A stretch of 64,000 bases of DNA from Psammoneis japonica. Lineage: Eukaryota. The position numbers and the translations under genes were made by a program. The notes beneath the pieces were generated by a model that saw only the letters and a list, made by a program, of their open reading frames with translations, had not been told where the DNA came from and searched no databases. Shown here in pieces: positions 1-64,000 of the stretch. The stretch covers positions 124,001 through 188,000 of the forward strand of contig QPGO01000044.1 in NCBI GenBank assembly GCA_008632985.1. The letters are read 5' to 3'. The stretch's first letter is position 1. Each line of letters begins with the position of its first letter.

Positions 1-600
1 CTGCATCCCCGGTGTGTTGGTGAGCACTGCCCATGCTGGACATTGGCAGATCAAGTCCCTGGGTGCTCAGGTCTGTTTGATGCCTGCTCCTTCAGTTCCC
101 AATGATTTTTTGGCTGTGTTGAAATCTCTCCCCAGATGGGAGTCATTGCTGTTTGATGACTTGACTTTGCACCTGTTGGCGTTTGAGATTGCAGACTTGC
201 TGGTTCATCATCGGGCCTCAGTGGGTGGCGATGGATTGGCTCTGAATTTTTGGGGCACATTTGGTTGGACACTCACAGTTGATGGGAATCCATTGGTTGA
301 TTGTGCTGGACTGATGTTTGGTTTTCACCCATTGTCTCATTGCGCTGAAGTGCACAGACTTTTGTCCTTTCTCTGTTTCCTGTTTTGATTGATGGAGTGT
401 TGTTGCAGAACATTTGCCAAAGGTGCAGACATGCATGGTGACAACTCATCACCAGTTCGCAATGTCTCCAATTTTCAGGTGTCACGTTCATCAGAGGCCC
501 GTTTCCATGAATTGTCTTGTGGTCTGACCAATGGACATTGTTGCAGATGGCGTTTGTGAGCACCCATACATGCATTTATTTGTGATTGAATTGTGGCCAT
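1..600 (+). pseudogene. Decayed non-LTR retrotransposon (LINE, diatom Ambal-like) fragment, RNase H N-terminal region
   Basis: ORF 14..388 contains GGDGLALNFWGTFGWTL...CAG..FG..PLSHCAEVH.LLSFL, resembling the SDGS...GTFGW...G...SYRAE.YG.LS motif of LINE RNase H with Y>H/C changes. Clade assigned from motif recall only. Confidence 0.6.
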
Positions 601-2960
601 TTAAAACACGAATCACACCAATTTGCCACAAACAACAGTCGTGATTGAAAACAAACAAATGTCACACCAACCAATGGATGGGCAGCTTGTCAAACAGTGT
701 GGGGAAAGCCACACAATGACAACATTTAAGTGGGTGGTCATTCATTGAGTGAATTCCTCTTGTGTGGCTTATGACTTTATAAGCTGCACAAGGGAAGTTT
801 GTGAGCTGCATGACGCAATGATTCAACAACCTGCTTTGTGCAGCTCACAACTTTATGAGCTGCAAAGGGGAGTTCACAAGCTGCACAAAGCAATGCATTG
901 TGTGCTGCATGATGACAATCGATCAATTGCTCAACTCTTTGTTTGCCACAGCGACATGCACGCAATTTTTTTTTTGGCATGCAGCAAAACGTGGCCACCA
1001 TCAACAACACAAAAATGGAACGTCACCGTTCCAAGTCATTGCAACAGATGGCACCCCCATGCCATGCAGGGTGATCGTCAATGCGGCAAGGTGCATTGTG
1101 ACAGCTTGGTTTGGTTTGTTGTTGCCTTGGCGTTGTTTTTTCACGTCTCATCTTACCTGCTGTCGTGTCGGCATTTCTTGCATGACAACAGGTGCGACCA
1201 ACCAACATTGACAGAAATGGCATCATCATTTTCAGCATCTCACTGGCAGAATCTGGTGGGATGGCAAACAAATTGGTGAGAATGCAACACAGTGCTGTTG
1301 TTCTGTTGCATCAGAGTGTCCTTTTTCCCATTTCACATTCCCTCAGCTTGCTCTTGCTCTTTGTGCTGCTGTTTTTTTTTCTTTTCAGTGCAAAACAACC
1401 ATCTTTTGCGGTGTTGGCAACATGAGCATCAGCAATGTCATGGACATCATGGACATCTCCATGCTTGCGTTCAGCTCCGATGATGCATCCATGGAGGAAG
1501 CCAATTTGGAGTCCGGCGTTGCTCCCTTGGCCTCCAGACAATTGAAGCACCCAAGAAATTGCAAAATAAAAAAAGAGTGAGCAAAGATGATGCCCTTCCT
1601 CAAAACAACACAGGAAAAGACCACATGACGGCTGCAACAGCCAATGCCAGATTTTGCCACCAAACCTTTTCCCACCAACAATGCCAATGCATTGCATGCC
1701 ACATTTTGCTCTGACAAGCACACCCATGAAAAGAGACAGGTGACGATGTTCAAGTCCCAGGTGACGCACAAAAGGACAATCAATTTTGAACACAAATTGT
1801 GCATCTGTCGTGTGTGGAGCAATTGCATGTAAAACACTTAAAGGGAGGAGTTTTTGCAGATGTTTAGAGTGTGAACATTTAATTGGTTTTTTCATTGGCA
1901 TGCAAGTCCTCATGGGACATGTGTCACAAACTCCCTCAGTGGACTCAATGCTGATTTCAAGATTGTGTGCCAGTGCATTGCATGCAGAGATTTGGATGTA
2001 GGAAGAACCCATGCCACAGAGCATTGTAGAAAAATTGTTCATGTTGACTTCAAAACAATGGCAACAATTTTGCCGAAAATCATCCGTTGTGTTGCGATTC
2101 CATTTGTTGCAACAAATGACATGGATTGCACAAAAACAATGACATCGCAACACTCACATGAGTCTTGTCAGTGTTGCAAAACATTTGCATTTGGATGAAT
2201 CCATGCTTTTGGTGGTGACAGCTTGATCGCAAGTTGGGGACCGTGTGAACATCGTGCAAATGTTGTTTTTGTGCACGATTTGGTTCACGTGTGGCTGGAA
2301 CACATCAGGTGAAACAAAGTCCAAAAATGGGTGAAAACTCCTTTTGTGATTTTGTTGTCATCCACAATCTTGAATCTCACAACTTCAACAGCTGATGCTG
2401 CTTTGCCACCAATTTTTTCCCTCCAACAATGCTGACACATGACATGCTTCATTGCACTCAAAAAAGTGCACACATGAGAAAAGAGAGATGAGAGAGAAAA
2501 AGCCCGAAAATGGACAAACACCCCTTCTGAGATTTTTTGCTGATGTTCAGGCTCTTTTCTCAAAACTGTCACATTTCAATTTGTTTGTTCTTGACAGATT
2601 GAAGAGTGTGGAATCTGTCATTCAGACAATGAAGACTTTTCATGCAAATGTCGTTTTTGTGCATGTGCTTTGGTTCGTGCGCAGCTGGAACATGTCAAAA
2701 GGGGAGACAAGGGGCAACTCAAGGGCGCGGAGCATTCATTGTGGCAATCTGCAATCTGCCACTTTTGGAAAAGTCAGGGAACATCTGGCAAATGAGGTCG
2801 TTTTTGTCTCTGAACATTTGGGTGACTGCATGGGTTGCTCGCTGGCTGCAGCGGCACCCACGCAACTTCTTCTTGCAAAGATGTTCATGTGGCTTGGGTT
2901 CCCTCCACCTCTGAACATCAAGACAGCCAACTGAAGCCAAGGGAGGTTGCTCTCTGGCGA

Positions 2961-3122
2961 GGCATTGATTGAAACTTCCAAGGAAGGGAGTGTCTTTCAA
3001 TGCTGTGAGCCCAAAATCTTAGCCACAGCAGGGCTGCAGGTGAGGCATCGATTGAAACTTCCAAGGAAGAGAGTGTCTTTCAATGCTGTGAGCCCAAAAT
3101 CTCAGCCACAACAGGGCTGCAC
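2961..3122. repeat. Tandem duplication, ~83-bp unit x2
   Basis: ggcat(t/c)gattgaaacttccaaggaag(g/a)gagtgtctttcaatgctgtgagcccaaaatct(t/c)agccaca(g/a)cagggctgca occurs at ~2961 and ~3044. Confidence 0.85.
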
Positions 3123-3149
3123 TGCCCTCAAAAGCTGGTGCATGTGGGT

Positions 3150-3500
3150 TGACTGCTCTTGGCATCATGACTGCCACCACCACTGTCAGTTTGACTGCCA
3201 CCATTGCAACTGCTGCCATTGAAACTGGCGCTGTTGTGACTGCTGCCATTTCAACCATTGCTGTTGTGACTGCTGCTGTTTGCCGCTGGCGCCATTGCGG
3301 CTGCTGCCATTTGGACTGCACTGCAACTGCTGCCACTGCTGCAGCCACTGCTGTTGCAACTGCCACTGTGGCAGCCACCATTGTTGGAATTGTGGTTGTT
3401 GCAACAGCCATCATTGTGGCTGCTGGTGCCATTTGGACTTCTGTTGTTGTGACCACTGTTGTCACAGGGCTGGCTGTGAGGAGCTGCAACTGCACCACTG
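3150..3500 (-). repeat. Low-complexity triplet region, probably a decayed Gly/Asn/Ser/(Tyr)-rich coding tract
   Basis: Minus-strand reading DNSGHNNRSPNGTSSHNDGCCNNHNSNNGGCHSGSCNSSGCSSG looks like a G/N/S/Y tract if C/H are read as former Y. Confidence 0.45.
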
Positions 3501-4293
3501 TTTAGACTGTCAAAACGCTCTGCCCACACCAGGTGAAAAATTGCCAACAAATGATGCCCGTTGGTTCGAACAAAATGTCGCGCACCTCCAACAAATGTCT
3601 GTGGGTTCGAATCCAGGGACGTGCATCCAATCAGCATGGTGAAATGAATTCAAGAAGTTTGCACCCACACAAAATGTTCAAGTGGCTGTCTAAAGTGCAG
3701 CTTCTACAATGTAAGAATGCTCAAGTTGGACAACAACAAAATTGTGATCATGGGTTTTTATCTGCCAAACCGCCATCAGCTCCAGCTTGCCGACCTTGGC
3801 ACAGCTCACCGTGTGGGGCCTCCCCCTTGTCACCCAAGTCGTGATCCCCCCCGCTTGCTTTCCATGGCTGCCTGAAATCATTCTGTGCAAATCTTCCCAT
3901 CAACCAAGTTGCTCACTCATGATGTTGCATTTGATCTCCATGACCGGCTCCTTGAAGAACTTGGCTCTCAGCAACCATCCCCTCCCTTGCTCTTCCTTGG
4001 TGCCCTGCATCGTCTCCTCCTGTGCCCTCCTTTGCCAGGCGTGAGTTGCTTGGCACAAAGCACTTGAGCCATTTTGCACACTTTCTCTTCTTTGCAACAG
4101 CCTCCTTTTGCATGAGCCCCTTGTTGGCGATGCTCTCAAGCTCGCTCGCAACACCCATCAGAGATGAGAGTCCCTCTCTCGTCTTGTCCCGCCCCTGTGT
4201 CATTGGAAACAGCCATGCTGCTGGTGTGAGTTTTGAATCTTGAGCAACATCAATTCTCCAACAAAACTTGTGGCAAAGCTTGTCTTTGTGCAG

Positions 4294-4569
4294 TGACAGG
4301 ATTTGAACAGGATTTGGGTGCGCGCAAAGCATCGCGCGCTGTTTAGTTTACCGCGCACAGTTTTGTGTGCTTTAGTTCCGCGCGTTCACGCGCGATGTAG
4401 TTTGCTTTCGAGCCACAAGGCTCACAAGGACAATAACAGCAGCCCGATTGTGCCAACTTACACGTCTTTCGGCTCCTGCAACGGTCTCTGAGCGGAGACT
4501 CATCTGCTGTTTAGACAGCAGCAAGGAGTCATTGTTTGAATTCTTGCCATTTGCCTTCAATTTCTGTCA
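4294..4569 (+). repeat. 5' LTR
   Basis: Direct repeat of 11087-11362 with TG...CA ends; 15 mismatches by manual alignment, no indels. Confidence 0.97.
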
Positions 4570-5508
4570 GATTGACAGTCTTGCTCATTGTCAACCCATT
4601 GAGCAACCGCCATCGTCGTCGTTGATTTACCAACGACGCCACCTTCAATCCCACGTGGACCTCCATGTGTGTTCTACATACATCGGCAAGTCTACGCGCA
4701 TTCAATGCCAGGGCATCGGCAGGAAGTTAACGTCACCGTCAAGTCTCCTTGCCGCTGGACATCTGGATTGATTGTGCTGCCTTTGATCGCTGAAGACATG
4801 TGTTCAACGGTCACATCCAAGTCTGTCCTTGATCAACATCCCTTGACACACCTGTTCCTTGGTTAACGGTCAAGAACCCCGCACATTCAAGGATCTTAGT
4901 CGCTGAAGACACACGCATGTGCACATGTCTTCACGGCCAAGAACCTTTACCCACTCTTAGGACCACGGTTTTGCTGCCACTCCACAAGCACACCGAGTCC
5001 ATTGCACCTGATCTGCCCGGACTGCTGGTGCTCTGCAGTTCCACCAGGTCCACGAGGACGACTGTGAGAGCAAGTGGCCGTGATTGCAGCCTGCGTTGGG
5101 GCGAGGGTGCTTTCCCGCGTTTGTTCGTTCGTCCACAGCGCCTGACGCCTGCGTCAACTGGCCAGCCTGATCGGGAAATCCAACCGACATAAAACAAGAA
5201 CGGTTCGGGGGTCTTGTCCACCTCCAGTCAGCTCACCTGCAGGGGTTTACAACCCGCTGCTCCGCTCGCAAGCAACCCAAAGCGCCGCTGGCTGTGGGTT
5301 CGGACGTGCCTGCACAACTCTACGGACCGGATAGGAAGTTTAGCACTTGACAACGAACGGGACAGCAAAGCCCGGCGACTTCTGATTTTAAGACAGTTCA
5401 AGATTTCAAGTCAAGTCTGTTTCAAGTCAAGTCCATTCTCACCCAAGTTTCGAGTCTGCCTTCGCTTCCCAACCAGAATTGATTGTCCTGACACCACTTT
5501 TGTCTGCC

Positions 5509-8500
5509 ATGGTTCTCACTCGTCAGCAACAAACCGATGGTTTCGAGCACGTTGTTGGAACCGTGCGTGCCCAAGGTGCTGGGAGTCCTCTTCGTTTGGC
5601 TTTGGCCCAAGACGGCACGGACTCGCATCAGGAACCATTCACGTTCACACCGTCCCAAATCGACTCGCTTGAGTGCGACAACGGCACTAATGTGATCCCT
5701 TTGCCCCGTGGTTATAAGAACATGTTAGCAGCACTGGTTGGTCTGTACATTGTCAAAGCACACAAAGGTCTTGACGTTGCCAACGACTCCTCTTTGTTCA
5801 CGCATGACGAGTTCCTTGCCTGCCGCCTCAGCCCCGACTGCATGTCTTCTGTGTCCATCGGCAGCTCACCCCTTGCACCTCCGCATGTCACCAACCCAAC
5901 CAAGGCACGCGACCCGGTGCGGGACTTCAAGTGAGGCATCAAGCGTGATCCCACCGCTTTCACGGCTCTCAAATCCGACAAGCAGTGGCACACTTGGCAC
6001 ACCTCACTTGTGGCACAAGCCCGTGCCCAAGACGTCAAGTGCATTCTAGACTCGTCGTACAAACCGACCAGCCCCGAAGACAAACTGCTCTTTGCTGAAC
6101 AGCAAAAGCACATGTTCGCCGTCTTTGAACGCATCCTTCTCACTGACAAGGGCAAGGCTCTCATTCGCGAAAATGTGGGGTCTTCTGACGCACAGACCGT
6201 CCACCGCGCCTTGTCTGAGTGCGCGCTTGCCTCCACCCGCGCATCTGTCGAGTCCTCCACCCTGCTCACGCACCTTGCCACCGCACGTCTTGGTGATGGC
6301 ACTTGGAAAGGTCCGACCCACGGGTTCATCCTTCATTGGCAAGATCAGTTGCGCAAGTGCGAGGCACTCATCCCGGCCAGTGACCACTTCTCTGAAGGAC
6401 AGAAGCGCGTCATGCTCGAGAATGCCGTGCACCCTGTCAAGGAACTCCGTGCTGTCAAGAACCAAGCTGATCAGCATCGCACGCAGAGTGGCAAGAGCCT
6501 CACACACGATCAATGCTGTGGCTTGCTCCTCTCCGCAGCAGCTCAGTACGACAGCACTTTTCAACCCAAGACGACACCTCGAGCTCCCCGATGCGCCACA
6601 CACGCACACGACGTCTGCTCCGAGGAACCGTCCGACGATGTGTTCTACGACATTGACAGCAACATTGACGTCCTTCAGGCCAATGCTGCCTGCACCCGCG
6701 GTCCCAGCCTCACCGGTGACCAATGGAGACGTCTCCCTCCCGACCACCAACGGATCTGGGATTCGTTGCCCGATTCCTCCAAGGCGATCATCCTTGAGCA
6801 TTCTCGTCTGCCTCCCCGCAACCCGCGAGCCAGTGACTGCCATGAGTCTGTTACGGCCAACCTTCACGACCAACGCCTTGGGAGTGACGGTGATGTCAAC
6901 TTGTCCAACACGACTCCTGCTGACTCTGGTGACTCCGCTCCAAATGTGGACGCCACTTCGGATGATCCCATCCTGGCGCACCTCACCAAGCGCAAGCCAC
7001 TGCCACCCGGTGATCTGCAACGTCTGTTGTCTCCTAACCAAGCCCCCAATGCCAGTCGACCGGGGCCATCCGCCGCTTCCTCTACCCCGCCAGCTTCTGC
7101 AGATGACACAGAACTTAACGGCCGCACTCACCGCCGCGTTGACAACCACAATGTCATTTGCTCTGCCTCTGCTCATCGCTCCACACGCACTGGTGCTCTA
7201 GTCGATCGTGGGGCCAACGGCGGCATTGCTGGCGACGACGTTTTCGTCATTGCACGCACCTCTCGCCAAGTCGATGTTCAGGGCATTGACGATCATCAAT
7301 TGGTGGACATTCCTGTTGTCACCGCTGGTGCCGTCATTGAGACCCAGCGTGGTCCCGTCATCGCCATCCTCCATCAGTGTGCATGCACGGGCAAGGGCAA
7401 GACCATCCATTCCTGCGGCCAGCTCGAATGGCACAAACAGGATGTCAACGATCGCTCTGTCAAGGTGCCCAACGGCTTGCAACGCATTGCCACTCCTGAT
7501 GGCTGTGTCATCCCCATTGACATCAAGGCCGGCCTGCCTTGTGTTGCCATGCGACCTTACACTGACGCCGAATGGGGACACATGGGACCCTTCCGTCCTC
7601 GATCACTCTGTCACTGATGACAACCAGTGGTGCAACGCGATCTCTGACCCACAGGACGATCCCACTGCCAACCTGTTTGACGAACACGGCAACTGCCGTC
7701 ATCGTGTCATTGTCAACGAGACCATCATGTCCGCTTCCTTGTCTGCCGATCACGCGTCCGCCCTCGATGATCACCTCATTCCGAACAACGACGTGTTCTG
7801 CGAGTGTCATCCACATGCGATTGACCCCAAGGGCGATGACGTTCCGCCTCCGGAGCGCACTGTGCAGCCCAAGGACCCCCCCTTCGAGTCTCTTCGGCCT
7901 TGCTTTGGCTTCCTACCTGCCGATGCGGTCCGTTGTGCTTTTGACTGCACCACGCCCGCATGCCCGCCGGTGCACACCTTAGGAAGGCCTGCAAATCACC
8001 CAACCCCGCCCTCAATGTGCACCGCCGCAACGAGCCTGTCGCCACTGACACCGTTTGTGCCGACACCCCGGCCGTCAACTCTGGTTGCACCAGCGCCCAA
8101 CTGTTTGTTGGCACCGAGTCTACCGTCACTGACGTCTGCGGCACTAAGACGGACAAAGAGTTTGTCAACACACTCGAGGATCAGATCCGTGAACGTGGTG
8201 CCCCATCCAAACTCATTAGCGACCGTGCTCAAGTTGAGATCAGCAACAAAGTGCTCGGGATCCTGCGCGCCCTCTTCATCTCCAGCTGGCAAAGTGAGCC
8301 TCACCAGCAACACCAAAACTTTACCGAGCGTCGACACCAGCCCGTGAAGCGCATGGCAAACACTGTCATGGATCGTTTTGGTTCGCCCGCCCACACATGG
8401 CTGCTGGCGCTCATGCACGTGTGCTTCACACTCAACCATGCAGCGTCCCCACGTCTCCACTGGCGCACGCCCCTCGAGACTCTCACTGGCTCCACCCCGG

Positions 8501-11139
8501 ACATCAGCCCATTGCTTCGCTTTCACTGGTGGGAACCCGTGCACTTCCACCTCGATGACTCCGATTGGCCGCCCGAATCCCGTGAGTTGTGTGGACGCTT
8601 CGTTGGCATTGCTGAGCACGTCGGCCACCAGATGACCTTCAAGATTCTATCTGACGAGACTCAGAAGATCCTCCACCGGTCCAACGTCCGCTCCGCTGCC
8701 ACCGATCCTGCTGTTCGAAACCTGCGTCTTGATCCTCCTGATGGGGAGCCACCTGAACCCATCATCAAATCTTGCCATGACGACAACCCCGTCGATTCTC
8801 CTGATGGGGAGATCAGGACACCCAAGATGCCAGTTTTCGATCCGCAAGACATCATTGGACGTACCTTCCTCATGCAGCCACAAGAGGACGGACAACGCCA
8901 CAGAGCTCGCATCGTCAAGGCCGTTGAAGACCACGAATGGAAAGTGAACGGCAATCCCGAGCTCACTAAGTTCGTCTGCTCTGTCAACAATGACGAATAC
9001 GAGGAAGTCCTTGCCTGCAATGACATTATGAATCACATTGAGCAAGAAGACAAAGACACTGCCATTTGGAAATTTCGACGCATCGTGTCACACGAAGGAC
9101 CTCTGAAGCCTCACGACCCAACCTGGAAAGGCTCAAGCTGCAACATCATGCTTGAATGGGAAAGTGGGGAGATCACGTCCGAGCCTCTTGCCATCATTGC
9201 CAAGGACGACCCCGTCACCTGTGCCATCTACGCACGAGAGAACGGACTCCTCGACACGGATGGCTGGAAGCGGTTCCGCACCATCGCGAGGCGCCAAAAG
9301 AAGCTGTTTCGCATGGCCAACCAAGCCAAGCTTCGCTCCTTCCGCACTGCACCTTGCTGCAAGTACGGATGCGAAGTTCCCCGGAACTGCAAACACGCCA
9401 TGTCACTAGACGAACGCAACGGCAACCGCAAGTGGGGAGATGCAACTAATCTCGAGATGGACCAACTCGACGAATACGAAGTCTTCCATGACTGCGGGCC
9501 CTTCAAGTCTTCCACTCCTCCTGCGGGACACAAGAAGATCCGAGTGCACCTGGTGCACGACGTGAAACACGACGGTCGCCACAAGGCACGACTCGTAGCC
9601 GACGGGCACCTCACGGACGTGCCTGTCGACAGTGTCTACTCCGGAGCAGTCTCCCTCCGTGGCCTTCGGCTGATGATTTTCCTGGCCGAACTCAACGAGT
9701 TGGAGACATGGGCCACCGACATTGGCAATGCCCACCTTGAAGCCACCACCAAGGAGAAGCTTTACATTGTAGCCGGACCCAAATTTGGCAAACTCGAAGG
9801 ACACATCCTTGTAATCCACAAGGCACTGTATGGACTGCGCAGCTCCGGTCTCCGCTGGCACGAGCGCTTCGCCGACTGCCTGCGAGCTGAAGGCTTCTTC
9901 CCCTGCCGCGCCGAACCCGACATTTGGATGCGCAGGAACGGCGACCACTGTGAATGCATTGCCGTTTATGTGGATGACCTCGCCATTTCCATGAAGGACC
10001 CTCAATCTTTCGTCGACACTCTCACGGAAAAGTGCAAGTTCAAGCTCAAGGGTGCGGGACCCATTGAGTTCCATCTGGGTTGCAACTTTTCCCGGGATCC
10101 CGACGGAACCTTGTGCCTGTCTCCGCGCAAGTACATCGAGCGCATGGTCGACAGCTGCGCCCGACTGTCTGGGGAGAAACCCACCACCAATGCCCTGTCA
10201 CCTCTGGAGAAGGGTGACCACCCCGAACTGGACACTTCCGAACTGCTGGGACCCGATGGCATTCACAAGTTCCAGTCTCTTGTTGGTTCACTCCAATGGG
10301 CAGTGTCCCTTGGTCGAATTGACATTGCCACGGCCGTCATGTCACTCTCTAGCTTCCGAGCTGCGCCCCGTCAAGGCCACTTGGATCGTGCCAAACGCGT
10401 CTGTGGGCACCTCTCCAAGATGCAACACGGTGCTCTCCGCGTTCGCACGGAAGAGCCCGACCATTCGGATCTCCCTGCTCTGGCCCATGAGTGGATGCAT
10501 TCCGTGTGTGGCAAAGCAGAAGAGATGATCCCGAAGGACGCTCCACCGCCCCTTGGCAAGTTTGTCACTGCCACCCACTGCGTCAATGCAAACTTGCACC
10601 ATTGCATGCTCACCGGACGCTCTGTCATGGGAATGCTCCGCTTCCTCAACAAATTCCCGGCTGATTGGTTCTCTAAGAAGCAAGCCACCATGGAGACTGC
10701 GACCTGCGGGTCTGAATTTGTTGCCGCAAGGACTTGTGTTGAGCAGATTGTCGACCTGCGCATCACCCTGCGCTGCCTTGGCGTCCCGATCCGTGATGTT
10801 GGTCACATGTTCGGTGACAACAAGTCGGTTGTAGACAGTGCCACCATCCCGCACTCCAAGTTACACAAGCGACACACTGCACTGTCGTTCCACCGTGTGC
10901 GTGAGGCAATTGCCTCTGGTTGCCTTGAGCTCCACTTCATCGAAGGCTCCCGCAACCCTGCTGACATTCTCAGCAAGCATTGGGGTTGCTCCCAAATCTG
11001 GGACCTTCTCTGCCCCCTCATGTTCTGGAACTTCATTCCATCCGAAGTCGAATCTGTTTCTGTGACTCCTCAAGCAAACTGGGGAGTGACAGGATTTGAA
11101 CAGGATTTGGGTGCGCGCGAAGTGTCGCGCGCTGTTTAG
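5509..11139 (+). pseudogene. gag-pol polyprotein pseudogene (gag, protease, integrase, RT, RNase H)
   Basis: Gag FK*GIKRDP (TGA at 5932-5934, likely from CGA). Protease LVDRGANGG. Integrase VATDT...LISDRAQ...SEPHQQHQN..ER. RT HKARLVA, KALYGL, YVDD. RNase H SEFVAA, GDNKS, NPADILSK. Frame breaks near 7578 and 7950. Confidence 0.93.
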
Positions 11140-11362
11140 TTTGCCGCGCACAGTTTTGTGTGCTTTAGTTCCGCGCGTTCACGCGCGATGTAGTTTGCTT
11201 TCGAGCCACAAGGCTCACAAGGATGATGACAGTAGCCCGATTATGCCGACTTGCACGTCTTTCGGCTCCTGTGACGGTCTCTGAGCGGAGACTCATCTGC
11301 TGTTTAGACAGCAGTGAGGAGTCATTGTTTGAATTCTTGCCATTTGCCTTCAATTTCTGTCA
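11087..11362 (+). repeat. 3' LTR
   Basis: Copy of the 5' LTR, preceded by the PPT and followed by the TSD. Confidence 0.97.
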
Positions 11363-11927
11363 TGCAGCACACCTGTTTTGTCCGGTCATTTTGCGCCAAG
11401 CATCAGTGCGGCGCTCAGAAAAGCTTCTTCTTCGACACAAGAACTCTTGCCTTGATGATGTCTCTGCCAGACTTTTGATCATCAGCCATCCACTTGCTTG
11501 GATTGGTCTGTCTCTGAGGCACAGTTGCAACAATTCTTTGTTGGTTTTTGTGTCATGTGTTTGCCTGCACTTGCCATGGCCATGCACTGCTTTGCACACC
11601 GTCACAAGCCGGCCATCCCTTTTTTGTGTTGTCTCTTGAGTCTCAAAACTTGTCCTTGTGCAGCACACCTGTTTTGTTGCACAAAGTGTGAGTGTGATGC
11701 TCAGAAAAGCCTCTTCTTTGACACAATCTCTTACCTTGATGATGTCTCTGCCAGCCTTTTGATCATCAGCCATCCACTTGCTTGGACTGGTCTGTCTCTG
11801 AGGCACAGTTGCAACAATTCATTGTTGGTTTTTGTGTCATGTGTTTGCCTGCACTTGCCATGACCGCGCACTGCTTTGCACACCATCACAAGCTGGCCAT
11901 CCCTTTTTTGTGTTGTCTCTTGAGTCT
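11363..11927. repeat. Tandem duplication (~284-bp period); the copia is inserted in the first unit
   Basis: 11451-11643 matches 11735-11927. The empty site cttgtc(t/c)ttgtgcag|cacacctgttttg is intact at ~11649-11676 and split by the copia at 4293/11363. Confidence 0.85.
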
Positions 11928-13644
11928 TGTGGAGCAACGGTTGTCTTTTTCCCCTCTTTGTGTTTTTTTTGCTTGCCTGAAAAGGGTGCTTCCCCTGCAT
12001 TTTTTATTTGGCTGCACATCTGCACTCAAATTTAAACACACCCTCCATCCTAAAATGAGAACCATTTTTCTGCATGATTTCTGCATGGCTCATGTACAAG
12101 GAAAATGTGCTTTCACCGACCTCTTGAGTCGTTGACCGTGATGACCATGATGCGGCATGTTCGGGTTGATTTCCGAGTCTCACAGAGTGAAAATCACCGA
12201 TGAGTCATGTGATGCAACCATGACAGCGAATGTGTGTCATCAGATGCAGTGCATCCCATGCTGAAGGCGTGTTTTGCTGCCAATTCATTGACCAGCCATC
12301 TCAACAATCAATCATGAACTCACCGCTTGTGTTGAAAGGAAGGAGCCTGTTCTTTTTTGTCATTGTTGGTTGTTGTTTCATGGTGACCATGTGTGCTTCA
12401 TAAAAGGTGGAATGAGCATCAACGCCATCACATTTCATTGTCACGGTGGGGTTGAGTTGTTTGGCAGCTCTTGATGATGCATGCAGCACAGTCTTGTGCA
12501 GAGAATCCATGGACTCCTCGTCATGCTGCTTTCGCAGTTCTGCACTGATTCACAAAAAACACAGGGGATTGGATCTGCAGATCACAAGTGGAAGGGACAA
12601 ATGCCCTGCACACAATTGGTTGGACAAGTGCTGCAAACAGAACATTGTGAGTGGTGGGGAGGATGGGTTGTTGAGGGGGAAAACAGAAAAAAGGTGAAAA
12701 TTTTGCTGAGTGATTGACACCCATCATGAAGACGGAAATGCAGCACTTTTGGCGGAAATGCACACACAATGTGAAAATGAACATGTTTCAGTTGGAACAA
12801 AATGCAAACATTCAGAGACACCAGAGCAATGCTGCCATGTTGCTTGGCATGTTGGCATTCAAGTCAACAAGTGCACATTGAATGAATGCATCCAGGAGCA
12901 ACAAGCACAAAATGTGCCAATCAGGATGGCAAAAACAAATGAAAATGTTGCACTCCCAACAAGTGAATGTTGATTTCAATCTGCAGGGGGGTTGACCAAT
13001 GTTTGCACACGTGCACACACCATGAGATGGTGGGGTTTTATGACCTGTGACTCATGGCCTTTTCTGCGGGTCTCTGATGTTGTTCGGTGGATGACAAGGC
13101 CATTCAAATTGCCAGGGATTGTTGCCAATGACGTCACATCACAAAAACTCTCTCCACTGACTGGGACCTTGTGCACAAAAGTTTTCACTCCATGTGGCAA
13201 ATTTGTGAAGCACCAGACAATGATCAGACCGGTGCCAAGGTTGCTGTCCACTGGGTCATCAGAGCGCACATTGTGGTGATCAACACCTCCCTTCTCACAA
13301 AGATGTTCATTCCTTTCATTGTCAAAATTGTCACAGTTTCAAACCTCATTGGTTGTGTGGCTGGCAACAATTGTTTGTCTGTCAAAGTTGAGCAAGTTTG
13401 CTGTGGAGCCCTCTTCTTAACTGCAAGAAATCAACATCAACTGTCAAGCATCCTCCCTTTTCCCTGTCAGTGTGCATGTGTTCTTTTGCTGTAGAAGCTG
13501 ACAATCAATTTCATTTGTTCATCTGATGTTGCACATTGATTTCCACATTTAACGTGACATGTGCAATGAATTTGTGCCACTTTCCTCAATGAACAATGTG
13601 TTGTTGCTTTTCCTTTTTCACATGGATTGTCAATTGATGCTGAG

Positions 13645-14379
13645 TCAATGCTGTGGCACTGGCCACATTGCATTTTTAACTGGCCTGCACTGGAGTTGCT
13701 CTTTGGTCACCTTTGTTGTTGTCTTCTTTGCTCTCTTTGTCTTCCTCCTCATCTTTTCTGTTGCCAGGTTTGTCATCTGTTTTGTCTTCCTCCTCCTCAT
13801 TGTTGCAGAAAGCTCCATCATTGCTTGTGTTCTCGTCTCTGTCTCCACTGGTTTTTTGTTGGTTCTGCCCTTTTTCCTTTGCCTTTGCTCTCCCTTTTCT
13901 TTCCATTGGGTGTGCCATGTGTTGAACTGCACACACGGCTTACTTGCCCTGTCCTCCTTCACCTCCCCAAGCAGGGAATTGAATTGCTTTGTTCCTTCAT
14001 CCTTCCAAGAGTCACGCTGTCTTGTTGGGTCTGCGTGCAAGGTCACTGGTTTTGTTTCCTCCTCCTCCTCTTTGCTCCCTTTGTCCTTGCCTTCTTGCAT
14101 TGCCTTGTGCTCCCAAACTTTCCAGCAGTTTTCCAACATCAACAGTGCCAGCGACTCATTGCTTGCTGCAGCTGGCTCTGCAGCCTTGGTGCTGCCAGAC
14201 TCCACTGTCCTTCTCCACATTGCAGTGCTCTTCATGAATTTTAGAATGTTGTCATAGAACCATGTGCATGCCTCCTTGTTTGTTTGCTTCTTGACGGGTT
14301 CCAGTCCGAGGCGGGACTCCATGTGACATTTCGCCCACAGAATTCCACGTGCAAGCTTTGCAGCAAATTTGTCAAGCAA
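13645..14379 (-). pseudogene. Decayed transposon accessory ORF
   Basis: SNESLALLMLENCWKVW...SWKDEGTKQFNSL resembles the SDEAFALL.LEN.W...GWS.EG...FN.L motif I associate with ORFs beside Plavaka-type transposases (recall, unverified). Confidence 0.45.
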
Positions 14380-15504
14380 TGAAAATGTGAATGATTGCCA
14401 ACAGAAAAATGGGCAATTTTACAAATGCATCTCCTCCTTCACACTTGGAGCCTGTCATCAACAGTTTGCCCAGGTGTGTTCTGCAGACATCAAAGAACAC
14501 ACCCGGCACATTTTCATTCTCACAAATGTTGAAAAAATGGAAAGCCTTTGGCTTTACAAAACTGGGAGCATGAAACAATTTCGTGGAATGTCACATGCAG
14601 AAATGTGTGTGCGTGACATGTGACGCGATCCAAAAAACTGTTGATGTCACAGTTCAGCAGTGCAAGGTCCCACCTGGAGCTGGAGTGTGTCTTCACACAC
14701 AATGGTTTCCACTGTCTCATCCTCCCAAGTTGCCAGGAACTGTTCTTCAATGTCTGCTTTGGCCTTTTTGCACTTCTTGGGTTTTTGGCTTTCTTTGTGG
14801 GTTTCTTCCTCCTGTGGATTTCCTTGGCTTTTTCCACTGTCATCATGGCTGCAGCTGTGGGTGCAGGGATGCCACATAAATCCCATTGAGACAAATTTTC
14901 TTGGATCAAAACGAGAGTTGCCTTGGTTGATGGAGGGTGTCACGGCGGTCTTAAAATGGGGGGCAACTTTTTCATTTGCCGTGTGTTTGTCGATGACGAG
15001 ATCAATGAAGTGACTGCCATTTTCCCGTGCTTTGCCATGTGATCACGACTGAAAATGTTTTGATTTTTCAAAAATCCTGCCATCACTCATTTGCAGCTTT
15101 GGAATGTTGCTGCAAATTTTGTCATGCCAACACTGGCCAATGACAAAAGCAGAGGCTCTCGCGTCTCTGACAATGTGTCTGCCAAGTTGCCTGACTCTGC
15201 AGTTGGAAAGAACGTGAAGTGGCACTTTTGTTGCTTTTGTCAGAGGTTCCGGCAAATCCGTTGAAACTGCATTGCAGGCCAGGCCAGTTTGGAAGGTGCG
15301 CACACATTGGGTGCATTTGAACATGTTGTTGTGAAGCAACAAAAGGCCAATGTGTCAACAGAAATTGGAAATTTATTTGAAGAAAGGAATGTCCACATAA
15401 TTTAAATTGCACCAAGCACCTGAGTGTGCATGTTAAACTGTCATTGCGCGTTCATCATGTGAAAAATGTTCATCATTGCAGACAAATTTGTGGGAAGTAA
15501 AGCG

Positions 15505-15610
15505 CTGAAACTGTCACATGGTTTCAATGGAAATCCGTTGAAACTAAAAATGTTGAAACTGCACAGTTTCAATGGATTTCTGTTGAAACTGGAAATCCAT
15601 TGAAACTGAA
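15505..15610. repeat. Cluster of short palindromic GTTTCAAYGG(A)AATCCGTTGAAAC units
   Basis: gtttcaatggaaatccgttgaaac at 15521, gtttcaatggatttctgttgaaac at 15566, plus TTGAAACT half-sites. Confidence 0.8.
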
Positions 15611-15990
15611 AAATGTCAAAGGGTGCAAACCCCTTTATTTTCATCTTGATTTCAATCCTCATTTGATTGTTTTCAGATTTTTAAGATCGACACAAGACAA
15701 TTCTGAGCTCACCACACAAACAGTGCAACAATGGCCAAAATGTTGTTCTTTCAATGCCATGGAGGAGGGTTCTTGAGTGTCTTTTTTGATGTCATGGCTC
15801 AAGATGCAAAAGACTGTCATTTTGTGAAGAAAGACACTGGCCACCCTTCTACATTCTTGAGATCGAACAGCTTTTTGGCCATCATCATGTTGTTTGCACA
15901 CTGAGTGCAGAACGTGGTGTGATGTTTTTTCCAGAATCACGTCACAAATGATTAAAACCTCAGTTGATTTTTGATGCTTTTTACAAACAC

Positions 15991-16093
15991 AGTTTCAACA
16001 AAGGTCCGTTGAAACTAAAACGTTGAAACCATGTGGTTTCAACAGAAATCCGTTGAAACTAAATCCATCGAAACCAAAAACATTGAAGCTAAA
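15991..16093. repeat. Second cluster of the same palindromic units
   Basis: agtttcaacaaaggtccgttgaaact at 15991, gtttcaacagaaatccgttgaaac at ~16036, plus half-sites. Confidence 0.8.
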
Positions 16094-18407
16094 TGTTTGC
16101 TGGCAAAGAAAGTGCAACAAGCATGATGATGAGCAAATGACATCCACATTGATGGCAAATAATTGCATCATGGCAAAAACTTTGCACTTTCAATGGATTT
16201 GCCGGAACCTCCCACACTTCACCATGCAATCACGACTGAAAATCCTTGATGACTGTTTGCAGTTTTGGAATGTCATTGCAGCCATCATGACACCAAAAGT
16301 GACCAATGTCAGTTGTAGAATCTCTCACGTCTCTGACAATGTGTCTGCCACCACAGCTGCAGCTCCGGTTGCAGAGAATGATCAACAGCATCTTCTTGCT
16401 TTTCCCGCACTTTGCCATGTAAAAACCTGCCATTTCAAATTGCACGCCCATTTCACGGTGATGCTGAGGCAGGTCGCAGGTCCCATTTTCCAACTGCATT
16501 CTCAACTCTACATTTTTTGTCCTTTCTGCCACACTGCCTGGAGCAACAGTCTGATTCTTCCCATTTGTCCTCTTCAATTTCAAAGTCTGAATCCTCATCA
16601 TTGTCACTCTCCTCGACATCCGTTGTTGCTTTTTCCTTGCTTGTGTGGGGGCGCTGTGTCAGTGTGGGCTGCAGACTGTTGTGAGCAACACTGCGCATTT
16701 TAAAAGTGAGAACAGATGGCATGCTTGGCATCAAAGCAAGTTTTGACCTGGTCTTTTAATGACAGCTTTTGGAACCACACATTGCAGTTTTGGTTTCATC
16801 GCCATGATGCCGTCCACATTCCTCCAATGCCAGCAAAAGGTGGCATGCACTGATGCCACTTCCACAAGAGCATGCCATTTGCATCTTGGCAGCAATGTCA
16901 ACCACAGCACAGTTTTAAAAAAATGTCCAGAAGCTCTTGTGTTGGTTTCAGTTTCAACCAATTGTCCGCGTGGATCCAATGTGAGTGATTCCTTCTCATC
17001 TGCAACTTGCAACATCACCTTCATGCCCATTGCGCAAACAGGATCTCATGCTTGAGGCAATGGATTGGAGCCACCAAACAGCTCCAAGTCTTTTGTGCTC
17101 ATGGCTCTTGTTGGTTCTGTCTCATGTGGTCCGCCCGCCTTGACCCACTCTTCCAAACTGCCCTGCACTAAAAATGAAATGACGCATCGTGACTCATGGA
17201 CTGGAGTGGACCCTCCTTGCCACAAACAACAATCTGTGTGGTTCACAGACGTCGATGAAGAGCCAAGGTGAGTGCGAGACAGACGAGGCACTTTTTCTTG
17301 TGGGAGGAACAACTTGCATGGTCTGAATTGGTGCTTTGAAGCTCAGAAGGCTGATTTGGTTGTTGCTTGGCAAAGGCTGTGGTGGGAGATGGAAGCTTGG
17401 GCTTGTGTGTTGTGACTGCACGTTGAGTCTTGTGAATTGTGATGGTGACACTTTTCTTTTTGTCATGACGTTGACGACCACCATGGTCCATTTGGGCAGA
17501 GAGGTGGATTTTTCTAAAAAAACAGCACCTGCATGATTTCTGCAGTGTCCCCACCCATGGCAGCAAAACGAGAATCTTGTTGGCAGCACCACACCCAATC
17601 TCGTTTTGGAAATGCATCCCGCAGCACTTGCCGCTGATTGCACTCTTCATTGTTGTCTGACACACGGTGTTTCTTTTTGTGTTGATTGCATTGATGGAGG
17701 ATGCACTTCTTCACCCAGTCCTCCCATGATCCTGCCCACTCGCGTGCACTGAATTTGCCATCGGCCATGTTTTTTCATGTTGGCTGTGACACCTTGCCAC
17801 CACTCACCATGTCTGCCTTCATGAGGGGTTGCGTTTTTGGGAACAGCTCTCTCCGTGCCACCTCTTCCACCTCTCTCTTCAGCGATTGGTGATCACCAGC
17901 AGCTCCTGCCCATTGCAATGCCACTGTTGGCCTTGGGCTGTTTGGCAGTGCCTCTGCCACTGCCCTCTCCTTCGCAGCCTTCTTCCTTGCCATTGCCTTT
18001 GACTCAACAAAGTGTTGTGTTGAGTGCTTGCCCTTGTTGCAATCTTGTTTTGCAGCAGGTCATCACAGGAAGACTGCAGTTGCAAAAATTTCAAACCCTC
18101 TCTCTTGACACTCAAAATGTGATGCTCCTTCCAATGATTCTGCACTTTGACCAGCATTGCTTTCGAAAACAATCACAATCAAAAATGTGTGAGTTTCCCA
18201 TTAAAAACAACATCCTTGGTTGTGTTTGCACCAATTTCAGCCATCAAATGTTCAGTTCAAACAGCACTTGTGAATGTCAATGATGACAAATTTGATGTTT
18301 GGGTTTGTCATTGACTTTCAAACTTGCAACCATTGCAGACACACACATGATCATCAACACCCACAAAAGCTTTGACTTTTGGCATGAACTGTTGTGCATC
18401 AAGCCCT

Positions 18408-19340
18408 TCACTCTAAGCTTTGATCGCAACTTGGCGCCGTGCTCAATCTCTGATCCAATTCTTCCATGACATCTTCCACCAAATGGGCAATGACAAAATC
18501 ACTCTGCCTTCCATCACAAGAGTGATCAGTCATCCAATCAAACACATTTGTCACCTCACAAACACAACCAACAAAACGCTCAATGTGTTCATGATGGATC
18601 TTTTCTTTCTTCTCTTTCTGCTCACATCTGTGTCGTTGTCTCTCCATCTTGTCTTCACAGTCACACTTGCAATCGCCACCCAGGTTCACTCTCTTGATGA
18701 TCTCCAATGTCCAACCATTAACTGTCCTTGGTGTCAATTCAAAGAATTTCAATTTGTCACACTGCCACAGCCTGCAGGGTGTGTCATGTGTGATTTGGCA
18801 CTCAAACAAATTTGCCAGCTTCCCAGCATCAAATGCGATGCCTTTCTTGTCCATGACCAGCAAGCACACACCTTCCAAACCATTGCCCAATGACCATGGT
18901 CCGCACCTCCCATTTTGGTCCATTCCACAGGTGGGCAAGCTGGCAGTGGATGTCTCTCTCAATGCATCAACATCTTGCTTGTCCATGGCTGGATGCAGCT
19001 CGCCTCCCCTGGATCCAGCAGCTAAAAGATCTAGCATCTCATTCTTGCAACCGCAGTGCATCCAACTGTTTGCACAAAACAGCTCTCCTTGCCTGTCTGG
19101 GTGTGTTGCCATCAAGTTCCAATGCTGCCTGGATCTGCACACATTCCTTGCATGCTCAACAATCACACCCGCATGCTCTTCCTTGTCACAAATGGAGAAC
19201 ATGGCCTGGGTGGCATGCACATGCTCACACACTTCTTCACTCCATTCCTGCATGTCCTCATGCACCATGCTCACAGTCCGGCATTTGTTTCCCACAGTTC
19301 CTTCCACACTCCCTTGCAGTTTTCCCACAGCACCTTCCAA
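18408..19340 (-). pseudogene. Possible Ulp1/C48-like cysteine protease ORF of a DNA transposon, mutated
   Basis: 310-aa ORF with no Tyr. QHWNLMATHP....LFCANS and DQNGRCG resemble the HW.L...Y.DS and Q.NG.DCG catalytic motifs. Confidence 0.4.
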
Positions 19341-21299
19341 ATTCCCTCAATGGATGGCATGTCATTGCCAAAGTCCCTCATCATGAGAACAGTGTGTGAT
19401 CCAATTGGACAAAACATGTCAAGGCAGTTGCGTCACAGGTGTGGGTCACCTGAGTGATCCTTCCCCTCCGTGCCTGATCAGCAACCTGGCTCTTCTTCTG
19501 CTGCACAATGGCCCACCTCTGTCATTTCTTCTCTTCTCTCTTGTTTCAAACCAGCTGGCTTTTCAAATCTCTTCCAGTGGTCATCAGGCCATCACACTGG
19601 CAACAACTTGTTTGGGACAACCAACTTCATGGTTCACTTCAGGTCATTTGTCAAATTGTTGCACCGCAGCTGTTGTTGTCGATGCACTGAACCCACCACA
19701 CCAATGGATGTGGCAGAGCAAACATTGTTTTCTTGCACGTGCCACTGTTCAGCAAGAAATGGAATTGACAGTGAGTGGCAACCAGATCGCTTGCTGAAGA
19801 CCCATTTGAAACTTGCTTTTTCCTTTCCGTTGATGATTTTAACTTTGTCATCAATCATTCATTCTGAAATTGTTCAATGACCCCAATGCGTGCATTTGAC
19901 AGGCAACTGCAAAAGCATTCATTGGTGCAAAGAAACCAATGTGCACATTGTTTGCGCACCATTTTGTGTCTTGTTTTCCTGTTGCCCATCACCACACACA
20001 CCCTGCACATGACCAAACCCAACCAGGAACGGTCTCTGCCTTTGTCTTTGGCAATCCACAACTCATTCTTGCTGCAAAAGCTGCATGATGGATGCACTTG
20101 AGTCCAACAAAGTGGGTCAAGATGCAATTGCCTGTCCTTGTTGCAAACGTTAATTCCAGCGCATGCTCAGCCAGCCACTTGAGGATGGATCGTCCAGATG
20201 AGGCATTTTTTAACCAGCTTGTGATTTTGCAATGTCCCCGTGCTTCGCCCATGTTATTTTGCGATGCCTCTGAGCACCCCCAAACACTTGTGTGAGTGTG
20301 TCCAGCCCCCATCAGGGCTGTCAGACCCATGTGTGAACTGCACATTTTAACCTTAAAACGCCAATTGTCAGATTCGGTGCAGTTGTTGCATTTGACAAAC
20401 CGCCATTTTTTGCCAAAATCACACTGCTCATGGGAGATGAGCCATGACTTTCCAGGAAATGCTGACAATTGGTGTTTGACTGGCTGTGCATGTCTGCAGT
20501 CATCAAGCTGAAGATCACGCATGGTCACAACCATCGCCAACACCTTCCATGATGTCTTTCAAAGGGACGAAGTTCAACCCATTGCTGAAAATGTTTTGTT
20601 GGCGAGCGCGCGCACCCAGCACGAGAAATCCGGGTTTTAAAAAAAAATGCAAGCTCGCGCGTGAACAGACCTCATCTGGACGATCCATCCTTAAATTGCA
20701 GTCCACCACAATGCCTTTCTGTTGCTCATGAAATGGCACCCCTGTGCAAGGGCTGCCATGGGATGCAGGTGGGTGTGGTGTGTGATGACATCACCACATG
20801 CGTTGAGTTGCACACACTCACATTCACGCCAATGATTGCACGTCGCCAAGCAACGACTCCCACCCAGGATTTTCCCTGACACTGTGAGCATGGCCAATTT
20901 TGTTAAATTGCACCACACAAATTTTGGATGATGACTAAATTGCATTGCCATGCCATCACATCCATGCTCTTCCCTTGCACAGGGTTGATGAAATGGCAAA
21001 CTTGTCAGGTCAAGATGTGTTGGGACCTTCCTTGTTTCCCAATGATTGTGTCAAAGTGGTCAGTCACAGCAGCACCTCTGGGAATGCAAATGTTCAGCAC
21101 ACAGATTCAAGGGAATTTGATTTGTCGTCATTGTCAAACAGCACCTCTGCACATGGATTGGGGCAATTTCGCAACAAGGAGCCTCTGTTGCCAACGTCTG
21201 TCTGAGCAGCTCTGCTGGGGCATCGGAACAACAAAGTGATGCACCGTGGTCACCAGCATTCAAAGACAACATTTCCTCTCTCTCCTCATCCACCCGTGG

Positions 21300-24211
21300 C
21301 AAAGAGGAGAACAGTTTCATGTCCCTGGAGATGCTGTTGGAAGAAAGCAGTGATTCAGAAGCCAACTCTTTTGTTGCATTGCCTGACATTGCCATGGAAT
21401 CTTTTGCCGGTGCAGAGTTGGACAAATTGCCACCACCTCAAGGCGACGTGTCCCCTCCCTCTTGGATGACAGCAGATTGAGCAAGGCATGCCAACACCCT
21501 GCCAAGGAGGTTGCCCTTGCTGGTTTGCCATTGTGGAGCAACCTGAGCAGGGCCTGTGTGGAGCTGTGCAAGCTGACAGATGACTGCAGAGTGCCGCTCC
21601 AGCTGCTGTGCAATGACATTGTTGGATTTGTTGAAAGGCATCGCGGCATCACATTCAAGCTGGGCACAAAAATGCCTTGCAACAGTGAAATGATGGACAC
21701 CATTTCCTGGACCAGAATGAGAGATGATCCCGGTCAACCCAGAAAATGCCAGTGGGGAACTTGGTGAGAAAACGGTGATGGCACCATGATGGAACTTCAA
21801 AGAAGTGCAGCAATCACACATGTCAGACACTCACACATGGGCAGACAAAAGCAATCTTGTGGACCCAAATCATCCTTTTGGCATGTGCATTGCCAAGGGA
21901 GTTGATGACAAATGTGTCTTGGCAGGAGAGTGGTGCAGGAGCATGCAGTTGGCTAGAATCAAGGATCCACTAAAACAGCTCCTGCTGGAATGTTTGACAG
22001 TTCATGTCAACAAGACGGGACAAACAGCTTCCATGGGATCTTCTTGCAGAGAACCTGTGACAGTGACCTCAGCGCATGTTGCCTTCAAACAGTGGCACAA
22101 CAAGGCCAAGTGGAGAGTTCTTGGGCACACTCCTGGCCTTGAAAAATGCCATCTTCTGCAGCCAAACAGCAGTCGAACACACAAAAGTTGGAAAAAAGGG
22201 GCAAAGTCTCCGTGACTGCCACAAGGTTTTTTGAAAACCATGCTTCAGCTGCTGCTGGACACAATGGAACAGGGCAGTTTCAAGTGTTGTGTGCAATGAG
22301 GAGACAAGATCTGTTGCCTCCATGTGATTCCAACCACAATCCCAACCAATGGGGGTGCAAAGAGTGGCGACTGCCTTGTGGGCTGGGGTGGTGCAAAGAA
22401 TTGTTGCCAACGGTGTTCCCGTTTTTGCATGACAGGATGCAACGAGCTGGATGACCCTCAGAAGGGATGTGAGCTTGTCCGGGCTTGCAACTTGTTGTTT
22501 TTTTAGGGAGAGGCCAATGAGGAAAGTCTTGATGACAAAGAAAGGAATCACTGGGAGGAGCAGATGCCCTGCACTGCATGAAGCAACACAATGTTGCAAC
22601 CAATTGCTTGCTTGATGCAGACTTTGGAGAGCAACCATTTGGGGGCACACTTTCCATGGCCGGCAACATGATGCACCTTTGTGAAAATGGAACTTTGAAA
22701 AGAAAGACAGGTGTGTTTGTAGACAGAATGACAAACTCTGTGAGAAGTGAGGCAGACAGACTCATGGAAAAGATGTTCGGCAACCATTGCTCCACTTGCA
22801 CAATTCCGCCTTTTTGCACACCAATTTCAAAGGCAGGGTGACATCACTGACATTCCCAAACTCTCATCACTGGGTGGGCATGGCCTTTGTCTTTCATCTG
22901 TTGCTGCTGATGAAGGATGGTTGCAAGGCATGCGTCTCTTGCTTTGGTGAGGAAGATGCAGACAATCCGTCATTTCTGGGTTGCCACATGCCAAAATGCC
23001 GAATGGATCATTTCCACATTCCAAAAGAACACAATCCTGACAACTGTGATCTGCCAGGTGAGTTAGAATCCGGTGACGAGGCGTCCAAGCCTCCGTGCAA
23101 TTCAAGCCATTCTGTGAACAACAACAGCACTGATTCTAAAGACAATGGAGAGAACAAGCACAGGAGCAGCAACAAAAAGAGACATCCACTTAGATGCAGC
23201 ATTTGCCAGCATGTCAAGCTGCTTGAAGATTTGCTTGCCTTCCATGCATGGCACAAGCTGGGAAGCCCGCCAAGGGACAGAAACGACCTGCACAAGATGT
23301 CCAAAAAGATTTGATTGCTCATTTCTCATGTGGTCCATTTCTCACCAAGGCACAAAGGAGCTGGGTGGAAACTGCAAAAACTGCATGAGCTGCTTTATTT
23401 GCCAACATTCCTGTGTTTCTTCTGGCATGCCATGAACTTTGACATGGGGCCAGGTGAATCACTGTGAAAGGACTTCTTTAAATTGCCATCAGCAACTGCT
23501 CAACAGCGCAGCTTTGATGTTTTCTTAAGTCAGGTGGTGTCTCACATGGAAGACCAAATGATGGTTCACCATGCCATTGCACTCAAGTGTGGTGCCCGAA
23601 ACAAGGCCATTTTGTTCCTGTGGATGGGGAAGCAAAAACAATGCCAGGTGCACCTGGTGCTCCTCAAGTTTGTAGGGAAAAAGTGGAAGGACTGTGTTGG
23701 TGACCTGGAGAACTCATCCAACATGATCCTGTGCAAAACTGAGCATTGCAACAAAAACAGAATTGACACTCACCACGCACATCCAGATTGCAACAGTGAA
23801 GGCCCCATTCATGACTGGGCAAAGGCAAACTTTGGGACTTGGTGCAGGGATTTGTTCTTCCCTTCATGGCTTCATCATTTCTTTCAACAAGACAGTGACG
23901 GTGAGTCATTTGCAATTGTTCATCCATGCACTCACCAGACGGACAAGTGCTCCATGGTAGAACACATGCAACACACCAACCTTGTCAGTCAGTGGCAATT
24001 GGACCAAGTGAAAAACTGCAAGTTGTCCACACTGGAGAAAGCTGTGTGTTCTCTCAAGCTTTTTTTGGCTCCCATTGATGCAGTCAGAGACAAGTTGTTG
24101 GTTTCTGAGGAGCAATCAGGCATTGCTGAGTCACACAACAAGACAAAGCACATTTGGGTGACTCAAGACAGGAGAAAAACATGGGCGGACAAGTTTCGCA
24201 GAAGTGCTTAA
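21300..24211 (+). mobile_element. Decayed Plavaka-like DNA transposase gene
   Basis: Ordered motifs across frames: HVNKT (YVDKT), EPV, WRVLGHTP, GAKSGD.LVG, SRFC, DFG..PFG, NMMHLCENG (D.MH...G), LLAFHAWHK, GWKLQKLHEL, NFD.GPGE, HAHPDCNSEGPIHDWA. Many frameshifts and stops. Confidence 0.75.
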
Positions 24212-25580
24212 AGACAAATTTGTTTCAGCTGTTGTGTTGTCATGCACAGGAGATTCCAATGTCAGTGATGATTCTGTTTCATCAGGGTGGAAACCCTGTT
24301 GTGATGCTCACCTGATTTAATGGCAAGGGACCACTCTGCCTTCAAACTGCAGCAATCTGGTGGACCAAAAAACAGGAAGGCCCTCTGCCTGCCTCCCAAC
24401 TTGCTGTTTTCCTTTTGAAGGAAAAGAACTTCATTGGTTGCATTGGATCAAATTTGTGCATCTCCTTGACAAACTTCAGGAGGACTGTGTCCCTTTCTGT
24501 CTTGGGAAGGGTTTCTCAAATTTCCTGTTCCGTCACTCCCAAATGCAGTTCTTCCTGATTGGATGGTTTTCCCAGCCACCCCCCCTGTCCTGCTCTCCAA
24601 TTTTGAGGGATGCCTGGCAAACCATCACTTCATCATGTGCCATCTCTTCAGTTGCACCAAGCACCAGTGCACATTCTTCTGTGTGCTCCAAGTTGCACAC
24701 AACATGGGTGAGGGACCACAGGTTGCACGGGACCATGATGCGGCACCTTTGCAGCTTCAGATGCAATGAAGCTTTCATCATCTCTTTCAGGTTCTCGCAG
24801 AAAAAGGGTTCTCCGAATGTCATCTGCTGCCACTCCCCTTGTTGCATCCAGCAGCAGTCCACACAAATTTGAGTGAAGCCACTTTTTCTAAAATTGATGT
24901 CATCTCTAAAACACGTTGTGCAAAATCCCGTGCAGATGCATTGCAATTGAGGTGGTGGCTGGCGCTTCCATCCCAAACAGTTCATGCCTCCACAGGTGCA
25001 TTGCTGAAAAGATTCTTGATCACTGTGCACCTGGCCTCATCTTGTTGTCGCTGCATGGAAGACACCAACTTGATGCCACAGTTTCAACAAAGTTCTTCCA
25101 AAGAAAGCTCACCTGCATTGACTGGCCTCATCATGGCCAGCCAAAGGACCTTGGCCCCATTGTCATCCCTTCCAATTGTTGAATGGGGTGGGAACACATC
25201 TTTGATTGGACAATTAAATGTGTGAAATTACCTCCGTCAATTTGCAAACCAATCACAACTCACCACAGCATTGCATCCCCACGCCACCATCAATGTCAAA
25301 ATTGTCCAGGCATGCAAGCATTGGACAAAGGACCAGTTCCTCTGAAGAAGCACTTGATTCTACATCATGATCAGAATTTGGTGAAGCAGACAAATTGACT
25401 GCATTGGGAAGGCTCGCTGCTGGTTGAATTGCCTCCATGTTCACAATCTGGACCGCAATGGGCGGGTCGGCACCCCCATTCTGGGAGAATTTAGCAGACA
25501 TGTTGTCTGCAGAAAACAGCTGACTCTGCAATGTTGGTCACTTTGTCACTTGCTGATGCACTTTCAGCAAACAAAAGGAC

Positions 25581-25845
25581 GTCATTGTCAGCCAGCTGTC
25601 CAGCAACAATGGACTCAGATTCCTCTGCAACAAGTGCAATTCATTGTCAGTGGTGACTGCACTGCCTGGCATCGAAAGGATGTCATTGTCAGCCGGCTGT
25701 CCAGCAACAACGGATTCAGATTCCTCTGACAACAAGTGCAATTCATTGTCAGTGGCGACCACACTGCCTGGCAGTGACAGCATGTTGTTGTTGGCCAGCT
25801 GTCCAGCAACAATGGACTCAGATTCTGCCAACAATGAGTGCAATT
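25581..25845. repeat. Tandem repeat, ~102-bp unit x2.6
   Basis: Units start at 25581, 25682 and ~25784. The minus strand reads as a 34-aa repeat ESESVVAGQ.A.N..LS.PGS.V.TDNELHLL. Confidence 0.85.
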
Positions 25846-26742
25846 TTTTGACGGCAGCAACTCAATTGAGCATGGTGAGTCCTCTGTTTCCTGCACAGAC
25901 AAATTGTCCACATCACCTGACGCATCATCCAACAATGATTGCGGGTCCTTGATGGCTTCCTTGCACAGGTTTGGATCTGAATCAACACAAGACGTTAACC
26001 AGACATAGAGAACGCAAACAGGTCCTGTCCCGTGTGTGGTCCGCAGAACACACAATCAAAAATGCCAGTGCAACAATTGAACTCGGAGTCACACAGCTGG
26101 TGTTCCATTCCATTCCACCCTGGGTCTTCTGTCCCGGTCTCTGAAGTTGTGTGTTCATGCATGAGTGGGCGCACTTCTGGCTTGTCATGCTTTAATTGTC
26201 TGGCTGTGCTGGAATTGAAGACAGGGTGCACCATGTCATTTAGAAGGGGGTGGTCCTTGACAACTGCACATGCCAGCACCAGACATTGCAGGACCAACAT
26301 CAGACAAATTTTGCCAAAGTCAGCTCTGCGATGTGACCAAACTTCACAGGCATCCTTGCATCATTGTTCCATTCAGTGGGCACAGAAGCTTTCATTGTTC
26401 ACATTGTCGTCAATCCACAGCAGGATTGCACAGATCTTGTTGATGATGAGATCTGCTAGAGCATTGGCCGTGTCCACGCAGCTGGGGTCCAAAAACACCT
26501 CGGAGAACTTCTCGTCCATCAAATTGGTGGGGCCAATCCGCCCAACCTGGGGATCACCAAACAACACACCAAACTCATTCTGCAGAAATGTGTGGAAGAG
26601 CACAAATGGGTTGCTGCCTTCACAACACAGAGGTTTGGCAAATGCTTGTCCCCAACATGGCAGAAGTGATGGCATCCGGGTGGACAACCGACAAGTGTTG
26701 CCAGGTGCATCACCCATTTTGGGTCAGGGCCGGACGCACACA

Positions 26743-27046
26743 CAATGTTCTTGAATTGGCAGACAACTGTTGCTGGAGCTGACAGATGAAAGTCTCTTGC
26801 CAGAAATGATGGGATTTTTAAATGGTCCATGTGCACAGCAGGGATGCCTGTGCTTCCACCACCACCTGTTGCGATGTTGTCCCAGGGCCTGTGTCAATGT
26901 TCTTGAATTGGCAGAGAACTGTTGCTGGAGCCAACAGATGAAAGTCTCTTGCCAGAAATGATGGGATTTTTACATGGTCCATGTGCACAGCAGGGATGCC
27001 TGTGCTTCTGCCACCACCTGTTGCGATGTTGTCCCAGGGCCTGTGC
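26743..27046. repeat. Tandem duplication, 152-bp unit x2
   Basis: caatgttcttgaattggcaga...cccagggcctgtg starts at 26743 and at 26895. Confidence 0.9.
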
Positions 27047-28330
27047 CATCATCCAGCACAAAATGCTTGAATGCATTAGGGTTGAGGGGAACCTCTGGGT
27101 GTGAGTGACCACTGTGTTGCAGGTCAAAGTCTTGCAGTTGGAAATCTGGCTGAGCCTGTTTGCAGTGCATCCAAGCAAGCATTGGCTTCATTTTGTGCTT
27201 GTCAGTGCAGTGTTGACCAATGGCATTCTTGCCATTGCATGTCACCTTGAAGGACCAAATGTCACCGAATGTGTCCATGACAAAGAAACAACCAGCAGAC
27301 GTCTTCCCACATCAACACCAGGTGCAATGGTTGCTGTCAAAGTGACCATCACAGAACTGACCATGGGACATGCATGAACCCTGCATGTTTCAGTCCTCCC
27401 GTTGGCAGCAGAGACAACCAATTGCGTCACCTGGCACTTTTGAATGCTCCTGGCAATGAAGTGACCAGTTGAAGGGTGGAGGGTTTTCAGTTTTTTTTTA
27501 GCTCAATCTCATTTTTGCATGGCTGAATGGAGTCAAGAATGTCTGCAACCATGGCCTTCATTTTGGACATTTCATGTTTGTCAAAATTTTCATTGGACTC
27601 AAAAACATCTAGACCATGTGCAGCCATGGGTTTGGTGGATTTGGTGGGGAGCCAGGTCCTTGGGATGACACTTCCTGCCAGTGCAACCAAACTTGACCCT
27701 GCGTTTGTCTCCACAGTCAACAGCCACTGATCTGTTGTGCTTCAGATTGGACTCTCCCTTCAACATGATGAAAAGCGGGAGAGTGGGAATGCACACACAA
27801 AGACTGCCAAAGTGAGCTTTGCACAATGCATTTGCTTGTCTGGCAATGGAAAGTTCCTCCAAGTGGCGATCACGGTGAGGAGGGTGTTCAACGCGGACAC
27901 AGGAGCCCATCTTGGGATTGCCCAAGTTGGTTTTGTTGGCAAACTTGTGCCAGTTTTGCCTCAAATTATCTGCAAGGTAAAAGTCACTGGTGGAGTGGTG
28001 AAGCACATGCTCCACATCTGTGGCATTGTCAAGGATGTGAAGGTGCGAGACACATGTCCAACAACTTCCTCTGAGGTGACAGCACGACACTTGGATGTGT
28101 CAGTCAAAATGTTGATGGAGCATGGACTTGTCCAGCCATGACATGTCATTGGGGTTGTTTGGAGGAGAGGCAAGTGACAGTGCATGTGCAGAAACACCCA
28201 TGTTGGAGAGGGATCCTTTTGAGAGAGAACCTTTGGAGGGGGGGGGAGGGCAGGGCAGGATCCATGGATTCCAGCAAGGGGGGAATGTTGGCGGTGAGGG
28301 TCCAGGGGTGTGCCTCCCTGGAGGATGACA

Positions 28331-30170
28331 CATTGCCGAAAACCAAAAGAGGTGCCTGTTTTGCACGTGAAGTGGACTTGGTCTTCTTGCGGCTTGCGGG
28401 GGGGGGGGGGGGAAAGAAGGCTCCATTGGAGAGAAAGAAATTGAAAAGAAAAGACATCCTTGAGAAAACCAATGCACAACAGAATTGCACGCAGAAGGAA
28501 AAACTTGCTGGCATCACACAAGCAGGTTCCATCTTTGCAAACCCTTCTCATTTTACGCTTGGTTTTCAAGTTTTACACCCGTTTTTTAATTGTCATCAAA
28601 ACAGTCGGCCCTCTGATCATGCATTTGGCAATGCAGCATTGTGAGCTGCTTGGAGCACCTGGGTCATGTGCCATGTTGCTCCTTCGGACAATGCTTCCCA
28701 AATTCACACTGTGACATGGCATTGATTTTTGCTTTGTGCACCTCCCGGATGGCAACAGCATTGCCTTCCATTGTCGCCATGTCCTTGATGTCACAGAGTT
28801 TGTCTCTGAGAAAGCCCTTGACTTTTTCCTCCTCAGAACCAACTTCATTTGACTGGCATGTGACAAGAAAGCTGTTGACAAAAATGCGCCACTCCTTTTG
28901 GGCAGTGACTTCACAAAAGAACTGCATGAACCAACAATGGCTCCTGTCCTGGGGTTTGTAGAGGACATGATGCATGACCATTTTGACAACAAAGTGTGCA
29001 CCGTGAAGGTCCTGTGCTTGGTCATCAATCAGATCTTGAAGACTTGTGCAACGTAAAAAATGGAAACAAGGCTTGACTGAGACAGGATCATTGAGGTCCT
29101 TCCCGGCAATTGTCTGGCACATGTGCTCCACCATCACCTTTGTGTTGCGGTGAAGGTCACGATGGTGTTCCTCTTCTTTTTCTGTCTCTCCGGGCAGGGT
29201 GCAGAAACAAAGAGCATTCTCCAAATTTTGATGCCGCAGGACATGTTCACCTTTGTTCCGGCAGGATTTCTTCAGCACCCAACCACAAGTCATGATGTGG
29301 GACCAAACATTGGGACATCCGACAGTTTTCCCAACAGTGTTGTTTGCACAGATGAACTCAGTGATGCAGGGAATGCAACAAAGCTTGGGCTCATGGCAAA
29401 GGAAGGGAAGTGCAAGGAATTCTGGAGAGGGCGACCAATTCATTCTCTCCACAAACTGCTTTTTGGACGCACACGTGGCAACTGTGCTCTTGAGCTTGGG
29501 GAGCCAAAAAGCTCCATTCCAAAACCATCAGCAAAACATTCTGTGTCATAAAAATTGACATTGTCAGGAAAGGTGAACAAGGGATCAGAGTCAACCTCAT
29601 CCACTGATGGGGTGAAGTCATTGACTGCCATGGCCGGCAATCAGTTGGTGGTTCACGCAAAAAGTGCTTGAATCACAACAGCACATGCTCTGGTCAAATT
29701 GATTTTGGGGAGAGGGTGCACTGTTGTGAAATGCATGGAAAATGGCTCATGCAGAAAAAGCACTGAAAATGTGGCAGAGAAACGTGCACAGAATTCCGGG
29801 AAAAAGTGAGACGCAAAGAGGGAGTGCACATGTGGAGAAGAAGGGGGTGCACGCACAATGCCAGCACACACCATGATGCACAAACGGGGTGCAAAAGCAA
29901 AAACCAAGTTGAAATCTAAAGTGTCAAAAGCAAAGAGGATAAATCATCACAACTTAAACAACAAATCACAAAACATTTGAAAATGCAAGTTGCTTTGGGA
30001 AAAATTGCCGGTGCAAATGGACAACAAAATTCCTCATGAAATGTGCAAATGCCTTGCATTGTGAAGACACCATTAAAGTTTGACTGTCACATTTAGAAAA
30101 TTGAGACAAACAAAATTCAATGGCAAACAAATGTCAACAACAGCAATGACCATTGCATTGCGGCCTCTGG
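28331..30170. repeat. Dispersed repeat, copy 1 (unclassified TE with a decayed minus-strand ORF)
   Basis: Colinear with 40722-42295 from aggtgcctgttttgcacgtgaa to ttgcattgtgaa...ttgc(g/a)gcctct. Copy 2 lacks ~28940-29150. Confidence 0.85.
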
Positions 30171-30840
30171 TGCATCTCCCATCAACCTGCCAGCATCATG
30201 TTGATGACAACTTTCATGCTGACATGCACCCCCCCCCTCCTGAACTGGACTGTTGCAGCAAGCACTTTGGTGGTGCATGTCTTGTTGGGCTTCCCACACA
30301 ACAAGAGTGCTGTGTTCCTCAGCAAACAGAAGCTGGGTGCTCTTCATCCACACACTGGATGGGCACTGGGCAGGTGTTTCAACTTGAGGACTGTGCCAGT
30401 TGGTGTGCTGCCATGGAAATGGGATCAGTTCCTTGAGCATTTCCATGGGTGGCTTCACAAACAAGGCCACTCACTTATGGGTGCAGCAAACCTGAGCAGC
30501 CAGCTCAAATTCCACACACGGTGTGCTGTCTTTGGGCTCATCCAAATTTTTCTGTGCTTCAGAACTTCATGCGTTGAGTGTTGGTCACCCAATTTGCCAT
30601 TGTGAAGTGCATCTTGGAGCAACAAAACATGAAGTTGAATTTGGAAACTCAAATGCTGAGCCATCTCAAGCACAGGCCACCAGGCTTGCTGGCACGCACC
30701 CAAGCCCAGCTGCTTTGCATGTTGAAAATCAAGATGCCAATGACCTCCCATGCATTGGATGTCATCAAGGATGCAGCATCCTGTCTTGAATCAATGTTGC
30801 AGCCATGGATGGCTCCAACTGGATGTCATCCCCAGTGTGT
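30170..30840 (+). pseudogene. Decayed LINE fragment (post-RT region)
   Basis: Fragmentary ILEQQNMKL and ALDVI segments and Trp spacing resemble diatom LINE ORF2; heavily degraded. Confidence 0.35.
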
Positions 30841-30849
30841 CACATTGCC

Positions 30850-31176
30850 AAGCCACGGGAAGGAAATTCCACAACATGACCTTCCCACTTCTTCCTCACA
30901 TGGCTCATTTTCACATTGACAAGCAGCCCACATTTGGGCTTCCTTGGAATCATTTTTGCTGCTTCAATGGCCTTTTCCCATTCACAGTCAGCAATGGTGG
31001 AACTGTGCCCACTTCTTCCTCATCTGGTTCATTTTCACAATGACAAGCAGCCCACATTTGGACTTCCTTGGAATCATTTTTTGCCACTTCAATGGCCTTT
31101 TCCCATTCACAGTCAGCAATGGTGGAATGGAGCACCGCAATGTTTCTGTTTTAATCAACAGCCAAATCCTCGGACT
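30850..31176 (-). pseudogene. Mutated, internally duplicated fragment homologous to the ankyrin-like gene at 54264
   Basis: Translates IADCEWEKAIEVAKNDSKEVQMWAACHCEN versus ITDCEWEKAIEAVKNDPKEAQTWVVRHYEN in the intact gene (54322-54520). A ~120-bp unit is present twice. Confidence 0.92.
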
Positions 31177-31360
31177 TAACAGGCTAGAGTAAAACCATCT
31201 CAATGATTTGGACTGCTCACTCTAAAATTTTAACTGATGTCGACATAATCATCATTCGCATTATAATGTCTTCTAGCACGTGACAAAGTGTTGTCAACTC
31301 ACGTGCTATTCTTTCTTCAAACAACAACTTTCCTTGCCTTTCAACAACTTGGCGTTGTAC

Positions 31361-34300
31361 CTAGAGTTGAAGAGTACTCGTGGCTGGGCAAAAGCTGTCT
31401 TGGCAATTTGTGCCAAACCCCTGAAACGTTCCACCAAGGTTTTGCCTGCATTGAAAAGACCCAGTGTTCGAAACGCAACCACCCGAGTTCAAACAACAGG
31501 CCCCTTTGACAGTGCAGCGATAAGAATCGCAAATCTTTGGTGGAAGGGCGTGGACATGGCGCTGTTAGAATCAACGATTCAACAACAAACCGACATGGAG
31601 CAACTGACTCTTACCGTATCATCACCCTGGTAAACACCATCTACGAGTCCACAAGACTCCTCGGAGACAATGATGCAAACTTTATCGGTCTTTGAACAAC
31701 ATGCTCCTTGCTTCACATTGGTGACGAGACAAGAGTCGTCCTCACACGTTGTACCGTATCCCTGGAAAGTACCTCCAAGTTGAGTTTGGCAATTATAAAT
31801 CCTCCTGTTTGGGATGCAGCTCCCTGACCCCAAGCAGCAGGCTCCTTCAAGTGAGCATTGATCAGCATGACAAACCTGAAATTTGTAACAATAGATGACC
31901 GAGGCCCCGTTAGAATCCTATCATTGCTTCGAATCGATTCTGTTCAATTGTCTCTTACCGTTTCGGCTCCTTGGTAAACTCCGTCAGAACTCTTGCAATC
32001 TGATTCCGAGATCACGTTGCATTCCTTCTTAGTCTTTGAACAACATGCTCCTGACGTGGGGCATAATCCGTCCGTACAAGTTGTGGTGTATCCTTGGAAT
32101 GTACCACCAAGTGTATTTTCACAGCGATAAAGCCTACTGTCCGGAATGCATTCACCCGAGGGAAGGCAGCAAGCCCCTTCGATACCGCATCGATCCGCAT
32201 CACAAAGCTTCAAAAGCAAAGATGCAATCACAGATCTTTGTAAGAATGAAGACTACACACATATTTGCTCATAACGTGACCAGGTCTTACCGTGTCGTCA
32301 CCTTGGAAAACTCCATCAGAAGTTTCGCAAGAGTCCTTTGTGTCAATGAAGCATTCTTTTGTGCGCTTTGAACAACACGCTCCGGGTCTAAGCCCTGTTG
32401 TTGTGGGGCTCATTGTAGGAGGAGGAGTAATTACAGGACAAAAGCTGTCTTCGCATGTTGTGTCAAAGCCCTTGAAGGTCCCGCCGAGAAGGTTTCCGCA
32501 CCGAAAGCGTTTGACATTTGGTACGCATTCTCCCGAGTCCAGACAGCAAGCCCCTTCGAGACTACAGCGACCATTATTACAGGTCTATGAATGATCACGG
32601 AGAGAGGTGTGAGTTCTATAAAAACGTTTCGAAGAAGTTCAATGTAATGTCAAGTGGCTCTTACAGTGTCGTCACCTTGGTAAACTCCATCTGACTTTCT
32701 ACAGGAAGCCTCGGGAAGTACGTTACATTCTTTCTGGAATTTTGAACAGCACGCTCCCGACTTGCATGATGTGTCTTGGCATTTTGTACCGAAACCCTGG
32801 AACACACCTCCTAGGGTGCTTTCGCATCGGAACAACTTGCTACCCGACTCACAGCTTCCCGACGGCAAGCAGCAAGCTCCTTCAACAGTGCAGCGATAAG
32901 GATCACAAGGCTACAGACAGCAGAAGATTGCCAGAACGATGAAGTCCCGTTAGAAGCTAAACCAGTTCATCTATAAACTGAGCTGTAAATGTCGCTTACC
33001 TTGCCGTCGCCCTGATAAATGCCATCTAAGATGTTGCAATTAGCCCTTGTGGTAATGCTGCATTCTTTCTCGAACTTTAAGCAGCATGCTCCTGTGGGTA
33101 GCATTGTTGGTCTCGGGGTCGGTCTCGGGGTTGGTCTCGGGGTCGGTCGCGGAGTCGGTCTCGGGGTTGGGGTGGGGGTCGGTATGGGAGTTGGGGCCGG
33201 GGTTGGTCGCGGGGTCGGTCTCGGGGTTGGAGTGGGGGTCGGCATGGGAGTTGGGGCCGGGGTTGGTGTCGGGGTCGGTCGCGGGGTCGAGGGAACAGCT
33301 GTCGTGTATCCCGCAATTAACTCCTTTACTTCATTGATCTGTCGGACATTGTTTGCAGTGGAGCTGCCAAGGTCAATTCCATTAAACTGACAAAGCAACA
33401 TAGAAAAAAGCAACTTTGTAAGTTCTTCGAACAAAAGAATCACACAATCAGCATTTTCGTCGAAAATTAACTCACTGATTTATCTGGAGTAGAGAAACGT
33501 TGCACCCGGGTGCAACCGCCCCCTGCGTTATTGTCGCACTCACCGCTTACGCAGTTGTACGCTAGAATGGTTCGTAACCTTGCTTGTGGGTCTCTCCATC
33601 TTTTTGAAATTAGGAATGCAAAACCAGGAAAGTGTTCAATTAGCAAATCAAACGCATCAAAATCAAAACGACAGAACTAGCACTCACCCGTAGTTATAGT
33701 TTGTGGTCGAACATTCATCCTGAGTTCCTTGATCGTGAAGGCATCCCTATGAATCCAAATGATGATGTCGCTGTATTTTCAGTCGTGCTTTCGTCAGCCT
33801 ACATGGCGTGAAATGCATGCGTTTGACTTACCTGGTTGTGTCCTGTAGAAAAGAAACCCGATCAAGAGGCAAGGACTGGTGAGTCTTAAAAGTGCAATTC
33901 CAACTTGCTCACGAAAAGAAGCGCGGAGAGCAAAGAGAAGCGACTCACCAATTTCGTGACCGAAAGTGAAAAATCCAGCAGAGCAGAAATAATTCGTCAC
34001 AGAGAACATAAGATCAAATCTTGGTCCCACAAAAGCAAGACCGCAATATTCGAAACTCCCAAGAAGCATAGCCACAACATCCGCTCCGTACTCAATGCGT
34101 TTCGCATGTACATCATCCATATTTCCGTCAGTTGTCCCCCGGAGATCGTATAGTGCGGGAAAATAACCTTCTTCGACATACGAAGCCTCTCTATAGGCGT
34201 GAACAAGCCGTAGGCTTGTTTCGATGCCCGATAGTTCGTAAGCAGTGTTGGTCTCTTCAACTGAAAGGTCGATTAGCAAAATCATGTTGATCTCGGTTTG

Positions 34301-34998
34301 AATAGTGAGTGTGCAACCGATTGGTAGCCCGGATTGTTTACATTCTGCAGAAAGAAAATAATGAGCAACAAGGCAAAAAATAACACACCATAAATGGGAA
34401 GATGCTTGCACCTACCAGCATCTCCTGTCCATAAAACCATGATATCGATAATGCCCCCAGAATCATCATTGGGGATTAGCTTTCGTCGCCGAAGCCCGTC
34501 AAAATCGACCTTATGCCCCTTACTCTCTTGAATAGTTTCAAGTTCTTCAGGGTCGGCTTCGTCTGGATAGTCAGCCCTATCGGTCTCGATTATCTCCTCG
34601 TTGCCGAACTCATCTGGCTGGATCTTGTAGATTTTCTCCCCGACAGAGATAGAGCCAACCAGGAGAGTGCTGAAGCCATTCTCCGGGAATTTTCGCACCA
34701 ACAAATTCATCGCATCCACATTATTCTCGTTTTCACCATGGAAAAAATTTTGCATGACCTTTCCCGTCTGTTTGAATGTATGGGAGTCACCTCCATCTAG
34801 CTCGAAGATGATGGAATCAACGCCACTGAGATCTCCAGAGGTAAAATCGGACAAGTCAACGGCGCACCTGGCCTCTTTGCAACCTTTTTTAATCACATAA
34901 GACGCGGTGTTCGCTTCACCAGACGCCATGCCTCCACGACAAGAAAGTGCAAACAAACCTGCCGGAAAGAGAACGGTCCATCTCGTCATGATAACCAT
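31361..34998 (-). CDS. Secreted zinc metalloprotease (metzincin, M12B/reprolysin-like) with Pro/Thr/Arg linker and 10 Cys-rich GACC repeats; ~11 exons
   Basis: Hydrophobic N-terminus. Exons 34998-34416, 34344-33949, 33842-33832, 33746-33688 and onward join at GT-AG sites to give HEIGHNQGCLH (HExxHxxGxxH) and RTILAY. (PTPR/PTPA)n at 33110-33290. GACC exons run to TAG at 31363-31361. Confidence 0.88.
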
Positions 34999-35359
34999 TC
35001 TTGCTGCTTGTCTGTAGAGAAATTTTATGACAACAATTACTCTCGACGTTTACGAGCGGAAAAGTGAGAAAGATAAAAGCAAGATCACATCATGGAGCAC
35101 CTCCTACACTATTTTTTACCTTGACCAAATTTTCCATCCAACGTCCAACTGATCAATATTTCGACATTTTTATGCAAATATTCGGAGCCATATTTCCTAT
35201 CAACAAGGGCTTATGGGATTTTGGTGGCGATTTGAGACTGAACGACAGCGAAATTTCTCGCGGCTAACGCAAACACTGCAAATTCCATAACCCAACGCTC
35301 TACCATGAGTACCGTACACAGAGTATTTTAGCACAGTAGATAGGAACCTATCCCCAAGG

Positions 35360-35862
35360 TGCGATGTTCGCTTCACCCGACGCCATGCCAGAGAGACAAG
35401 AAAGTGCAAACAAACCTGCCGGAAAGAGCACGGTCCATCTCGCCATGATGACCATTCTTGCTGCCAATCTCTAGAGAAAAATGTGTGACAATGCTCTCCA
35501 CGTTTACGAGCAGAAAAGTGAGGAGGTAAAAACAAGATCGCGTTTGGCCAATGTCCAACGTCCAACGTCCCAATGACATTTGCCACCAATGCGGAATGCG
35601 GAGCCGAATGATTATGTGCTGTCATTTCAACAAGTTCTTGTGGTTTTTGGTGGCGATTTGAGATTGAGCGCCGGCCAAATTTCTCGGCTCCAACGGCAGG
35701 AAACGAAAAATGACAGGCCCTGTGCCATGATGTACTGTCCCACAGCAGTTTATGCCAACTACGGAGCTGAATTATAACATGAACAAGTTCTCACGGTTGT
35801 TGGTGGCGATTTGAGACTGAGCGCCGGCCAAATTTCTCGTCTCTTTTGGCAGGAAACGAAAA
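35360..35862 (-). repeat. Local duplication of the metalloprotease 5' end and upstream motif
   Basis: 35360-35541 matches 34903-35087. The motif ttggtggcgatttgaga(c/t)tga...aaatttctcg recurs at ~35221, 35648 and 35801. Confidence 0.85.
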
Positions 35863-38800
35863 GAGTGTTTCCAACGCACAGCAGCAATCCCCGTGGTGAC
35901 AACACGGAGAAATTGTCAAAAACCTGCCGGAGCCGATGATGACATTGACGCGGTGGATGAGGTGTCTAAACATTCATCGTTTTTTGGACCATTGCAGCAG
36001 AAGCTCCGCTGGACCCTCGTTGACACACGGTTGCAATTGTCCGTTCGGGGACGTTCATTTTGGCAAGAAACATTGAAACACACCGTTTTGCTTTGTTGTG
36101 GTGCCATGTTGCATGCAGACGACACATCAACTCACCATTTGCCGGATTTTCGGAACCCGATGTGTCAAAGACCGAGTTCACAAAAAGGCAAGCAAATTTA
36201 AAATCATCAAAGCTGTGTTGCCAACATCATGTCCAAGGCTCGCCACTTGTGTTGTCTCACTCAACTTTCTTGCCACTGCAGCCAGTTTTTGTTGTCTTTC
36301 AAGGCATGAGCACACAATGAATCCAATGTCGTTGTCATGTCATCTGCCCCATTTGAGCAACGGCGTTGAACAGGCGAGCATTTGCAAGACTTCGACAAAG
36401 CAGCTGCAATGCATTCAGCCAAGTGTTCTTGAATGGGGGAGAGTCGGGCAGATGGCAGCAAAAATGAAAAATGAAGTTGGCATGTGGTTCAAGAAAAAAG
36501 CAGTCAAACAATGTCGATGATGTCGCTCTGATGCTGCCACTCTGTGGAGCGACAAACAGCAGCGAGCGGAGCTCCTCCATGGCTCGCATGTCCACTCTAG
36601 ATTCATAGATTCATCGCAAAGTCACAAATGTCAAATCTCAAAATAGAAAAGTGTGACTTGAAATGAGCACCCATGGATTGCTTTGCCAATTTGTGGCATG
36701 AAAGAGGTCAAACACAGTTGTCAGGAGGCCAGCCATGGATTGGAAAACAGAGCGCAGGGGCAATTTCATCAGAAAGCATCAAAGGGGTCTTGGAAGGAGG
36801 GGCAATGGAGGAAGGAGTGGGAGCAATCATGTCAAAAGGATTGTTTGGGGGATCAGCAGTCATGGTCACAGGGGCAATTGAGCAAGGGAGAGCAGAAGGG
36901 GTCATGAAAGGAAGCGCAACAGAGGTGGGGCGGCAATTGTGTCAGAAGGATCACAGCACAAAGGGCGCAGAAAAGTGTGGAGGAGGAAGGAGGGGCCAAT
37001 GACAAAGGATGGCTGGGAATGGAGGGCAAGGAGGATGATGACAGCAGCAGAGAAAAAGAGCTGAGTGGAGAAAGATGGCCTTGACGGAGGGACGAAGGCC
37101 ACTTTGGAAGGTTGTGCCATCGCTGCAGTTGTTTTCAACACTCGCTTGAAGTTCATCGTTTTTTTCCCTTCAAGTGTGGTGAGTCACGTGTCTTGAATCC
37201 CGGTGCATTCCAGCTCTAGGTGGGACCTCGTGCCCACCACTGAACTGTGACACAGTTGTTTTTTGTCATCCGCTGCATGTTTTGCGTGCACATTTCTAGA
37301 AAGGAAAAGCCCTGCGCAACTCTGGCAAGGAGCCTGCGCAGCTCTGCAGCATTGCGCACCCCATTTTTCTAAGCACAAAATCAAAAATCATGCCAATGAC
37401 AAAAAAAGCCACTGCAGCGGGCTTCCCCAATTGCAACCTTGCTCCCTTGATCTCTTGTCACACAACTTTGTTGCCGCCAAAGTGCTTGTCTTGCTTGACT
37501 TTGCGCCGCAGCAGCTGCAGCTGTCACAAGAGCTGGGTGGAGACCAGCACAAACAAGAGCTGCAGCTTGGGCCATCAATTAAAAAAAAAAAACAATGACG
37601 AGGCAGTGCAGCTGTTGCAAAAAAGATTTGGCAGTCCAAGCTTGACATTTGAAGAGCAAGGCATTCAGAGACCCAGGAAAGGGCTGTTGGGTGGCTGTGC
37701 TCCATTTTCAATGACAAGCAAATCTTTGAAAGAACCCTGCACCATCTGCAAGGTGAAGCTTGAGCACTTGGATCTTGAAAACATCAAGCTGACTCAGCCA
37801 TGTGATGGCATTGCTGTGTGCACAAAGAAGTGCCCTTGTTTTGATGGCACCCATTGAGCTCAAGCGCCGTTGTCAATGGTTGCTTTTGGAGCATTGCAGC
37901 AAAGCTGAGATTTGGCTGACGGCACTCCTGATGATCAAAAAACTGTTGTGCACTTTGGTCAGGAAATGAGTGGCAAAATCAAGTCTGTCAAAAGGAGCAG
38001 GACTGAAGAGGGAAAAGTTGCAAGTCTGATGCAACGATGATGGAGTGTGAAAGCATCAAAATGAATCACTGGAAGAAAGAGGAGGTGGTGCCAGAAAGCT
38101 TCCAGCGCATTTGAAAAAACTGTCCAGCCCTCCCATTTTTGCATGCAGGGAATGCATGTTAAGAGCTTTTCATTTGATGAAATGAGATCTCAGTGCACTT
38201 TGTGTGGAGCTGGCACATGCTCTGCAGAAATTGCACTGGCTCAACAAAAAGTGAGTCAGAGGCACAATTCCCTGGGTCAAATGTTGCTGAAATGAGCTCC
38301 TTTTGGACATGCAAAAAATGGGGCACTCAACAAAGCTGTGGTGTGCTTTTGTTTTGTCAAAGGGTGGTGGAGACAGGGTCATTTGAACATGTCCATTTGT
38401 TTGATTTTTTTTGGGGGGGGAAGCTCCCAAAATGTCCAACTTTGTCTTACAGATGGGGGCATGGGGGTGATGTTCACACAAGGCTAATTTGTGTTTGAAA
38501 CAAGTGAAAAAGAAAAAAAACATTCAATCACAAAAAGGCACGCACACTGCTCAATGTGTTGGCACACAAAAAAAATGAGTCACAAGCCATCATCACTGAA
38601 CCTGTCATTGTCAACATTGTCATCAAACATTTCCTCAGGTGCAATGCTCAACTGGAGCACATTGCTGTCAGCCTGGTTCTGGAGCACCTCAAGTGTTGTT
38701 GTGGTGTCCATTGCTCATCATGAGCAGTGCTGCTTGGGCTGCAACAAAAAAAGCAGAATGAGCAACACTGAAGCTCAGGATGGTGCTGCACCAGATCTGT

Positions 38801-39459
38801 TTTTGTCTTGTCAGACAGTCAACCTTTTTCTAAAAAATCACCCCACCATGCAGCGTGTCAATGAGAAACAAATGTGTGAGCTCTTTCACATCAAACAGCA
38901 AACAGTGCACTCTCAACAAGTGCAGAAGCAGTGCTCACTTGCGCCAGCTCCTAAAACCAGCTTTGCATTTTGACTTGGTCACTTCCACCCAAGCAAGATC
39001 CAAGTGATGCTAAAAAGCAATGTGGCAGCATGATGGGTGGAAAAGTCAGTGAGTCAATTGCACGAAACAATGACAACAGCCAACAAATCTCTCATTTTCA
39101 CTGGTGCACTGCCTTCAATGCTTCAACAGCAGAAAGGTGTGAATGTTGCATCCCCATGTGGGCTTCTTGCAGCTGCCCATTGGTTTTGCATGCAGGGACT
39201 CTTCGACACATCATGATCACCAGCACCATGCTGCACCAGATCTGCTGCTGCTGACACTTGCAACACTTCTCCACAAAATTGTGCTGCTTTTGAAAACTGT
39301 TCTGCACAGTGGCATCCATCCACAAGCAAGTGACACTCTCACGAATTGTTTTTCAACAGCTGCTGGTGGTCATGGAGAATGAAATCTCCGCCACTGTTTT
39401 CCCATCATTCTTTGCTGTCTTGGTCTTGCAACAAGGCAGGGTCTGCCACACCACAAAAA

Positions 39460-39845
39460 CTGAGCTGCAGAAATGGCCAATCAAAGCAGTCCAAGCATGC
39501 AAGCTCCAAAAATGCATGACCAAAGGACACACATTGCACAAACTCACTGCAGCTGACATGAGCCCGCTCACTGTCATTGCTGTTTGTGCTTTGTGACACT
39601 TTCATTGATGTGGCCATTTCCTCCTTCATTGTCCAACACACCTTGTGCCATTTTGCAGCTGCAAAAATGGCCAGTCAAAGCAGTCCAAGCATGTGAGCTC
39701 AAAAAATGCATGGCCAAAGGACACACATTTTTTGTCTGCCCATGTGTCTTGACTTTTGCCCCTCTGGCATGCAGCTCTCAATCCATGGCTGTTGGAGTTG
39801 CACAAACCCACTGCAGCCAACATGAGCCCACTCACTGTCATTGCC
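39460..39845. repeat. Diverged tandem duplication
   Basis: agctgca(g/a)aaatggcca(a/g)tcaaagcagtccaagcatg...aaaggacacacatt at ~39463 and ~39657. Confidence 0.75.
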
Positions 39846-40721
39846 ATTTGCACAATTCTGCCTTGGTTTCATGGCCACACCCTCTGCTGTTTTTTTTGCA
39901 CAAGCTCTGGTGCAGATGTTGCCTTTCTCTGATGGCGTGACAACAGTTCTCAACTGCCTGTTCAGACCTGCTCTTTTGTCAACATGCCTTCATTCCATGA
40001 TCATCAGCAATCTCATGCAGTGGAAAATGATTGGCATCAAGCCCTTTTGGTTCAATTGCTTGGCACTCTTCTCAGCATTTTTTGCTCTCATGTGCAAAGT
40101 TTCCACACAAGTTTCAGCACAAATTCTGCGTGTTCTGCAAGTCATTTCAGATGGACAATGCACCAAACTGCCAATTGCTCTCTCTTCACATCACCTCTCA
40201 AGTGCTGTCAACAACCCCCCTTCTGACCATTGTCCATTTGAGTTTCCTGCATTACATGGTGAACAATCTTCTGTCATTGCTGTTTTCAGAAGTTTGAAGA
40301 TGAGACCAACTCAGTGTGCAACAGCCATTCTTTCGTGTGCTGACAAGTCCACACAAGTTTCAGTGCATTTTCTGCATGTCTTGAAGGTCATTTTGGATGA
40401 TTCAATTGCCAAGTGCCAACTGCTCTTGGTCCATGCCTCTCCAGCATCAATGACTCCCCTTCTGCCCATTGTCTGCTTGAGTTCTCTGCTCCATGCTGTG
40501 AACAATGCTCCATTGTTGCTGCTCCCAGAAGTGTGAATTTGAGCCCACTTCAGCACAAGTTGGTCATCAATTTTGTGCCCCATTCCTTCTCATGTTGAAA
40601 CTCTTCCAGACTGCCTGTTTTGCCTTTTTTGCTAGACTTGATCCCAGGAAGAAGGCCCGATTGAAGCATTGAGCGCTTTCCTTTTGAAGTCTCATTGTGC
40701 TGCTCCTGTTTTTGTTGTTGT

Positions 40722-42295
40722 CATTGCCAGAAACCAAGGAAGGTGCCTGTTTTGCACGTGAAAGAAATTGAAAAGAAAAGACATCCTTGAGAAAACCAAT
40801 GCAAAACAGAATTGCATGTGGAAGGAAACACTTGCTGGCATCACACAAGCAGGTTCCATCTTTGCAAACCCTTCTCATTTTGTGCTTGGTTTTCAAATTG
40901 TGCACCCATTTTTTGTCGTCATCAAAACAGTCAGCCCTCTGATCATTCATTTGGCAGTGCAGCATTGTGAGCTGCTTGGAGCACCTGGGTCATGTGCCGG
41001 GTTGCTGCTTTGGACAACGCTTCCTGAATTCACACTGCAACATGGCATTGATTTTTGCTTCATGCACCTCCCGGTCGACAACGGCATTGCCTTTCATTGT
41101 CATCATGTCCTTGATGTCACAGAGTTTGTCTCTGAGGAAGCCCTTGACTTTTTTCCTCCTCAGAACCAACTTCATTTGACAGGCATGTGACAAGAAAGCT
41201 GTTGACAAAAATGCGCCACTCCTTTTGGGCAGTGACTTCACAAAAGATCTGCAAGAACCAACAATGGTGGAGGTTGTGACGGTGCTCCTCTTCTTTTTGT
41301 GTCTCTCCTGGCAGGGTGCAGAAATGAAGAGCATCCTCCAAATTTCAATGCCAAAGAAGGCACTTGCCTTTGTTCCGGTGGGATTTCTTCATGGACCAGC
41401 CATGAGTCATGATGCAGGACCAAACATCATTGGGATGTCCAAGAGTTTTCCTGACAATGTTGTTTGTGTGGATGACTTCAGTGACACAGGGAATGCAATG
41501 AAGCTTCAGCTCATGGCAAAGAAAGGGAAGTGCAAGGAATTCTGGAGAGGGTGGCCAATTCGTTCTCTCTGCAAACTGCTTTTTGGATGCACGCATGGCA
41601 GCAGTGCTCTTGAGCTTGGGCCTGAAAAGCTCCATTCCAAAACCATCAGTAAAATGTTCTTTGTCATCAAAATTGACATCATCAGCAAAGAGACAAACAA
41701 GGGATTGGGGTTGACCTTGTCTGCTCATGGGACAAAGTTGTTGACTGCCATGGCCTGAAATCAGCAGAGGTGGTTCATGTGGAAAGTGCGCGAATCATGA
41801 CAGCACACACTCTGGTCAAATTGATTTTGGGGAGAGGGTGCACTGTTGTGAAATGCGTGGAAAATGGTTTGTAGAAAAAGCACCAAAAATGTGGCAGAGA
41901 ATCGTGCACAGAATTCTGGGAAAAAGTGAGATGCAAAGAGGAAGTGTGCACGCGAAGATGACTGGGGCATAGACACAACACCAGGACACATGGTGATGCA
42001 CGAACTGGGGGTGTAAAAAGCAAACACCATGTTGAAATGTGAAGCATCAAAAGCAAAGATGATCATTGACACAACTTCATTTCCGCATCACAAAAGCTTT
42101 TTAAAATGCAAGGTGCCTTGGGACACACAACCAAAATGTAAATGGATGACAAAATTCACAATGAAACACAAGAATGTCTTGCATTGTGAAAGCACCGTTC
42201 AAGTTGGAACATCAAATTTAAAAGAGCAAGAAAACCAAAATTCAATGTCAAAATAAATTGCAACAACAGTGGCAACCACTGTGTTGCAGCCTCTC
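40722..42295. repeat. Dispersed repeat, copy 2 of 28331-30170
   Basis: Direct-orientation homology. ORFs 40768.. and 28138.. share KRKDILEKTNA.QNC..KE.LAGITQAGSIFANPSHF. Confidence 0.85.
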
Positions 42296-44190
42296 ATGGT
42301 GAAGGGTCGCCAAGACAAAACATCACCCATTGAATCATTGTCCCTGGCAGCCAAGTTGAATGTCCAAGCTGACAGACTGGCAGGACAATGCCAAGGCCAC
42401 TTTTCCAGTGACACCCTTTCCTCACCTTGAATTCCCCACTGCAGAGCCAACCTGGTCATTCAGGGAGGTGCGGTCTTGTCCAAGTGCAAGTCCACTGTCT
42501 GACATGAAGCATCTGTTGTGGCCCTCATTGGCTGCATGAAAGAGAAGTGCAGTTGGTCCAATGAAGTGTGTGATTTTGTCAACTGGGATGTGCGTGCTAA
42601 ACTGATGTCTCAAAATGTCCATTGGAAAGTTGGCATCAACAAGCTGGTGCAGGATCTTCTCATGACAAACAAAACTGTCCATCAATGCAACCCCACCCAT
42701 CCTGATTGTTGCATGCACTGTCAAGATCCAATGGAAGACAGAGACCACATTCTCTGCCATCCACACAATGAAGCTTGGTGCCAAAAATTTTAAAGGGCCT
42801 GCACAAGAAGTGCGACAATGTTCGCACATCTCTGTTCTTACATGATTTGCTTGTGTCAGCCACCAAGTCATGGTGCTGAGAAGAGTTGCTCTGTTCCAAT
42901 GACCTTTGCTGCAGTGTGATGTCAGTTTTTCAATCTCAGGAGCACATTGGGTGGTGCCAGTTGTTCAATGGGCATTTCTCACACTTGTGGAACATGACAC
43001 AAACTTCTTGTGTGTTGGCTGGCGGCACTTGTCAGACCCTCTCTGAACAGGAGCAGCAATTGGACTGGGCTGCTGCTGTCAGCAACCACATTTGGGAGCA
43101 GTGGTGGGACCTGTGGGACAAACACAATGATGCAGTGCATGGGCATCATGATGTGGAAACAAGGAAGTCTTCTTGGCACAGAGATGCAGAAGCAGAAGTG
43201 AAAGCCATCCATTCATGATCAGATGATTGCTGGAGACAAGGCACATCCATTGGACTTGGTTGAAGAACACTTGGCTCATTTGACACATCATCTTTGCAAC
43301 TGGTTGGTCATGGTTAAACCCATGTTCAAGTCAAGCATCAGAGAAGCAAAACATTTTGCTGCTGGAGGCACAAGAGCCATTGCAAGTTAAGCTCATTCAC
43401 AATCTCCTGCCCACCAACAAGACAGTCCACAGATGCAACTCTGTTTGACCACACCAGTGTCTGTGCTGTGAGCATCCGATGGAAGACAGAGATCACATGC
43501 TCCAATGTCCACACAACAAAGCCTGGTGCAGAAAGTTCCTGCAAGGTTTGCAGTGTCATTGCAACCAGATCAACACCATGCCCACACTTCATGACTTTTC
43601 ATTGGATTCTCTTCAAGCATGATTCAATGACAAGATGGTGCATCCCGTGGAGTTGGGCTGCTGCTGCAGAGCCCTGTGGCATGCTCAATCAGATGCAGGA
43701 TGCTGACAAGTGTTCAGTGGACGGCACTCTGTTTTTTGGAATGAGGCCCAGTCTCTGGATGTTTGTGTGTCTTGGGCATCCTTTGCAAGCACCAAGAAGA
43801 GAACAAACAGCCACCAAATTGGGCAGTGCAGGTGGGGTCGTTCACATGGAAACAATGGTGGAATCTGTGGGAAGAGCACAATCATTGTGCACACAGACAT
43901 GATGCAGACTCTAGGAAGTCATCTCAGCAAAAAAAAGTTGAAGCTGAATTGACAGCAATGTGTGCAACAAATGCCAGGAACATTCAGCCAAAGACCAAGG
44001 TGTTCTGCTCAACTCAGCAGAACAGCATCAAGCCTTTTCAACAATGCACGTGCAAAATTGGACCTCAATGGTCCGGCCCAGACTCAAAAAAAATCTCAAA
44101 GAAGCCAAGAAGTTGGTGCTTTGCAGCACACGCACCATCACCAGTTGCTTCCGTTGGGTGTCTCCTCAGGGAGATGCCGATTCAGACTGA
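42296..44190 (+). pseudogene. Two decayed LINE C-terminal fragments (RNase H end and zinc-knuckle region)
   Basis: VKGRQD...LSLAAKLNVQADRLAG, C..C...EDRDHIL, Q.HIGW.QLFNG, WEQWWDLWDKHN.AVHG. A second copy from ~43390 has HNLLPTNK, EDRDHMLQC and WKQWWNLWEEHN. Confidence 0.75.
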
Positions 44191-47100
44191 TTGCATTGAC
44201 TTCTGCCGCACCCCCAGCAGGGTGTGCCGGAGGTGTGGGCTGGCTGGCACCGGTGTTGCTGGGCAAAGGTGCAGTGGCACTTTAAGTTGGGTTTGATTTT
44301 TCTTTTGGCACAGCATCGCCCTTGGGTGATGCCAATCTCCTTGGCAAATTGCTGCACACTCCTGCCACACTGTCAGTGTGCTGGCAGTGTGGGTCAGCTT
44401 GTTGCCAGAGTTGCAGGGTGGAAGTGCAGCAGCACTTTAAATGCAGATTTTTGGTTTTGTTTTGTCACCACCCTTGCTCAGCATGGTCAGATGATCTCAC
44501 CAAAGACCTGTCCAAGTGAACAAAAGACAGCAACCACCAAATTGTTCTCACCACTGGGGCAACATCAACAAGGGTGTTCCACCCAAAGAAATCTCTGATG
44601 CATTTGAAGCCACGCAACTGCAAAAGCTGCTGATCAATCAGTGCAAAGAGGACAAGCTCCCATCATCTCTTGAACCAGGCGCATCAGGAACAGTGCAGGG
44701 CATGGCAGTCACGGGAAAGGCAACCACGGCGTTTTCATTCAGAACAGAAGCTGCGGCAGGCACTGGAGCGTGAGAAACAAAATGTCAACAAACAAGCTCT
44801 AATTTTGGCAGTCATGGGCACACTACGGCCACATAAACAACATTGCCTGTTGTGCTAGAGGAATTGGTAAATGAATAAAGTGGTGACGCATCAGGGGAAG
44901 GTGATGGAGACGAACATTTTAAAACCATCATGGTCCACTTATGTTGTTTTATTGGTGCGACTTGTCTTGACGCGTGCTTTTTTGTTGGTTTCGCGGTGCT
45001 CGCGAACACTCTAGAGTATGCGTATTCAAGCAAAGATAAGTCTTGTATGTATGATGCGGTTTATATTTTTATTCAAATCTGAAAAGGTTGGGTAATGATA
45101 ATGTCGTTTGCAATCTTCAGGACATGATAAATCTAAGTGCATAATGCACTGAGACTGCGTCTGGCCGTGGGGAGTGGGGGGTGGGGAGGAGGGGTCGGGA
45201 AAATCCGAGAACCTGATGGCCGACAGACGTGGTGAGCACGTGGTGAGCGCTCCACAGTGGTTCAAAGCGGCATTAGCTTCGTAGAAATAATTTTTTTGTA
45301 CCAGCGTAGAACTGTACGCATGTGTCTGGTACACAAAAATCATGCCACATCAACCATTTTCTCCAATCTTCGGCAATGGCGGCGTTCGTCGGTTCGTAGC
45401 TATTGCGCTGCTGAAACCATGTCAATTGTCATCAAACCTATGGCACGTTACTCGTCACCCTCTTCTTAATTCATGTGTTCCTTTGAAACTACGTATTCTT
45501 TAGCCACAATCCAGACAATCAATAACATCAACACAAGGTAAAAATCCAAAGCAGATGCGAGTTGCTTGTTGGTATTAACCTCGTATTTTTATCACAAACG
45601 CCCAACTAAACAGTATTTTGCTACTCTTTCACTTGATTTTCCAGGGTTTCATTGTTGACAAATACCATGCTCCAATCGTCCGAGGTGCGGTTCGCCGAGG
45701 CCATGAATGCATAAGCCGTGTGGAGAAATCTTTGGATTGAATAGATGTTGTGTCGACACCCCGATCCGTTTTCAAACATTTCCAAAGGAATGCAGCGAGT
45801 TTCTGAGTTTCTGTCTATTCTGTTGGTGACTCGAATAAGCAAGCTATGCTCGATACCACCTCGGTCTCCACCGAAAGGTACGATATCAAAACATCCGACT
45901 CCGCTTGTTTGTGTCGTGGATTCAGATGTCTTCTATAGACAGCTTTCGTTTGTGGCAACAGATGATTCCATAATGTAAAATAAGGCATAAGAATGCCCCA
46001 TTGACATCATACTAGCTTTTTCTTTTAGAGATAGGAAGGAGATCAATGGTAGCTCAGCAGCAAAGACATTGGATCGCGCTCGGTTTCAGAGCTGAGATCT
46101 GGGCTAAACCCATTTTACAAAGAGCTGCTCAAGTCATAACACAGTGCCACAACTTGTGGGCAAGTGACTAACACCAGAAGCGTTCAAAAGCAGTGTGGAA
46201 AGGATGAGACGATCATCGTCAATCCAGTTTGAGCTTACGAAGGATTATTTTACGATCGAGTGTTCGCTGTTTGACGTCATATACTGGAAAATTGCGTACA
46301 TTCTACACAGAAATCGGAACACCAATTTGAAGCTGCTACTTTGTGGTCAAAATAAGCTTGCCATTTGGAGCACACCTAAGGAGCGGTCACTCAAACGAGT
46401 AAAGTGAAGGGCTATGGAAGGTGCTCCAAATGCCACAGCAGTTTTGATGTTGGAATAACATCTTGAAACTTGCAGCTCTGTGTCGTTAAATGGGATTCCG
46501 TAAAATAGCCTTTCATGCATGTAAGCAAGGAATTTTAAAAATTTTCGAGGTCGATCGAGCTCCAGAATATTTATTGAGATTTTAGTCGTACAAGTCGAAG
46601 CTAATGCCACTTGCGCGTACTGTAGAACTGAACCACTGTGCGAGCAACACCGTGGTGAGCAATTAGTAGCTCTCAACTGCGTGGGAAATGCACGAAAAAT
46701 TGCTCCAGCTGTTTTCCAAAAAAAAGCAGATGTCGCCAGACGAACTTGTGCAAAACCACGGAGACATGTCTGACCCCAGTGAGCCAGAGGCATGACTGTG
46801 CTAGTCGCAACCTGATGTGGTGCACGTTTCTCTCCAGTGCTAACTCTGTCAATCATGGTTTTGATTGAGATTGATGGATTTTTGGACACAAGACTTCCAC
46901 TGACACTCGATGGACAAGAATGGAATCATCCGACTAAAGAGTTTGACCGTTTTTTCGGGGGTCGTTTTCTAGTTATACACAATATATTCATGCACATATA
47001 TATAAAATATATTTGACCGTTGCCTCATTTCACCGCACGAAAAATTCTGGTACAAAACCTACGAGAGAAACGAGTGAGGCAATCAACCCAGCCAGATCGA

Positions 47101-47265
47101 TCTTTCATGAATTTCAAGGAGACGACAAAACCACAACAAAACACAAAGCAACGACACAAACGTGAGCGTCTTGTCCGCAGCACAGTTATCTCGCTCTCTC
47201 TCACACACACACCCATAGGGCCGACACAAGCGTTGTTAGCTACAGGTGTTGATACAACAAGTGCA

Positions 47266-50133
47266 ATGGCGTCGTCGAATAACGTTCACTTCGCGAACCT
47301 CCCTCCTCCCGAAGGAAACGAGAACGATGTGACTGTCGTTCAAGATGATAGCAGCGAAGAAGCGAGCGACACCAGTTCAGAATTTAACTTTGCTGCAACC
47401 TTGGCTTTGCGAAAGAATCTCACCGTCACCTTCGACAAGCATGTTAACTCCAATTCTGTGACTGAGAAAATCGCAAACCTGGAGCAACGAACTGCGGTTC
47501 TGCAAAAGCCTCCGCTCCAACTCCAACAACCGTCAAAAAAGACTGAAAGCGCTGTTGACGGTAAGCAATTGATGGTTTATCTTCGCATCCGCCCGATTCC
47601 AACAGACACGCAAGCATCTCGCAAGCTGACAGCGCCGATCACTAATACGGTGGAGGTTCTGAAGCCTCGTAGCTCTAATGGGGTCACCACGACTATTCGT
47701 ACTTATCCTCCTCTCAATTCAAACGCAGCCAAGGTTCTTCGTGACACCGATTCTTCTTCTACTGCGGACACTTTCCAGCTAAAGGGAGGAGTAAAAGAGT
47801 TTGAGTTTGAACAAGTTTTTGGACCCGAGACATCTCAGAAAGATCTCTACACCTCGGTGGCGGCTCCCATGGTACACGGGCTCTTTCCTTCTTTCAACGA
47901 CCCAAACGCATTGGTGGGCGAGTCAGCGCTCTTGTTTGCATACGGAATTACGAATGCGGGCAAGACTCACACAATCACGGGTACCTTCCAAAAGAAAAAG
48001 GCAATCAAAGCCGCGGCGCCATTTGAAAAGTGGGGCATTGTTCCTCGTGCTCTGCACGACGTGTTTGCAAAGATCAAAGGTGACCCCACAAAGAAATACA
48101 ATGTGAATATCAGCTACTTGGAGATTTACAATGAGAACATTTACGATTTGTTACCGAGGGACAAGTCGAGCAAAGTGAGAGAAGTTTCTCTTCGTCTGCG
48201 TGAGGGACCTCAAGGAGATACCTTTGTCAAGGGGTTGACCCGGCACCGCGTCCGAGACATCGAACACGGCTTGGAGCTTTCGGAACGCGCTCAGCAGAAG
48301 CGTCATACCTCATCAAACAACCTCAATACAGGGTCAAGTCGTTCCCATTGTATCTGTCAGTTGGAAATTACTGCGGTGACAGATGTCCATCCTGCTGTGG
48401 CGGCTAGCACTGACAATGACTCGGTGGCCTCCGGTGGCGGATATAATACGGACGAGGAGGTGGCTCGTATTCAAAGCCGAAAGAGCAAGCGAGTCAATAT
48501 GTGGATTGTTGATCTTGCTGGAAGTGAAAGGACTAAAAGGACCAACGGAGCTGGACTTCGGCAGAAAGAAGCGGCAAGCATCAACGCGTCACTCATGACT
48601 CTGATGCGATGCCTTTCCTCCATGGGGAGTAAGCAGCAGGCGCAAGGTTCTTCACGAGACATTCTTCGATACCGTGAATCAAAGCTGACTCATATGTTTA
48701 TGAATCATTTGTCCGGTAAATCGAGTTCCCGAACTTGTATGGTTGTCAATGTCAATCCGGCGTCGACGGACTTTGATGAAACGCAGCATGTACTTGCTTA
48801 CGCCGTCGATGCCAAGAATGTTCAAATCTCTCACGAGGCCTACCTGAAGAAAAAGCACTCAATCAACAGTCACCTCAAGCTTGAGGCTACTCATGGTTAT
48901 GACGGAAGGGCCCTCAAGCGGAAAGCCACCCCCGCGGATGAGACAAAACGCCCCAGCAAAATTGCACGACTTGTAAAGCGGTTCTCCCCCAAGAAGAAGC
49001 CACCAAAGAAGGATATGTCAAGGAAACACGTAGCAGCGGTGGCGATAGATAGATTGGAAAAGGAAACCAAGAAGCCGAGGCCTGCCATTGATGCTGTCAA
49101 GAAACGCAAGGCAGAGCTACTTGGTATGAGGGGAGCGGGAGCCGCTAACGTTGCTAAGAGCAACGTCGGTAGCGTTTCGCTCTTGGCTAAAAAGTCACAT
49201 GACTCAAACAACAAAACGAAACCGGCTCCGATTTTAAAGTCTACCTGTGATTCATCTGATAAGGACTTCAAGAGCTTGAAGGACTCGCTTATGGTTGCCA
49301 AAGCGGAAGCGGAAGTTCTACGGTCGGAGAAGGAGGATCTTCAAGACGAAATGACTCAGATCGAGAACAAGGTCCGAATGGAAGTCGCAGTGGAAACGGA
49401 AAACCAGATGAAAGCCATGAGGGACCAGTACACCAACACTATCAACCGCCTCAAACATCAGATTCAATCCAACCCAACTCCAGCGCGAAGTGTTCAAAAG
49501 GCACGTAGGGATAATGCCGAAAAGGTGCTCGACGATTTGATGGAGAAAGTGGAGGAGTGCGAAGAAGAAATGGTCAGGATGCGAGAAGAGCATGAATCAA
49601 ATGTAGAGATGCTTACGCAGGATCACCAACGAGCGATGGATGCCAAAGAGGAAGAGATCGAACTAATCAAGACCGCATACGAGAAGAAAATCGCCACTTT
49701 AAACGAAAATCTTGCAGACCTTCAGTCTGAATTGGACGCAAGTAAAGCTGAGAACAAAAAACTTGGTGCTGCTGTACCGGTGGTCGCGGAACGCAAACCT
49801 TTGGATCCGGTCAATGATGAAAACGTACCTGCCGAAGGAAAGCATGACGCTTCCAAGCAACAGACAGCAAAGGACTCGCGAGTTCCTCTTGGCTTGGTCT
49901 CCGCAAATACGCAAAATTCAAACAGCTCTGTCGTGGAAAAGGAAGAGTTTCCTGAAGATATCTCGGAAGTTGATTCCTCCTCTGAAGTGAGTGAGGATGA
50001 AAGCGAACTGATGTACCCAAAGAAGCCCGCCATGAAGAACAGAGAGGGTTCCTATCATCGTCCAAGGGGCCGCGCTCCAAGCGGTCGTGAATGGGACTCA
50101 CAGAAGGGAGCGTGGCGGCTGTCAATTATGTAG
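47266..50133 (+). CDS. Kinesin motor protein, probably kinesin-6 (KIF20/KIF23-like), with C-terminal coiled coil
   Basis: VYLRIRP, LLFAYGITNAGKTHT (P-loop), SSRSH, DLAGSE, YRESKLT. Single long ORF; start at MASSNN is assumed. Confidence 0.93.
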   Translation: MASSNNVHFANLPPPEGNENDVTVVQDDSSEEASDTSSEFNFAATLALRKNLTVTFDKHVNSNSVTEKIANLEQRTAVLQKPPLQLQQPSKKTESAVDGKQLMVYLRIRPIPTDTQASRKLTAPITNTVEVLKPRSSNGVTTTIRTYPPLNSNAAKVLRDTDSSSTADTFQLKGGVKEFEFEQVFGPETSQKDLYTSVAAPMVHGLFPSFNDPNALVGESALLFAYGITNAGKTHTITGTFQKKKAIKAAAPFEKWGIVPRALHDVFAKIKGDPTKKYNVNISYLEIYNENIYDLLPRDKSSKVREVSLRLREGPQGDTFVKGLTRHRVRDIEHGLELSERAQQKRHTSSNNLNTGSSRSHCICQLEITAVTDVHPAVAASTDNDSVASGGGYNTDEEVARIQSRKSKRVNMWIVDLAGSERTKRTNGAGLRQKEAASINASLMTLMRCLSSMGSKQQAQGSSRDILRYRESKLTHMFMNHLSGKSSSRTCMVVNVNPASTDFDETQHVLAYAVDAKNVQISHEAYLKKKHSINSHLKLEATHGYDGRALKRKATPADETKRPSKIARLVKRFSPKKKPPKKDMSRKHVAAVAIDRLEKETKKPRPAIDAVKKRKAELLGMRGAGAANVAKSNVGSVSLLAKKSHDSNNKTKPAPILKSTCDSSDKDFKSLKDSLMVAKAEAEVLRSEKEDLQDEMTQIENKVRMEVAVETENQMKAMRDQYTNTINRLKHQIQSNPTPARSVQKARRDNAEKVLDDLMEKVEECEEEMVRMREEHESNVEMLTQDHQRAMDAKEEEIELIKTAYEKKIATLNENLADLQSELDASKAENKKLGAAVPVVAERKPLDPVNDENVPAEGKHDASKQQTAKDSRVPLGLVSANTQNSNSSVVEKEEFPEDISEVDSSSEVSEDESELMYPKKPAMKNREGSYHRPRGRAPSGREWDSQKGAWRLSIM

Positions 50134-50976
50134 CTGTGGGGATTTTTTTGAGCATTGAAACCAAAGGGTGGTCTCTAGTGCACACATAATCGAAATGGTC
50201 TTGTTTAGTGTTTTCTACGGTAGTACATGGTTGTAACAAGAAATATGTAGTTTACAGTTAGTTGGGTGCTATGTCACTGTCATCATTCTATCACAGAAGT
50301 TCAAGACCAACAAAAATTGGCCGTTGTGGACATGAATGGCGGTTGGATTGCCCGCTGCTTCCTGCAGTTTTCAGTCTACGCTTCATGGTGCCACGTGAAG
50401 AAAGGATACTCCACCTTTTTTCTCTAAAATACCCACCGCCCAACCAATACGGTACAATAATTACAGATCGAGAGTAGAGTTTCACGTTAGTTACACGTCA
50501 ATCGTGTAATAGAGGTGCTTCATAACGTTCATTTTAGGCTCTACTAGCGGGTCAAAAGTCTAGTAGAAGTCGTACCTAATCTGTCTGCTCAAACAATTGT
50601 GAGAGTCGAATAATCATAGGGCCCTACATGATTCAAGATCACTATCGTGACTCGAAAACAAAACAACACTGAAAAAGATACAATATAGTAGACTTTTCGT
50701 TTGAGCCATGACAACAATTAAGATAACATCTACAAGATCTAGCACCGGAGAACTTGGAGGCAGTCTAGAGGCACCGCTCAGGGGATCAAGTTCACCGATC
50801 TCGCGTCCCGTGCCCCTCTGCGTAAGAAATAAGTTTGTGAGGATTGTTGAATCGTAGCATCAACGTGCGAGTCACAATGTGGGGTGCAACATCTTTTCTC
50901 TACGACAGCACTTGGGTCGGTACTGTGCGTCGAACCTCATTGTAAAATTTCTTGAAGTAATCCAAAGCATGTGTCT

Positions 50977-51993
50977 TCAGTTTAGATTAGACAACGTTGT
51001 TACCCCCTCATCGACGTGCTTGACCGTTTCAACTCTCATGTAGTCTGGATTGTTCAATTGCACATTTCCAGACTGGTGCATTTGAAAGGCATACACTAAA
51101 ACACCCAGAGCGGACTGATCCTGTCGGTGTGTCAAGTATGTGGTAGAGGGTGGTCCAAGAATGACCTTGTCTTTCATTCGCTTGGACGATCCCGGCGGAG
51201 CTATGCAGGTCCGGCATGCCCGCGTGGCACAGTCGATCCATTGCATCAAGACTTCCCGGACCAAGTCGTGGTTGCCCAGATCCATGAGAAAGTGAGTCGC
51301 TGTAATCTCGTGGAGTTCCACAAAGTCCATTCGAGACTGTTTCAGGTACGTGTACGTATCAATGTGCGTCCCTTCGCCCATTCCCAAACGACCAGTACGG
51401 CCCGCAAACGCAATGTGATCCCGCATCATGTTGTTGGCCCAAACGTTGGGATTTTCTTTGAATCGCGTTGACGAATCGGTCCACATGTACGTCTTGAACT
51501 CGTTCTGGTGATGCAATAAAAAGTCACCAATGATTTGCGGCTTCCAACAGTAGAATCGATATTCACTCGAGACTTCATAATCCACCACGTGTGCATCGAG
51601 AGTTGTCGTTTCTATTTTTGTCGAGAATTTTTTTATAAAGTCAGAATTGTCTTCTCCTGTTTGTCTCATGACGTAAATGAAAAGCGGGCCCGTGTAATTG
51701 ACCGCAATCAAGGTGCGAAGCATGGATATGTTCTCAAGCATGTGGTTTTCCGAAAACGCAGTCAAAATTCCAATATCGTGCTGCGGAACGAACTTGTCTG
51801 CCTTGTATGGCTGTTCTCGTTGTTGAAAATTCATTGTGCTGACCTTTTGTATCTTCGTTTGTGCGGATTCTTCAGCTGGGGGCAGGCTCCGGGCGGACAA
51901 GGTTACCGTCAAGAGGAAGAGAACTACAAATGAAAAGCTGAAAACAGCGATCAAATCCGGTCTCATCTTTGGCGCCTTTGTCTTGGTATGCAT
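50977..51993 (-). CDS. Type II membrane protein, DUF1647-like (putative glycosyltransferase fold)
   Basis: N-terminal TM segment; motifs TAFSENH, YCWKPQII, WTDSSTRF, HRQDQSAL. Confidence 0.75.
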   Translation of the reverse strand: MHTKTKAPKMRPDLIAVFSFSFVVLFLLTVTLSARSLPPAEESAQTKIQKVSTMNFQQREQPYKADKFVPQHDIGILTAFSENHMLENISMLRTLIAVNYTGPLFIYVMRQTGEDNSDFIKKFSTKIETTTLDAHVVDYEVSSEYRFYCWKPQIIGDFLLHHQNEFKTYMWTDSSTRFKENPNVWANNMMRDHIAFAGRTGRLGMGEGTHIDTYTYLKQSRMDFVELHEITATHFLMDLGNHDLVREVLMQWIDCATRACRTCIAPPGSSKRMKDKVILGPPSTTYLTHRQDQSALGVLVYAFQMHQSGNVQLNNPDYMRVETVKHVDEGVTTLSNLN

Positions 51994-52475
51994 GGTTTTT
52001 TCTCTACTCTCTGGAGAACGGTTTTCTTCTCCAATGTTAATTCAATGTAATTCTCTTGCAGTGGGTAGCTTGATCGATCAATCAAATCTCAACTGCAATG
52101 CCAGCCAAACTGTAAGGTTCATTGGAAGTCGCTTTTTTTCCGCGAATGCAATCGGGGTTGAAATCGAAAATTTCTTTCCTCGTAAATTTATATATGCATT
52201 GCTTCGCCAATAAATTGCACCTTCATACATGTTGATGTCATTTGAATTTTTCCGTTTCGTACAATTTCTACGACGGCTACGCAATTTTGAAAGTTTGGCT
52301 ATCACAACAGACCCTGATACATGGACCATGACGACCGACGACAAAAGAATCCGACTGCTCCGTGATCATTGTGACATTGGCAGTGGTATCGCGCCGAAAA
52401 ATCACCTCAAAACGCTTTATTATTTTAAAAAAAGCTCTAGCCCAAAACAATTTTCAGTGTTGCGCGTGCGCCCGT

Positions 52476-53690
52476 TCACACAACAGACACTACCAAATGA
52501 TCTTCTCTTGACGACTCGCTGCTTTCTGCTCTTGCAAGCTTTTGATCCTCGTCATTCTTTTTACAAATACTCGATGGTTGTGTCACCTTGGCAGCCACGT
52601 GGCGTCCAAAAAATGTACAAAACGCACCACCCACCGCGTCCAACCAAAAGTGATTGCCCGTGAGCATGATGAAAAAGACGGTAAAAAACACATGGCACGC
52701 TGCCATCCACGCTATTCCCTTGTAGGGAAGCGTATCGACCGCCACGAGTGCCGACCAGAGTGCCCATCCAGTGTGCATGCTCGGCATGGCTGCATATGGA
52801 TTACCACCCTCCTTGTGTAACTTATCGTAGAGCGTGTCACTCTTGGCCATTGTGTCGACAATGGACCAGTAGGGATTCAACACAGTCGACACGTCGTCAG
52901 AAAATTCGGGTGAATATTCTCGTCTGTACCGCTCCAGAAGTCGCGGTGGCATGGTGGGCAGCATGACAAAAATTACCAAGGCCAGAGCCAGCATGAGAAA
53001 AAACGAGGACCGGTGCTGAAAGCGTGAATCGCGGTTTCCAATCAGCAGACACGCCATGACACCAAGTGGCACAATAAAGTGCATGACAGCATAATATCCA
53101 TTCCCAATCCATACCAGCCACCCATGGTCAATCAGCATGGCTTGAAGCGTCGGCTCAAAGTCCAATCCGAGCGCGTGTTCGGTCAGTATAATTTGTTTGG
53201 CAGTGTTGAAGGCAGCGTGTACTGTTTGTTCCCCGGCATTTCCCATGACTAGAACACGGCTGCGCTCATACAAAAAGAGACATGTCGCCAGCATGGTGAA
53301 TTGGACCGTCAGGGAGCGATGAGATTTGAGCGAGTTGCGAATCATGGCGTTGAGCGTGTTGGCGTCGGTGAGGTTCAAGGCGACGAAAATTAGAGTTTTT
53401 GCAGCAGTCGCCAAATAGACTAGCGCCAGTACAAGGAATTTGGGAGTAAATGCTAAACCCAATATGGCGCATACAATTGGAGCAGCCAATAAAATCAAGG
53501 AAGAAGCTCTTGTCGTCGTTGTGTCTGAGGCATCTTCACCAGTCGTGACAAATCTTCCTGATTCGTTGCAGCATAAGGAATCATCATCTGAAAGAAGTGA
53601 TTCCGAGGAATCGCTTGACGATACCTGTGTAGTTTCATCAACCTTGAGAGAATCTTTGCGGCGCAGTGCACCCGAGACTTGTCTTATCAT
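52476..53690 (-). CDS. PAP2-superfamily membrane enzyme (PAP2_3, inositolphosphorylceramide-synthase-like)
   Basis: Multiple TM segments; PTMPPR, NPYAAMPSMHTGWA, TGNHFWLDAVGG. Start codon uncertain. Confidence 0.85.
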   Translation of the reverse strand: MIRQVSGALRRKDSLKVDETTQVSSSDSSESLLSDDDSLCCNESGRFVTTGEDASDTTTTRASSLILLAAPIVCAILGLAFTPKFLVLALVYLATAAKTLIFVALNLTDANTLNAMIRNSLKSHRSLTVQFTMLATCLFLYERSRVLVMGNAGEQTVHAAFNTAKQIILTEHALGLDFEPTLQAMLIDHGWLVWIGNGYYAVMHFIVPLGVMACLLIGNRDSRFQHRSSFFLMLALALVIFVMLPTMPPRLLERYRREYSPEFSDDVSTVLNPYWSIVDTMAKSDTLYDKLHKEGGNPYAAMPSMHTGWALWSALVAVDTLPYKGIAWMAACHVFFTVFFIMLTGNHFWLDAVGGAFCTFFGRHVAAKVTQPSSICKKNDEDQKLARAESSESSREDHLVVSVV

Positions 53691-54263
53691 GGTTGCAAGA
53701 ACACCACAACACAGCACAAAACAGCTTCAAGGTCGGCAAATTGAAAATTGAAATGACGGTGTGTTTTTCGCCGTTGCTTGCCCGTCGGTTTCACACGACT
53801 TCGCCGTGCAAAACATACCGGTAAAAACGTAGGTATGCACAGTACATACTTACAATAGGCCTATCTGGGCCCTACATACATACCGTAGAGGATAATACCG
53901 TACGGTAAGTAGACTCTACGGCAACGAATGTTGCAGTCTGCCATCAACCGTTTTTCACAGATCAAAGCATTCAGTGATTGATAAACATATGAGTGCAATG
54001 TAAGAAGTATGATTTACAAATGCACACTTTCATTGATACCAAAAAATAATTGTTAAATCGCACAGAAGATTTCAGTTAAACTTTTTTAATATATGTATTC
54101 GAACTCTAAACTCAATATTGAACGGTCAGTATCGCCTATTTCGCCAACCCCTCTCACATTTTCATCGCCACAAATCGCCATCTTCTTGTCAATTTCACCG
54201 CAATCTCTCAGAGGCTCCAACTACTCGCCACTTTCCTCACAACTATCGAAAAGAGGAAGCAAC

Positions 54264-55697
54264 ATGCCGCCCCTCAATACAGGAGACGTCGAGACTATGG
54301 GAGCGGTCGAGGAGCCGTTTCAGTCCGAGATGGAAGTCGATTACGACAGAAACATTACGGCGCTCTATGCCGCCATTACCGACTGTGAGTGGGAAAAGGC
54401 CATTGAAGCGGTAAAGAACGATCCCAAGGAAGCCCAAACGTGGGTTGTTCGTCATTACGAAAACGATCAAGATGGGGAAGAACCGGGTGAAGTCATGTGG
54501 AGGTTCCTTCCCATTCACTCGGCGTGTGCCAGGCAACCACCCGCGTCTGTCATTTCCGCCCTTATCAAGGCCTACCCCGACGGTCCAAAGTGTCCGGATG
54601 ATCAAGGAATGTACCCGCTTCATTATGCCTGTGGTAATCAAGCTAGCCGAGAGGTGATTCGTCTCTTGCTGGTGGCCTTTCCGCAGGCTGCCAAGTTGGC
54701 GGATCCCCGCGGGATGCTTCCGATTCATTACCTTGCCTGCTGGGGACCCTCGTCCGTGTCTATTATTGACATGATTCTTGTCGCCAATCGAGATGTCAGT
54801 GATGCCAAGGACGCGGACGGTAACTCTGCCTTGGATTTGGCCATGGAAGGAGAATACGAGGACAAAGACGCGGTCATTTCGACCTTGCGTCGTTGGCTCG
54901 ACAAGAATTCGGCTCGCACCGGACCGCCCTCCTTTTCTCCACGATCCCCGCTTCGTGTTGACAAGACGCTCACCATTAGTACTACGCCGGTTGCTGCGGA
55001 GAAATCCACTCTTGTGGAAAAGGAACCGACCGACACGACATCAAACACCATTAGTCGTCTTAGGCTCGATATGACCAAACTCAAAACGGAACTCCGTGAG
55101 GCAGATGACAACAAGAAGCAAGCGGTTGAAGAAGCTGTGGCTCCGTATCGCACTCAAGTACAAGACCTTCAAGCAGAATTGGAAACGTCAAAGCAACAAG
55201 TCGAGTTCCAAGCTATGCAAATGGAGAAGCTCCGGGAAGAGATTGCCGCGCTCTCCACTTACATGGATCAAGCCGTGGAACTGGAACGCAAGGAAGATCT
55301 CTTGCACTCTACCGAAGTGAAACTCGAGGAGGCCACGCAGACCATCGTTTCCGTCAAGAAGGAACGTGACGAACTCGCGTCAGAACTCGGCATGGTGGAG
55401 GCTGAGCGTAATCTGTTCAAGAAAAAGGGTGAGAACATCAATGATCGATTGTTATCACTCAGTGCGTCCTTAGCCAGTCTCTCGGACAACCAGTTCCTGG
55501 TCAATGCCAAAATCAAGGACCGTGAAGCTCGTCTGGTGAGTGCCGCCGAGGTGCGTCGTGCCAAGCTGCAGGCGCTTCAAGAGTTTGAGGAGCAGCTCAT
55601 GGCTGGAAGTGCTGCAATCGACCATGATGGTGACTTTGAGCAGCAAAAGCGAGAGTTTGATGCAATTTCTGCAGTTATTGCAGCAATGAAGTTTTGA
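54264..55697 (+). CDS. Ankyrin-like repeat protein with C-terminal coiled coil
   Basis: LPIHSAC, GMYPLHYAC, GMLPIHYLA, DGNSALDLA, then a heptad-rich C-terminal half. Confidence 0.88.
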   Translation: MPPLNTGDVETMGAVEEPFQSEMEVDYDRNITALYAAITDCEWEKAIEAVKNDPKEAQTWVVRHYENDQDGEEPGEVMWRFLPIHSACARQPPASVISALIKAYPDGPKCPDDQGMYPLHYACGNQASREVIRLLLVAFPQAAKLADPRGMLPIHYLACWGPSSVSIIDMILVANRDVSDAKDADGNSALDLAMEGEYEDKDAVISTLRRWLDKNSARTGPPSFSPRSPLRVDKTLTISTTPVAAEKSTLVEKEPTDTTSNTISRLRLDMTKLKTELREADDNKKQAVEEAVAPYRTQVQDLQAELETSKQQVEFQAMQMEKLREEIAALSTYMDQAVELERKEDLLHSTEVKLEEATQTIVSVKKERDELASELGMVEAERNLFKKKGENINDRLLSLSASLASLSDNQFLVNAKIKDREARLVSAAEVRRAKLQALQEFEEQLMAGSAAIDHDGDFEQQKREFDAISAVIAAMKF

Positions 55698-55889
55698 GTG
55701 GAAGGACGGAAAGGTGGAGGAATACCGTATGTAAAGTATGGTAGTTAAGAATCGTCTGTAGTTTAGTTATGCATGTCATCTCATAAGAGACCGTATGTTG
55801 TTTTGATTGGCGTCGGCAAAATTCATTGTTTCTGATTCTCCTCAATTTCCTGTCAGTCGATGAAGCTATACCATGCCGAGATCAAGCAC

Positions 55890-56152
55890 CTGCCGAGGTG
55901 CGTCATGCCAAGCTGCTGGCGCTTCAAGAGTTTGAGGAGCAGCTCATGATTGGAAGTGCTGGTATCAACCAAGATGGTGACATTGAGCAGCACAAACGGG
56001 ATTTTGATGCAATTTACTGCAGTGATTGCGGCAATGAAGTTTTAAAAATGGACGGATGGAAAGGTGACGGAATAACGTGATGAAAAGGTTTGGTAGATAA
56101 GAATCGTCTCTAGTTTAGCTCATCACTCACTACGTCTGTTGTTTTGATTGGT
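55890..56152 (+). repeat. Tandem duplicate of the ankyrin gene 3' end and 3' UTR
   Basis: gccgaggtgcgtc(g/a)tgccaagctgc...aagaatcgtct(g/c)tagtttag...tgttgtttt(t)gattgg matches 55545-55810. Confidence 0.88.
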
Positions 56153-56191
56153 ATCGCATATTCTCAAACTCCGTAAAACAGCTCTCCTGCT

Positions 56192-57060
56192 TCAGATTCC
56201 TTGTTTCTGTCTCTTTTCGTATAATTTCTTTGCCTCCTCAATGTCCTGTTCATCTATAAAGCTAAACCATGTGTCGAGTGGCTCCATGAGTTGATTGAAC
56301 AATTGATCAACATCGGCGCGGTCTGGTTCTGAGCACGTCAACTGATACTCTACTTCAGCTCTCAAGTCTTGCACAAGCGTCAAGATGCTGTTTCGTTGTA
56401 AATCCCTCAAGTCTAAATCAGCCGTAATGACAGACTTGATGTCGGGCAAACGATTAGAGCGGATCATGTCCTTCTGGCCTTACCGGTGACATTGAGCGTG
56501 TAGGCTTCTCCAAATCTCAAATTTGCTGTGTAAGTGTTGAAGGCTTTTCTTATCGAAGGAGAGGACAACTCGTCAAGCTTTAAAATGCTCGACATGTCCT
56601 CCAAGGGTAAATCACGGAGCGAGACCAACAGAGTCCGAACACGAATAGATGGTAGCAAGGCTTGGACTGGTGCAAACGGACGAGGCGGCGATTTTTGTTG
56701 TGACGTGGAACTCTCACCAGTGTCAGATATTCTATATTCGTTGGTCTCGCTAAGGTCTGATTCTGCCTTTATCACACCACGCTTCCCGGTGTATGTATCA
56801 TCTGCAAACTGCGACCAGTAGCTTCCCTGAATCGCGGCTGCTGTTCGTTCCAACGCTGAACGACGAGTCGTCTCTACAGTGAGGTCGACGCCATCCTGTG
56901 GCGATAACATGAGCATTGTTGCGCTGTTGCTCTTGAGTCCCATCATTTCCCCTCTTGGTAGGTGCCTACAGTTCTTAAGCACAAACGCTACCGACTCATA
57001 TCGAAGGAGCAACAGCCCAAACAACGGAAACAAACCAACATATTTCATTGCACACCGCAT
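56192..57060 (-). CDS. Putative plastid-targeted protein of unknown function, split by an apparent 1-bp frameshift at ~56470
   Basis: Signal peptide ending SVA-F, then an RRSAL twin-Arg-like motif. Two ORFs overlap at ATGA (56467-56464) and read as one protein (...NVTGKAR/MIRSNRLPDIK...). Confidence 0.65.
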
Positions 57061-57519
57061 GTAGCCCTAGTGACGTTGTTGCAGAGTGTATCCTTTAGAG
57101 TCGGTTGAATATTCGTCTCGAGGATGAAGCAGGTTCGTCGCTTCCTTAGTCCCTGGCGGACGAGAGTTTCTTTTCAAAGCTCAGTTGGGTGCAAGAGGAG
57201 AGAACCGTGGCAGAGGGGGTGGATCTGGACTGGAAACCCAGACGGCAGCAGTTGCATGTGTTGTGTGTTATGAGCTGCTCTCTACTCTCTGGATAAGGCT
57301 CTCTAGCTAGAGCGTTGAGTACATTACTGTCTGAGTGCTGAGGGCCTCACAACGTTGGAGGTCGACCTACAGTACCCGCACTGTGGCATGGCGGCATGGC
57401 ACACCACCGGCACACGTCATACGGTATGGTACGACATGATGAATGATGATGTGATCTATGATTTTGGTCGCGGATCATGACTGCCAATGGGCGGCGGGAG
57501 ACAGGTTGGAGGATGTACG

Positions 57520-59233
57520 GCAGTGTGTTGTTGTCTCATGCACAAGGGGGCAAAGTGGTGTCTCTTGACCAACTTCGAAACATGAAAACCAGGAATCTGT
57601 GCAGGAGGGAAAGGCTGAAAAGAGCAAGTGCCAGGGGGCAAAGAGAGAGCAGCCTCTCTTCTTGGTGTGCCGTGCGCAGGATTGGCCTCGGGCCTGGCTC
57701 TGGTGCCACACAAAAAAAAACTCGTGTGCTCCATTGCCCACTGTTGCCACAAGAAAGACACGCCTTGGCATGCCTTGAGTGCATCAGCAGGAACAAAGTG
57801 TGTCATGAGAAGCCCTTGACTTGTGTGTGGGTGAAAGGGCACTGATGGGGGCCAGTGAGTGTGCACCAGGCCTGTTCCAGCCCCAGCACCAGGTGACATG
57901 AGCAATCCATCATCGCGCGAAAGGCCGATTTTCTGTGCAGCCCAGCACATTGAACTCCTTCAAATTAGATTGTTTCGAAAATCAAAAGATGAGTGCACAA
58001 AAAACCAACAAAAGCTTTGTTCACACTCACCCTTCAATTTGAAAAAAAAAGATTTTGAAGGAGTTCATTGTGCCAAATGCAAAAATGGGCCAGTGATGGT
58101 GGCTGGGAGTTGAGCCTGTGAGCATCACCTGGAGCTGGAACAGGCTGCCAGCACCTTTGCATAAAGATTTTTCTGGTTTGCATGCTGTGTCTGCTCCCAG
58201 ACTTTCTTGCTGCTTTGCGGGCACTGCTCACTCTTTTTTTCCAACAGTGCTCAAATGCCCCCAACCAAAAATTTGGTCTTGTGATGGCAGCTTCACCAGC
58301 ACTTTGTGGATCAACAGGATTTTTCTCTCCTTGCTCAGCAGAGCCACACCCAGCTAAAGTGAAATCTCTGCTCCTCATGGTGCAAAGAGGTTGGAACTTC
58401 CTTGGTGTGCAGCATGCTCATTTGCAAAGAGAGCCGCGCTGCTCTTTTTTTCAGTTGCCCCCCCCCCCCCCCCCAAAGAAAGCTGCTTTTCTCGTTCTTC
58501 TTTGGCAACAGCCCACAAACAAGAATGTTCCTGCACAAAAAGAGCTTGATTTTGCAACAGAGCCATTTTGCCAATGCTTTTGTGGAGCACTGAGATTTTT
58601 CCCTCCTTGTCTGGCACCTGACCAAAGCAAATCTGCCCCTGTGCACAATGTGCTGGTGTGCAAGAGCTGCAAGTCAACAGGTGCAAGAGACAGAGCAGCA
58701 AAGAAAAACAACGGCAAAAGCAGCAAAAAATGCTGCAGACCAGTGACAACCAAAAGGAGCTTCTTGTCACTTCAGCATGTGACACATTCTTGAAGACTTG
58801 AGCCAGCGGCTGTGTGGGCTGCGGCTGTGTGGGCTGCACGCAGACAAGCACGTGCTGCCAAGTTCTCAGTCACAGCGAGCTCGCTCCTCCTGCCTCCATG
58901 CAAAGAGCCAATGGTGATGGCTCACATTGCACAAGTGAACCATGGAGGTGGTTTTCTGGGTTTCCAAAATCATTGTGTGGCTGAAATGAGCAGGTCTTTC
59001 ACTCCTGCTTTTCGCACACCCTTGCAGACCTGCTCCCATGTTTTGGGAGCGACAGCGAGCGACGGCGGCGCGCGCACACGCGCACCACTCTCAACTCCAT
59101 CCCCCAGCAGGCCAGCCACACGGGCAAGCACCAGCAACACACAGCGAAGAGCACCGAAACGTGCACCGAAACAAAACATGAGGTGCAAATCGCCGATGTC
59201 GGATGTCGGCAGTCGAACAGACCACAGACCGCT
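57520..59233. other. Isolated TpA-depleted island, probably a decayed TE insertion
   Basis: Only three TA dinucleotides counted by eye in ~1.7 kb (~57966, 58162, 58355). No credible ORF; flanks are TA-rich. Confidence 0.7.
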
Positions 59234-59332
59234 CTATCTAAAGCACCGGTAGATAGACTTGAGACTACCGGCAGCAGCTACTAGCGAGGTTAAAGGTCGC
59301 GGCGCTGTCGAAACAGACATATCAGCAGCACC

Positions 59333-60073
59333 ATGTCATCGTCAGTGTCGAAAAAGCGCAAGGCAAGCGCCTCATGCAACGAAGAAGCCATGGTAAATCC
59401 TGCCAAGGTTTCGCGTAGCGACAACAGCAACAACTCAAAGACAACCACTGCTACTGCCACCAACATCACAAACGGTGGCAGCGCAAAAAGCAATAACAAT
59501 CACGACTATGAACCGCTCTCATTGAATGACATTCGCAATCGCATTATTCAATTATCGTCTCGCGTTCCGGTTGTTCCTCCCGAGGGATTGGACGATTCCG
59601 ATCAAGCCCAAGTCAAGGATTGGGCCGCCCAGCTGCAAGCCGTGGTTGAAGAATTCAACTTGTTGCTTTGCTGCATAAGTGCAGCGACCTACAAATGGGG
59701 CTCCGAACGCAGCGGTGCGGCCGACCAAAACTTGAGCGTTCTGAGTGGTGAATTAGCCAATGCGCAAGAACAAATCTCGTCCACCGTGACACCCCGTTTG
59801 ACCAACGTCTTGGCACCCGTCGTCGACTTGGTTGTCGACAAGATCGTCACGACGACAAAGGAGGACGGCACGCAAGTCAAACAAAATTACTTTTCACGAC
59901 AACAGGTGGATCCTGCCTTTTTGAAGCTTTGTCAGACAATTTTGTGTCGAAATTCCAAACTGCTGAGACAGGTGGTTCTGGCAAACTTTCACAAGATTGA
60001 AGTGTGCATTGGTGACTACATCGAGGCGCAGCTCAAGGACAGCCAACACGACAGCCGTGGGTTTGCTTATTAA
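59333..60073 (+). CDS. Hypothetical protein (basic NLS-like N-terminus, helical domain)
   Basis: Clean 246-aa ATG..TAA ORF with normal composition and a KKRK motif. Confidence 0.8.
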   Translation: MSSSVSKKRKASASCNEEAMVNPAKVSRSDNSNNSKTTTATATNITNGGSAKSNNNHDYEPLSLNDIRNRIIQLSSRVPVVPPEGLDDSDQAQVKDWAAQLQAVVEEFNLLLCCISAATYKWGSERSGAADQNLSVLSGELANAQEQISSTVTPRLTNVLAPVVDLVVDKIVTTTKEDGTQVKQNYFSRQQVDPAFLKLCQTILCRNSKLLRQVVLANFHKIEVCIGDYIEAQLKDSQHDSRGFAY

Positions 60074-60646
60074 CTTTTAATACAAGATTTTTGTAAAAAT
60101 ATGTAAAGGAATTACAGTAATGCAAGTACGGTAGGTCCTCTTATTAGGGCCTACATGCCACCTATCTCAATCACACTGGTACGATTTTATTGCAGTATGA
60201 TACTCCTTTGTTACTCTAAAGTATGAATGATAAAACCGCGATTACGGGGAAAAGGTACAAGAAATTATTTCGATATGGGATCGTCGGTGGTGGCACTGTC
60301 TCTATCTACAGTCTTCATCATCTCTCACTTTCAGACCACGAAATAGATCCTTTTCCTACCCGACTTACATGACACCACCAACAAAAGAGGCCATAACCTG
60401 ACACCATAGCTCAATTACTTTATAGGACAAAAGTAAGGTATGATACCTCTAGATTTCGTTTCTCACAGCAATTTTGGTGTAAGTGAAAATCTCTTTTTCA
60501 TAGTTCACAGTATAATAGCAAATATCTCAACGAAATAACAAACGAGTCGCCCCTACAGCTCCATATTCTATAGATAATGCTAATCGGATCTCAAGAGATA
60601 TTCTGTGCAGGTGGAACGTCAAGTTCCCTTGGTTGTCACTAATGTT

Positions 60647-61759
60647 TCAATATATGAAATGGTCGCTTCCTGGCCCGACGGGTTTACACGTCAAGGTTGC
60701 AATGCAAGCTCTCAGTTTCAAGCTCCAAACCTTTACTGTTCGGTTTTGAGCCAACGAGATAACCGTGTTGGGGTCCATCATGTCGAGAGCATAAATCCAA
60801 TGGCTATGACCCGTCCAAGTGTCAATGCACTCTCCCGAGTTTGCGTTCCAAAGCTTTATCGTTTTATCCGAAGACGCAGAGAGAATCACGTTGCTTTTTC
60901 TCGGAACAATAATGGAATTGACATCGTCCAAATGCCCTACAAATGTTTGAAGGTTTTCTCCCGTGTCCACGTTCCACAGCTTGACCGTGTTGTCCCACGA
61001 GCCCGAAAGAAGCAGCGTACAATTGTCCTTGATACCTGCAAGACACGTGACAAAATGGCCGTGTCCCGTCAATGTACGGATACATTCTTTATCAGATCTG
61101 CTCCAAATCTTGATTGTCTTGTCATGCGAACTCGACGCAAATCGATTGGAGTCAATCGATGCAACGCTCACGACATAGCGAGAATGACCCGTGCACGTTT
61201 GGATGCACTTGCCCGTGTTTACATTCCACAGCTTGATGGTCTTATCGTACGATCCGGAAATAAGGATATCGGCAGTAGGCATGACTGCGAGCGACGTTAC
61301 GATATGAGAATGACCCGCGAACGTTCTCATGCATTCACCCGTGTCTATGTCCCATTGCTTGATTGTTTTGTCAAACGACCCCGTCACAAACGAAGAATCG
61401 TCTACTCGTTCCATACAAACAATTCCAGGATTGTGACCCGAGTGACCGTGAATGGCTCGAACGCGTTTTCCTGTAGATCGTCGCCAAATCAGGAGGCTTC
61501 CATTATCATGTCCGGAAACAAACAGTTCGCCGCCCATTGACAAAATCGAAAGTGGCTTGGATGAAAATTCTGTCGTGTGCTGCTGGGGCCGGTCTTGTTT
61601 TGTTGGATCTAGGTTCGAATCATCATATCTGTAGTCAACATTTTGATGGCGTGGAGGCTTGTGAAGATTCTTGCTGCTGGAGGACATGGCATCTTTTGGA
61701 GCTTGAGCGTCAAGAAGAAACGAGACAGAGCGAGACCCACCTTTTCGTGGGTTATTCAT
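60647..61759 (-). CDS. WD40-repeat protein (~7 repeats)
   Basis: Repeated GH...SGS.DKTIKLW(N/D) units. Confidence 0.92.
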   Translation of the reverse strand: MNNPRKGGSRSVSFLLDAQAPKDAMSSSSKNLHKPPRHQNVDYRYDDSNLDPTKQDRPQQHTTEFSSKPLSILSMGGELFVSGHDNGSLLIWRRSTGKRVRAIHGHSGHNPGIVCMERVDDSSFVTGSFDKTIKQWDIDTGECMRTFAGHSHIVTSLAVMPTADILISGSYDKTIKLWNVNTGKCIQTCTGHSRYVVSVASIDSNRFASSSHDKTIKIWSRSDKECIRTLTGHGHFVTCLAGIKDNCTLLLSGSWDNTVKLWNVDTGENLQTFVGHLDDVNSIIVPRKSNVILSASSDKTIKLWNANSGECIDTWTGHSHWIYALDMMDPNTVISLAQNRTVKVWSLKLRACIATLTCKPVGPGSDHFIY

Positions 61760-62283
61760 TTCAGCTATTGATTTTCCTCTTTCAGCGAAAGCATCTGCCG
61801 AGATGGTGGCTTGTTTAATGACCCTTCCTTCTCTACCGGTACTTACTTACCGAGAGAGACTACAATTCGCAAAAAAAGTGGCCGCTTGATCTCTCGTTTA
61901 TATCAAGTATTCATACATAAAGTTTTATTTTAAATATGTTTCATAACAGATTCTAAGGCTTTCATAGTTTTCACATGTAAATCTCAGGTATATACGCATA
62001 AGTGTACAGATAACGTTCATTAAAGAAATACGTTGGCAACTCCCGTACACAACCTACGGTATAGTACACGCATGTACAGAAGTACGGACACCGCAGTAGT
62101 GCAACATGTTCGAAAGCTTTCGAACGCCAATTCCAGTACGCGCTGTACGGGGCACAACGCACGTCGTGAAGAAACGACGTGGTAGGTCGGTCGCGATCTT
62201 TTTCCCAACGCGCGACATCCAGCACATTCCCAATTTTTCTCGAGCGTCCTTGCCACGGTCATCGTCATCACAAAGACACCATC

Positions 62284-63395
62284 ATGGATACCCCACCTCA
62301 TGCTCTGGAGGTATCGCCTGCATCAGAGTTGACATTTACGCTTTCCCGTGCGTCGAGTGGAGCGGATGCAACTCCACGATGCACTTTGACTCTTCGTCAC
62401 CCAGGCAACACCGATGAGCATCTCGCGTTCAAGGTACGTTCATGGATATTCGGGTGTGGTTATGCATATGCTGTCAGAACATACGGCCAGACTGGTGTAG
62501 TTTTTTTCTCAGTTTTGGTGTTTTCGTTTCTTCTTGCATGCTTGTCTTATAGGTCAAGACCACGCAGCCTAGGCGTTATCTAGTGCGCCCTAATCAGGGA
62601 TTAGTGGCTCCTCATAGCTCTGAGACTATATCTATATTACTTGTAGAGAAGGATAAGGAGGTTCTACTCCAGTCGTACGATCGCTTGGGTCAGTCGGCTC
62701 TTGATCACTCAAAGGACAAGTTTTTGGTCCAGTCTTGCTGCGTTTCCCGTGAGTTTGCAATGCGTTATATAAATGAAAAGGGAAAAGCTGACACGCTGAA
62801 AGGAGATGCCGCGACCAAGGCTTCAAAGGAGTTGGCGGAAGCTCTGACTGGAATGTGGAACGCGGTCACTGCGGGTGGAACAAATCCCGTATACAACAAA
62901 AAGCTCCACGTCCGTCACGTTGTCGGTGGTACCAGCGCTGCAGCGGCAAACGCAAGCAAGCCACCGGTTCAGCCTCACGACAAGTCGCTTGCAGCCATTG
63001 AAAACATGAGTGCGGAACAAATGTTTAACGAAGTATCGTCTCTTCGTAGGAAATACGATGAGCTCGTCTCGTTCTCTGTCAACTTAACTGCTGAGAGGGA
63101 TATATTGAACAACACTCTGGAGCAGACGAAGCGTGATTTGAATCGGGAAATGGCGGCACGTGCCGCCTTGGAGAACAAGCAAGGTGGAGGTGGCGCACGT
63201 GGAGGTGCAATGGTTCCCGGGGCATCGGGTTCTTCAGCAGCCGCTCTCATTTTACAGTTTTTGGTTGTCGGGATTGCGTGCTTTTTGGCAGGAGTTCGCT
63301 TGACGCAAGATGGTCGGGTGGGATTTTTGGAGGATGTTCCTGTAATTGGTGGCATGTTCAAAGTTGACGATGATACTGGCACCGCTGAAGCTTGA
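62284..63395 (+). CDS. VAP: VAMP-associated protein (MSP domain, coiled coil, C-terminal TM); intron 62434-62552
   Basis: Splicing GT(62434)..AG(62552) restores the VAP signature FKVKTTQPRRYLVRPN. KDKFLVQ and a hydrophobic tail are present. Confidence 0.93.
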
Positions 63396-64000
63396 GAGAT
63401 ACGTTGACATGGGTTTTGTAACAGACGAATTTTCAGAAATCTTGGTTGTCAATGTGCCACGGGTGCTATGGAAAGGAAATTGGTTGTATTTGTATTACAA
63501 AGCCACATGTACGTTAATTCGACTATAAGAAATACTGGAGAATGCCGAACTGGTTTGTGAGGTAGCTGTAGATCAAGGAATCAATCTTAGACACAGGTCT
63601 TTGGTCTTTTTGTGATTTAATGAAAGCTCGCTCATGGATATGCGCTGGTCATGGCTGGTCCACTAGCAGCATGTCGGACTTCTTCACTCTTTCGGCCATG
63701 TTACTTTCAACACGCATTTGCCTACCTGTAGGGCCCTCTAGTAGAGTATTGTGATGACCCACCCTCAATAAAACTCGGTAGCCTACTCACGTCGGCCCGT
63801 CCAGAGCCACCACTGTGAATCGATGGTACCTGCTCTAGAAAGTAGATGCAATTGCGCTTTCGCTTCTTGGCTCTTGAAGTGTCCAGTCGAAGGCGAAATT
63901 CTCATCGGACTACCATCTATTGGTGCTCTCTAGCTAGAGAGGGCCCGTACTTCCTGACTCTAGAGAGTACTTCTAGTACAGAGAAAGTTACAGTAAGGTT

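Follow-up and report, generated by a model that had tools for sequence, protein, structure and literature searches.

Evidence for TpA>TpG/CpA hypermutation of transposon-rich blocks in the diatom Psammoneis japonica

Introduction

The closest described counterpart of the process reported here comes from Bigelowiella natans, in which integrated NCLDV and virophage DNA undergoes TpA>TpG/CpA hypermutation (Mettrop et al., bioRxiv 10.64898/2026.01.13.699255). In the sections of that preprint available, 230 of 231 de novo viral-region mutations are A>G or T>C, and each of these 230 falls on TpA; TpA-depleted coding sequences are enriched for RT and DDE domains, and an ADAT2-like deaminase is proposed as the enzyme. 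ADAR, ADAT2/3, TadA, and TadA-derived base editors are described in the same sections as yielding A>G with a 5' U/T preference, as is seen here. These A-to-I deaminases act naturally on RNA, in contrast to the chromosomal TE DNA considered here. TadA naturally targets U-A-C in an anticodon loop, and YAC was the favored context of early base editors; for ADAR the preferred 3' neighbor is G, not C or T. We know of no natural DNA adenine deaminase demonstrated to act on chromosomal TEs.

Fungal RIP resembles the present case in acting at the DNA level, with dinucleotide specificity and on both strands, upon repeated or mobile DNA, leaving composition-shifted blocks in which TEs are unrecognisable. 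However, available accounts describe RIP as a C>T process acting mostly on CpA, by which TpA arises and GC falls, so that its direction is the reverse of the one found here. In dinoflagellates, 5hmU formed by TET/JBP enzymes replaces T preferentially at TA and TC, is enriched in TEs, and helps to silence them (PMC11572971, in the part available). This mark shares with the present case the SAR lineage, the TA preference, and the TE enrichment; it differs in being a mark, for which the available part of that source (PMC11572971) describes no mutational signature or TpA depletion.

An initial annotation of a 64,000-nucleotide stretch of the Psammoneis japonica genome (here the window; contig QPGO01000044.1, positions 124,001 to 188,000) had proposed that an A:T>G:C mutator acts there on TpA in repeats. 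We followed up this proposal by computation.

Results

TpA is nearly absent from three blocks of the window, to which no strand is assigned. Block A (1..31151) holds 193 TpA (observed/expected ratio [o/e] 0.10; CG, 0.46; TG, 1.72; CA, 1.68), block B (35776..44799), made of old degenerate repeats, holds 33 (o/e 0.05; CG, 0.25; TG, 1.76; CA, 1.80), and block C (57517..59234) holds 3 (o/e 0.03; CG, 0.38; TG, 1.76; CA, 1.55), with dinucleotides counted over 1-31150, 35801-44800, and 57521-59230. Together the blocks (41,860 nt) contain 229 TpA against 1726 predicted from host density. Block C is a lone 1.7-kb insert with host genes on both sides. The host gene islands, also without strand, served as unaffected controls and were counted over 31151-35800, 44801-57520, and 59231-64000. 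The first (31152..35775; TpA o/e 0.55; CG, 0.90) lies between TE blocks and includes a Reprolysin_3-like ORF by Pfam match (33794-34411, minus strand). The second (44800..57516; TpA o/e 0.56; CG, 0.99) has kinesin, PAP2, and ankyrin Pfam matches, the top named match of the PAP2 protein being from Seminavis robusta at 50% identity, and the third (59231-64000) has a TpA o/e of 0.68. The reported near-absence of TpA from three blocks and its normal level in host genes were thus reproduced (0.03 to 0.10 versus 0.55 to 0.68), and low TA in the blocks coincided with high TG/CA (1.55 to 1.80).

The borders of the blocks are abrupt. No TpA occurs from 30476 to 31152 at the right border of block A, and 12 occur within the next 125 bases; similar steps lie at about 35775/35967, 44800, 57516/57966, and 59235, with no TpA in block C from 58162 to 59235. 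TpA loss stays within TE-rich blocks and spares genes that lie only a few tens of bases outside them. Most other A-containing dinucleotides are not lost with it: AA is not depleted (o/e 1.25 to 1.41 in blocks versus 1.11 to 1.23 in host DNA), GA is at 0.87 to 1.00 versus 1.03 to 1.07, and AT is at 0.90 in block A, 0.83 in block B, and 0.62 in block C, which spans just 1.7 kb, versus 0.90 to 0.92 in host DNA. The process is near saturation in the old blocks. CpG is also low in most TA-poor sequence (o/e 0.25 to 0.46), and therefore part of the TG/CA excess is ordinary CpG decay. The initial annotation had not recorded this depletion. In the old blocks CpG decay also gives CA|TG doubles, and the two sources are inseparable site by site.

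Block A consists of old, degenerate repeats into which a young copia has inserted. Summed contig depth over the copia flanks is 550 to 930, against about 65 for single contigs, and hence these flanks are repeated in the genome. The element itself is a hypermutated and frameshifted copia-type LTR retrotransposon of 7,069 bp (4294..11362, plus strand; RVT_2, E value of 2.5e-28, from a scan separate from that of the ORFs described below). When searched by tblastn with intact homologues of 1845 to 1859 aa, it matched in three frames (5509-7584, 7556-7954, and 7948-11049), with at least two frameshifts. Its 276-nt LTRs, TGACAG...CTGTCA (5' LTR, 4294..4569; 3' LTR, 11087..11362; both plus strand), are bounded by the target site duplication TGCAG just before (4289-4293) and just after (11363-11367), and a contig that joins 4293 to 11372 across the copia represents the empty site in paralogous copies without the element.

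The LTR pair (2 x 276 nt) dates the mutations. The two copies differ at 15 nt in 11 sites, every one of them YpR (4 CA|TG doubles, 5 TA paired with TG or CA, and 2 CA|CG), while 0 of 132 non-YpR positions differ. Because the LTRs differ only at YpR sites, TpA mutation took place at the DNA level and after insertion. The 5' LTR carries 5 CA and 1 TG outcomes, and the 3' LTR carries 7 TG and 0 CA. Two events fall on 21 CpG sites, compared with at least 13 at TpA sites; the TpA rate is far above that of other bases and, within this element, exceeds that of CpG decay roughly 10-fold.

We give next to no credence to the idea that the TG/CA excess stems from CpG methylation decay alone, with the TpA deficit a compositional accident. 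The low CpG of the blocks agrees with it, as does the fact that CG>TG/CA makes up 14 of the 40 private differences best supported in the window copia. However, the young copia retains near-normal CpG (o/e 0.75 to 0.94) although its TpA is already at 0.11 to 0.28, the LTRs share 19 intact CpG and only 4 TpA, and CpG decay can neither remove TpA nor make Tyr into Cys or His. As sole cause it is refuted. Decay of 5mC, known from methylated TEs, is present in the same blocks with the same products (TG and CA) and remains as a second, slower process.

Comparison with homologues gave the direction of change. At 39 Tyr columns conserved among 22 full-length homologues, the window copia has Cys (TGY) in 19, His (CAY) in 9, Tyr in 8, and Phe in 3; Tyr is retained in 8/39 columns, compared with 615/671 for other residues. 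Four copia peptides that had been quoted for replacement of Tyr by Cys or His are all present (9526-11001, plus strand), and 28/39 Tyr columns are Cys or His. Polarised over 710 columns conserved in the same homologues, the spectrum comprises 87 differences: 39 are single-step TA>TG (29) or TA>CA (10), and the rest are CpG type (9), other transitions (9), transversions (16), and multistep changes (14). The predominance of TA>TG/CA over other transitions (39 versus 9, with 9 CpG type) and the YpR-only LTR differences agree with the proposed A:T>G:C mutator at TpA. In the pol region YpR is balanced in mass (24.6% versus 24.9% in 22 relatives), with TpA 3.9 points lower and TG+CA+CG 3.6 points higher. 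The hypermutated copies lie 4 to 9 GC points over the 0.48 median of related loci; by our estimate about +4.5 points can come from TpA loss by itself (some 320 lost TpA in 7,076 nt), which partly explains their composition.

A few related elements from metagenomes show the same loss. The median TpA o/e of 76 related copia loci is 0.69, and thus freedom from TA is not native to the family. Of these loci, three are TA-poor (o/e 0.13, 0.27, and 0.31) and carry Tyr>Cys/His changes relative to P0129 (counts of 17/24, 19/26, and 24/42), compared with no Tyr>Cys and 0 to 4 Tyr>His in each of seven TA-normal loci. Two of the TA-poor loci, L035 and L031, share 94.5% identity across 1723 nt, and 46 of their 73 difference sites are CA|TG (20), TA|CA (14), or TA|TG (12), with 97 CpG common to both. 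The same damage recurs in all three TA-poor loci.

Base support was assessed at the contig level, with Logan contigs, probably from the source sample, aligned to the window. Comparison with other copies covered 40 of 652 variable places, those with near-complete agreement among the other copies; at 14 of them the window copy carries a private CpG>TpG/CpA change, and one (11491) is a clean site with CA in the window and TA in the others. Clean TpA sites are presumably few because TpA sites are heterogeneous among copies and so ranked low. That a modified base at TpA was misread as G or C by long-read base callers is very unlikely. Base support does come from contigs rather than raw reads, but a systematic context error would match in both LTRs, where 9 TpA-derived sites disagree, and the Tyr>Cys/His damage and TpA loss recur in three unrelated metagenome contigs that come from other assemblies. 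Several private window sites (e.g., 6144, 6592, and 10084) carry a total depth minus other-letter depth of about 60 to 70, equal to one single-copy contig, and transversions and indels also degrade the old blocks.

The same copies bear on whether the TEs are natively TA-poor through selection against UpA/TpA, such as escape from a TA-cutting nuclease, with Cys and His as the normal residues. TA-free sequence has few stop codons, and long ORFs persist in it; in addition, 8323 and 9027 are TA in the window and TG or CA in nearly all other copies. However, the conserved residue at 8323 is Ala (GCN), so the TA of the window is a private G>A change there. The Tyr content of the copia is 0.8%, compared with 4.2 +/- 0.5% in 120 homologues (minimum, 3.3%), the related loci have the TpA levels given above, the LTRs diverged after insertion at YpR sites only, and the copia has its frameshifts. 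Native absence of TA with Cys/His at these sites is therefore not what we found, and we regard this explanation as highly improbable.

Other sequences in the blocks are affected as well. Two copies of an unclassified repeat family, each found by self-BLAST to the other (28433..30168 and 40760..42294, both plus strand), are 92% identical over 509 nt and 78% over 1034 nt, with 45 CA|TG doubles; 10 repeat pairs within TA-poor blocks (2,789 aligned nt) have 62 such doubles, compared with 0 in four host pairs (629 nt). At the edge of block A, two fragments of an ankyrin-gene paralogue lie in tandem (30869..31185, plus strand) and are mutated relative to the host gene (54313-54503, minus strand), with 8 TA>TG/CA and 20 CG>TG/CA over 312 aligned nt, while the host copy has kept its TpA. 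Non-TE sequence within a block is thus mutated too, and the host gene copy is not. RIP, in contrast, needs duplicated DNA and mutates both copies, although the repeat shared with the host gene is only 178 nt long.

Assignment of the affected DNA to TE classes was less complete than first reported. A Pfam search of 277 stop-free ORFs from the TA-poor blocks (127 plus 150/161) gave no significant match to TE domains, and the block B ORF at 39826-40533 had 0 relatives among 1.84 billion representatives. The statement that LTR, LINE, and DNA elements are all affected holds for the copia; the sole hint of a LINE is a subthreshold zf-RVT match in block B (42503-42790; E value of 0.009, 17.1 bits versus a cutoff of 27.5). 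The peptides attributed to a Plavaka element with Tyr replaced by Cys or His exist (22111-22134 and 23780-23821), but no Pfam family or homologue was found to back the Plavaka identity or the Tyr ancestry of these residues.

The bases around TpA set the rate. Survival per base relative to host DNA is 0.71 for TTAA (0.86 to 0.96 after YpR normalisation), 0.41 for CTAA, 0.02 for ATAC, and 0/68 for ATAT (flank heterogeneity chi-square, 176.6; 9 df), and the trend recurs in L035 and L031. TTAA is essentially immune, CTAA/TTAG are slow, and ATAT, ATAC/GTAT, and GTAC are erased. The strict TpA specificity first claimed therefore needs qualifying, since the flanks govern the rate. The single-strand rule that fits best is A after T and before C or T, with G intermediate and A refractory. 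Mass balance in the old blocks favors this 3'-neighbor model in CYRA, GYRA, and CYRC but not in AYRG, the three metagenome loci run opposite to it in AYRA and CYRA, and polarised xTAA sites are CA in 14 cases versus TG in 6; the strand assignment of the rule is tentative.

Both strands are affected, as had been claimed, since TG and CA outcomes are alike common (3277 versus 3318 in block A). This balance bears on RNA-level A-to-I editing of retrotransposon transcripts by ADAR- or ADAT-like enzymes, fixed by reverse transcription, in which CA would be the antisense A>G. Such editing typically prefers a 5' U (10.64898/2026.01.13.699255, sections available), and coding-strand TG exceeds CA at Tyr codons (19 versus 9). 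However, edits in a single template for both LTRs would be shared, and 11 sites differ; the TG/CA ratio in the pol region is 0.87, compared with 0.98 +/- 0.13 in relatives; and the ankyrin gene fragment is mutated too. We find RNA editing scarcely credible as the source.

Discussion

We conclude, with a probability of about 85%, that a TpA-directed T:A->C:G (A:T>G:C) process operates at the DNA level and after insertion, confined to TE blocks of the Psammoneis japonica window. This figure applies to the process itself; its enzyme and any defense role lie outside it. The T:A pair of 5'-TA-3' would become C:G, giving TpG or CpA depending on the strand struck, and the action would follow integration, in transposon-derived DNA, with adjoining genes spared. 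Neither RIP, with its opposite direction, nor CpG decay alone, which cannot remove TpA, nor retroelement RNA editing, given that the LTRs differ, accounts for the pattern, as the initial annotation had argued.

As agent, we lean, at somewhat less than even odds, toward an ADAT2/TadA-type polynucleotide adenine deaminase, with inosine read as G; the U-A-C and YAC preferences of TadA and early base editors resemble the T-A-Y preference suggested here. Mispairing of oxidised T can lead to T>C, and TET/JBP-type oxidation of thymine at TpA is a distinctly less probable agent; the remaining weight falls on something else. As previously noted, no enzyme is visible within the 64-kb window, nor is a modification, small RNA, or chromatin mark, and the window contains no A-to-I deaminase gene.

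Erosion of TpA could instead be a passive by-product of silent chromatin, through a mutagenic mark or repair defect (5hmU/5fU, another TpA-directed modification, or error-prone Pol eta-type patch repair), with no mutator enzyme evolved. This alternative concerns cause and purpose, not existence, and overlaps the preferred reading. Mutation of the ankyrin fragment indicates that TE identity is not required, and the accompanying CpG decay suggests that the blocks are methylated and silent. Pol eta mutates preferentially at WA, of which AA is one form, and yet AA is not depleted; spreading chromatin fits poorly with borders sharp to tens of bases and an intact 4.6-kb island between blocks. The dinoflagellate mark, with its TA and TC preference, most of its loci in TEs, and its aid to silencing (PMC11572971, part available), speaks for a by-product, but the spectrum equals that of the regulated, line-specific bursts described for B. 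natans (10.64898/2026.01.13.699255, sections available). On balance we consider a passive origin unlikely, though worth serious attention.

In our assessment, the TpA-directed process and the hypermutation seen in foreign DNA integrated in B. natans are the same phenomenon. In the available sections of the preprint, as here, A:T>G:C falls at TpA in both orientations, in foreign or mobile DNA only, with long-term TpA loss and CpA/TpG gain. The host there is a rhizarian, rather than a diatom (stramenopile), and the mutations arose de novo in mutation-accumulation lines, rather than being deduced from sequence. Depletion is mild in its NCLDV region (TpA 1.8-fold lower, rho 0.45), versus 0.03 to 0.10 here across tens of kilobases of TEs, and the main text, so far as available, gives no flanking-base rule such as that offered here. 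The suggestion that the system was undescribed is superseded by this 2026 preprint (10.64898/2026.01.13.699255). Our literature search found no report of TpA>TpG/CpA hypermutation in a diatom, and what appears to be new is only its occurrence in one. In P. japonica, a dedicated enzyme would lie behind the process, its targeting may proceed via small RNA, homology, or silent chromatin, and its role may be genome defense.

Distribution of TpA depletion

Dinucleotides were counted over the window in 1-kb steps and over the three blocks in which the initial annotation had found TpA to be nearly absent. Positions 1-31150 (block A), 35801-44800 (block B), and 57521-59230 (block C) contain 193, 33, and 3 TpA, respectively, or observed/expected (o/e) ratios of 0.10, 0.05, and 0.03, while the host islands at 31151-35800, 44801-57520, and 59231-64000 contain 183, 499, and 231 TpA (o/e of 0.55, 0.56, and 0.68). 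In total, 229 TpA were observed in 41,860 nt of TA-poor DNA versus 1726 expected at host density, so that the loss of TpA in the blocks, and its normal occurrence in host genes, is real and far beyond chance. TG and CA are enriched in the blocks (o/e of 1.55 to 1.80). AA and GA are unchanged in all three, as is AT except in the short block C, where it drops to 0.62. The edge of block A is sharp, with no TpA at 30477-31151 and 12 within the following 125 nt, and the other four block borders, near 35776, 44800, 57517, and 59235, show comparably abrupt steps. The depletion is thus confined to three sharp-edged blocks of integrated foreign or mobile DNA, of which a copia element is the sole positively identified transposable element (TE) and the remainder is repeated DNA as judged by contig depth, and host genes are spared.

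By domain search, the host islands encode a kinesin, a PAP2-type protein, an ankyrin-repeat protein, and a WD40 protein, among others. The best named relative of the PAP2-type protein is from the diatom Seminavis robusta (50% identity), and its best match overall has 67% identity, which makes a diatom the probable source of the window. Two repeats lie in TA-normal host DNA. A 12-nt tandem repeat at 33082-33316 (unit about GTCGGTCTCGGG) gives 13 overlapping 91-nt copies in register, and five copies of a unit of ∼340 nt (59 to 63% identity) at 31369-33120 adjoin a Reprolysin_3-like ORF and probably represent an internally repeated gene.

A copia element in block A

The element at 4294-11362 on the forward strand has the features of a Ty1/copia retrotransposon: LTRs of 276 nt (4294-4569 and 11087-11362) with ends TGACAG...CTGTCA, a 5-bp target site duplication (TGCAG), and an RVT_2 domain (Pfam, E = 2.5e-28). 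Neither an integrase nor a protease domain was detected by Pfam. The element is colinear with intact polyproteins of 1845 to 1859 aa, with 64 to 70% identity in the pol part, and is spread over three reading frames, which implies at least two frameshifts.

Its genomic setting was assessed with Logan contigs from three runs of one sample in one study, probably the source sample, in which 14,512 contigs match the stretch with a likeness of at least 80%. Summed contig depth, which is not a copy number, is 45,000 to 250,000 on the copia, compared to ∼550 to 930 on its flanks and ∼65 for single contigs. The copia family is very abundant in the probable source sample, and the flanks of the copia are themselves repeats. 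One contig joins position 4293 to position 11372 and represents the empty site in a paralogous copy.

Conversion of TpA after insertion

A retrotransposon inserts with two identical LTRs. Those of the copia give a gap-free alignment with 15 differing nt at 11 sites; all 15 differences are transitions, and each site lies inside a pyrimidine-purine dinucleotide (YpR: TA, TG, CA, or CG), while none of the 132 non-YpR positions differs. Four sites pair CA with TG, five pair TA with TG or CA, and two pair CA with CG. Only 4 TpA are intact in both LTRs, compared to 19 CpG. The ancestor of a CA/TG site could have been either TA or CG, but 19 of 21 CpG are untouched, which makes CpG decay insufficient and assigns the four sites to TpA. 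In the LTR pair, TpA sites therefore account for at least 13 conversions, the 21 CpG for 2, and the 132 non-YpR positions for none, a tally that gives relative rates only. All of these conversions occurred after insertion, so that neither native avoidance of TA nor editing of the RNA ahead of reverse transcription can be the main cause. Editing of the ADAR type would affect the sense strand only and leave the same edits in both LTRs, while the LTRs differ at 11 sites and CA and TG are both common. A practical consequence is that dating by LTR divergence fails here: the LTRs are 5.4% divergent, yet not one non-YpR position has changed.

The outcomes in the LTRs are strand coherent, with 5 CA and 1 TG in the 5′ LTR versus no CA and 7 TG in the 3′ LTR (Fisher P = 0.005). 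No such clustering was seen in a larger pair of related loci described below (18/21 versus 14/13, P = 0.8) or in a hand count of runs of Cys and His outcomes along the copia. Strand-coordinated clusters are consequently not claimed, and the coherence in the LTRs may have arisen by chance or from a local effect related to transcription. There is no global strand bias, the TG/CA ratio being 0.80 to 1.14 in hypermutated copies versus 0.98 ± 0.13 in 22 relatives.

Protein homologues give the direction of change independently of the LTRs. A search with the pol region scored 8000 candidates and returned 2418 proteins at E ≤ 0.001, the best 120 of which (up to 72% identity) contain 4.2 ± 0.5% Tyr (minimum 3.3), 1.1 ± 0.3% Cys (maximum 2.0), and 3.7 ± 0.4% His (maximum 4.9). 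The window copia protein contains 0.8% Tyr, 3.2% Cys, and 5.2% His. Its alignment with 22 homologues of at least 1700 aa contains 710 columns with a conservation of 80% or higher, and the window differed at 87 of these. At 39 conserved Tyr columns, the window has 19 Cys (TGY), 9 His (CAY), 8 Tyr, and 3 Phe, while Arg is retained at 49 of 52 columns, Trp at 22 of 22, and Gln at 19 of 19. A single TA step explains 39 of the 87 differences (29 TA>TG and 10 TA>CA), including Thr>Ala, Asn>Asp, and others in which the dinucleotide spans two codons; the rest are 9 CpG-type changes, 9 other transitions, 16 transversions, and 14 multistep changes. Using only the pol frame and 30 homologues of at least 1000 aa gave a like result (27 Tyr columns: 13 Cys, 5 His, 7 Tyr, and 2 Phe). 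Together with the dinucleotide counts, the Tyr>Cys and Tyr>His replacements show a change restricted to TpA with both TpG and CpA as products.

Mass balance agrees. The YpR total of the pol region is 24.6%, compared to 24.9% in the 22 relatives, with TpA lower by 3.9 points and TG, CA, and CG higher by 0.6, 1.6, and 1.4 points. The direction is opposite to that of fungal RIP, which changes C:G to T:A (mainly CpA>TpA), enriches TpA, and lowers GC content: here, TpA is depleted about tenfold, TG and CA are enriched, and hypermutated copia copies (the window element and three metagenome loci) have a GC content of 0.52 to 0.58 versus a median of 0.48 in related loci. By our estimate, this GC excess exceeds the ∼4.5 points attributable to TpA loss. 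Eight of the nine other transitions at conserved columns also run A:T>G:C, and a weaker A:T>G:C activity outside TpA is possible. The CpG share of the hypermutated copies is 1.1 to 1.7 times that of TA-normal relatives.

Replication in metagenome loci

A scan of metagenome contigs found 76 loci encoding related copia elements, with a median TpA o/e of 0.69, a GC content of 0.48, and a CpG o/e of 0.87, which indicates that the family is natively TA normal. With Tyr-rich homologues, TA-normal loci, and LTRs mutated after insertion, the alternative of active elements that are TA free by nature, which the initial annotation had named as fatal to its case, was not borne out. Three loci are themselves TA poor: L035 (1943 nt), L031 (1884 nt), and L001 (2759 nt), with TpA o/e values of 0.13, 0.27, and 0.31. 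Relative to an intact homologue (P0129), Tyr is replaced by Cys or His at 17 of 24, 19 of 26, and 24 of 42 positions, respectively, while seven TA-normal loci have no Tyr>Cys and 0 to 4 Tyr>His each. L035 and L031, from two assemblies, have 94.5% identity across 1723 nt. They differ at 73 sites (20 CA/TG, 14 TA/CA, 12 TA/TG, 8 CpG-type, 7 transversions, and 12 other transitions) and have 97 CpG but just 5 TpA in common. As judged from the LTRs, from 39 of the 87 conserved-column differences, and from 46 of these 73 sites, the changes are almost only A>G/T>C.

The three TA-poor contigs have ∼62% DNA identity to the window copia and so belong to another family, probably in another organism. Because they replicate the damage, a base-calling artifact of one assembly is unlikely, and their sequences indicate that the process is present in other organisms or samples. 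On the LTR, homologue, and related-locus evidence, the mutational origin proposed in the initial annotation was right.

Influence of flanking bases

Surviving TpA are not random by context (chi-square of 176.6, 9 df). Survival per base relative to host DNA is highest for TTAA (0.71), followed by CTAA/TTAG (0.41), CTAG (0.18), GTAA/TTAC (0.13), CTAC/GTAG (0.11), ATAA/TTAT (0.10), GTAC (0.05), ATAG/CTAT (0.04), and ATAC/GTAT (0.02), with none of 68 surviving for ATAT. When normalized by all YpR in matching flanks, survival of TTAA rises to 0.86, or 0.96 for the old blocks by themselves, compared to 0.006 for ATAC and GTAC. Using TA-normal relatives as the reference for L035 and L031 gave, on small counts, 1.03 for TTAA, 0.03 for ATAC, and 0.06 for GTAC. 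The claim of strict TpA specificity therefore stood in part: the change is confined to TpA, with AA and GA unchanged, but TTAA is spared. Error-prone repair is a poor fit because AA is spared, and UV photoproducts at TpA and Pol-eta WA hotspots were discounted, since the blocks show no depletion of TC, CC, or AA.

The two flanks act roughly independently, in the order A > G > C >> T on the 5′ side or, equivalently, T > C > G >> A on the 3′ side. By mass balance, TpA lost from CTAA and GTAA in the old blocks went wholly to CA and TpA lost from CTAC to TG, a pattern that suits an A protected before A and preferred before C or T; ATAG does not conform. Tyr codons that follow C became Cys in 10 cases versus His in 3, which contradicts a pure −2 rule (P = 0.0005), and polarized xTAA sites yielded 14 CA versus 6 TG. 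In the three metagenome loci, two contexts point opposite to the 3′-neighbor reading of the old blocks. From these sequence patterns, we favor T-A-(C/T > G >> A) as the putative determinant.

CpG decay and other repeats in the TA-poor blocks

CpG o/e is 0.25 to 0.46 in most of the TA-poor DNA, a point absent from the initial annotation; positions 4000-11000 are the exception, with near-normal CpG (0.75 to 0.94), a GC content of 0.56 to 0.58, and TpA of 0.11 to 0.28 in 1-kb counts. Half to three quarters of CpG has been lost from the old blocks, and both the depletion and the change of CpG to TpG or CpA expected of CpG decay were found. The window copia has also undergone this decay, since 14 of the best 40 of 652 variable places in the contig comparison are CG in nearly all other copies and TG or CA in the window copy. 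CpG decay is a second, co-occurring process, and it does not explain the loss of TpA.

Self-BLAST gave 27 repeat pairs, 17 of them at 75% identity or more. Ten pairs lie wholly in TA-poor blocks (2,789 aligned nt) and have 299 difference sites: 62 CA/TG doubles, for which a TpA or a CpG ancestor is possible and the sites are not separable, 14 TA paired with TG or CA, 55 CG paired with TG or CA, 100 transversions, and 68 other transitions. Four host repeat pairs (629 nt, 87 sites) have no CA/TG doubles. Block A carries at its edge a 178-nt piece of an ankyrin gene (31008-31185) and a second partial copy (30869-31000), which match the host gene at 54313-54503 on the reverse strand. Compared to that gene, which retains its TpA, the fragments have 8 TA>TG/CA and 20 CG>TG/CA sites in 312 aligned nt. 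Non-TE sequence was thus mutated inside the block while its short genic repeat partner was spared. CpG decay in the fragments, read from two mixed pairs, is one-sided (17 CG>CA versus 3 CG>TG), a local strand bias of the CpG process.

About 34 kb of TA-poor DNA outside the copia could not be assigned to any class by Pfam or homology searches. Searches with 127 ORFs of at least 110 aa and with 150 of 161 ORFs of 70 to 109 aa gave only subthreshold, chance-level Pfam matches and one zf-RVT hint. This hint, also below threshold, lies at 42503-42790 (E = 0.009), and a second degenerate copy of the Cys/His-rich motif follows 748 nt downstream at 43389-43537; the two may be remains of a non-LTR element, and the LINE named in the initial annotation is thus no more than a candidate. 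The ORF at 39826-40533 had no match among 1.84 billion representatives. A Plavaka (CACTA) transposon had been proposed at ∼22000-24300. No Plavaka or KDZ transposase domain, nor any Pfam family at E values up to 10, was found there, and its ORF at 23468-24208 had no homologue among longer proteins, so that the assignment was not upheld; degradation may account for the missing match. That ∼34 of 42 kb of TA-poor DNA is invisible to these searches is a problem for annotation. Moreover, TAA and TAG are gone from the TA-poor DNA, and this 65% of the window holds 128 of 159 stop-free ORFs of at least 110 aa, many of which overlap one another on the two strands; such inflated ORFs are a source of false gene calls.

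Candidate agents and relation to known systems

The sequences show a DNA-level change of T:A to C:G at TpA that acts after insertion on either strand, is confined to TE blocks, depends on the flanking bases, and proceeds faster than CpG decay. An adenine deaminase of the ADAT2/TadA kind, the natural target of which is U-A-C, would give the right product and recognize the right 5′ T, and we lean toward it at somewhat below even odds (roughly 45%). Oxidation of thymine at TpA with T>C mispairing is an unlikely agent by comparison. It has a precedent in the same supergroup, as in the available part of a 2024 study of dinoflagellates (PMC11572971) 5hmU replaces T preferentially in TA and TC, with most 5hmU loci in TEs. 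The sharp borders and an untouched gene island of 4.6 kb suggest that the target may be recognized by its sequence, through small RNA or homology, and not through spreading chromatin. That the hypermutation is a by-product of a silencing mark and not a dedicated defense is rather unlikely.

The signature had been presented as undescribed, which is wrong, as TpA hypermutation is known from one 2026 preprint (bioRxiv 10.64898/2026.01.13.699255). According to the accessible portion of that preprint, two integrated viral regions in mutation accumulation lines of the chlorarachniophyte Bigelowiella natans mutate at ∼1000 times the rate of the remaining genome. Of 231 single-nucleotide mutations in these regions, 230 are A>G or T>C, all on TpA. 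Reverse transcriptase and DDE domains are overrepresented among coding sequences depleted of TpA, and the authors suggest an ADAT2-like adenine deaminase as the agent and defense as its role. The same portion of text does not contain the words “diatom,” “flanking,” “trinucleotide,” or “context.” No report of TpA hypermutation in diatoms was found in the literature searched, which lay mostly outside subscription journals. The window records the same kind of process in a new lineage and adds the flank rule, near-saturating TE targets, and environmental replicates.

A broader proposal, which we offer tentatively as possible, is that a dedicated, sequence-guided DNA editor is common to at least two SAR lineages, the stramenopiles and rhizarians, and is maybe related to the TpA-directed marking of thymine in dinoflagellates. 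It would be a natural adenine deaminase or thymine oxidase of chromosomal DNA that inactivates integrated TEs and viruses at T-A-(C/T/G), but not T-A-A, with base-pair-sharp limits. If true, such an editor would be an ancient eukaryotic counterpart of RIP with the reverse polarity and would edit A:T to G:C naturally. As the adenine base editors now in use were evolved in the laboratory, a natural enzyme that makes this change in DNA would be directly relevant to biotechnology. For the biology of these algae, the finding would extend such hypermutation of foreign DNA at TpA, newly described in one rhizarian alga, to the diatoms, where the responsible enzyme could be sought by phylogenetic profiling across the many sequenced species.

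What the first reader, a model, noticed from the sequence alone, without database searches (positions are those of the whole stretch)
4294..11362. LTR pair shows the mutations are post-insertion, double-stranded and confined to YpR sites
LTRs are identical at integration. Manual alignment of the 276-bp LTRs gives 15 mismatches at 11 dinucleotides, all transitions, with no indels or transversions. Five sites are TA vs TG/CA (e.g. tttacc/tttgcc, attgtg/attatg). Four are CA vs TG (aagcat/aagtgt, ggacaa/ggatga, ctgcaa/ctgtga, cagcaa/cagtga). Two are CG vs CA. About 19 CpGs are intact in both LTRs against only 4 TAs, so the CA/TG doublets are best explained as independent opposite-strand hits on an ancestral TA. 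The element is young by background divergence yet heavily mutated, so LTR-identity dating would overestimate its age.
Basis: partly seen in the sequence, partly recalled or inferred. Interest (0 to 1): 0.9.

Follow-up and report, generated by a model that had tools for sequence, protein, structure and literature searches.

The report
TpA-erasing hypermutation of a diatom retrotransposon
A young Copia-type jumping gene in a diatom genome has been riddled, after it landed, by mutations that turn nearly every TA into TG or CA, a kind of repeat-directed hypermutation that I could not find described anywhere.

Summary
It is a 276-bp LTR pair (4294-4569, 11087-11362) with an intact 5-bp target duplication. 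The LTRs differ at 15 positions in 11 YpR dinucleotides: all transitions, no indels, no change at 132 non-YpR positions.

The element is a Ty1/Copia retrotransposon of a diatom. It lies in gene-free blocks where TpA (o/e 0.03-0.1) and CpG (0.1-0.4) are nearly erased and CA/TG are in excess. Gene blocks next door, including their intergenic DNA, are normal, and the edges are about 200 bp sharp.

Protein conservation gives the direction. Of 33 conserved Tyr (TAY) columns, 24 are now Cys (TGY) or His (CAY). Of 48 conserved Arg columns (almost all CGN), 1 went to Cys. Of 68 conserved His/Gln/Cys/Trp columns, none flipped. So TA→TG/CA is real and roughly ten times faster than CpG decay here.

The claim that all four CA/TG doublets come from TA is not settled. 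The two CG/CA sites are plain CpG decay. One doublet fits TA. Three have a 3' LTR product (TGA) that the context rule disfavours.

Two metagenome contigs show the same signature; 72 relatives do not. Eight literature searches found no description.

The parts
4289..4293 (.). Target-site duplication TGCAG, left copy
   Evidence: Identical 5-mer on both sides of the element.
4294..4569 (+). 5' LTR, 276 bp, TGACAG...CTGTCA. It carries CA at 7 of the 11 variable sites, including the two CpG-to-CpA changes at 4326 and 4455.
   Evidence: Other copies have G at 4326 (98% of depth) and at 4455 (96%).
5509..7584 (+). First part of the polyprotein (gag to integrase side). It is collinear with residues 1-687 of an intact 1845-aa homolog. 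There is one in-frame TGA at 5932-5934, in a column where 13 of 18 aligned homologs have Arg.
   Evidence: tblastn against P0004, P0015 and P0054. Stop codon and conserved columns.
7556..7954 (+). Middle piece, read in a different frame. There are two frameshifts relative to intact homologs, near 7576 and near 7950.
   Evidence: Contigs of other copies break off at 7575-7577 in all four runs, and one contig carries 7 extra bases at 7950.
7948..11031 (+). Reverse transcriptase side of the polyprotein (open frame 7960-11139, 1059 aa), with Pfam RVT_2.
   Evidence: RVT_2 E 2.5e-28. 62-67% identity to intact homologs.
11076..11086 (+). Purine-rich run (ends GGGGAG) abutting the 3' LTR. It is a polypurine-tract candidate.
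   Evidence: Sequence read. Not tested further.
11087..11362 (+). 3' LTR, 276 bp. It carries TG at 7 of the 9 non-CpG variable sites and CA at none.
   Evidence: 5' LTR CA 5 / TG 1 against 3' LTR CA 0 / TG 7, Fisher P 0.005.
11363..11367 (.). Target-site duplication TGCAG, right copy
1..31200 (.). TpA- and CpG-depleted block that holds the element. Outside the element TA o/e is 0.01-0.14 per kb and CG o/e is 0.2-0.4.
35800..44700 (.). Second depleted block. At its left edge (35800-36200) TA is already gone while CG is still normal.
57600..59200 (.). Third depleted block
44800..57500 (.). Normal-composition gene block: kinesin 47017-50133 (+), PAP2_3 52476-53726 (-), ankyrin 54090-55697 (+). 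It serves as the internal control.
   Evidence: Pfam hits. Its intergenic DNA has TA o/e 0.71 and CG o/e 1.02.

Best explanation
What it is. The stretch is a single insertion of a Ty1/Copia-type LTR retrotransposon in a diatom nuclear genome. It belongs to a family with very many copies there.

What is shown. After insertion it was hit by a block-specific mutation process that converts TpA into TpG or CpA. These are A:T-to-G:C transitions, seen as A-to-G on either strand.
- The process depends on the neighbouring base. 5'-TAY-3' (equivalently 5'-RTA-3' on the other strand) is hit most, TAG less, and TAA hardly at all. TTAA therefore survives.
- The process acts in gene-free blocks with edges about 200 bp sharp.
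- It spares neighbouring genes and their intergenic DNA.
- In this young element it has removed about 70% of the TAs that can be checked, against about 2-10% of CpGs.
- A slower, ordinary-looking CpG-to-TpG/CpA decay runs in the same blocks. It is strongest at TCG/CGA and weakest at GCGC.
- The 15 LTR differences are the local read-out of these two processes: at least 2 CpG events, the rest TA-linked or unresolved.
- Also shown: the polarity (TA is ancestral), the context rule for survival, the block restriction, and the fact that the LTR differences arose after the LTRs were made.

What is inferred.
- The cause is a chromatin-targeted chemical change at TpA in silenced repeat DNA. It is either deamination of adenine in 5'-TAY-3', or a modified thymine in 5'-RTA-3' that miscodes as C.
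- Its effect is to cripple transposons, by destroying Tyr codons and TA-containing signals.
For: Anatomy.

Host. Every named hit of the neighbouring kinesin is a diatom, best 53-55% identity.

Copy number. 13,638 contigs of run X1 lay on the element. Summed depth is 44,000-370,000, against about 786 in the flank, where single contigs have depth about 60.

Polarity, from columns where at least 80% of homologs share one residue (60 homologs for pol; 26 for the N-terminal half):
- Tyr: 33 columns, 27 changed (17 Cys TGY, 7 His CAY, 3 Phe).
- Arg: 48 columns, 43 of them still CGN. 3 changed, 1 to Cys.
- His+Gln: 44 columns, 1 changed (His to Arg).
- Cys+Trp: 24 columns, 0 changed.
- Tyr against Arg: Fisher P 3.5e-12.

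Cross-codon changes: t|ATN to t|GTN 3 of 3; t|ACN 2 of 3; t|AGN 1 of 2; t|AAN 0 of 2. c|GAN to c|AAN 2 of 27.

Other copies. They hold TA in 9-89% of depth where this copy has CA or TG, at 10 listed places such as 4652 (89%) and 4667 (76%). They hold CG in 95-100% where this copy has CA or TG, at 7 places.

Composition:
- Depleted blocks: TA 206, CG 572, CA+TG 7627 in 34,633 bp.
- Gene blocks: TA 835, CG 1120, CA+TG 3047 in 20,703 bp.
- Element: TA 71, CG 490.

Context.
- The share of TA left, relative to the gene blocks, is ATAT 2%, ATAC 2%, GTAC 3%, CTAG 21%, TTAG/CTAA 38%, TTAA 107%. This fits a sum of two per-strand terms.
- Conserved Tyr codons give Cys 10: His 2 after C, 2: 0 after T and 5: 5 after a purine, as A-to-G at TAY predicts.

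Block restriction. Intergenic DNA in gene blocks has TA o/e 0.71 and CG o/e 1.02. TA counts jump 0 to 9 per 200 bp at 44,600/44,800.

Repeat pairs inside the window. 9 pairs in depleted blocks have 56 CA/TG doublets and 61 single YpR changes. 3 pairs in gene blocks have 0 doublets.

Independent data.
- Of 71 related metagenome loci of at least 2 kb, median TA o/e is 0.69.
- Two loci, L032 (TA o/e 0.02) and L006 (0.33), show Tyr to Cys/His at 18 of 28 and 10 of 25 aligned Tyr.
- The window shows 39 of 58.
- The 72 other loci show 143 of 2793, maximum 14%.
Against: - No chemistry was observed. No modification, enzyme or de novo event was seen.
- The ancestral LTR could not be rebuilt. The read-laying table showed 40 of 546 variable places, and only 3 of the 11 LTR sites.
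- Four 3' LTR products (TGA at sites 4431-2, 4435, 4479-80, 4522-3) go against the context rule if their ancestor was TA.
- At two internal doublets (4801-2, 5075-6), 91-96% of family depth has CA where this copy has TG. Independent decay from TA does not predict this without subfamily structure.
- The preceding-base effect on Cys versus His is weak at conserved columns (P 0.085). It disappears when a single homolog is the reference (P 0.80).
- The gene blocks are only a proxy for the ancestral composition of the depleted blocks.
- The runs that hold the element come from one sample and may be the source of the assembly. No contig matched the left flank exactly at 4164 and 4210-4211.
Confidence: 0.68

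Rival explanations
1. Ordinary 5-methylcytosine decay alone. All doublets and TA sites descend from methylated CpG, through CG to TG or CA and on to TA.
For: CpG decay does occur here. Two LTR sites (4326, 4455) and 5 further listed places have CG in 95-100% of other copies. CpG o/e is 0.1-0.4 in the blocks. Diatom transposons are known to be CpG-methylated (PMC9998398, passages read). Three doublets share the YR-A context of the two proven CGA-to-CAA sites.
Against: Conserved Tyr codons, which never held a CpG, are the main casualties (24 of 33 to Cys or His). 43 of 48 conserved Arg columns are still CGN. TA is depleted, not enriched. The element keeps CG o/e 0.89 with TA o/e 0.21. Three double hits among about 10 CGA sites, at the 7-8% per-site rate seen in the coding part, are very unlikely. 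Doublet 4330-1 is not CG-dominated in the family.
Confidence: 0.05
2. The LTR differences are not in-place mutations of this insertion. They were copied in by ectopic gene conversion from other, differently mutated LTR copies.
For: LTR depth is 215,000-369,000 against about 60 for a single-copy contig, so donors abound. All 7 TA-linked differences in the 3' LTR point the same way (TG), Fisher P 0.005. They include four products that the context rule disfavours, as if inherited together as one haplotype. At site 4330-1 both alleles are common in the family.
Against: The intact target duplication excludes unequal crossover, but not conversion. Family variation includes 74 transversion places of 541, yet the pair shows none of 15. 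That is weak evidence, P about 0.1 by my arithmetic. Conversion would still move alleles made by the same TA-directed process, so it changes the 'where', not the 'what'.
Confidence: 0.15
3. Editing of the RNA or cDNA before or during integration (ADAR- or APOBEC-like restriction), rather than mutation of resident DNA.
For: Each copy carries its own pattern. Retroelement editing is well known in animals (PMC4866542 and PMC2873906, seen as search listings only).
Against: - Both LTRs are copied from one template, so editing before integration leaves them identical. Here they differ at 11 sites.
- Both strands are affected.
- The flanks outside the target duplication are even more depleted (TA o/e 0.07).
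- Tandem and dispersed duplicates made in place differ by the same YpR changes.
- The blocks have sharp edges unrelated to element ends.
Confidence: 0.07
4. Assembly or base-calling artefact at chemically modified bases, so that the TA losses are not in the DNA.
For: Only 57% of the sampled 31-mers of the element were found in the best run. At 7275, 7622, 8341 and 10169 no contig supports the window's letter. No contig matches the flank exactly at three places.
Against: - Contigs built from exact 31-mers, up to 315 kb long at depth about 60, show the same CA/TG/TA polymorphism among copies. 3258 of the 13,638 laid contigs are at least 99% like the window.
- The LTR pair has no indel, and a 1059-aa frame is open.
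- Two unrelated metagenome contigs show the same Tyr-to-Cys/His signature.
- About 95% loss of TA over 30 kb is far beyond known error rates. That error-rate figure is recalled, not tested.
Confidence: 0.03
5. A genome-wide TA-to-TG/CA mutation bias that selection hides in genes.
For: TA is mildly low everywhere (o/e 0.47 in long gene ORFs).
Against: 4848 bp of intergenic DNA between genes has TA o/e 0.71 and CG o/e 1.02, and the edges are about 200 bp sharp.
Confidence: 0.02

Closest known systems
Repeat-induced point mutation (RIP) of fungi
   Same: Transition hypermutation that riddles transposon copies after they are in the genome. It has a dinucleotide context preference, acts on either strand, creates composition-skewed gene-poor blocks beside normal genes, and makes LTR dating unreliable.
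   Different: The polarity and target are opposite. RIP is C:G to T:A, mainly at CpA, and enriches TpA. Here the change is A:T to G:C at TpA, and TpA is erased. No evidence here for repeat sensing or for a link to meiosis. RIP is known only in fungi; diatoms have a RID-related DNMT4 of unknown function (PMC9998398, passages).
CpG decay by deamination of 5-methylcytosine
   Same: It runs in the same blocks and yields the same products (TG/CA). It explains 2 of the 11 LTR sites and the CpG depletion. It is context dependent (TCG/CGA most affected, GCGC least).
   Different: It cannot touch TA. It is about ten times slower than the TA loss in this element.
Editing of retroelements by ADAR (A-to-I on RNA) or APOBEC (C-to-U on cDNA) in animals
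   Same: Clustered transitions in retroelement copies. The A-to-G direction and a 5' U/T neighbour resemble ADAR (the neighbour preference is recalled, not tested).
   Different: Those act before integration and leave the two LTRs identical. They are single-stranded in outcome. ADAR's 3' preference is for G (recalled), whereas here it is for pyrimidine. Here the flanks and in-place duplicates are affected too.
Hypermodified thymine (5-hydroxymethyluracil of dinoflagellates, base J of kinetoplastids)
   Same: A thymine modification reported to favour T before A. That preference is recalled; the papers were seen only as listings. If such a base miscodes as C, it would give T-to-C at TpA in marked chromatin.
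   Different: No such base is reported for diatoms in the library searched. No mutational footprint of this kind is described for those organisms, to my knowledge.
tRNA adenosine deaminases (TadA/ADAT2-3) and their DNA-acting relatives
   Same: The natural substrate context is U-A-C/N in the anticodon loop, which resembles 5'-TAY-3'. That family is related to DNA cytosine deaminases. Both points are recalled.
   Different: This is purely an analogy. No such gene was looked for, because no genome is held.

Membership tests
Ty1/Copia LTR retrotransposon | Two direct long terminal repeats with TG...CA termini | tested here: met
   276-bp LTRs, TGACAG...CTGTCA.
Ty1/Copia LTR retrotransposon | 5-bp target-site duplication | tested here: met
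   TGCAG on both sides.
Ty1/Copia LTR retrotransposon | Copia-type reverse transcriptase (Pfam RVT_2) | tested here: met
   E 2.5e-28, 99.7 bits against a cut-off of 31.6.
Ty1/Copia LTR retrotransposon | Integrase upstream of reverse transcriptase | tested here: inconclusive
   The element is collinear with residues 1-1834 of an intact 1845-aa homolog. Pfam found no integrase domain in the window's frames at E up to 0.001, perhaps because of the mutations.
Ty1/Copia LTR retrotransposon | Primer-binding site and polypurine tract | tested here: inconclusive
   A purine run ending GGGGAG abuts the 3' LTR. No tRNA match to the primer site was attempted.
RIP (fungal repeat-induced point mutation) | C:G to T:A transitions, mostly CpA to TpA, with TpA enrichment | tested here: not met
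   TpA o/e is 0.03-0.1. Tyr TAY became TGY or CAY.
RIP (fungal repeat-induced point mutation) | Triggered by sequence duplication, during the sexual cycle, needing a RID-type methyltransferase | not testable with these tools
   No genome is held. The family is high-copy, but repeat dependence was not testable.
5mC-driven CpG decay | CpG to TpG/CpA, with the ancestral CG seen in other copies | tested here: met
   4326, 4455, 4665, 4860, 5295, 7275 and 7622 have CG in 95-100% of family depth. This accounts for a minority of the changes only.
5mC-driven CpG decay | Accounts for all YpR changes | tested here: not met
   Tyr against Arg contrast, P 3.5e-12.
ADAR/APOBEC editing before integration | The two LTRs share the edits, and the edits lie on one strand | tested here: not met
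   The LTRs differ at 11 sites. Both TG and CA products occur.

The most novel reading that the evidence does not exclude
Some diatoms run a genome defence that is the mirror image of fungal RIP. An enzyme is targeted to silenced repeat chromatin and edits DNA at TpA: it either deaminates adenine in 5'-TAY-3' or modifies thymine in 5'-RTA-3' into a base read as C. This rapidly erases Tyr codons, TA-rich signals and TAA/TAG stops from transposons, an order of magnitude faster than methyl-CpG decay. If the adenine route holds, it would be, as far as I know, the first natural DNA adenine-editing system used against transposons in a eukaryote.
Probability: 0.3. Interest if true: 0.95.

Novelty: new variant of a known kind. 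Interest (0 to 1): 0.82.

Why it matters
Repeat-directed hypermutation is known as a cytosine phenomenon: RIP, methyl-CpG decay and APOBEC editing. Here an equally strong process acts on A:T pairs at TpA. It has a clear context rule and sharp chromatin-like borders, and it occurs in diatoms, a major phytoplankton group.

If it holds genome-wide:
- It points to an unknown DNA modification or editing activity, possibly of interest as a natural A:T-to-G:C editor.
- It explains why such blocks are full of long false ORFs, since TAA and TAG vanish.
- It invalidates LTR-divergence dating and Kimura-distance repeat landscapes in these genomes.
- It gives a simple sequence test, the Tyr-to-Cys/His ratio against intact relatives, for finding the process in other organisms. 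Two metagenome contigs already pass that test.

Tried and rejected
- Dinoflagellate host. A recalled spliced-leader motif gave 3 matches with up to 3 mismatches, against 4.3 expected by chance. Rejected; the kinesin hits name diatoms.
- The WD40 gene as a taxon marker hit mostly cyanobacterial repeat proteins and was uninformative.
No whole genome is held.
- Earlier findings of this scan: none.
- Rebuilding the ancestral LTR failed four ways:
  - A 21-mer of the LTR gave 0 matches in the metagenome, genome and viral contig collections.
  - A 131-aa frame through the LTR has no true relatives among 1.84 billion representative proteins, only 2 weak hits.
  - A purine/pyrimidine-coded search of the window found only 20-60-nt chance matches.
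  - tblastn found no other Copia remnant in the window.
- No RNA holder was listed for the element, so transcripts could not be used.
- Large-scale strand asymmetry: TG against CA per kb stays within |z| of 2.5 in the depleted blocks. Strand patches of kb size are not supported.
- Dependence of Cys versus His on the preceding base, with one homolog as reference: not significant (P 0.80).
- 20 of the 43 frames of 150 aa or more in the depleted blocks were scanned against Pfam. None hit, so the origin of the older blocks is unknown.
- Direct CA-to-TG flips as the general source of doublets: 0 of 68 conserved His/Gln/Cys/Trp columns flipped.
- TGA to TAA to CAA in the 5' LTR: t|GAN to t|AAN occurred at 0 of 25.
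Full report
**1.

The repeat finder returns one direct pair, 4287-4569 and 11080-11362, at 94% identity. Alignment and a script place the LTRs at 4294-4569 and 11087-11362. Each is 276 bp, with termini TGACAG...CTGTCA. A perfect 5-bp duplication, TGCAG, lies at 4289-4293 and 11363-11367.

The LTRs differ at 15 of 276 columns: 15 transitions, no transversion, no gap.
- TA/TG: 4
- TA/CA: 1
- CA/TG: 4
- CG/CA: 2

19 CpGs and 4 TpAs are intact in both LTRs.

144 of 276 positions lie in a YpR dinucleotide. Eleven independent sites all falling there has P = 8e-4. The 132 non-YpR positions carry no change, which puts pairwise divergence below 2.2% at 95%.

**2. What the element and its host are**

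- The frame 7960-11139 holds Pfam RVT_2, E 2.5e-28. It has 1761 relatives; the best are about 66% identical, unnamed proteins from metagenomes.
- Against intact 1845-1851-aa homologs the element reads in three pieces: 5509-7584, 7556-7954 in another frame, and 7948-11031. That means two frameshifts.
- There is one in-frame TGA at 5932, in a column where 13 of 18 aligned homologs have Arg.
- Contigs of other copies break off at 7575-7577 in all four runs. At least that lesion is therefore private to this copy or to a minority.
- Host genes in the window are a kinesin, a PAP2 protein, an ankyrin protein, a WD40 protein and an MSP-domain protein.
- Every named relative of the kinesin is a diatom, at 53-55% identity at best. 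The host is a diatom without a close named relative.
- No whole genome is held.

**3. The surroundings are the real surprise**

| Region | TA o/e | CG o/e | CA/TG o/e |
|---|---|---|---|
| 1-31 kb, 36-44.7 kb, 57.6-59.2 kb (2-kb windows) | 0.03-0.1 | 0.1-0.4 | 1.7-1.9 |
| Gene blocks | 0.5-0.8 | about 1.0 | |
| The element | 0.21 | 0.89 | |

- Intergenic DNA between the genes (4848 bp) has TA o/e 0.71 and CG o/e 1.02.
- The edges are sharp. TA per 200 bp goes 0 to 9 at 44,600/44,800 and 5 to 0 at 57,400/57,600.
- At some edges (35,800-36,200; 59,000) TA is gone while CG is still normal, as in the element.
- This excludes a genome-wide bias masked by selection in coding sequence.

**4. Polarity**

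I used columns where at least 80% of homologs share one residue (60 homologs for pol; 26 for the N-terminal half).

| Conserved residue | Columns | Changed in this copy |
|---|---|---|
| Tyr | 33 | 27 (17 Cys TGY, 7 His CAY, 3 Phe) |
| Arg | 48 | 3 (1 to Cys); 43 are still CGN |
| His + Gln | 44 | 1 (His to Arg) |
| Cys + Trp | 24 | 0 |

- Tyr against Arg gives P 3.5e-12.
- So TA is the ancestral state and TG/CA are the products.
- CpG decay is about ten times rarer here, and direct CA/TG flips are rare.
- Cross-codon TAs behave alike: t|ATN to t|GTN 3 of 3, t|ACN 2 of 3, t|AGN 1 of 2, t|AAN 0 of 2.
- CpG decay is seen at c|GAN to c|AAN (2 of 27) and c|GTN to c|ATN (3 of 20).

**5. Other copies**

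One search found four runs of one sample that hold the element. Their contigs were laid on 4000-11000 at 80% likeness.

- 13,638 contigs of X1 were laid; 3258 are at least 99% alike.
- Summed depth is 44,000-370,000, against about 786 in the flank.
- Places of change by kind in X1: 467 transitions and 74 transversions.
- Only 40 of 546 variable places were printed.

At the printed places (context read):
- The family has CG in 95-100% of depth where this copy has CA or TG (4326, 4455, 4665, 4860, 5295, 7275, 7622).
- The family has TA in 9-89% where this copy has CA or TG (4652, 4667, 4669, 4814, 4847, 4849, 4884, 4912, 4919, 4921).

TA is thus decaying in most copies, while CpG is mostly kept.

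**6. Context rule**

Relative to the gene blocks, the share of YpR sites that are still TA is:

| Context | Share left |
|---|---|
| ATAT | 2% |
| ATAC/GTAT | 2% |
| GTAC | 3% |
| ATAG/CTAT | 7% |
| CTAC/GTAG | 10% |
| GTAA/TTAC | 13% |
| ATAA/TTAT | 15% |
| CTAG | 21% |
| CTAA/TTAG | 38% |
| TTAA | 107% |

- A sum of two per-strand terms fits all ten classes. The term is about 2 for T, 1.7 for C, 0.8 for G and 0 for A as the base 3' of the adenine.
- Which base changes follows from the Tyr codons. After C the outcome is Cys 10: His 2, after T it is 2: 0, and after a purine 5: 5. This is what A-to-G at 5'-TAY-3' predicts. The alternative assignment predicts the opposite; for the codons after C, P is about 2e-4 by my arithmetic.
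- The four TAs intact in both LTRs sit in TTAG x3 and GTAG, which are slow contexts.
- CpG loss is also context dependent: 79-83% at CGA/TCG and 22% at GCGC. This matches the LTRs, whose surviving CpGs are mostly in GCGC runs.

**7. The LTR sites one by one**

- Sites 4326 and 4455 (CG/CA) are CpG-to-CpA changes in the 5' LTR. The family has G at 98% and 96%.
- Doublet 4330-1 has T 54% and G 45% in the family. That is a CA/TG/TA mix, unlike any true CpG site, so a TA origin fits.
- The TA/TG sites at LTR positions 57 and 167 (TAC) and the TG/TA site at 157 (TAT) fit the rule.
- The doublets at 4431-2, 4479-80 and 4522-3, and the TA/TG site at 4435, lie before an A.
  - There the 5' LTR product (CAA) fits a TA origin.
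  - The 3' LTR product (TGA) is the disfavoured one, four times over.

The alternatives also fit poorly:
- A CGA origin needs three coincident double hits at a per-site rate of 7-8%. Other true CpG sites showed up in all four runs, and these did not. That is an argument from a truncated table, so it is weak.
- TGA to TAA to CAA in the 5' LTR is not seen elsewhere (0 of 25).
- Direct flips occurred at 0 of 68 columns.
- Conversion of the 3' LTR from another copy would explain why all 7 of its TA-linked states are TG, against CA 5: TG 1 in the 5' LTR (P 0.005). It cannot be tested here.

**8. Generality and controls**

Repeat pairs inside the window:

| Pairs | CA/TG doublets | CpG-type singles | TA-type singles | Other transitions | Transversions |
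|---|---|---|---|---|---|
| 9 in depleted blocks | 56 | 46 | 15 | 62 | 80 |
| 3 in gene blocks | 0 | 6 | 5 | 21 | 37 |

78 related Copia loci were fetched from metagenomes.
- The 71 loci of at least 2 kb have median TA o/e 0.69 and CG o/e 0.85.
- Their 14 direct-repeat pairs have 94 YpR-type events, 89 other transitions and 140 transversions. Some pairs are 100% identical terminal overlaps.
- With one intact homolog as reference, Tyr aligned to Cys or His is 39 of 58 in the window and 143 of 2793 in 72 other loci (maximum 14%).
- It is 18 of 28 in L032 (TA o/e 0.02) and 10 of 25 in L006 (TA o/e 0.33).
- Arg to Cys/His/Gln/Trp/stop is not raised: window 6 of 109, L032 4 of 52, others 367 of 4901.

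The signature therefore exists in independent assemblies and is absent from most relatives.

**9. Artefact and other rivals**

- Exact-word contigs up to 315 kb long show the same polymorphisms. The pair has no indel, and the two metagenome contigs concur. An artefact is unlikely.
- Editing before integration cannot make the LTRs differ. It also cannot deplete the flanks or the in-place duplicates.
- Strand bias at the kb scale is small.

**10. Mechanism and literature**

Shown:
- A block-restricted A:T-to-G:C process at TpA, acting after insertion.
- It has a 3'-pyrimidine preference.
- It is at least about 35 times faster than the background rate. TA hazard per copy is 0.4-1.3, against less than 0.011 per site (my arithmetic).
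- It is about ten times faster than CpG decay.

Inferred: a chromatin-targeted chemical change, either adenine deamination at TAY or a miscoding modified thymine at RTA.

Literature:
- Eight full-text searches found no description of TpA-directed hypermutation of repeats, in diatoms or elsewhere. All papers were seen as listings only, except PMC9998398.
- I read passages of PMC9998398. Diatom transposons are CpG-methylated through DNMT5a. A RID-related DNMT4 of unknown function is widespread in diatoms. No RIP is reported.
- Subscription journals, and bioRxiv supplements that I could not see, may hold relevant data.

Noticed in passing
window 11382-11927: Directly after the 3' LTR lies a tandem repeat of about 286 bp (11413-11643 against 11699-11927, 94% identity). 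Its copies differ mostly by CpG-type and TA-type changes.
   Followed up: partly
window 28433-30143 and 40760-42269: A dispersed repeat pair of 1.7 kb, 92% identical and then 79%. It has 43 CA/TG doublets, and the first copy more often carries CA. It could be the LTRs of a large old element or two copies of one.
   Followed up: partly
window 1-31200, 35800-44700, 57600-59200: With TAA and TAG nearly gone, the depleted blocks hold 43 stop-to-stop frames of 150 aa or more on both strands. 20 were scanned against Pfam and none hit. Gene finders would over-call here.
   Followed up: yes
L032 (1-2766) and L006 (1-2561): Two metagenome contigs carry related but different Copia families (about 70-73% nucleotide identity). 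They show the same TA erasure and Tyr-to-Cys/His signature. L032 has 3 TAs left, in CTAT, TTAG and CTAG.
   Followed up: partly
window, depleted blocks: TTAA is not depleted at all (1.55 against 1.44 per kb). GCGC CpGs are the best-preserved CpGs (22% loss against about 80% at CGA/TCG).
   Followed up: partly
window 35800-36200 and 59000-59200: Short stretches at block edges have lost TA (0-1 per 200 bp) but keep normal CpG (12-18 per 200 bp). TA loss seems to come first, or to spread further.
   Followed up: no
window 59001-60000 and 47001-48000: These have the strongest TG-versus-CA skews in the window (-0.30 each, z -3.8 and -3.5). The second lies in the kinesin gene. Unexplained.
   Followed up: no
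window 4000-4293: The left flank is itself a repeat, matched by about a dozen diverged contigs. At 4164 and 4210-4211 every contig differs from the window, and the latter is again a CA/TG doublet.
   Followed up: no

Follow-up and report, generated by a model that had tools for sequence, protein, structure and literature searches.

Introduction

Transitions that accumulate at particular dinucleotides are known from several systems that act on mobile DNA. In the RIP process of ascomycetes, C>T changes occur mostly at CpA and produce TpA; the process is triggered by duplication, mutates both partners of a duplicated pair and lowers the GC content, and it can leak into neighbouring single-copy DNA. 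The editing of retroelements by ADAR and APOBEC enzymes acts before or during reverse transcription, and on one strand.

The closest described system is that of Bigelowiella natans. In mutation-accumulation lines of this organism, two integrated viral regions mutate at approximately 1000 times the rate of the remaining genome, and nearly all of the changes described in the accessible part of the report are A>G or T>C, always at TpA (bioRxiv 10.64898/2026.01.13.699255). The same part of the report describes TpA-poor clusters, rich in CpA and TpG, that are enriched in reverse-transcriptase and DDE domains, and proposes an ADAT2-like deaminase as a candidate (bioRxiv 10.64898/2026.01.13.699255). 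Within the literature that we searched, this preprint, as far as its text was accessible, was the one description of TpA-specific hypermutation of foreign DNA that was found. A full-text literature search gave no report of TpA depletion or hypermutation in diatoms; one candidate, PMC4504042, was rejected because, in its accessible text, the match to 'TpA' was 'Tpase' and the passage on dinucleotides concerned nucleosome positioning.

Here, we have analyzed 64,000 nt from Psammoneis japonica (assembly GCA_008632985.1, contig QPGO01000044.1:124,001-188,000, forward strand). This whole stretch, which is diatom nuclear DNA, is referred to as the window, and all positions are counted within it. An earlier note on the same DNA had described a fragment of a host ankyrin gene, lying within a repeat domain, as the mutated copy of an intact gene located elsewhere in the window.

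Results

Composition of the window

Dinucleotide ratios (rho) calculated per kb split the window into two classes of DNA. Genic stretches showed a TA rho of 0.4-0.8 and a CG rho of ~1, whereas three depleted blocks had a TA rho of 0.01-0.14, a CG rho of 0.1-0.5 and a TG/CA rho of 1.6-2.1. In terms of density, there were 4.67 TA per kb in the depleted blocks and 40.7 in normal DNA. The limits of the blocks were set from the positions of context-sensitive TAs. Domain 1 covers 1..31185 (TA rho 0.01-0.14 outside a Copia element, CG rho 0.1-0.56), domain 2 covers 35760..44824, and the third block is an intergenic island at 57516..59235, in which the interval 58001-59000 had a TA rho of 0.03 and a CG rho of 0.18. 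Depletion was limited to these three intervals, and the genes tested had a TA rho of 0.39-0.52. The stretch of normal composition at 31186..35759 starts at the end of the ankyrin-gene fragment and contains, on the minus strand, a gene encoding a Reprolysin_3-like domain (33797-34411). A repeat located at 28433-30168 in domain 1 has a copy at 40760-42294 in domain 2; over ~1 kb of this older pair (29149-30168 and 41266-42294), 41 CA/TG double differences were found.

Other captured host-gene fragments were sought by a Pfam scan of 224 ORFs of at least 90 aa (150 plus 74), which were taken from 1-45000 and 57000-59500, including the normal stretch 31186-35759. The Reprolysin_3 domain of the normal stretch was the sole match above the Pfam cut-off, and all matches inside the depleted domains were under the cut-offs. 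The scan of these ORFs therefore revealed no credible host-gene domain in the depleted domains, and it should be noted that heavily mutated ones would escape it.

An ankyrin-gene fragment at the edge of a depleted domain

The final 330 bp of the 31-kb domain 1 consist of a pseudogenised ankyrin-gene fragment (30857..31185, minus strand), which corresponds to codons ~17-83 and comprises two tandem units. In local alignment, the fragment matched segment 54313-54512 of an intact gene located at 54264..55697 on the plus strand, with ~78% identity. The earlier note had placed this counterpart at 54322-54520, which is right within ~10 nt, and the five parent-to-copy changes that it quoted are all present in the local alignment. 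Two matches were reported by blastn, 31008-31185 against 54487-54313 (78.7% over 178 nt, E 7e-39) and 30869-31000 against 54503-54370 (78.4% over 134 nt, E 1e-25). These support an origin of the fragment in the host ankyrin gene or in a paralogue very close to it. An internal tandem duplication, absent from the earlier note, was also identified, with units at 30884-31002 and 31008-31127 that are 93% identical. On this basis the fragment was divided into copy A (30857-31000) and copy B (31008-31185), both on the minus strand. No further homology was detected when the gene was compared with 29500-30860 by a purine/pyrimidine-coded Smith-Waterman search (score 27; shuffle maximum 39), and tblastn with the gene product found nothing additional within the depleted domains.

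The intact gene belongs to a diatom-specific family. Its product matched only diatom ankyrin-repeat proteins, with at most 50% identity over the full length, and the named sources of homologues were Nitzschia, Seminavis, Cylindrotheca, Mayamaea and Grammatophora. The family is very large (250 matches among 8000 scored candidates).

The edge of the domain is sharp. The interval from 30476 to 31152 is free of TA, and two CG remain in the fragment. Two TAs, at 31152 and 31177, lie within TTAA, and from 31185 onward TAs occur at normal density, every 5-50 nt. Because mutated parental sites extend to at least 31160, one CG is retained at 31171 and homology to the gene stops at 31185, the edge of the depleted block coincides with the outer end of the fragment within ~25 nt. 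Contigs from sequencing run X1 matched 30033-30991 and 31098-31390 with zero differences at a depth of ~58, and no alternative letters were seen in 29797-31418; X1 is probably the assembly's own sample, so that this support is not independent. Run X2 gave no cover of 29000-31411, and no RNA data set was found to contain 29000-33000; neither result was taken as evidence.

Direction and targets of the changes in the fragment

To polarise the changes, we aligned the gene and both copies of the fragment with 60 diatom homologues. The residues conserved in the family (EVDYDKNITxLYxAIT...P.EA.TWVVRHY...MWRFLPIHSACA) are all present in the intact gene, and their counterparts in the fragment are NIA, LH, TIA, S and MWAAC, followed by HC in copy B or QC in copy A. 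Each copy differs from the gene at 26 amino acids; the outgroup majority had the gene residue at 15 of these and the fragment residue at one in copy B, and at 16 and none, respectively, in copy A. For the changes linked to TA or CG, the numbers of homologues with the gene and the fragment residue were 60:0 and 53:0 for two T>A changes, 60:0 for each of Y>H, T>M and R>C, and 55:0 for Y>C. Thus, the mutations run from parent to copy and the state of the gene is ancestral, as had been proposed before; TG/CA was not ancestral in this outgroup check, in which the 60 homologues sided with the gene. This polarity holds whichever functional paralogue was the donor.

Overall, eight of nine parental TAs in the fragment had become TG or CA, all by transition, and the same was true of 20 of 24 parental CGs. 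In copy B, five of six TAs were converted to TG/CA and one was kept, and 11 of 15 CGs were converted, two were kept and two were otherwise changed; in copy A, all three TAs and all nine CGs were converted. With both copies pooled, transitions were found at 29 of 66 TA/CG positions versus 16 of 250 others (Fisher p = 3.5e-12), a test that overstates independence because the copies share changes made before the duplication; in copy B alone, the corresponding fractions were 17 of 42 and 7 of 133. At one parental CG, copy B has TG and copy A has CA, and this site was therefore still CG at the time of the tandem duplication. The TA changes affect either strand, as A>G or T>C. Some changes of A>G type lie outside TpA, such as the GTT>GCT changes that turned both conserved Val into Ala. 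Positions other than TA/CG were ~12-13% divergent (16 transitions and 15 transversions), which implies that the copy is old or that the donor was a close paralogue. A paralogue donor is possible and would leave the polarity unaffected, and some of the TA/CG differences could predate the copy.

One-sidedness of the mutation

The 200 nt of the intact gene that are shared with the fragment contain six TA and 15 CG (TA rho 0.52, CG rho 1.18), compared with a TA rho of 0.39 and a CG rho of 0.99 in the remainder of the gene. Genes for kinesin, PAP2 and WD40 proteins elsewhere in the window had similar values (TA rho 0.47-0.49, CG rho 0.93-1.15). There is no depletion in the shared part, and the mutation is one-sided, with the fragment altered and the intact gene spared. 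This agrees with the earlier note, in which most TA and CG of the copy were said to have become TG/CA while the gene kept both, and in which sequence not derived from transposons was said to be affected; the fragment is indeed derived from a host gene. The caveat raised there, that selection on the intact gene could hide hits, can be answered from its codons. Three of the six TAs in the shared part could be removed synonymously (codons read by hand), yet all survive, so selection alone does not explain their survival.

A second duplicate serves as a control. A copy of the 3'-terminal part of this gene (55545-55810) is found at 55892..56151 on the plus strand; the copy lies in normal DNA and is 87% identical. 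This pair differs by 12 transitions and 21 transversions, only five of the 33 mismatches are interconversions among TA, CG, TG and CA, and the TA rho is 0.46. With such an ordinary spectrum, duplicating a piece of the gene is insufficient, and location in a depleted block is decisive. Homology between gene and fragment is thus not the trigger; the mutation follows a sharply bounded block.

A Copia element separates TA loss from CG loss

Domain 1 contains a Copia LTR retrotransposon (4294..11362, plus strand). Its LTRs, each 276 nt long, occupy 4294-4569 and 11087-11362, and it is flanked by a perfect target-site duplication of 5 bp (TGCAG; 4289-4293 and 11363-11367). Between the two LTRs there are 15 differences in 278 aligned positions, all of them transitions in TA, CG, TG or CA dinucleotides: four CA/TG doubles, four TA/TG, one TA/CA and two CG/CA. 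No other site differs, and 13 of the 15 differing positions are either TA versus TG/CA or belong to CA/TG doubles. The two LTRs still contain 19 and 21 CG. As CG singles are few, the most plausible origin of the four doubles is ancestral TAs that were hit independently in both LTRs. The estimated proportion of site-copies hit in the pair was about half for TA, ~5% for CG and 0 of ~200 for other sites. Because the LTRs were identical at insertion and now differ only at TA/CG-type sites, the mutation follows integration and acts on DNA, which excludes RNA editing before integration as the main source.

The pol reading frame (7945..11139, plus strand; 1064 aa, with a match to Pfam RVT_2) is still open, since no stop codon can arise from TA loss, but the element itself has been ruined. 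The Copia region had a TA rho of 0.1-0.28 and a CG rho of 0.75-0.94. Over 656 well-conserved columns of pol, the window copy differs at 95. Of the 36 columns with conserved Tyr, 28 were changed (to Cys in 16, His in eight, Phe in three and Trp in one), and no change was found at conserved Arg (0 of 48), Gly (0 of 49) or Trp (0 of 16). The single-step changes that could be polarised (n=68) included 31 A>G and 13 T>C; 32 of these 44 have a 5' T and 12 do not. Among nine changes of C>T type, seven were at CpG. TA loss and CG loss are therefore separable processes, of which TA loss is the faster. In this respect the earlier note has to be corrected. It had treated the two losses as one mutation, whereas the Copia element lost its TAs (24 of 36 Tyr to Cys or His) and kept its CG (0 of 48 Arg changed).

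Related Copia loci in metagenomes

We also examined 76 metagenome loci that encode relatives of the window's Copia pol. The TA rho was above 0.5 in 71 of the 76 (median 0.69), which rules out that TA poverty is native to this Copia lineage. TA loss was observed in only three of them (L001, L031 and L035), all from other data sets, with a TA rho of 0.13-0.31 and a CG rho of 0.74-0.80. Their Copia families share 63-66% nucleotide identity with that of the window, and they have conserved Tyr changed to His or Cys at sites other than those changed in the window. L031 and L035 are 94.5% identical, and their 93 mismatches comprise 86 transitions, with 74 interconversions among TA, CG, TG and CA and 20 CA/TG doubles. 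The converse pattern, CpG decay alone, was seen in several of the loci, for example in L045, L048 and L064 (CG rho 0.05-0.29, TA rho 0.65-0.71).

Flanking bases and the survival of TA

The TAs that survive in the depleted blocks are nonrandom with respect to their neighbours. Relative to normal DNA, the density of TTAA was 0.86, that of CTAA 0.33, that of CTAG 0.16 and that of ATAA and GTAA ~0.1; ATAT, ATAC and GTAC were at 0.01 or less. A four-parameter flank model, which uses today's normal domains as a proxy for the ancestral composition, fitted all ten tetranucleotide classes (LR chi-square 223, 3 df, versus uniform decay). The decay constants, by the base 3' of the target A, were 0.08 for A, 0.93 for G, 2.08 for C and 2.37 for T.

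Formulations of the model in terms of the +1 and the -2 base are mathematically identical, and survivor counts therefore cannot tell which strand is hit. Two further observations hint at the strand. All four changed TTAC/GTAA sites in the fragment changed in the direction TTAC>TTGC (alignment read by hand), and His had replaced Tyr in five of the eight mutated Tyr codons of the window that follow A or G versus three of the 16 that follow C or T, which leans to the +1 rule. On these grounds, the second of which involves codons that have Y at +1 by definition, the target strand is tentatively given as T[A]Y. A hand calculation with the flank model predicted ~8 His in the Cys:His split at the window's Tyr codons, and eight were observed. 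The three TA-poor metagenome loci were off the rule, with His in seven of ten mutated Tyr codons preceded by T.

Discussion

Taken together, the observations make it likely that the fragment is a bystander of two transition processes that are bound to blocks of DNA. A piece of ~200 bp from the 5' portion of the ankyrin gene (or a very close paralogue) would have been copied to the border of a transposon/repeat block, and part of this copy would then have undergone tandem duplication. Being inside the block, it would have been exposed to two DNA-level transition processes that are absent from genic DNA. One would be a fast, saturating conversion of TpA to TpG or CpA on either strand that depends on the flanks, such that TA with A:T on its 3' side is slow to change and TTAA is almost immune. 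The other would be a slower decay of CpG to TpG/CpA, as expected from deamination of methylated cytosine. Homology to the working gene was not the trigger, and the working gene has been left untouched.

The TpA process would be an enzymatic genome defence, whose targeting may follow either silenced chromatin or the inserted block itself; the positional or chromatin-based targeting suggested in the earlier note is consistent with the data. Deamination of adenine to inosine is a distinct possibility for the chemistry, although something short of an even chance is all that we would assign to it; the alternative would be a modification of thymine that mispairs with G. A broader conjecture, which we put forward with some doubt, is that diatoms possess a dedicated DNA-level mutator that recognizes inserted or silenced blocks with nearly base-pair sharpness and drives T[A]Y to T[G]Y until saturation is reached, at a higher rate than that of CpG decay, and that it shares its origin with the TpA hypermutation of Bigelowiella as part of an ancient, SAR-wide defence chemically opposite to RIP. 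If such a mutator exists, it would raise GC, remove TAA and TAG stops and leave long frames in dead transposons.

Several other explanations were considered. The process could be repeat-induced and homology-triggered, a RIP-like mutation of transposons at TpA that leaks a few hundred bases into adjacent DNA, including the fragment. The depleted domains are indeed built from repeats and the Copia element, parts of 29000-29900 have a very high word depth in run X1, and the fragment lies at the very edge of its block. However, the edge is sharp (~25 nt) and not graded, the change from TA to TG/CA is the reverse of the CpA to TpA change of RIP, and neither the gene-fragment pair nor the linked 260-bp 3' duplicate was co-mutated, perhaps because these are under a threshold of length or identity. 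We regard this explanation as unlikely, while still giving it more weight than the remaining ones. The LTR pair bears on another proposal, namely that ADAR-like A-to-I editing of double-stranded transposon RNA was followed by reverse transcription and that the fragment was carried in a retroelement transcript. Both LTRs derive from one template and were identical when the element integrated; that they now differ at 15 positions of TA/CG type, four CA/TG doubles included, largely refutes this proposal. The fragment, moreover, has both A>G and T>C changes, and its two tandem copies became different at a parental CG after they had formed. The excess of sense-strand A>G over T>C in pol (31 versus 13) and of Tyr>Cys over Tyr>His (16 versus eight) would favour editing, but the flank model yields the same Cys/His imbalance (~8 His expected, eight seen). 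ADARs usually favour a U 5' of the edited A, as stated in the accessible part of the B. natans report (bioRxiv 10.64898/2026.01.13.699255), which also fits. On balance, editing of this kind is very improbable as an account of the locus.

The outgroup and LTR comparisons also contradict a situation in which nothing special has occurred, that is, a diverged paralogue, ordinary CpG decay and a native repeat composition. A functional paralogue would keep NIT, LY, TWVVRHY and MWRFLPIHSACA, which are kept by 53-60 of the 60 homologues. The TA rho of 0.01-0.14 over tens of kb is far under the median of 0.69 in the Copia relatives, conserved Tyr was destroyed in 28 of 36 columns, and the LTRs differ only at TA/CG-type dinucleotides. 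What speaks for it is the 12-13% divergence at other sites, the very large ankyrin family and the frequent occurrence of CpG decay without TA loss among the related Copia loci (for example L045, L048 and L064); we give it almost no credence. The least probable explanation of all is a sequencing or assembly artefact caused by systematic miscalls at modified bases in heterochromatin. It is true that the runs covering the stretch all come from one sample and one study. Nevertheless, word-based contigs at a depth of ~58 match the fragment region exactly, with no alternative letters in 29797-31418, and the same signature occurs in three metagenome contigs from other data sets, which together make an artefact very unlikely; the tandem copies and the LTRs also differ in opposite directions at the same sites.

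The block-bound account that we prefer has several implications. A saturated TpA footprint in a diatom suggests that the process is old and widespread in SAR algae. The host-gene fragment and its 60 outgroups fix the direction of change, which goes beyond composition alone, and the untouched parent gene and the duplicate in euchromatic DNA tie the process to the DNA block and not to gene-fragment homology. The LTR pair with its target-site duplication places the action on DNA after integration, and the flank rule, with TTAA immune, is a requirement for any candidate enzyme. There are also consequences of a practical kind. As TAA and TAG stops disappear with the loss of TA, dead elements retain long open frames, which gene finders may predict as genes. 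The change of Tyr to Cys or His degrades homology searches, and dating by LTR divergence would be badly inflated.

Comparison with known systems

The footprints left by ADAR and APOBEC enzymes in animals resemble those described here in that retroelements carry clustered transitions with a preference for certain neighbouring bases. They differ in that the changes in the window were made after integration, on both strands and to saturation. Decay of CpG through 5mC likewise has a counterpart in the conversion of CG to TG/CA in repeats (CG rho 0.1-0.5; 20 of 24 sites in the fragment) but not in genes (CG rho ~1). It covers the CG half only, whereas TA loss is faster and separable, and to our knowledge TA loss has no link to cytosine methylation.

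With RIP of ascomycetes, the locus shares a defence-like, transition-only and dinucleotide-specific hypermutation that wrecks transposons, as well as compositional domains with sharp edges in which sequence not derived from transposons is also hit. In contrast to RIP, TA is destroyed here and not made, TG/CA is in excess (rho 1.6-2.1) and GC is raised. In addition, the intact gene and the linked duplicate were spared, although these duplicates are short (200-260 bp).

The strongest likeness is with B. natans, where the accessible part of the preprint describes the same A>G and T>C changes at TpA, giving TpG or CpA by strand, confined to blocks of foreign or mobile DNA and opposing the usual bias from GC to AT. 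Transitions at TpA predominate in the window as well, with eight of nine TAs in the fragment, 13 of 15 differing LTR positions and 32 of 44 pol changes with a 5' T, and a minority of A>G changes off TpA. The differences are considerable. The host of the former is a chlorarachniophyte (rhizarian) and that of the latter a diatom (stramenopile); the targets described in the accessible part of the preprint are integrated viral DNA, compared with LTR retrotransposon/repeat islands and a host-gene fragment here; and the rho of 0.45 given there for the viral region contrasts with 0.01-0.14 here, which is near saturation. A flank rule with TTAA immune is visible in the window, whereas in that part of the preprint no context beyond TpA was found. 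CpG decay runs alongside in the diatom. The B. natans process was observed in mutation-accumulation lines, as that text reports, whereas ours is read from sequence only. The signature is the same as in B. natans; what differs or is new is the host and its targets, how close to saturation the depletion has come, the flank rule and the CpG decay that goes with it.

Border of the depleted block

The right edge of the first depleted block, a domain of TA-poor repeat DNA, lies at about 31185 and coincides, to within about 25 nt, with the outer end of the pseudogenised ankyrin fragment (30857-31185, minus strand). In sequencing run X1, which is probably the assembly's own sample, word depth was ∼58 across the fragment and its left flank (30033-31390) and ∼110 farther right (31412-32750), where two variant contigs contributed ∼55 each. 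The block edge may be hemizygous, or the other haplotype may differ by more than 10%, the latter being the outcome expected if two alleles underwent TpA mutation independently.

To the right of this edge, within 31412-33000, contigs of a second run, X2 (listed as 'DNA?', so that its nature is uncertain), lacked 80-83 nt at four sites with CT..AC ends (31534-31615, 31873-31957, 32207-32291 and 32584-32665). The skipped segments resemble short introns. The gene would lie on the minus strand and have a repeated exon structure of ∼350 nt, with weak self-matches (62-64%) among 31369-31498, 32059-32160, 32419-32548 and 32772-32874. Farther right, a minus-strand ORF at 33797-34411 matched Reprolysin_3 (M12B-like metallopeptidase; 29.4 bits versus a cut-off of 22.4) and is adjoined by a proline-rich repetitive ORF on the same strand (33043-33330). 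These two ORFs probably form a single secreted-protease-like gene next to the depleted block.

Mutation spectrum and its by-products

The mutation spectrum was set against a control, a duplicated segment in DNA of normal composition (55545-55810 and 55892-56151), comprising the final ∼40 codons of the intact ankyrin gene and its 3' flank, with the second copy just downstream. The two copies share 87% nucleotide identity, and 78% amino-acid identity across residues 428-468. In the depleted DNA, A>G-type changes occurred partly away from TpA, both in the ankyrin fragment (31040-31050 region; GTT GTT to GCT GCT) and in the pol frame of the Copia retrotransposon (7945-11139), in which the 5' base was A, C or G at 12 of 44 such changes. 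The blocks may be subject to a weaker secondary specificity or to a general AT-to-GC bias.

Because TAA and TAG have been lost, long open frames are an expected by-product, and both strands carry them throughout the depleted domains, including 5935-11139 (for example, 383 codons each at 6046-7197, minus strand, and 6050-7201, plus strand). A survey of 1-45000 and 57000-59500 yielded 225 stop-free stretches of at least 90 codons. Such frames could pass for genes.

Comparison with metagenomic relatives

The same TA-loss signature was present in three metagenome loci from other data sets that carry Copia relatives (L001, L031 and L035). Their Tyr>His changes were often preceded by T, whereas the flank rule fitted to surviving TAs of the window predicts such changes to be rare. 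These loci may derive from another host with another specificity.

Follow-up and report, generated by a model that had tools for sequence, protein, structure and literature searches.

The window, a stretch of 64,000 nucleotides, comes from the genome of a diatom, as judged from the named homologues of both genes that flank the segment considered here (Table 1). The gene to the right has 241 homologues, the named ones from diatoms, and belongs to no Pfam family. The gene to the left is split over two frames with a shift near 56470, and each of its 3 homologues, one of them labelled Attheya sp., matches both frames; the contigs of two runs show one gap each over this gene, and the frame shift is likely an assembly indel. 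Contigs of the second run (56101-56901, 56880-57317 and 59229-60082) lie over both genes, one beginning 6 bp from the right edge of the segment; since this run is not on record as RNA, the contig ends are not taken for transcript ends.

The original prediction saw by eye only three TA steps in ~1.7 kb between these genes, and an exact count agrees: 57520-59233 holds 3 TA in 1,714 bp (o/e 0.03), against 73.6 expected at the rate of 4.3 per 100 bp in the TA-normal DNA of the contig (P ~7e-28). The three survivors, at 57966 (TTAG), 58162 (ATAA) and 58355 (CTAA), all stand in non-RTAY contexts. The same interval has 44 CG (o/e 0.39), with CA at o/e 1.55 and TG at o/e 1.75. Its flanks are TA-rich, as had also been stated, with 11 TA in 57300-57517 and 9 TA in 59235-59335, and the right edge does fall ~100 bp from the next start codon, the ATG at 59333. 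A two-state model places the TpA-erased domain at 57517-59235. The same signature recurs in the window at about 1-3.5, 11.5-31 and 36-44.8 kb, and of 264 kb of contig sequence 62% is TpA-erased, spread over 16 domains that measure 1.4-36 kb.

Table 1. Features of the locus and of the larger elements related to its transposon (window positions unless a contig is named)
Feature	Position	Strand	Remarks
Host gene	56192-57060	-	points away from the domain; start ~460 bp from left edge
TpA-erased domain	57517-59234	.	3 TA left, CG partly lost, CA/TG gained
Left arm, 351 bp	57518-57868	.	0 TA, CG o/e 0.28, no second copy found
Left 4-bp target site duplication (TSD), ACCA	57865-57868	+	would read as GCCA before CpG decay
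Non-autonomous DNA transposon (MITE), 278 bp	57869-58146	.	terminal inverted repeats (TIRs) starting GGCCTGTTCCAGC
Right 4-bp TSD, GCCA	58147-58150	+	
Right arm, 1,088 bp	58147-59234	.	2 TA, no second copy found
Local direct duplicate, first copy	58209-58384	+	old
Local direct duplicate, second copy	58482-58645	+	
TA-free, CG-normal rim	59013-59234	.	22 CG (o/e 1.06), 0 TA
Conserved diatom gene, 246 aa	59333-60073	+	starts 98 bp past right edge
Autonomous partner L083	G000:C1:594230-603036		
Autonomous partner L084	G000:C15:641592-650251		

The 278-bp element and the mutation process

In the genome search that had been suggested for copy number and ends, the matches beyond self (at least 66, from the best 40 of 282 candidates) fall on one internal segment only, and the recognisable repeat makes up only 278 of the 1,718 bp of the domain. 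Contig depth over this segment is 2,000-3,000 against ~55 outside, for contigs placed at 80% likeness, and its exact end motif has 308 matches genome-wide. Exact TSD pairs were found for 10 of 23 copies in a first set and for 36 of 52 in a larger one, where 45 of 52 agree within one mismatch. The element is a MITE by its shortness, its TIRs and TSD, its many copies and the existence of autonomous partners with the same ends. Terminal repeats and a target duplication, neither of which had been recognised earlier, are thus both present inside the island; at its outer ends that earlier statement stands, for neither was found there (scores of 28 and 37, where random comparisons average 30 with a 95th percentile of 41), also when TA, CG, CA and TG are merged.

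The partners are two elements of 8.7-8.8 kb with exact 4-bp duplications and a transposase-like frame, which has 57 unnamed homologues and conserved acidic motifs and matches no Pfam family; both also carry an additional opposite-strand frame of >1,100 codons with no Pfam match. The acidic motifs of the long transposase presumably resemble those of Sola2, and the use of this label expresses that resemblance together with the 4-bp duplication. Sola2 transposons are described as having 4-bp, AT-rich TSDs (PMC3627910); the MITE and its partners share the 4-bp length, short TIRs and a long transposase with acidic motifs, but their TSDs (ACCA, AGCA, TCAA, TGAT and others) are not AT-rich, a difference that is possibly biased by TA loss.

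Rates were obtained from an alignment of 15 full-length copies of the MITE's family (L103-L117) over 4.2 kb. At 81 inferred TA sites, 36 of them without any surviving TA and deduced from CA plus TG without CG, TA is kept in 221 of 1,164 cells (19%), the remainder reading CA (512), TG (425) or other (6). CG is kept in 1,400 of ~2,420 cells (58%) at 171 sites, and other sites differ by 0.7-4.8% (1-5% rounded); TA is lost ~3-3.7x faster than CG and some hundredfold above background sites. Across 45 copies of the MITE, TA is retained in 32 of 398 cells and CG in 346 of 668; all 9 family TA sites have been lost from the copy at this locus, which still has 5 of 15 CG sites. The direction of change is fixed by an outgroup: Tyr is missing altogether from the 587 aa of the transposase frame but makes up 3.8% in its 57 homologues, and 11 of 13 conserved Tyr columns are replaced by His or Cys. 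Both strands are affected, TA becoming TG or CA, and transversions are few. T-A-pyrimidine is preferred (RTAY retains 7%, YTAR 43%; 17 copies), and neighbouring changes in the same 17 copies show no processivity, 157 pairs lying on the same strand and 185 on opposite strands. Outside TA, A-to-G changes number 4-9 per 1,000 when a purine follows and 12-26 when a pyrimidine does, irrespective of the 5' base; this ~3x excess may be either background or a weak side activity sharing the 3' preference. An AA side motif, an early lead, fell away when the changes were polarised and no AA excess was seen.

A second MITE family of 396 bp (1,376 candidates, 4-bp TSD, related end motif; L111:3489-3884, L176-L205) is very young, probably still or recently active, and forms a natural time-zero substrate; its fresh copies keep 848 of 900 TA cells. 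Across copies of this family the survival of TA and of CG is correlated (rho 0.87), and copies with 10-35% of TA left mostly have 70-96% of CG left. This series, from fresh copies to copies low in TA, indicates that TA is lost separately from CG and with a lag after insertion. Elsewhere in the window (4292-11362) lies a Copia-type LTR retrotransposon with an RVT_2 match and LTRs that are 94.6% identical; its internal part has TA o/e ~0.2 and CG o/e 0.87, and its two LTRs differ at 5 TA steps and 2 CG steps and by 4 CA/TG swaps.

On the basis of these polarised changes, which already refute it for the MITE itself, the reading that TA-poverty is native to the DNA or an arithmetic side effect of CpG decay is extremely improbable for the domain as a whole. 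The right rim is T-poor, as native poverty would have it, but the TA o/e of the domain lies far lower than its CG o/e, and its longest TA-free gap reaches 879 bp against 205 bp across 16 normal segments. Methyl-CpG decay alone would give a CG-limited loss with a mild secondary TA deficit, a pattern that differs from the one found.

Arms and edges of the domain

For the arms, whole-genome searches gave self matches only, by a method that ignores common words and from which copies under about 75% identity could escape; there is no contig pile-up over them, the depth being that of single-copy DNA at 80% likeness. Compared with 1.0 Mb of genome DNA, including the same contig, they had no match, whereas 59 of 80 random desert windows did. 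Pfam and Rfam searches of the right arm found nothing, and neither a coding remnant (15 frames) nor an RNA remnant was seen in the arms. The right arm holds a local duplicate of ~170 bp (score 96.5 against a maximum of 59 in 200 shuffles), the copies of which have 43 differences in 151 columns, among them 9 CA/TG swaps, 1 TA/CA and 1 CG/CA. The 9 swaps and the TA/CA difference indicate that the alteration postdates the duplication, although a single CA/TG swap cannot discriminate TA from CG ancestry.

It is probable, judging from base composition and from copies elsewhere, that the arms are ordinary host DNA in which TA was turned into TG and CA in place by the same process. The sum of TA, CG, CA and TG per 100 bp is 24.4 in deserts and 23.9 in normal DNA, and 20.9-28.4 in the arms. 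DNA upstream of orthologues has a TA o/e of 0.62-0.92 in 11 of 11 loci with >900 bp upstream, from 34 loci fetched, some of them from the same organism and none alignable. An inverted, internally duplicated fragment of an ankyrin-repeat gene at a desert edge (30820-31220) can be compared with the gene itself (54280-54560): 6 of 7 TA now read TG or CA in the fragment, where CG has been lost too. The 3' end of the ankyrin gene is also duplicated in tandem (55545-55810 and 55892-56151, 83% identical), and comparison of these copies over 255 columns reveals neither TA/CA nor TA/TG differences. Among the contigs listed (40 of 74) from three runs of one sample over 56000-61000, no junction of an empty-site allele spans the MITE, and 2 differences lie outside it; the sample is possibly the assembly's own. 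A first metagenome scan for synteny gave nothing, and in a second none of the 34 loci had the neighbouring genes or alignable DNA.

Taken as one old insertion, the other copies of which were lost or have decayed too far, with the MITE nested inside, the 1.7 kb would account for its abrupt edges on both sides, and random desert windows are repeat-derived in 74% of cases (59/80). Such an insertion is nevertheless quite improbable, given outer ends without terminal repeats or target duplication, arms without coding remnant and the failure to find a second copy of either arm. The original prediction of a process acting on a small isolated insertion thus survives in the small isolated domain and the real mutation process, but not in the 1.7 kb as an insertion, and its view that a single-copy island would speak against the idea has to be given up, since conversion in place is what the arms suggest. 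An insertion should therefore not be read into unique DNA of this genome just because it is TA-free.

The right ~200 bp were said to keep CpGs but no TA, which is so for the 222-bp rim listed in Table 1. TA-free windows of this length number 0 of 4,372 overlapping ones in TA-normal DNA; taken alone the rim is weak evidence, being T-poor to the extent that its own base content predicts just 3.7 TA. The suggestion drawn from it, that the TA footprint is wider than that of CG decay, is borne out on a larger scale: of 42 element flanks, 31 have their TA edge farther out than their CG edge and 3 the reverse, with a median offset of 130 bp, and at 31 aligned domain edges of the contig CG recovers ~150-200 bp inside the edge. 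The edges of the island are both abrupt, as described, but the sharpness is limited by the TA spacing (~23 bp) and is partly built in where the first TA defines the edge; saturation, moreover, would turn even a graded rate into an apparent step. A duplicate lying 240-415 bp outside another desert edge has 3 of 6 TA changed.

The position of the edges is not fixed but varies with the distance to the next gene, which fits either a promoter barrier or selection against spread, two explanations that sequence cannot separate. No shared motif was seen by eye among the 31 domain edges. At this locus an 8-bp inverted repeat, TCTATCTA ... TAGATAGA with a 9-bp spacer, lies at the right edge (59233-59257), and a 12-bp palindrome, CTCTAGCTAGAG, lies at 57301-57312, ~200 bp left of the left edge; both were found by eye and are possible promoter elements.

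Proposed seeding of the domain

The balance is tipped slightly towards the MITE having seeded the silent domain. In the old family, normal DNA begins within 1.5 kb of 42 among 124 element ends, at a median of 506 bp; for 32 of the 124 the edge lies 100-800 bp away, where random desert points would give 14.6. The corresponding number for ends of fresh second-family copies is 7 of 62 (P 0.023), and within 100 bp an edge is found for 1 of 124 old-family ends against 4 of 62 fresh ones (P 0.043), in a comparison that spans two families, carries no multiple-test correction and rests on samples drawn by similarity or exact end motif. Searched in the 1.0 Mb of genome DNA, 27 of the 42 margins are without another repeat, a count that includes the two arms of this copy and some overlapping loci; one margin examined is single-copy genome-wide. 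The 264 kb of contig sequence contain 5 other deserts of <4 kb, each with a repeat core plus margins, and ORF-free stretches of 1.0-6.3 kb remain TA-normal.

The same mutator may instead have acted on a silent, TA-erased domain of 1.44 kb that came first and in which the MITE landed, its original seed being an older unrecognisable element or the local duplicate (58209-58645). This order of events is unlikely, if less so than the other alternatives weighed here. In its favour, 29 of 31 fresh second-family copies lie in flanks already TA-free, from which it follows that most TA-free flanks of old copies came with the insertion site and do not prove spreading. Small deserts (~2.2 kb) hold 2 of the 31, equal to the number in normal DNA. 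The local duplicate, furthermore, lies at the centre of the domain where CG loss is deepest, i.e. at 58147-58700, to the right of the MITE and not on it. Nor is there a sign of shared timing: in target-site pairs, discordant or CG-bearing steps are 3 of 144, as expected of pre-depleted targets, and CG survival in the element does not correlate with flank CG (rho -0.02, 24 sides). Against a pre-existing domain, no other repeat was found in the arms, whereas the two small deserts into which a fresh copy had inserted (L182 and L193) each contain another repeat, as do 5 of 5 other small deserts, and the untouched tandem duplicate 55545-56151 indicates that local duplication alone is no trigger.

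The argument that all MITE copies have TA-free flanks was dropped as evidence of spreading, the fresh copies lying already in deserts. No relation was seen between halo length and the age of the element (rho 0.14, P 0.37). Copies of intermediate age from the second family (23 in number) proved unusable on the question of seeding, many of their apparent edges being those of neighbouring TA-rich young repeats. One of the fresh copies in normal DNA (L178) has a TA/TG difference within its target duplication, which counts in favour of seeding.

Proposed mechanism and known systems

In the mechanism proposed for a domain seeded by the MITE, the element would be silenced with CG methylation, and a slightly wider silent-chromatin state would recruit a TpA-specific mutator that acts after a lag and not at insertion. 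Replication would then fix A-to-G on either strand, so that TpA becomes TpG or CpA, and the silent domain would spread into unique DNA until promoter chromatin or selection stops it. To our knowledge no natural enzyme with such dinucleotide-precise A-to-G activity in genomic DNA is established.

A dedicated enzyme would not be needed if methyl-CpG mismatches were repaired by an error-prone polymerase, e.g. polymerase eta, in long patches reaching beyond the methylated core. TA and CG loss do occur together, their survival is correlated across second-family copies, and the median displacement of the TA edge beyond the CG edge is what such patches could leave; even so, this origin is distinctly unlikely. 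TA loss is ~3-3.7x CG loss, and copies with 85-96% of CG retain just 10-35% of TA. Polymerase eta would leave its A-to-G changes at WA, AA being hit clearly more often than CA or GA. Here the non-TA changes show no AA excess (AAC 21, CAC 22 and GAC 20 per 1,000, where the CAY counts may contain decayed CG sites), and transversions are few. Slightly more credit, although it is still unlikely, is due to a modified thymine in place of adenine, e.g. 5-hydroxymethyluracil or a further product pairing with G, as A-to-G in T-A-Y cannot be separated by sequence from T-to-C in R-T-A. Thymine modification of repeats occurs in dinoflagellates. Against it stands the reported preference of TadA-type enzymes for TA and TAC (PMC8065034).

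That same preference, together with the purity of the transitions, favours adenine deamination, and the chances that the mutator is a DNA adenine deaminase recruited by silent chromatin are put at about even. The engineered TadA editor ABE7.10 is reported to act on TA no more than about three to four times as readily as on GA (PMC8065034); the preference here for TA over other contexts is some fifty- to hundredfold.

The closest system known to us is that of Bigelowiella natans, for which the available text of a preprint (Mettrop et al., bioRxiv 10.64898/2026.01.13.699255) describes a TpA hypermutation that strikes integrated DNA of NCLDVs and virophages. Two viral regions, 25 and 186 kb long, are affected (the 186-kb region has a TpA rho of 0.45), at a rate raised ~1,000-fold in mutation-accumulation lines and active in some lines only; an ADAT-type (ADAT2/3-like) deaminase is proposed there without proof. 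Shared with it are the change of TpA to TpG or CpA on both strands, its regional character, the fact that single-copy DNA can be hit and the link to foreign or silent DNA: A:T to G:C transitions at the present locus are confined to TpA on both strands, and are regional on foreign or mobile DNA with host genes spared. It differs, as far as that text goes, from what is seen in the diatom, where DNA transposons and MITEs are affected, 62% of 264 kb is involved, TA is near saturation (o/e 0.02-0.09) in domains down to 1.4 kb, CpG decays jointly, T-A-Y is preferred and unique host flanks are hit. The B. natans rate was measured directly, whereas the present one, ~100-fold in relative terms, is derived from comparison of copies. 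A search of mainly open literature for TpA hypermutation or A-to-G DNA editing in diatoms and stramenopiles returned only that preprint, and a term search of the available text of a 2025 diatom transposon preprint (10.1101/2025.10.24.684338) gave no matching term. What is classed here as new relative to B. natans is another supergroup lineage, transposons as targets, saturation, kilobase domains and unique flanks.

Like RIP, which leaks into single-copy DNA over at least 930 bp in the part of the Neurospora record consulted (PMC2973834), the process cripples repeats by dinucleotide-specific transitions, makes sharp compositional compartments and reaches up to ~1 kb of unique DNA. However, the chemistry is opposite, RIP making TpA from CpA whereas here TpA is lost and CA and TG are gained; as to the duplication trigger of RIP, a 266-bp tandem duplicate nearby is untouched, although it is short and 83% identical. 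Diatom transposons are described as carrying DNMT5-dependent CG methylation, by DNMT5a in Phaeodactylum (PMC9998398), which would explain the loss of CG to TG and CA but not the faster and wider loss of TA. The broadest proposal, which falls somewhat short of an even chance, is that a transposon of <300 bp may suffice to seed a chromatin domain where a DNA adenine editor, specific for TpA and distinct from CpG methylation, acts and then stops at the next promoter, with 0.3-1.1 kb of unique host DNA rewritten per side. If true, this would be a chromatin-guided genome defence opposite to RIP that reshapes host regulatory DNA too.

A diatom with over half a contig saturated is a place to find the enzyme, and small isolated domains are the cleanest test objects, offering here a putative 278-bp seed, unique arms to which short reads can be mapped and two promoter borders, so that targeting, spread distance and stopping of the process become directly testable. 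The locus itself adds a hidden MITE, the rates for its family and a warning that deserts already in place are where fresh elements insert. Matches to the deaminase family PF00383 number 9 in the genome, one of them TadA-like (L135, on G000:C38) and below the curated cut-off; such matches are to be expected in any eukaryote and single out no enzyme for the TA process. A dCMP-deaminase-like gene region occurs twice with identical scores (L133/L136 on G000:C41 and L134/L139 on G000:C317), possibly as two haplotypes or a duplication.
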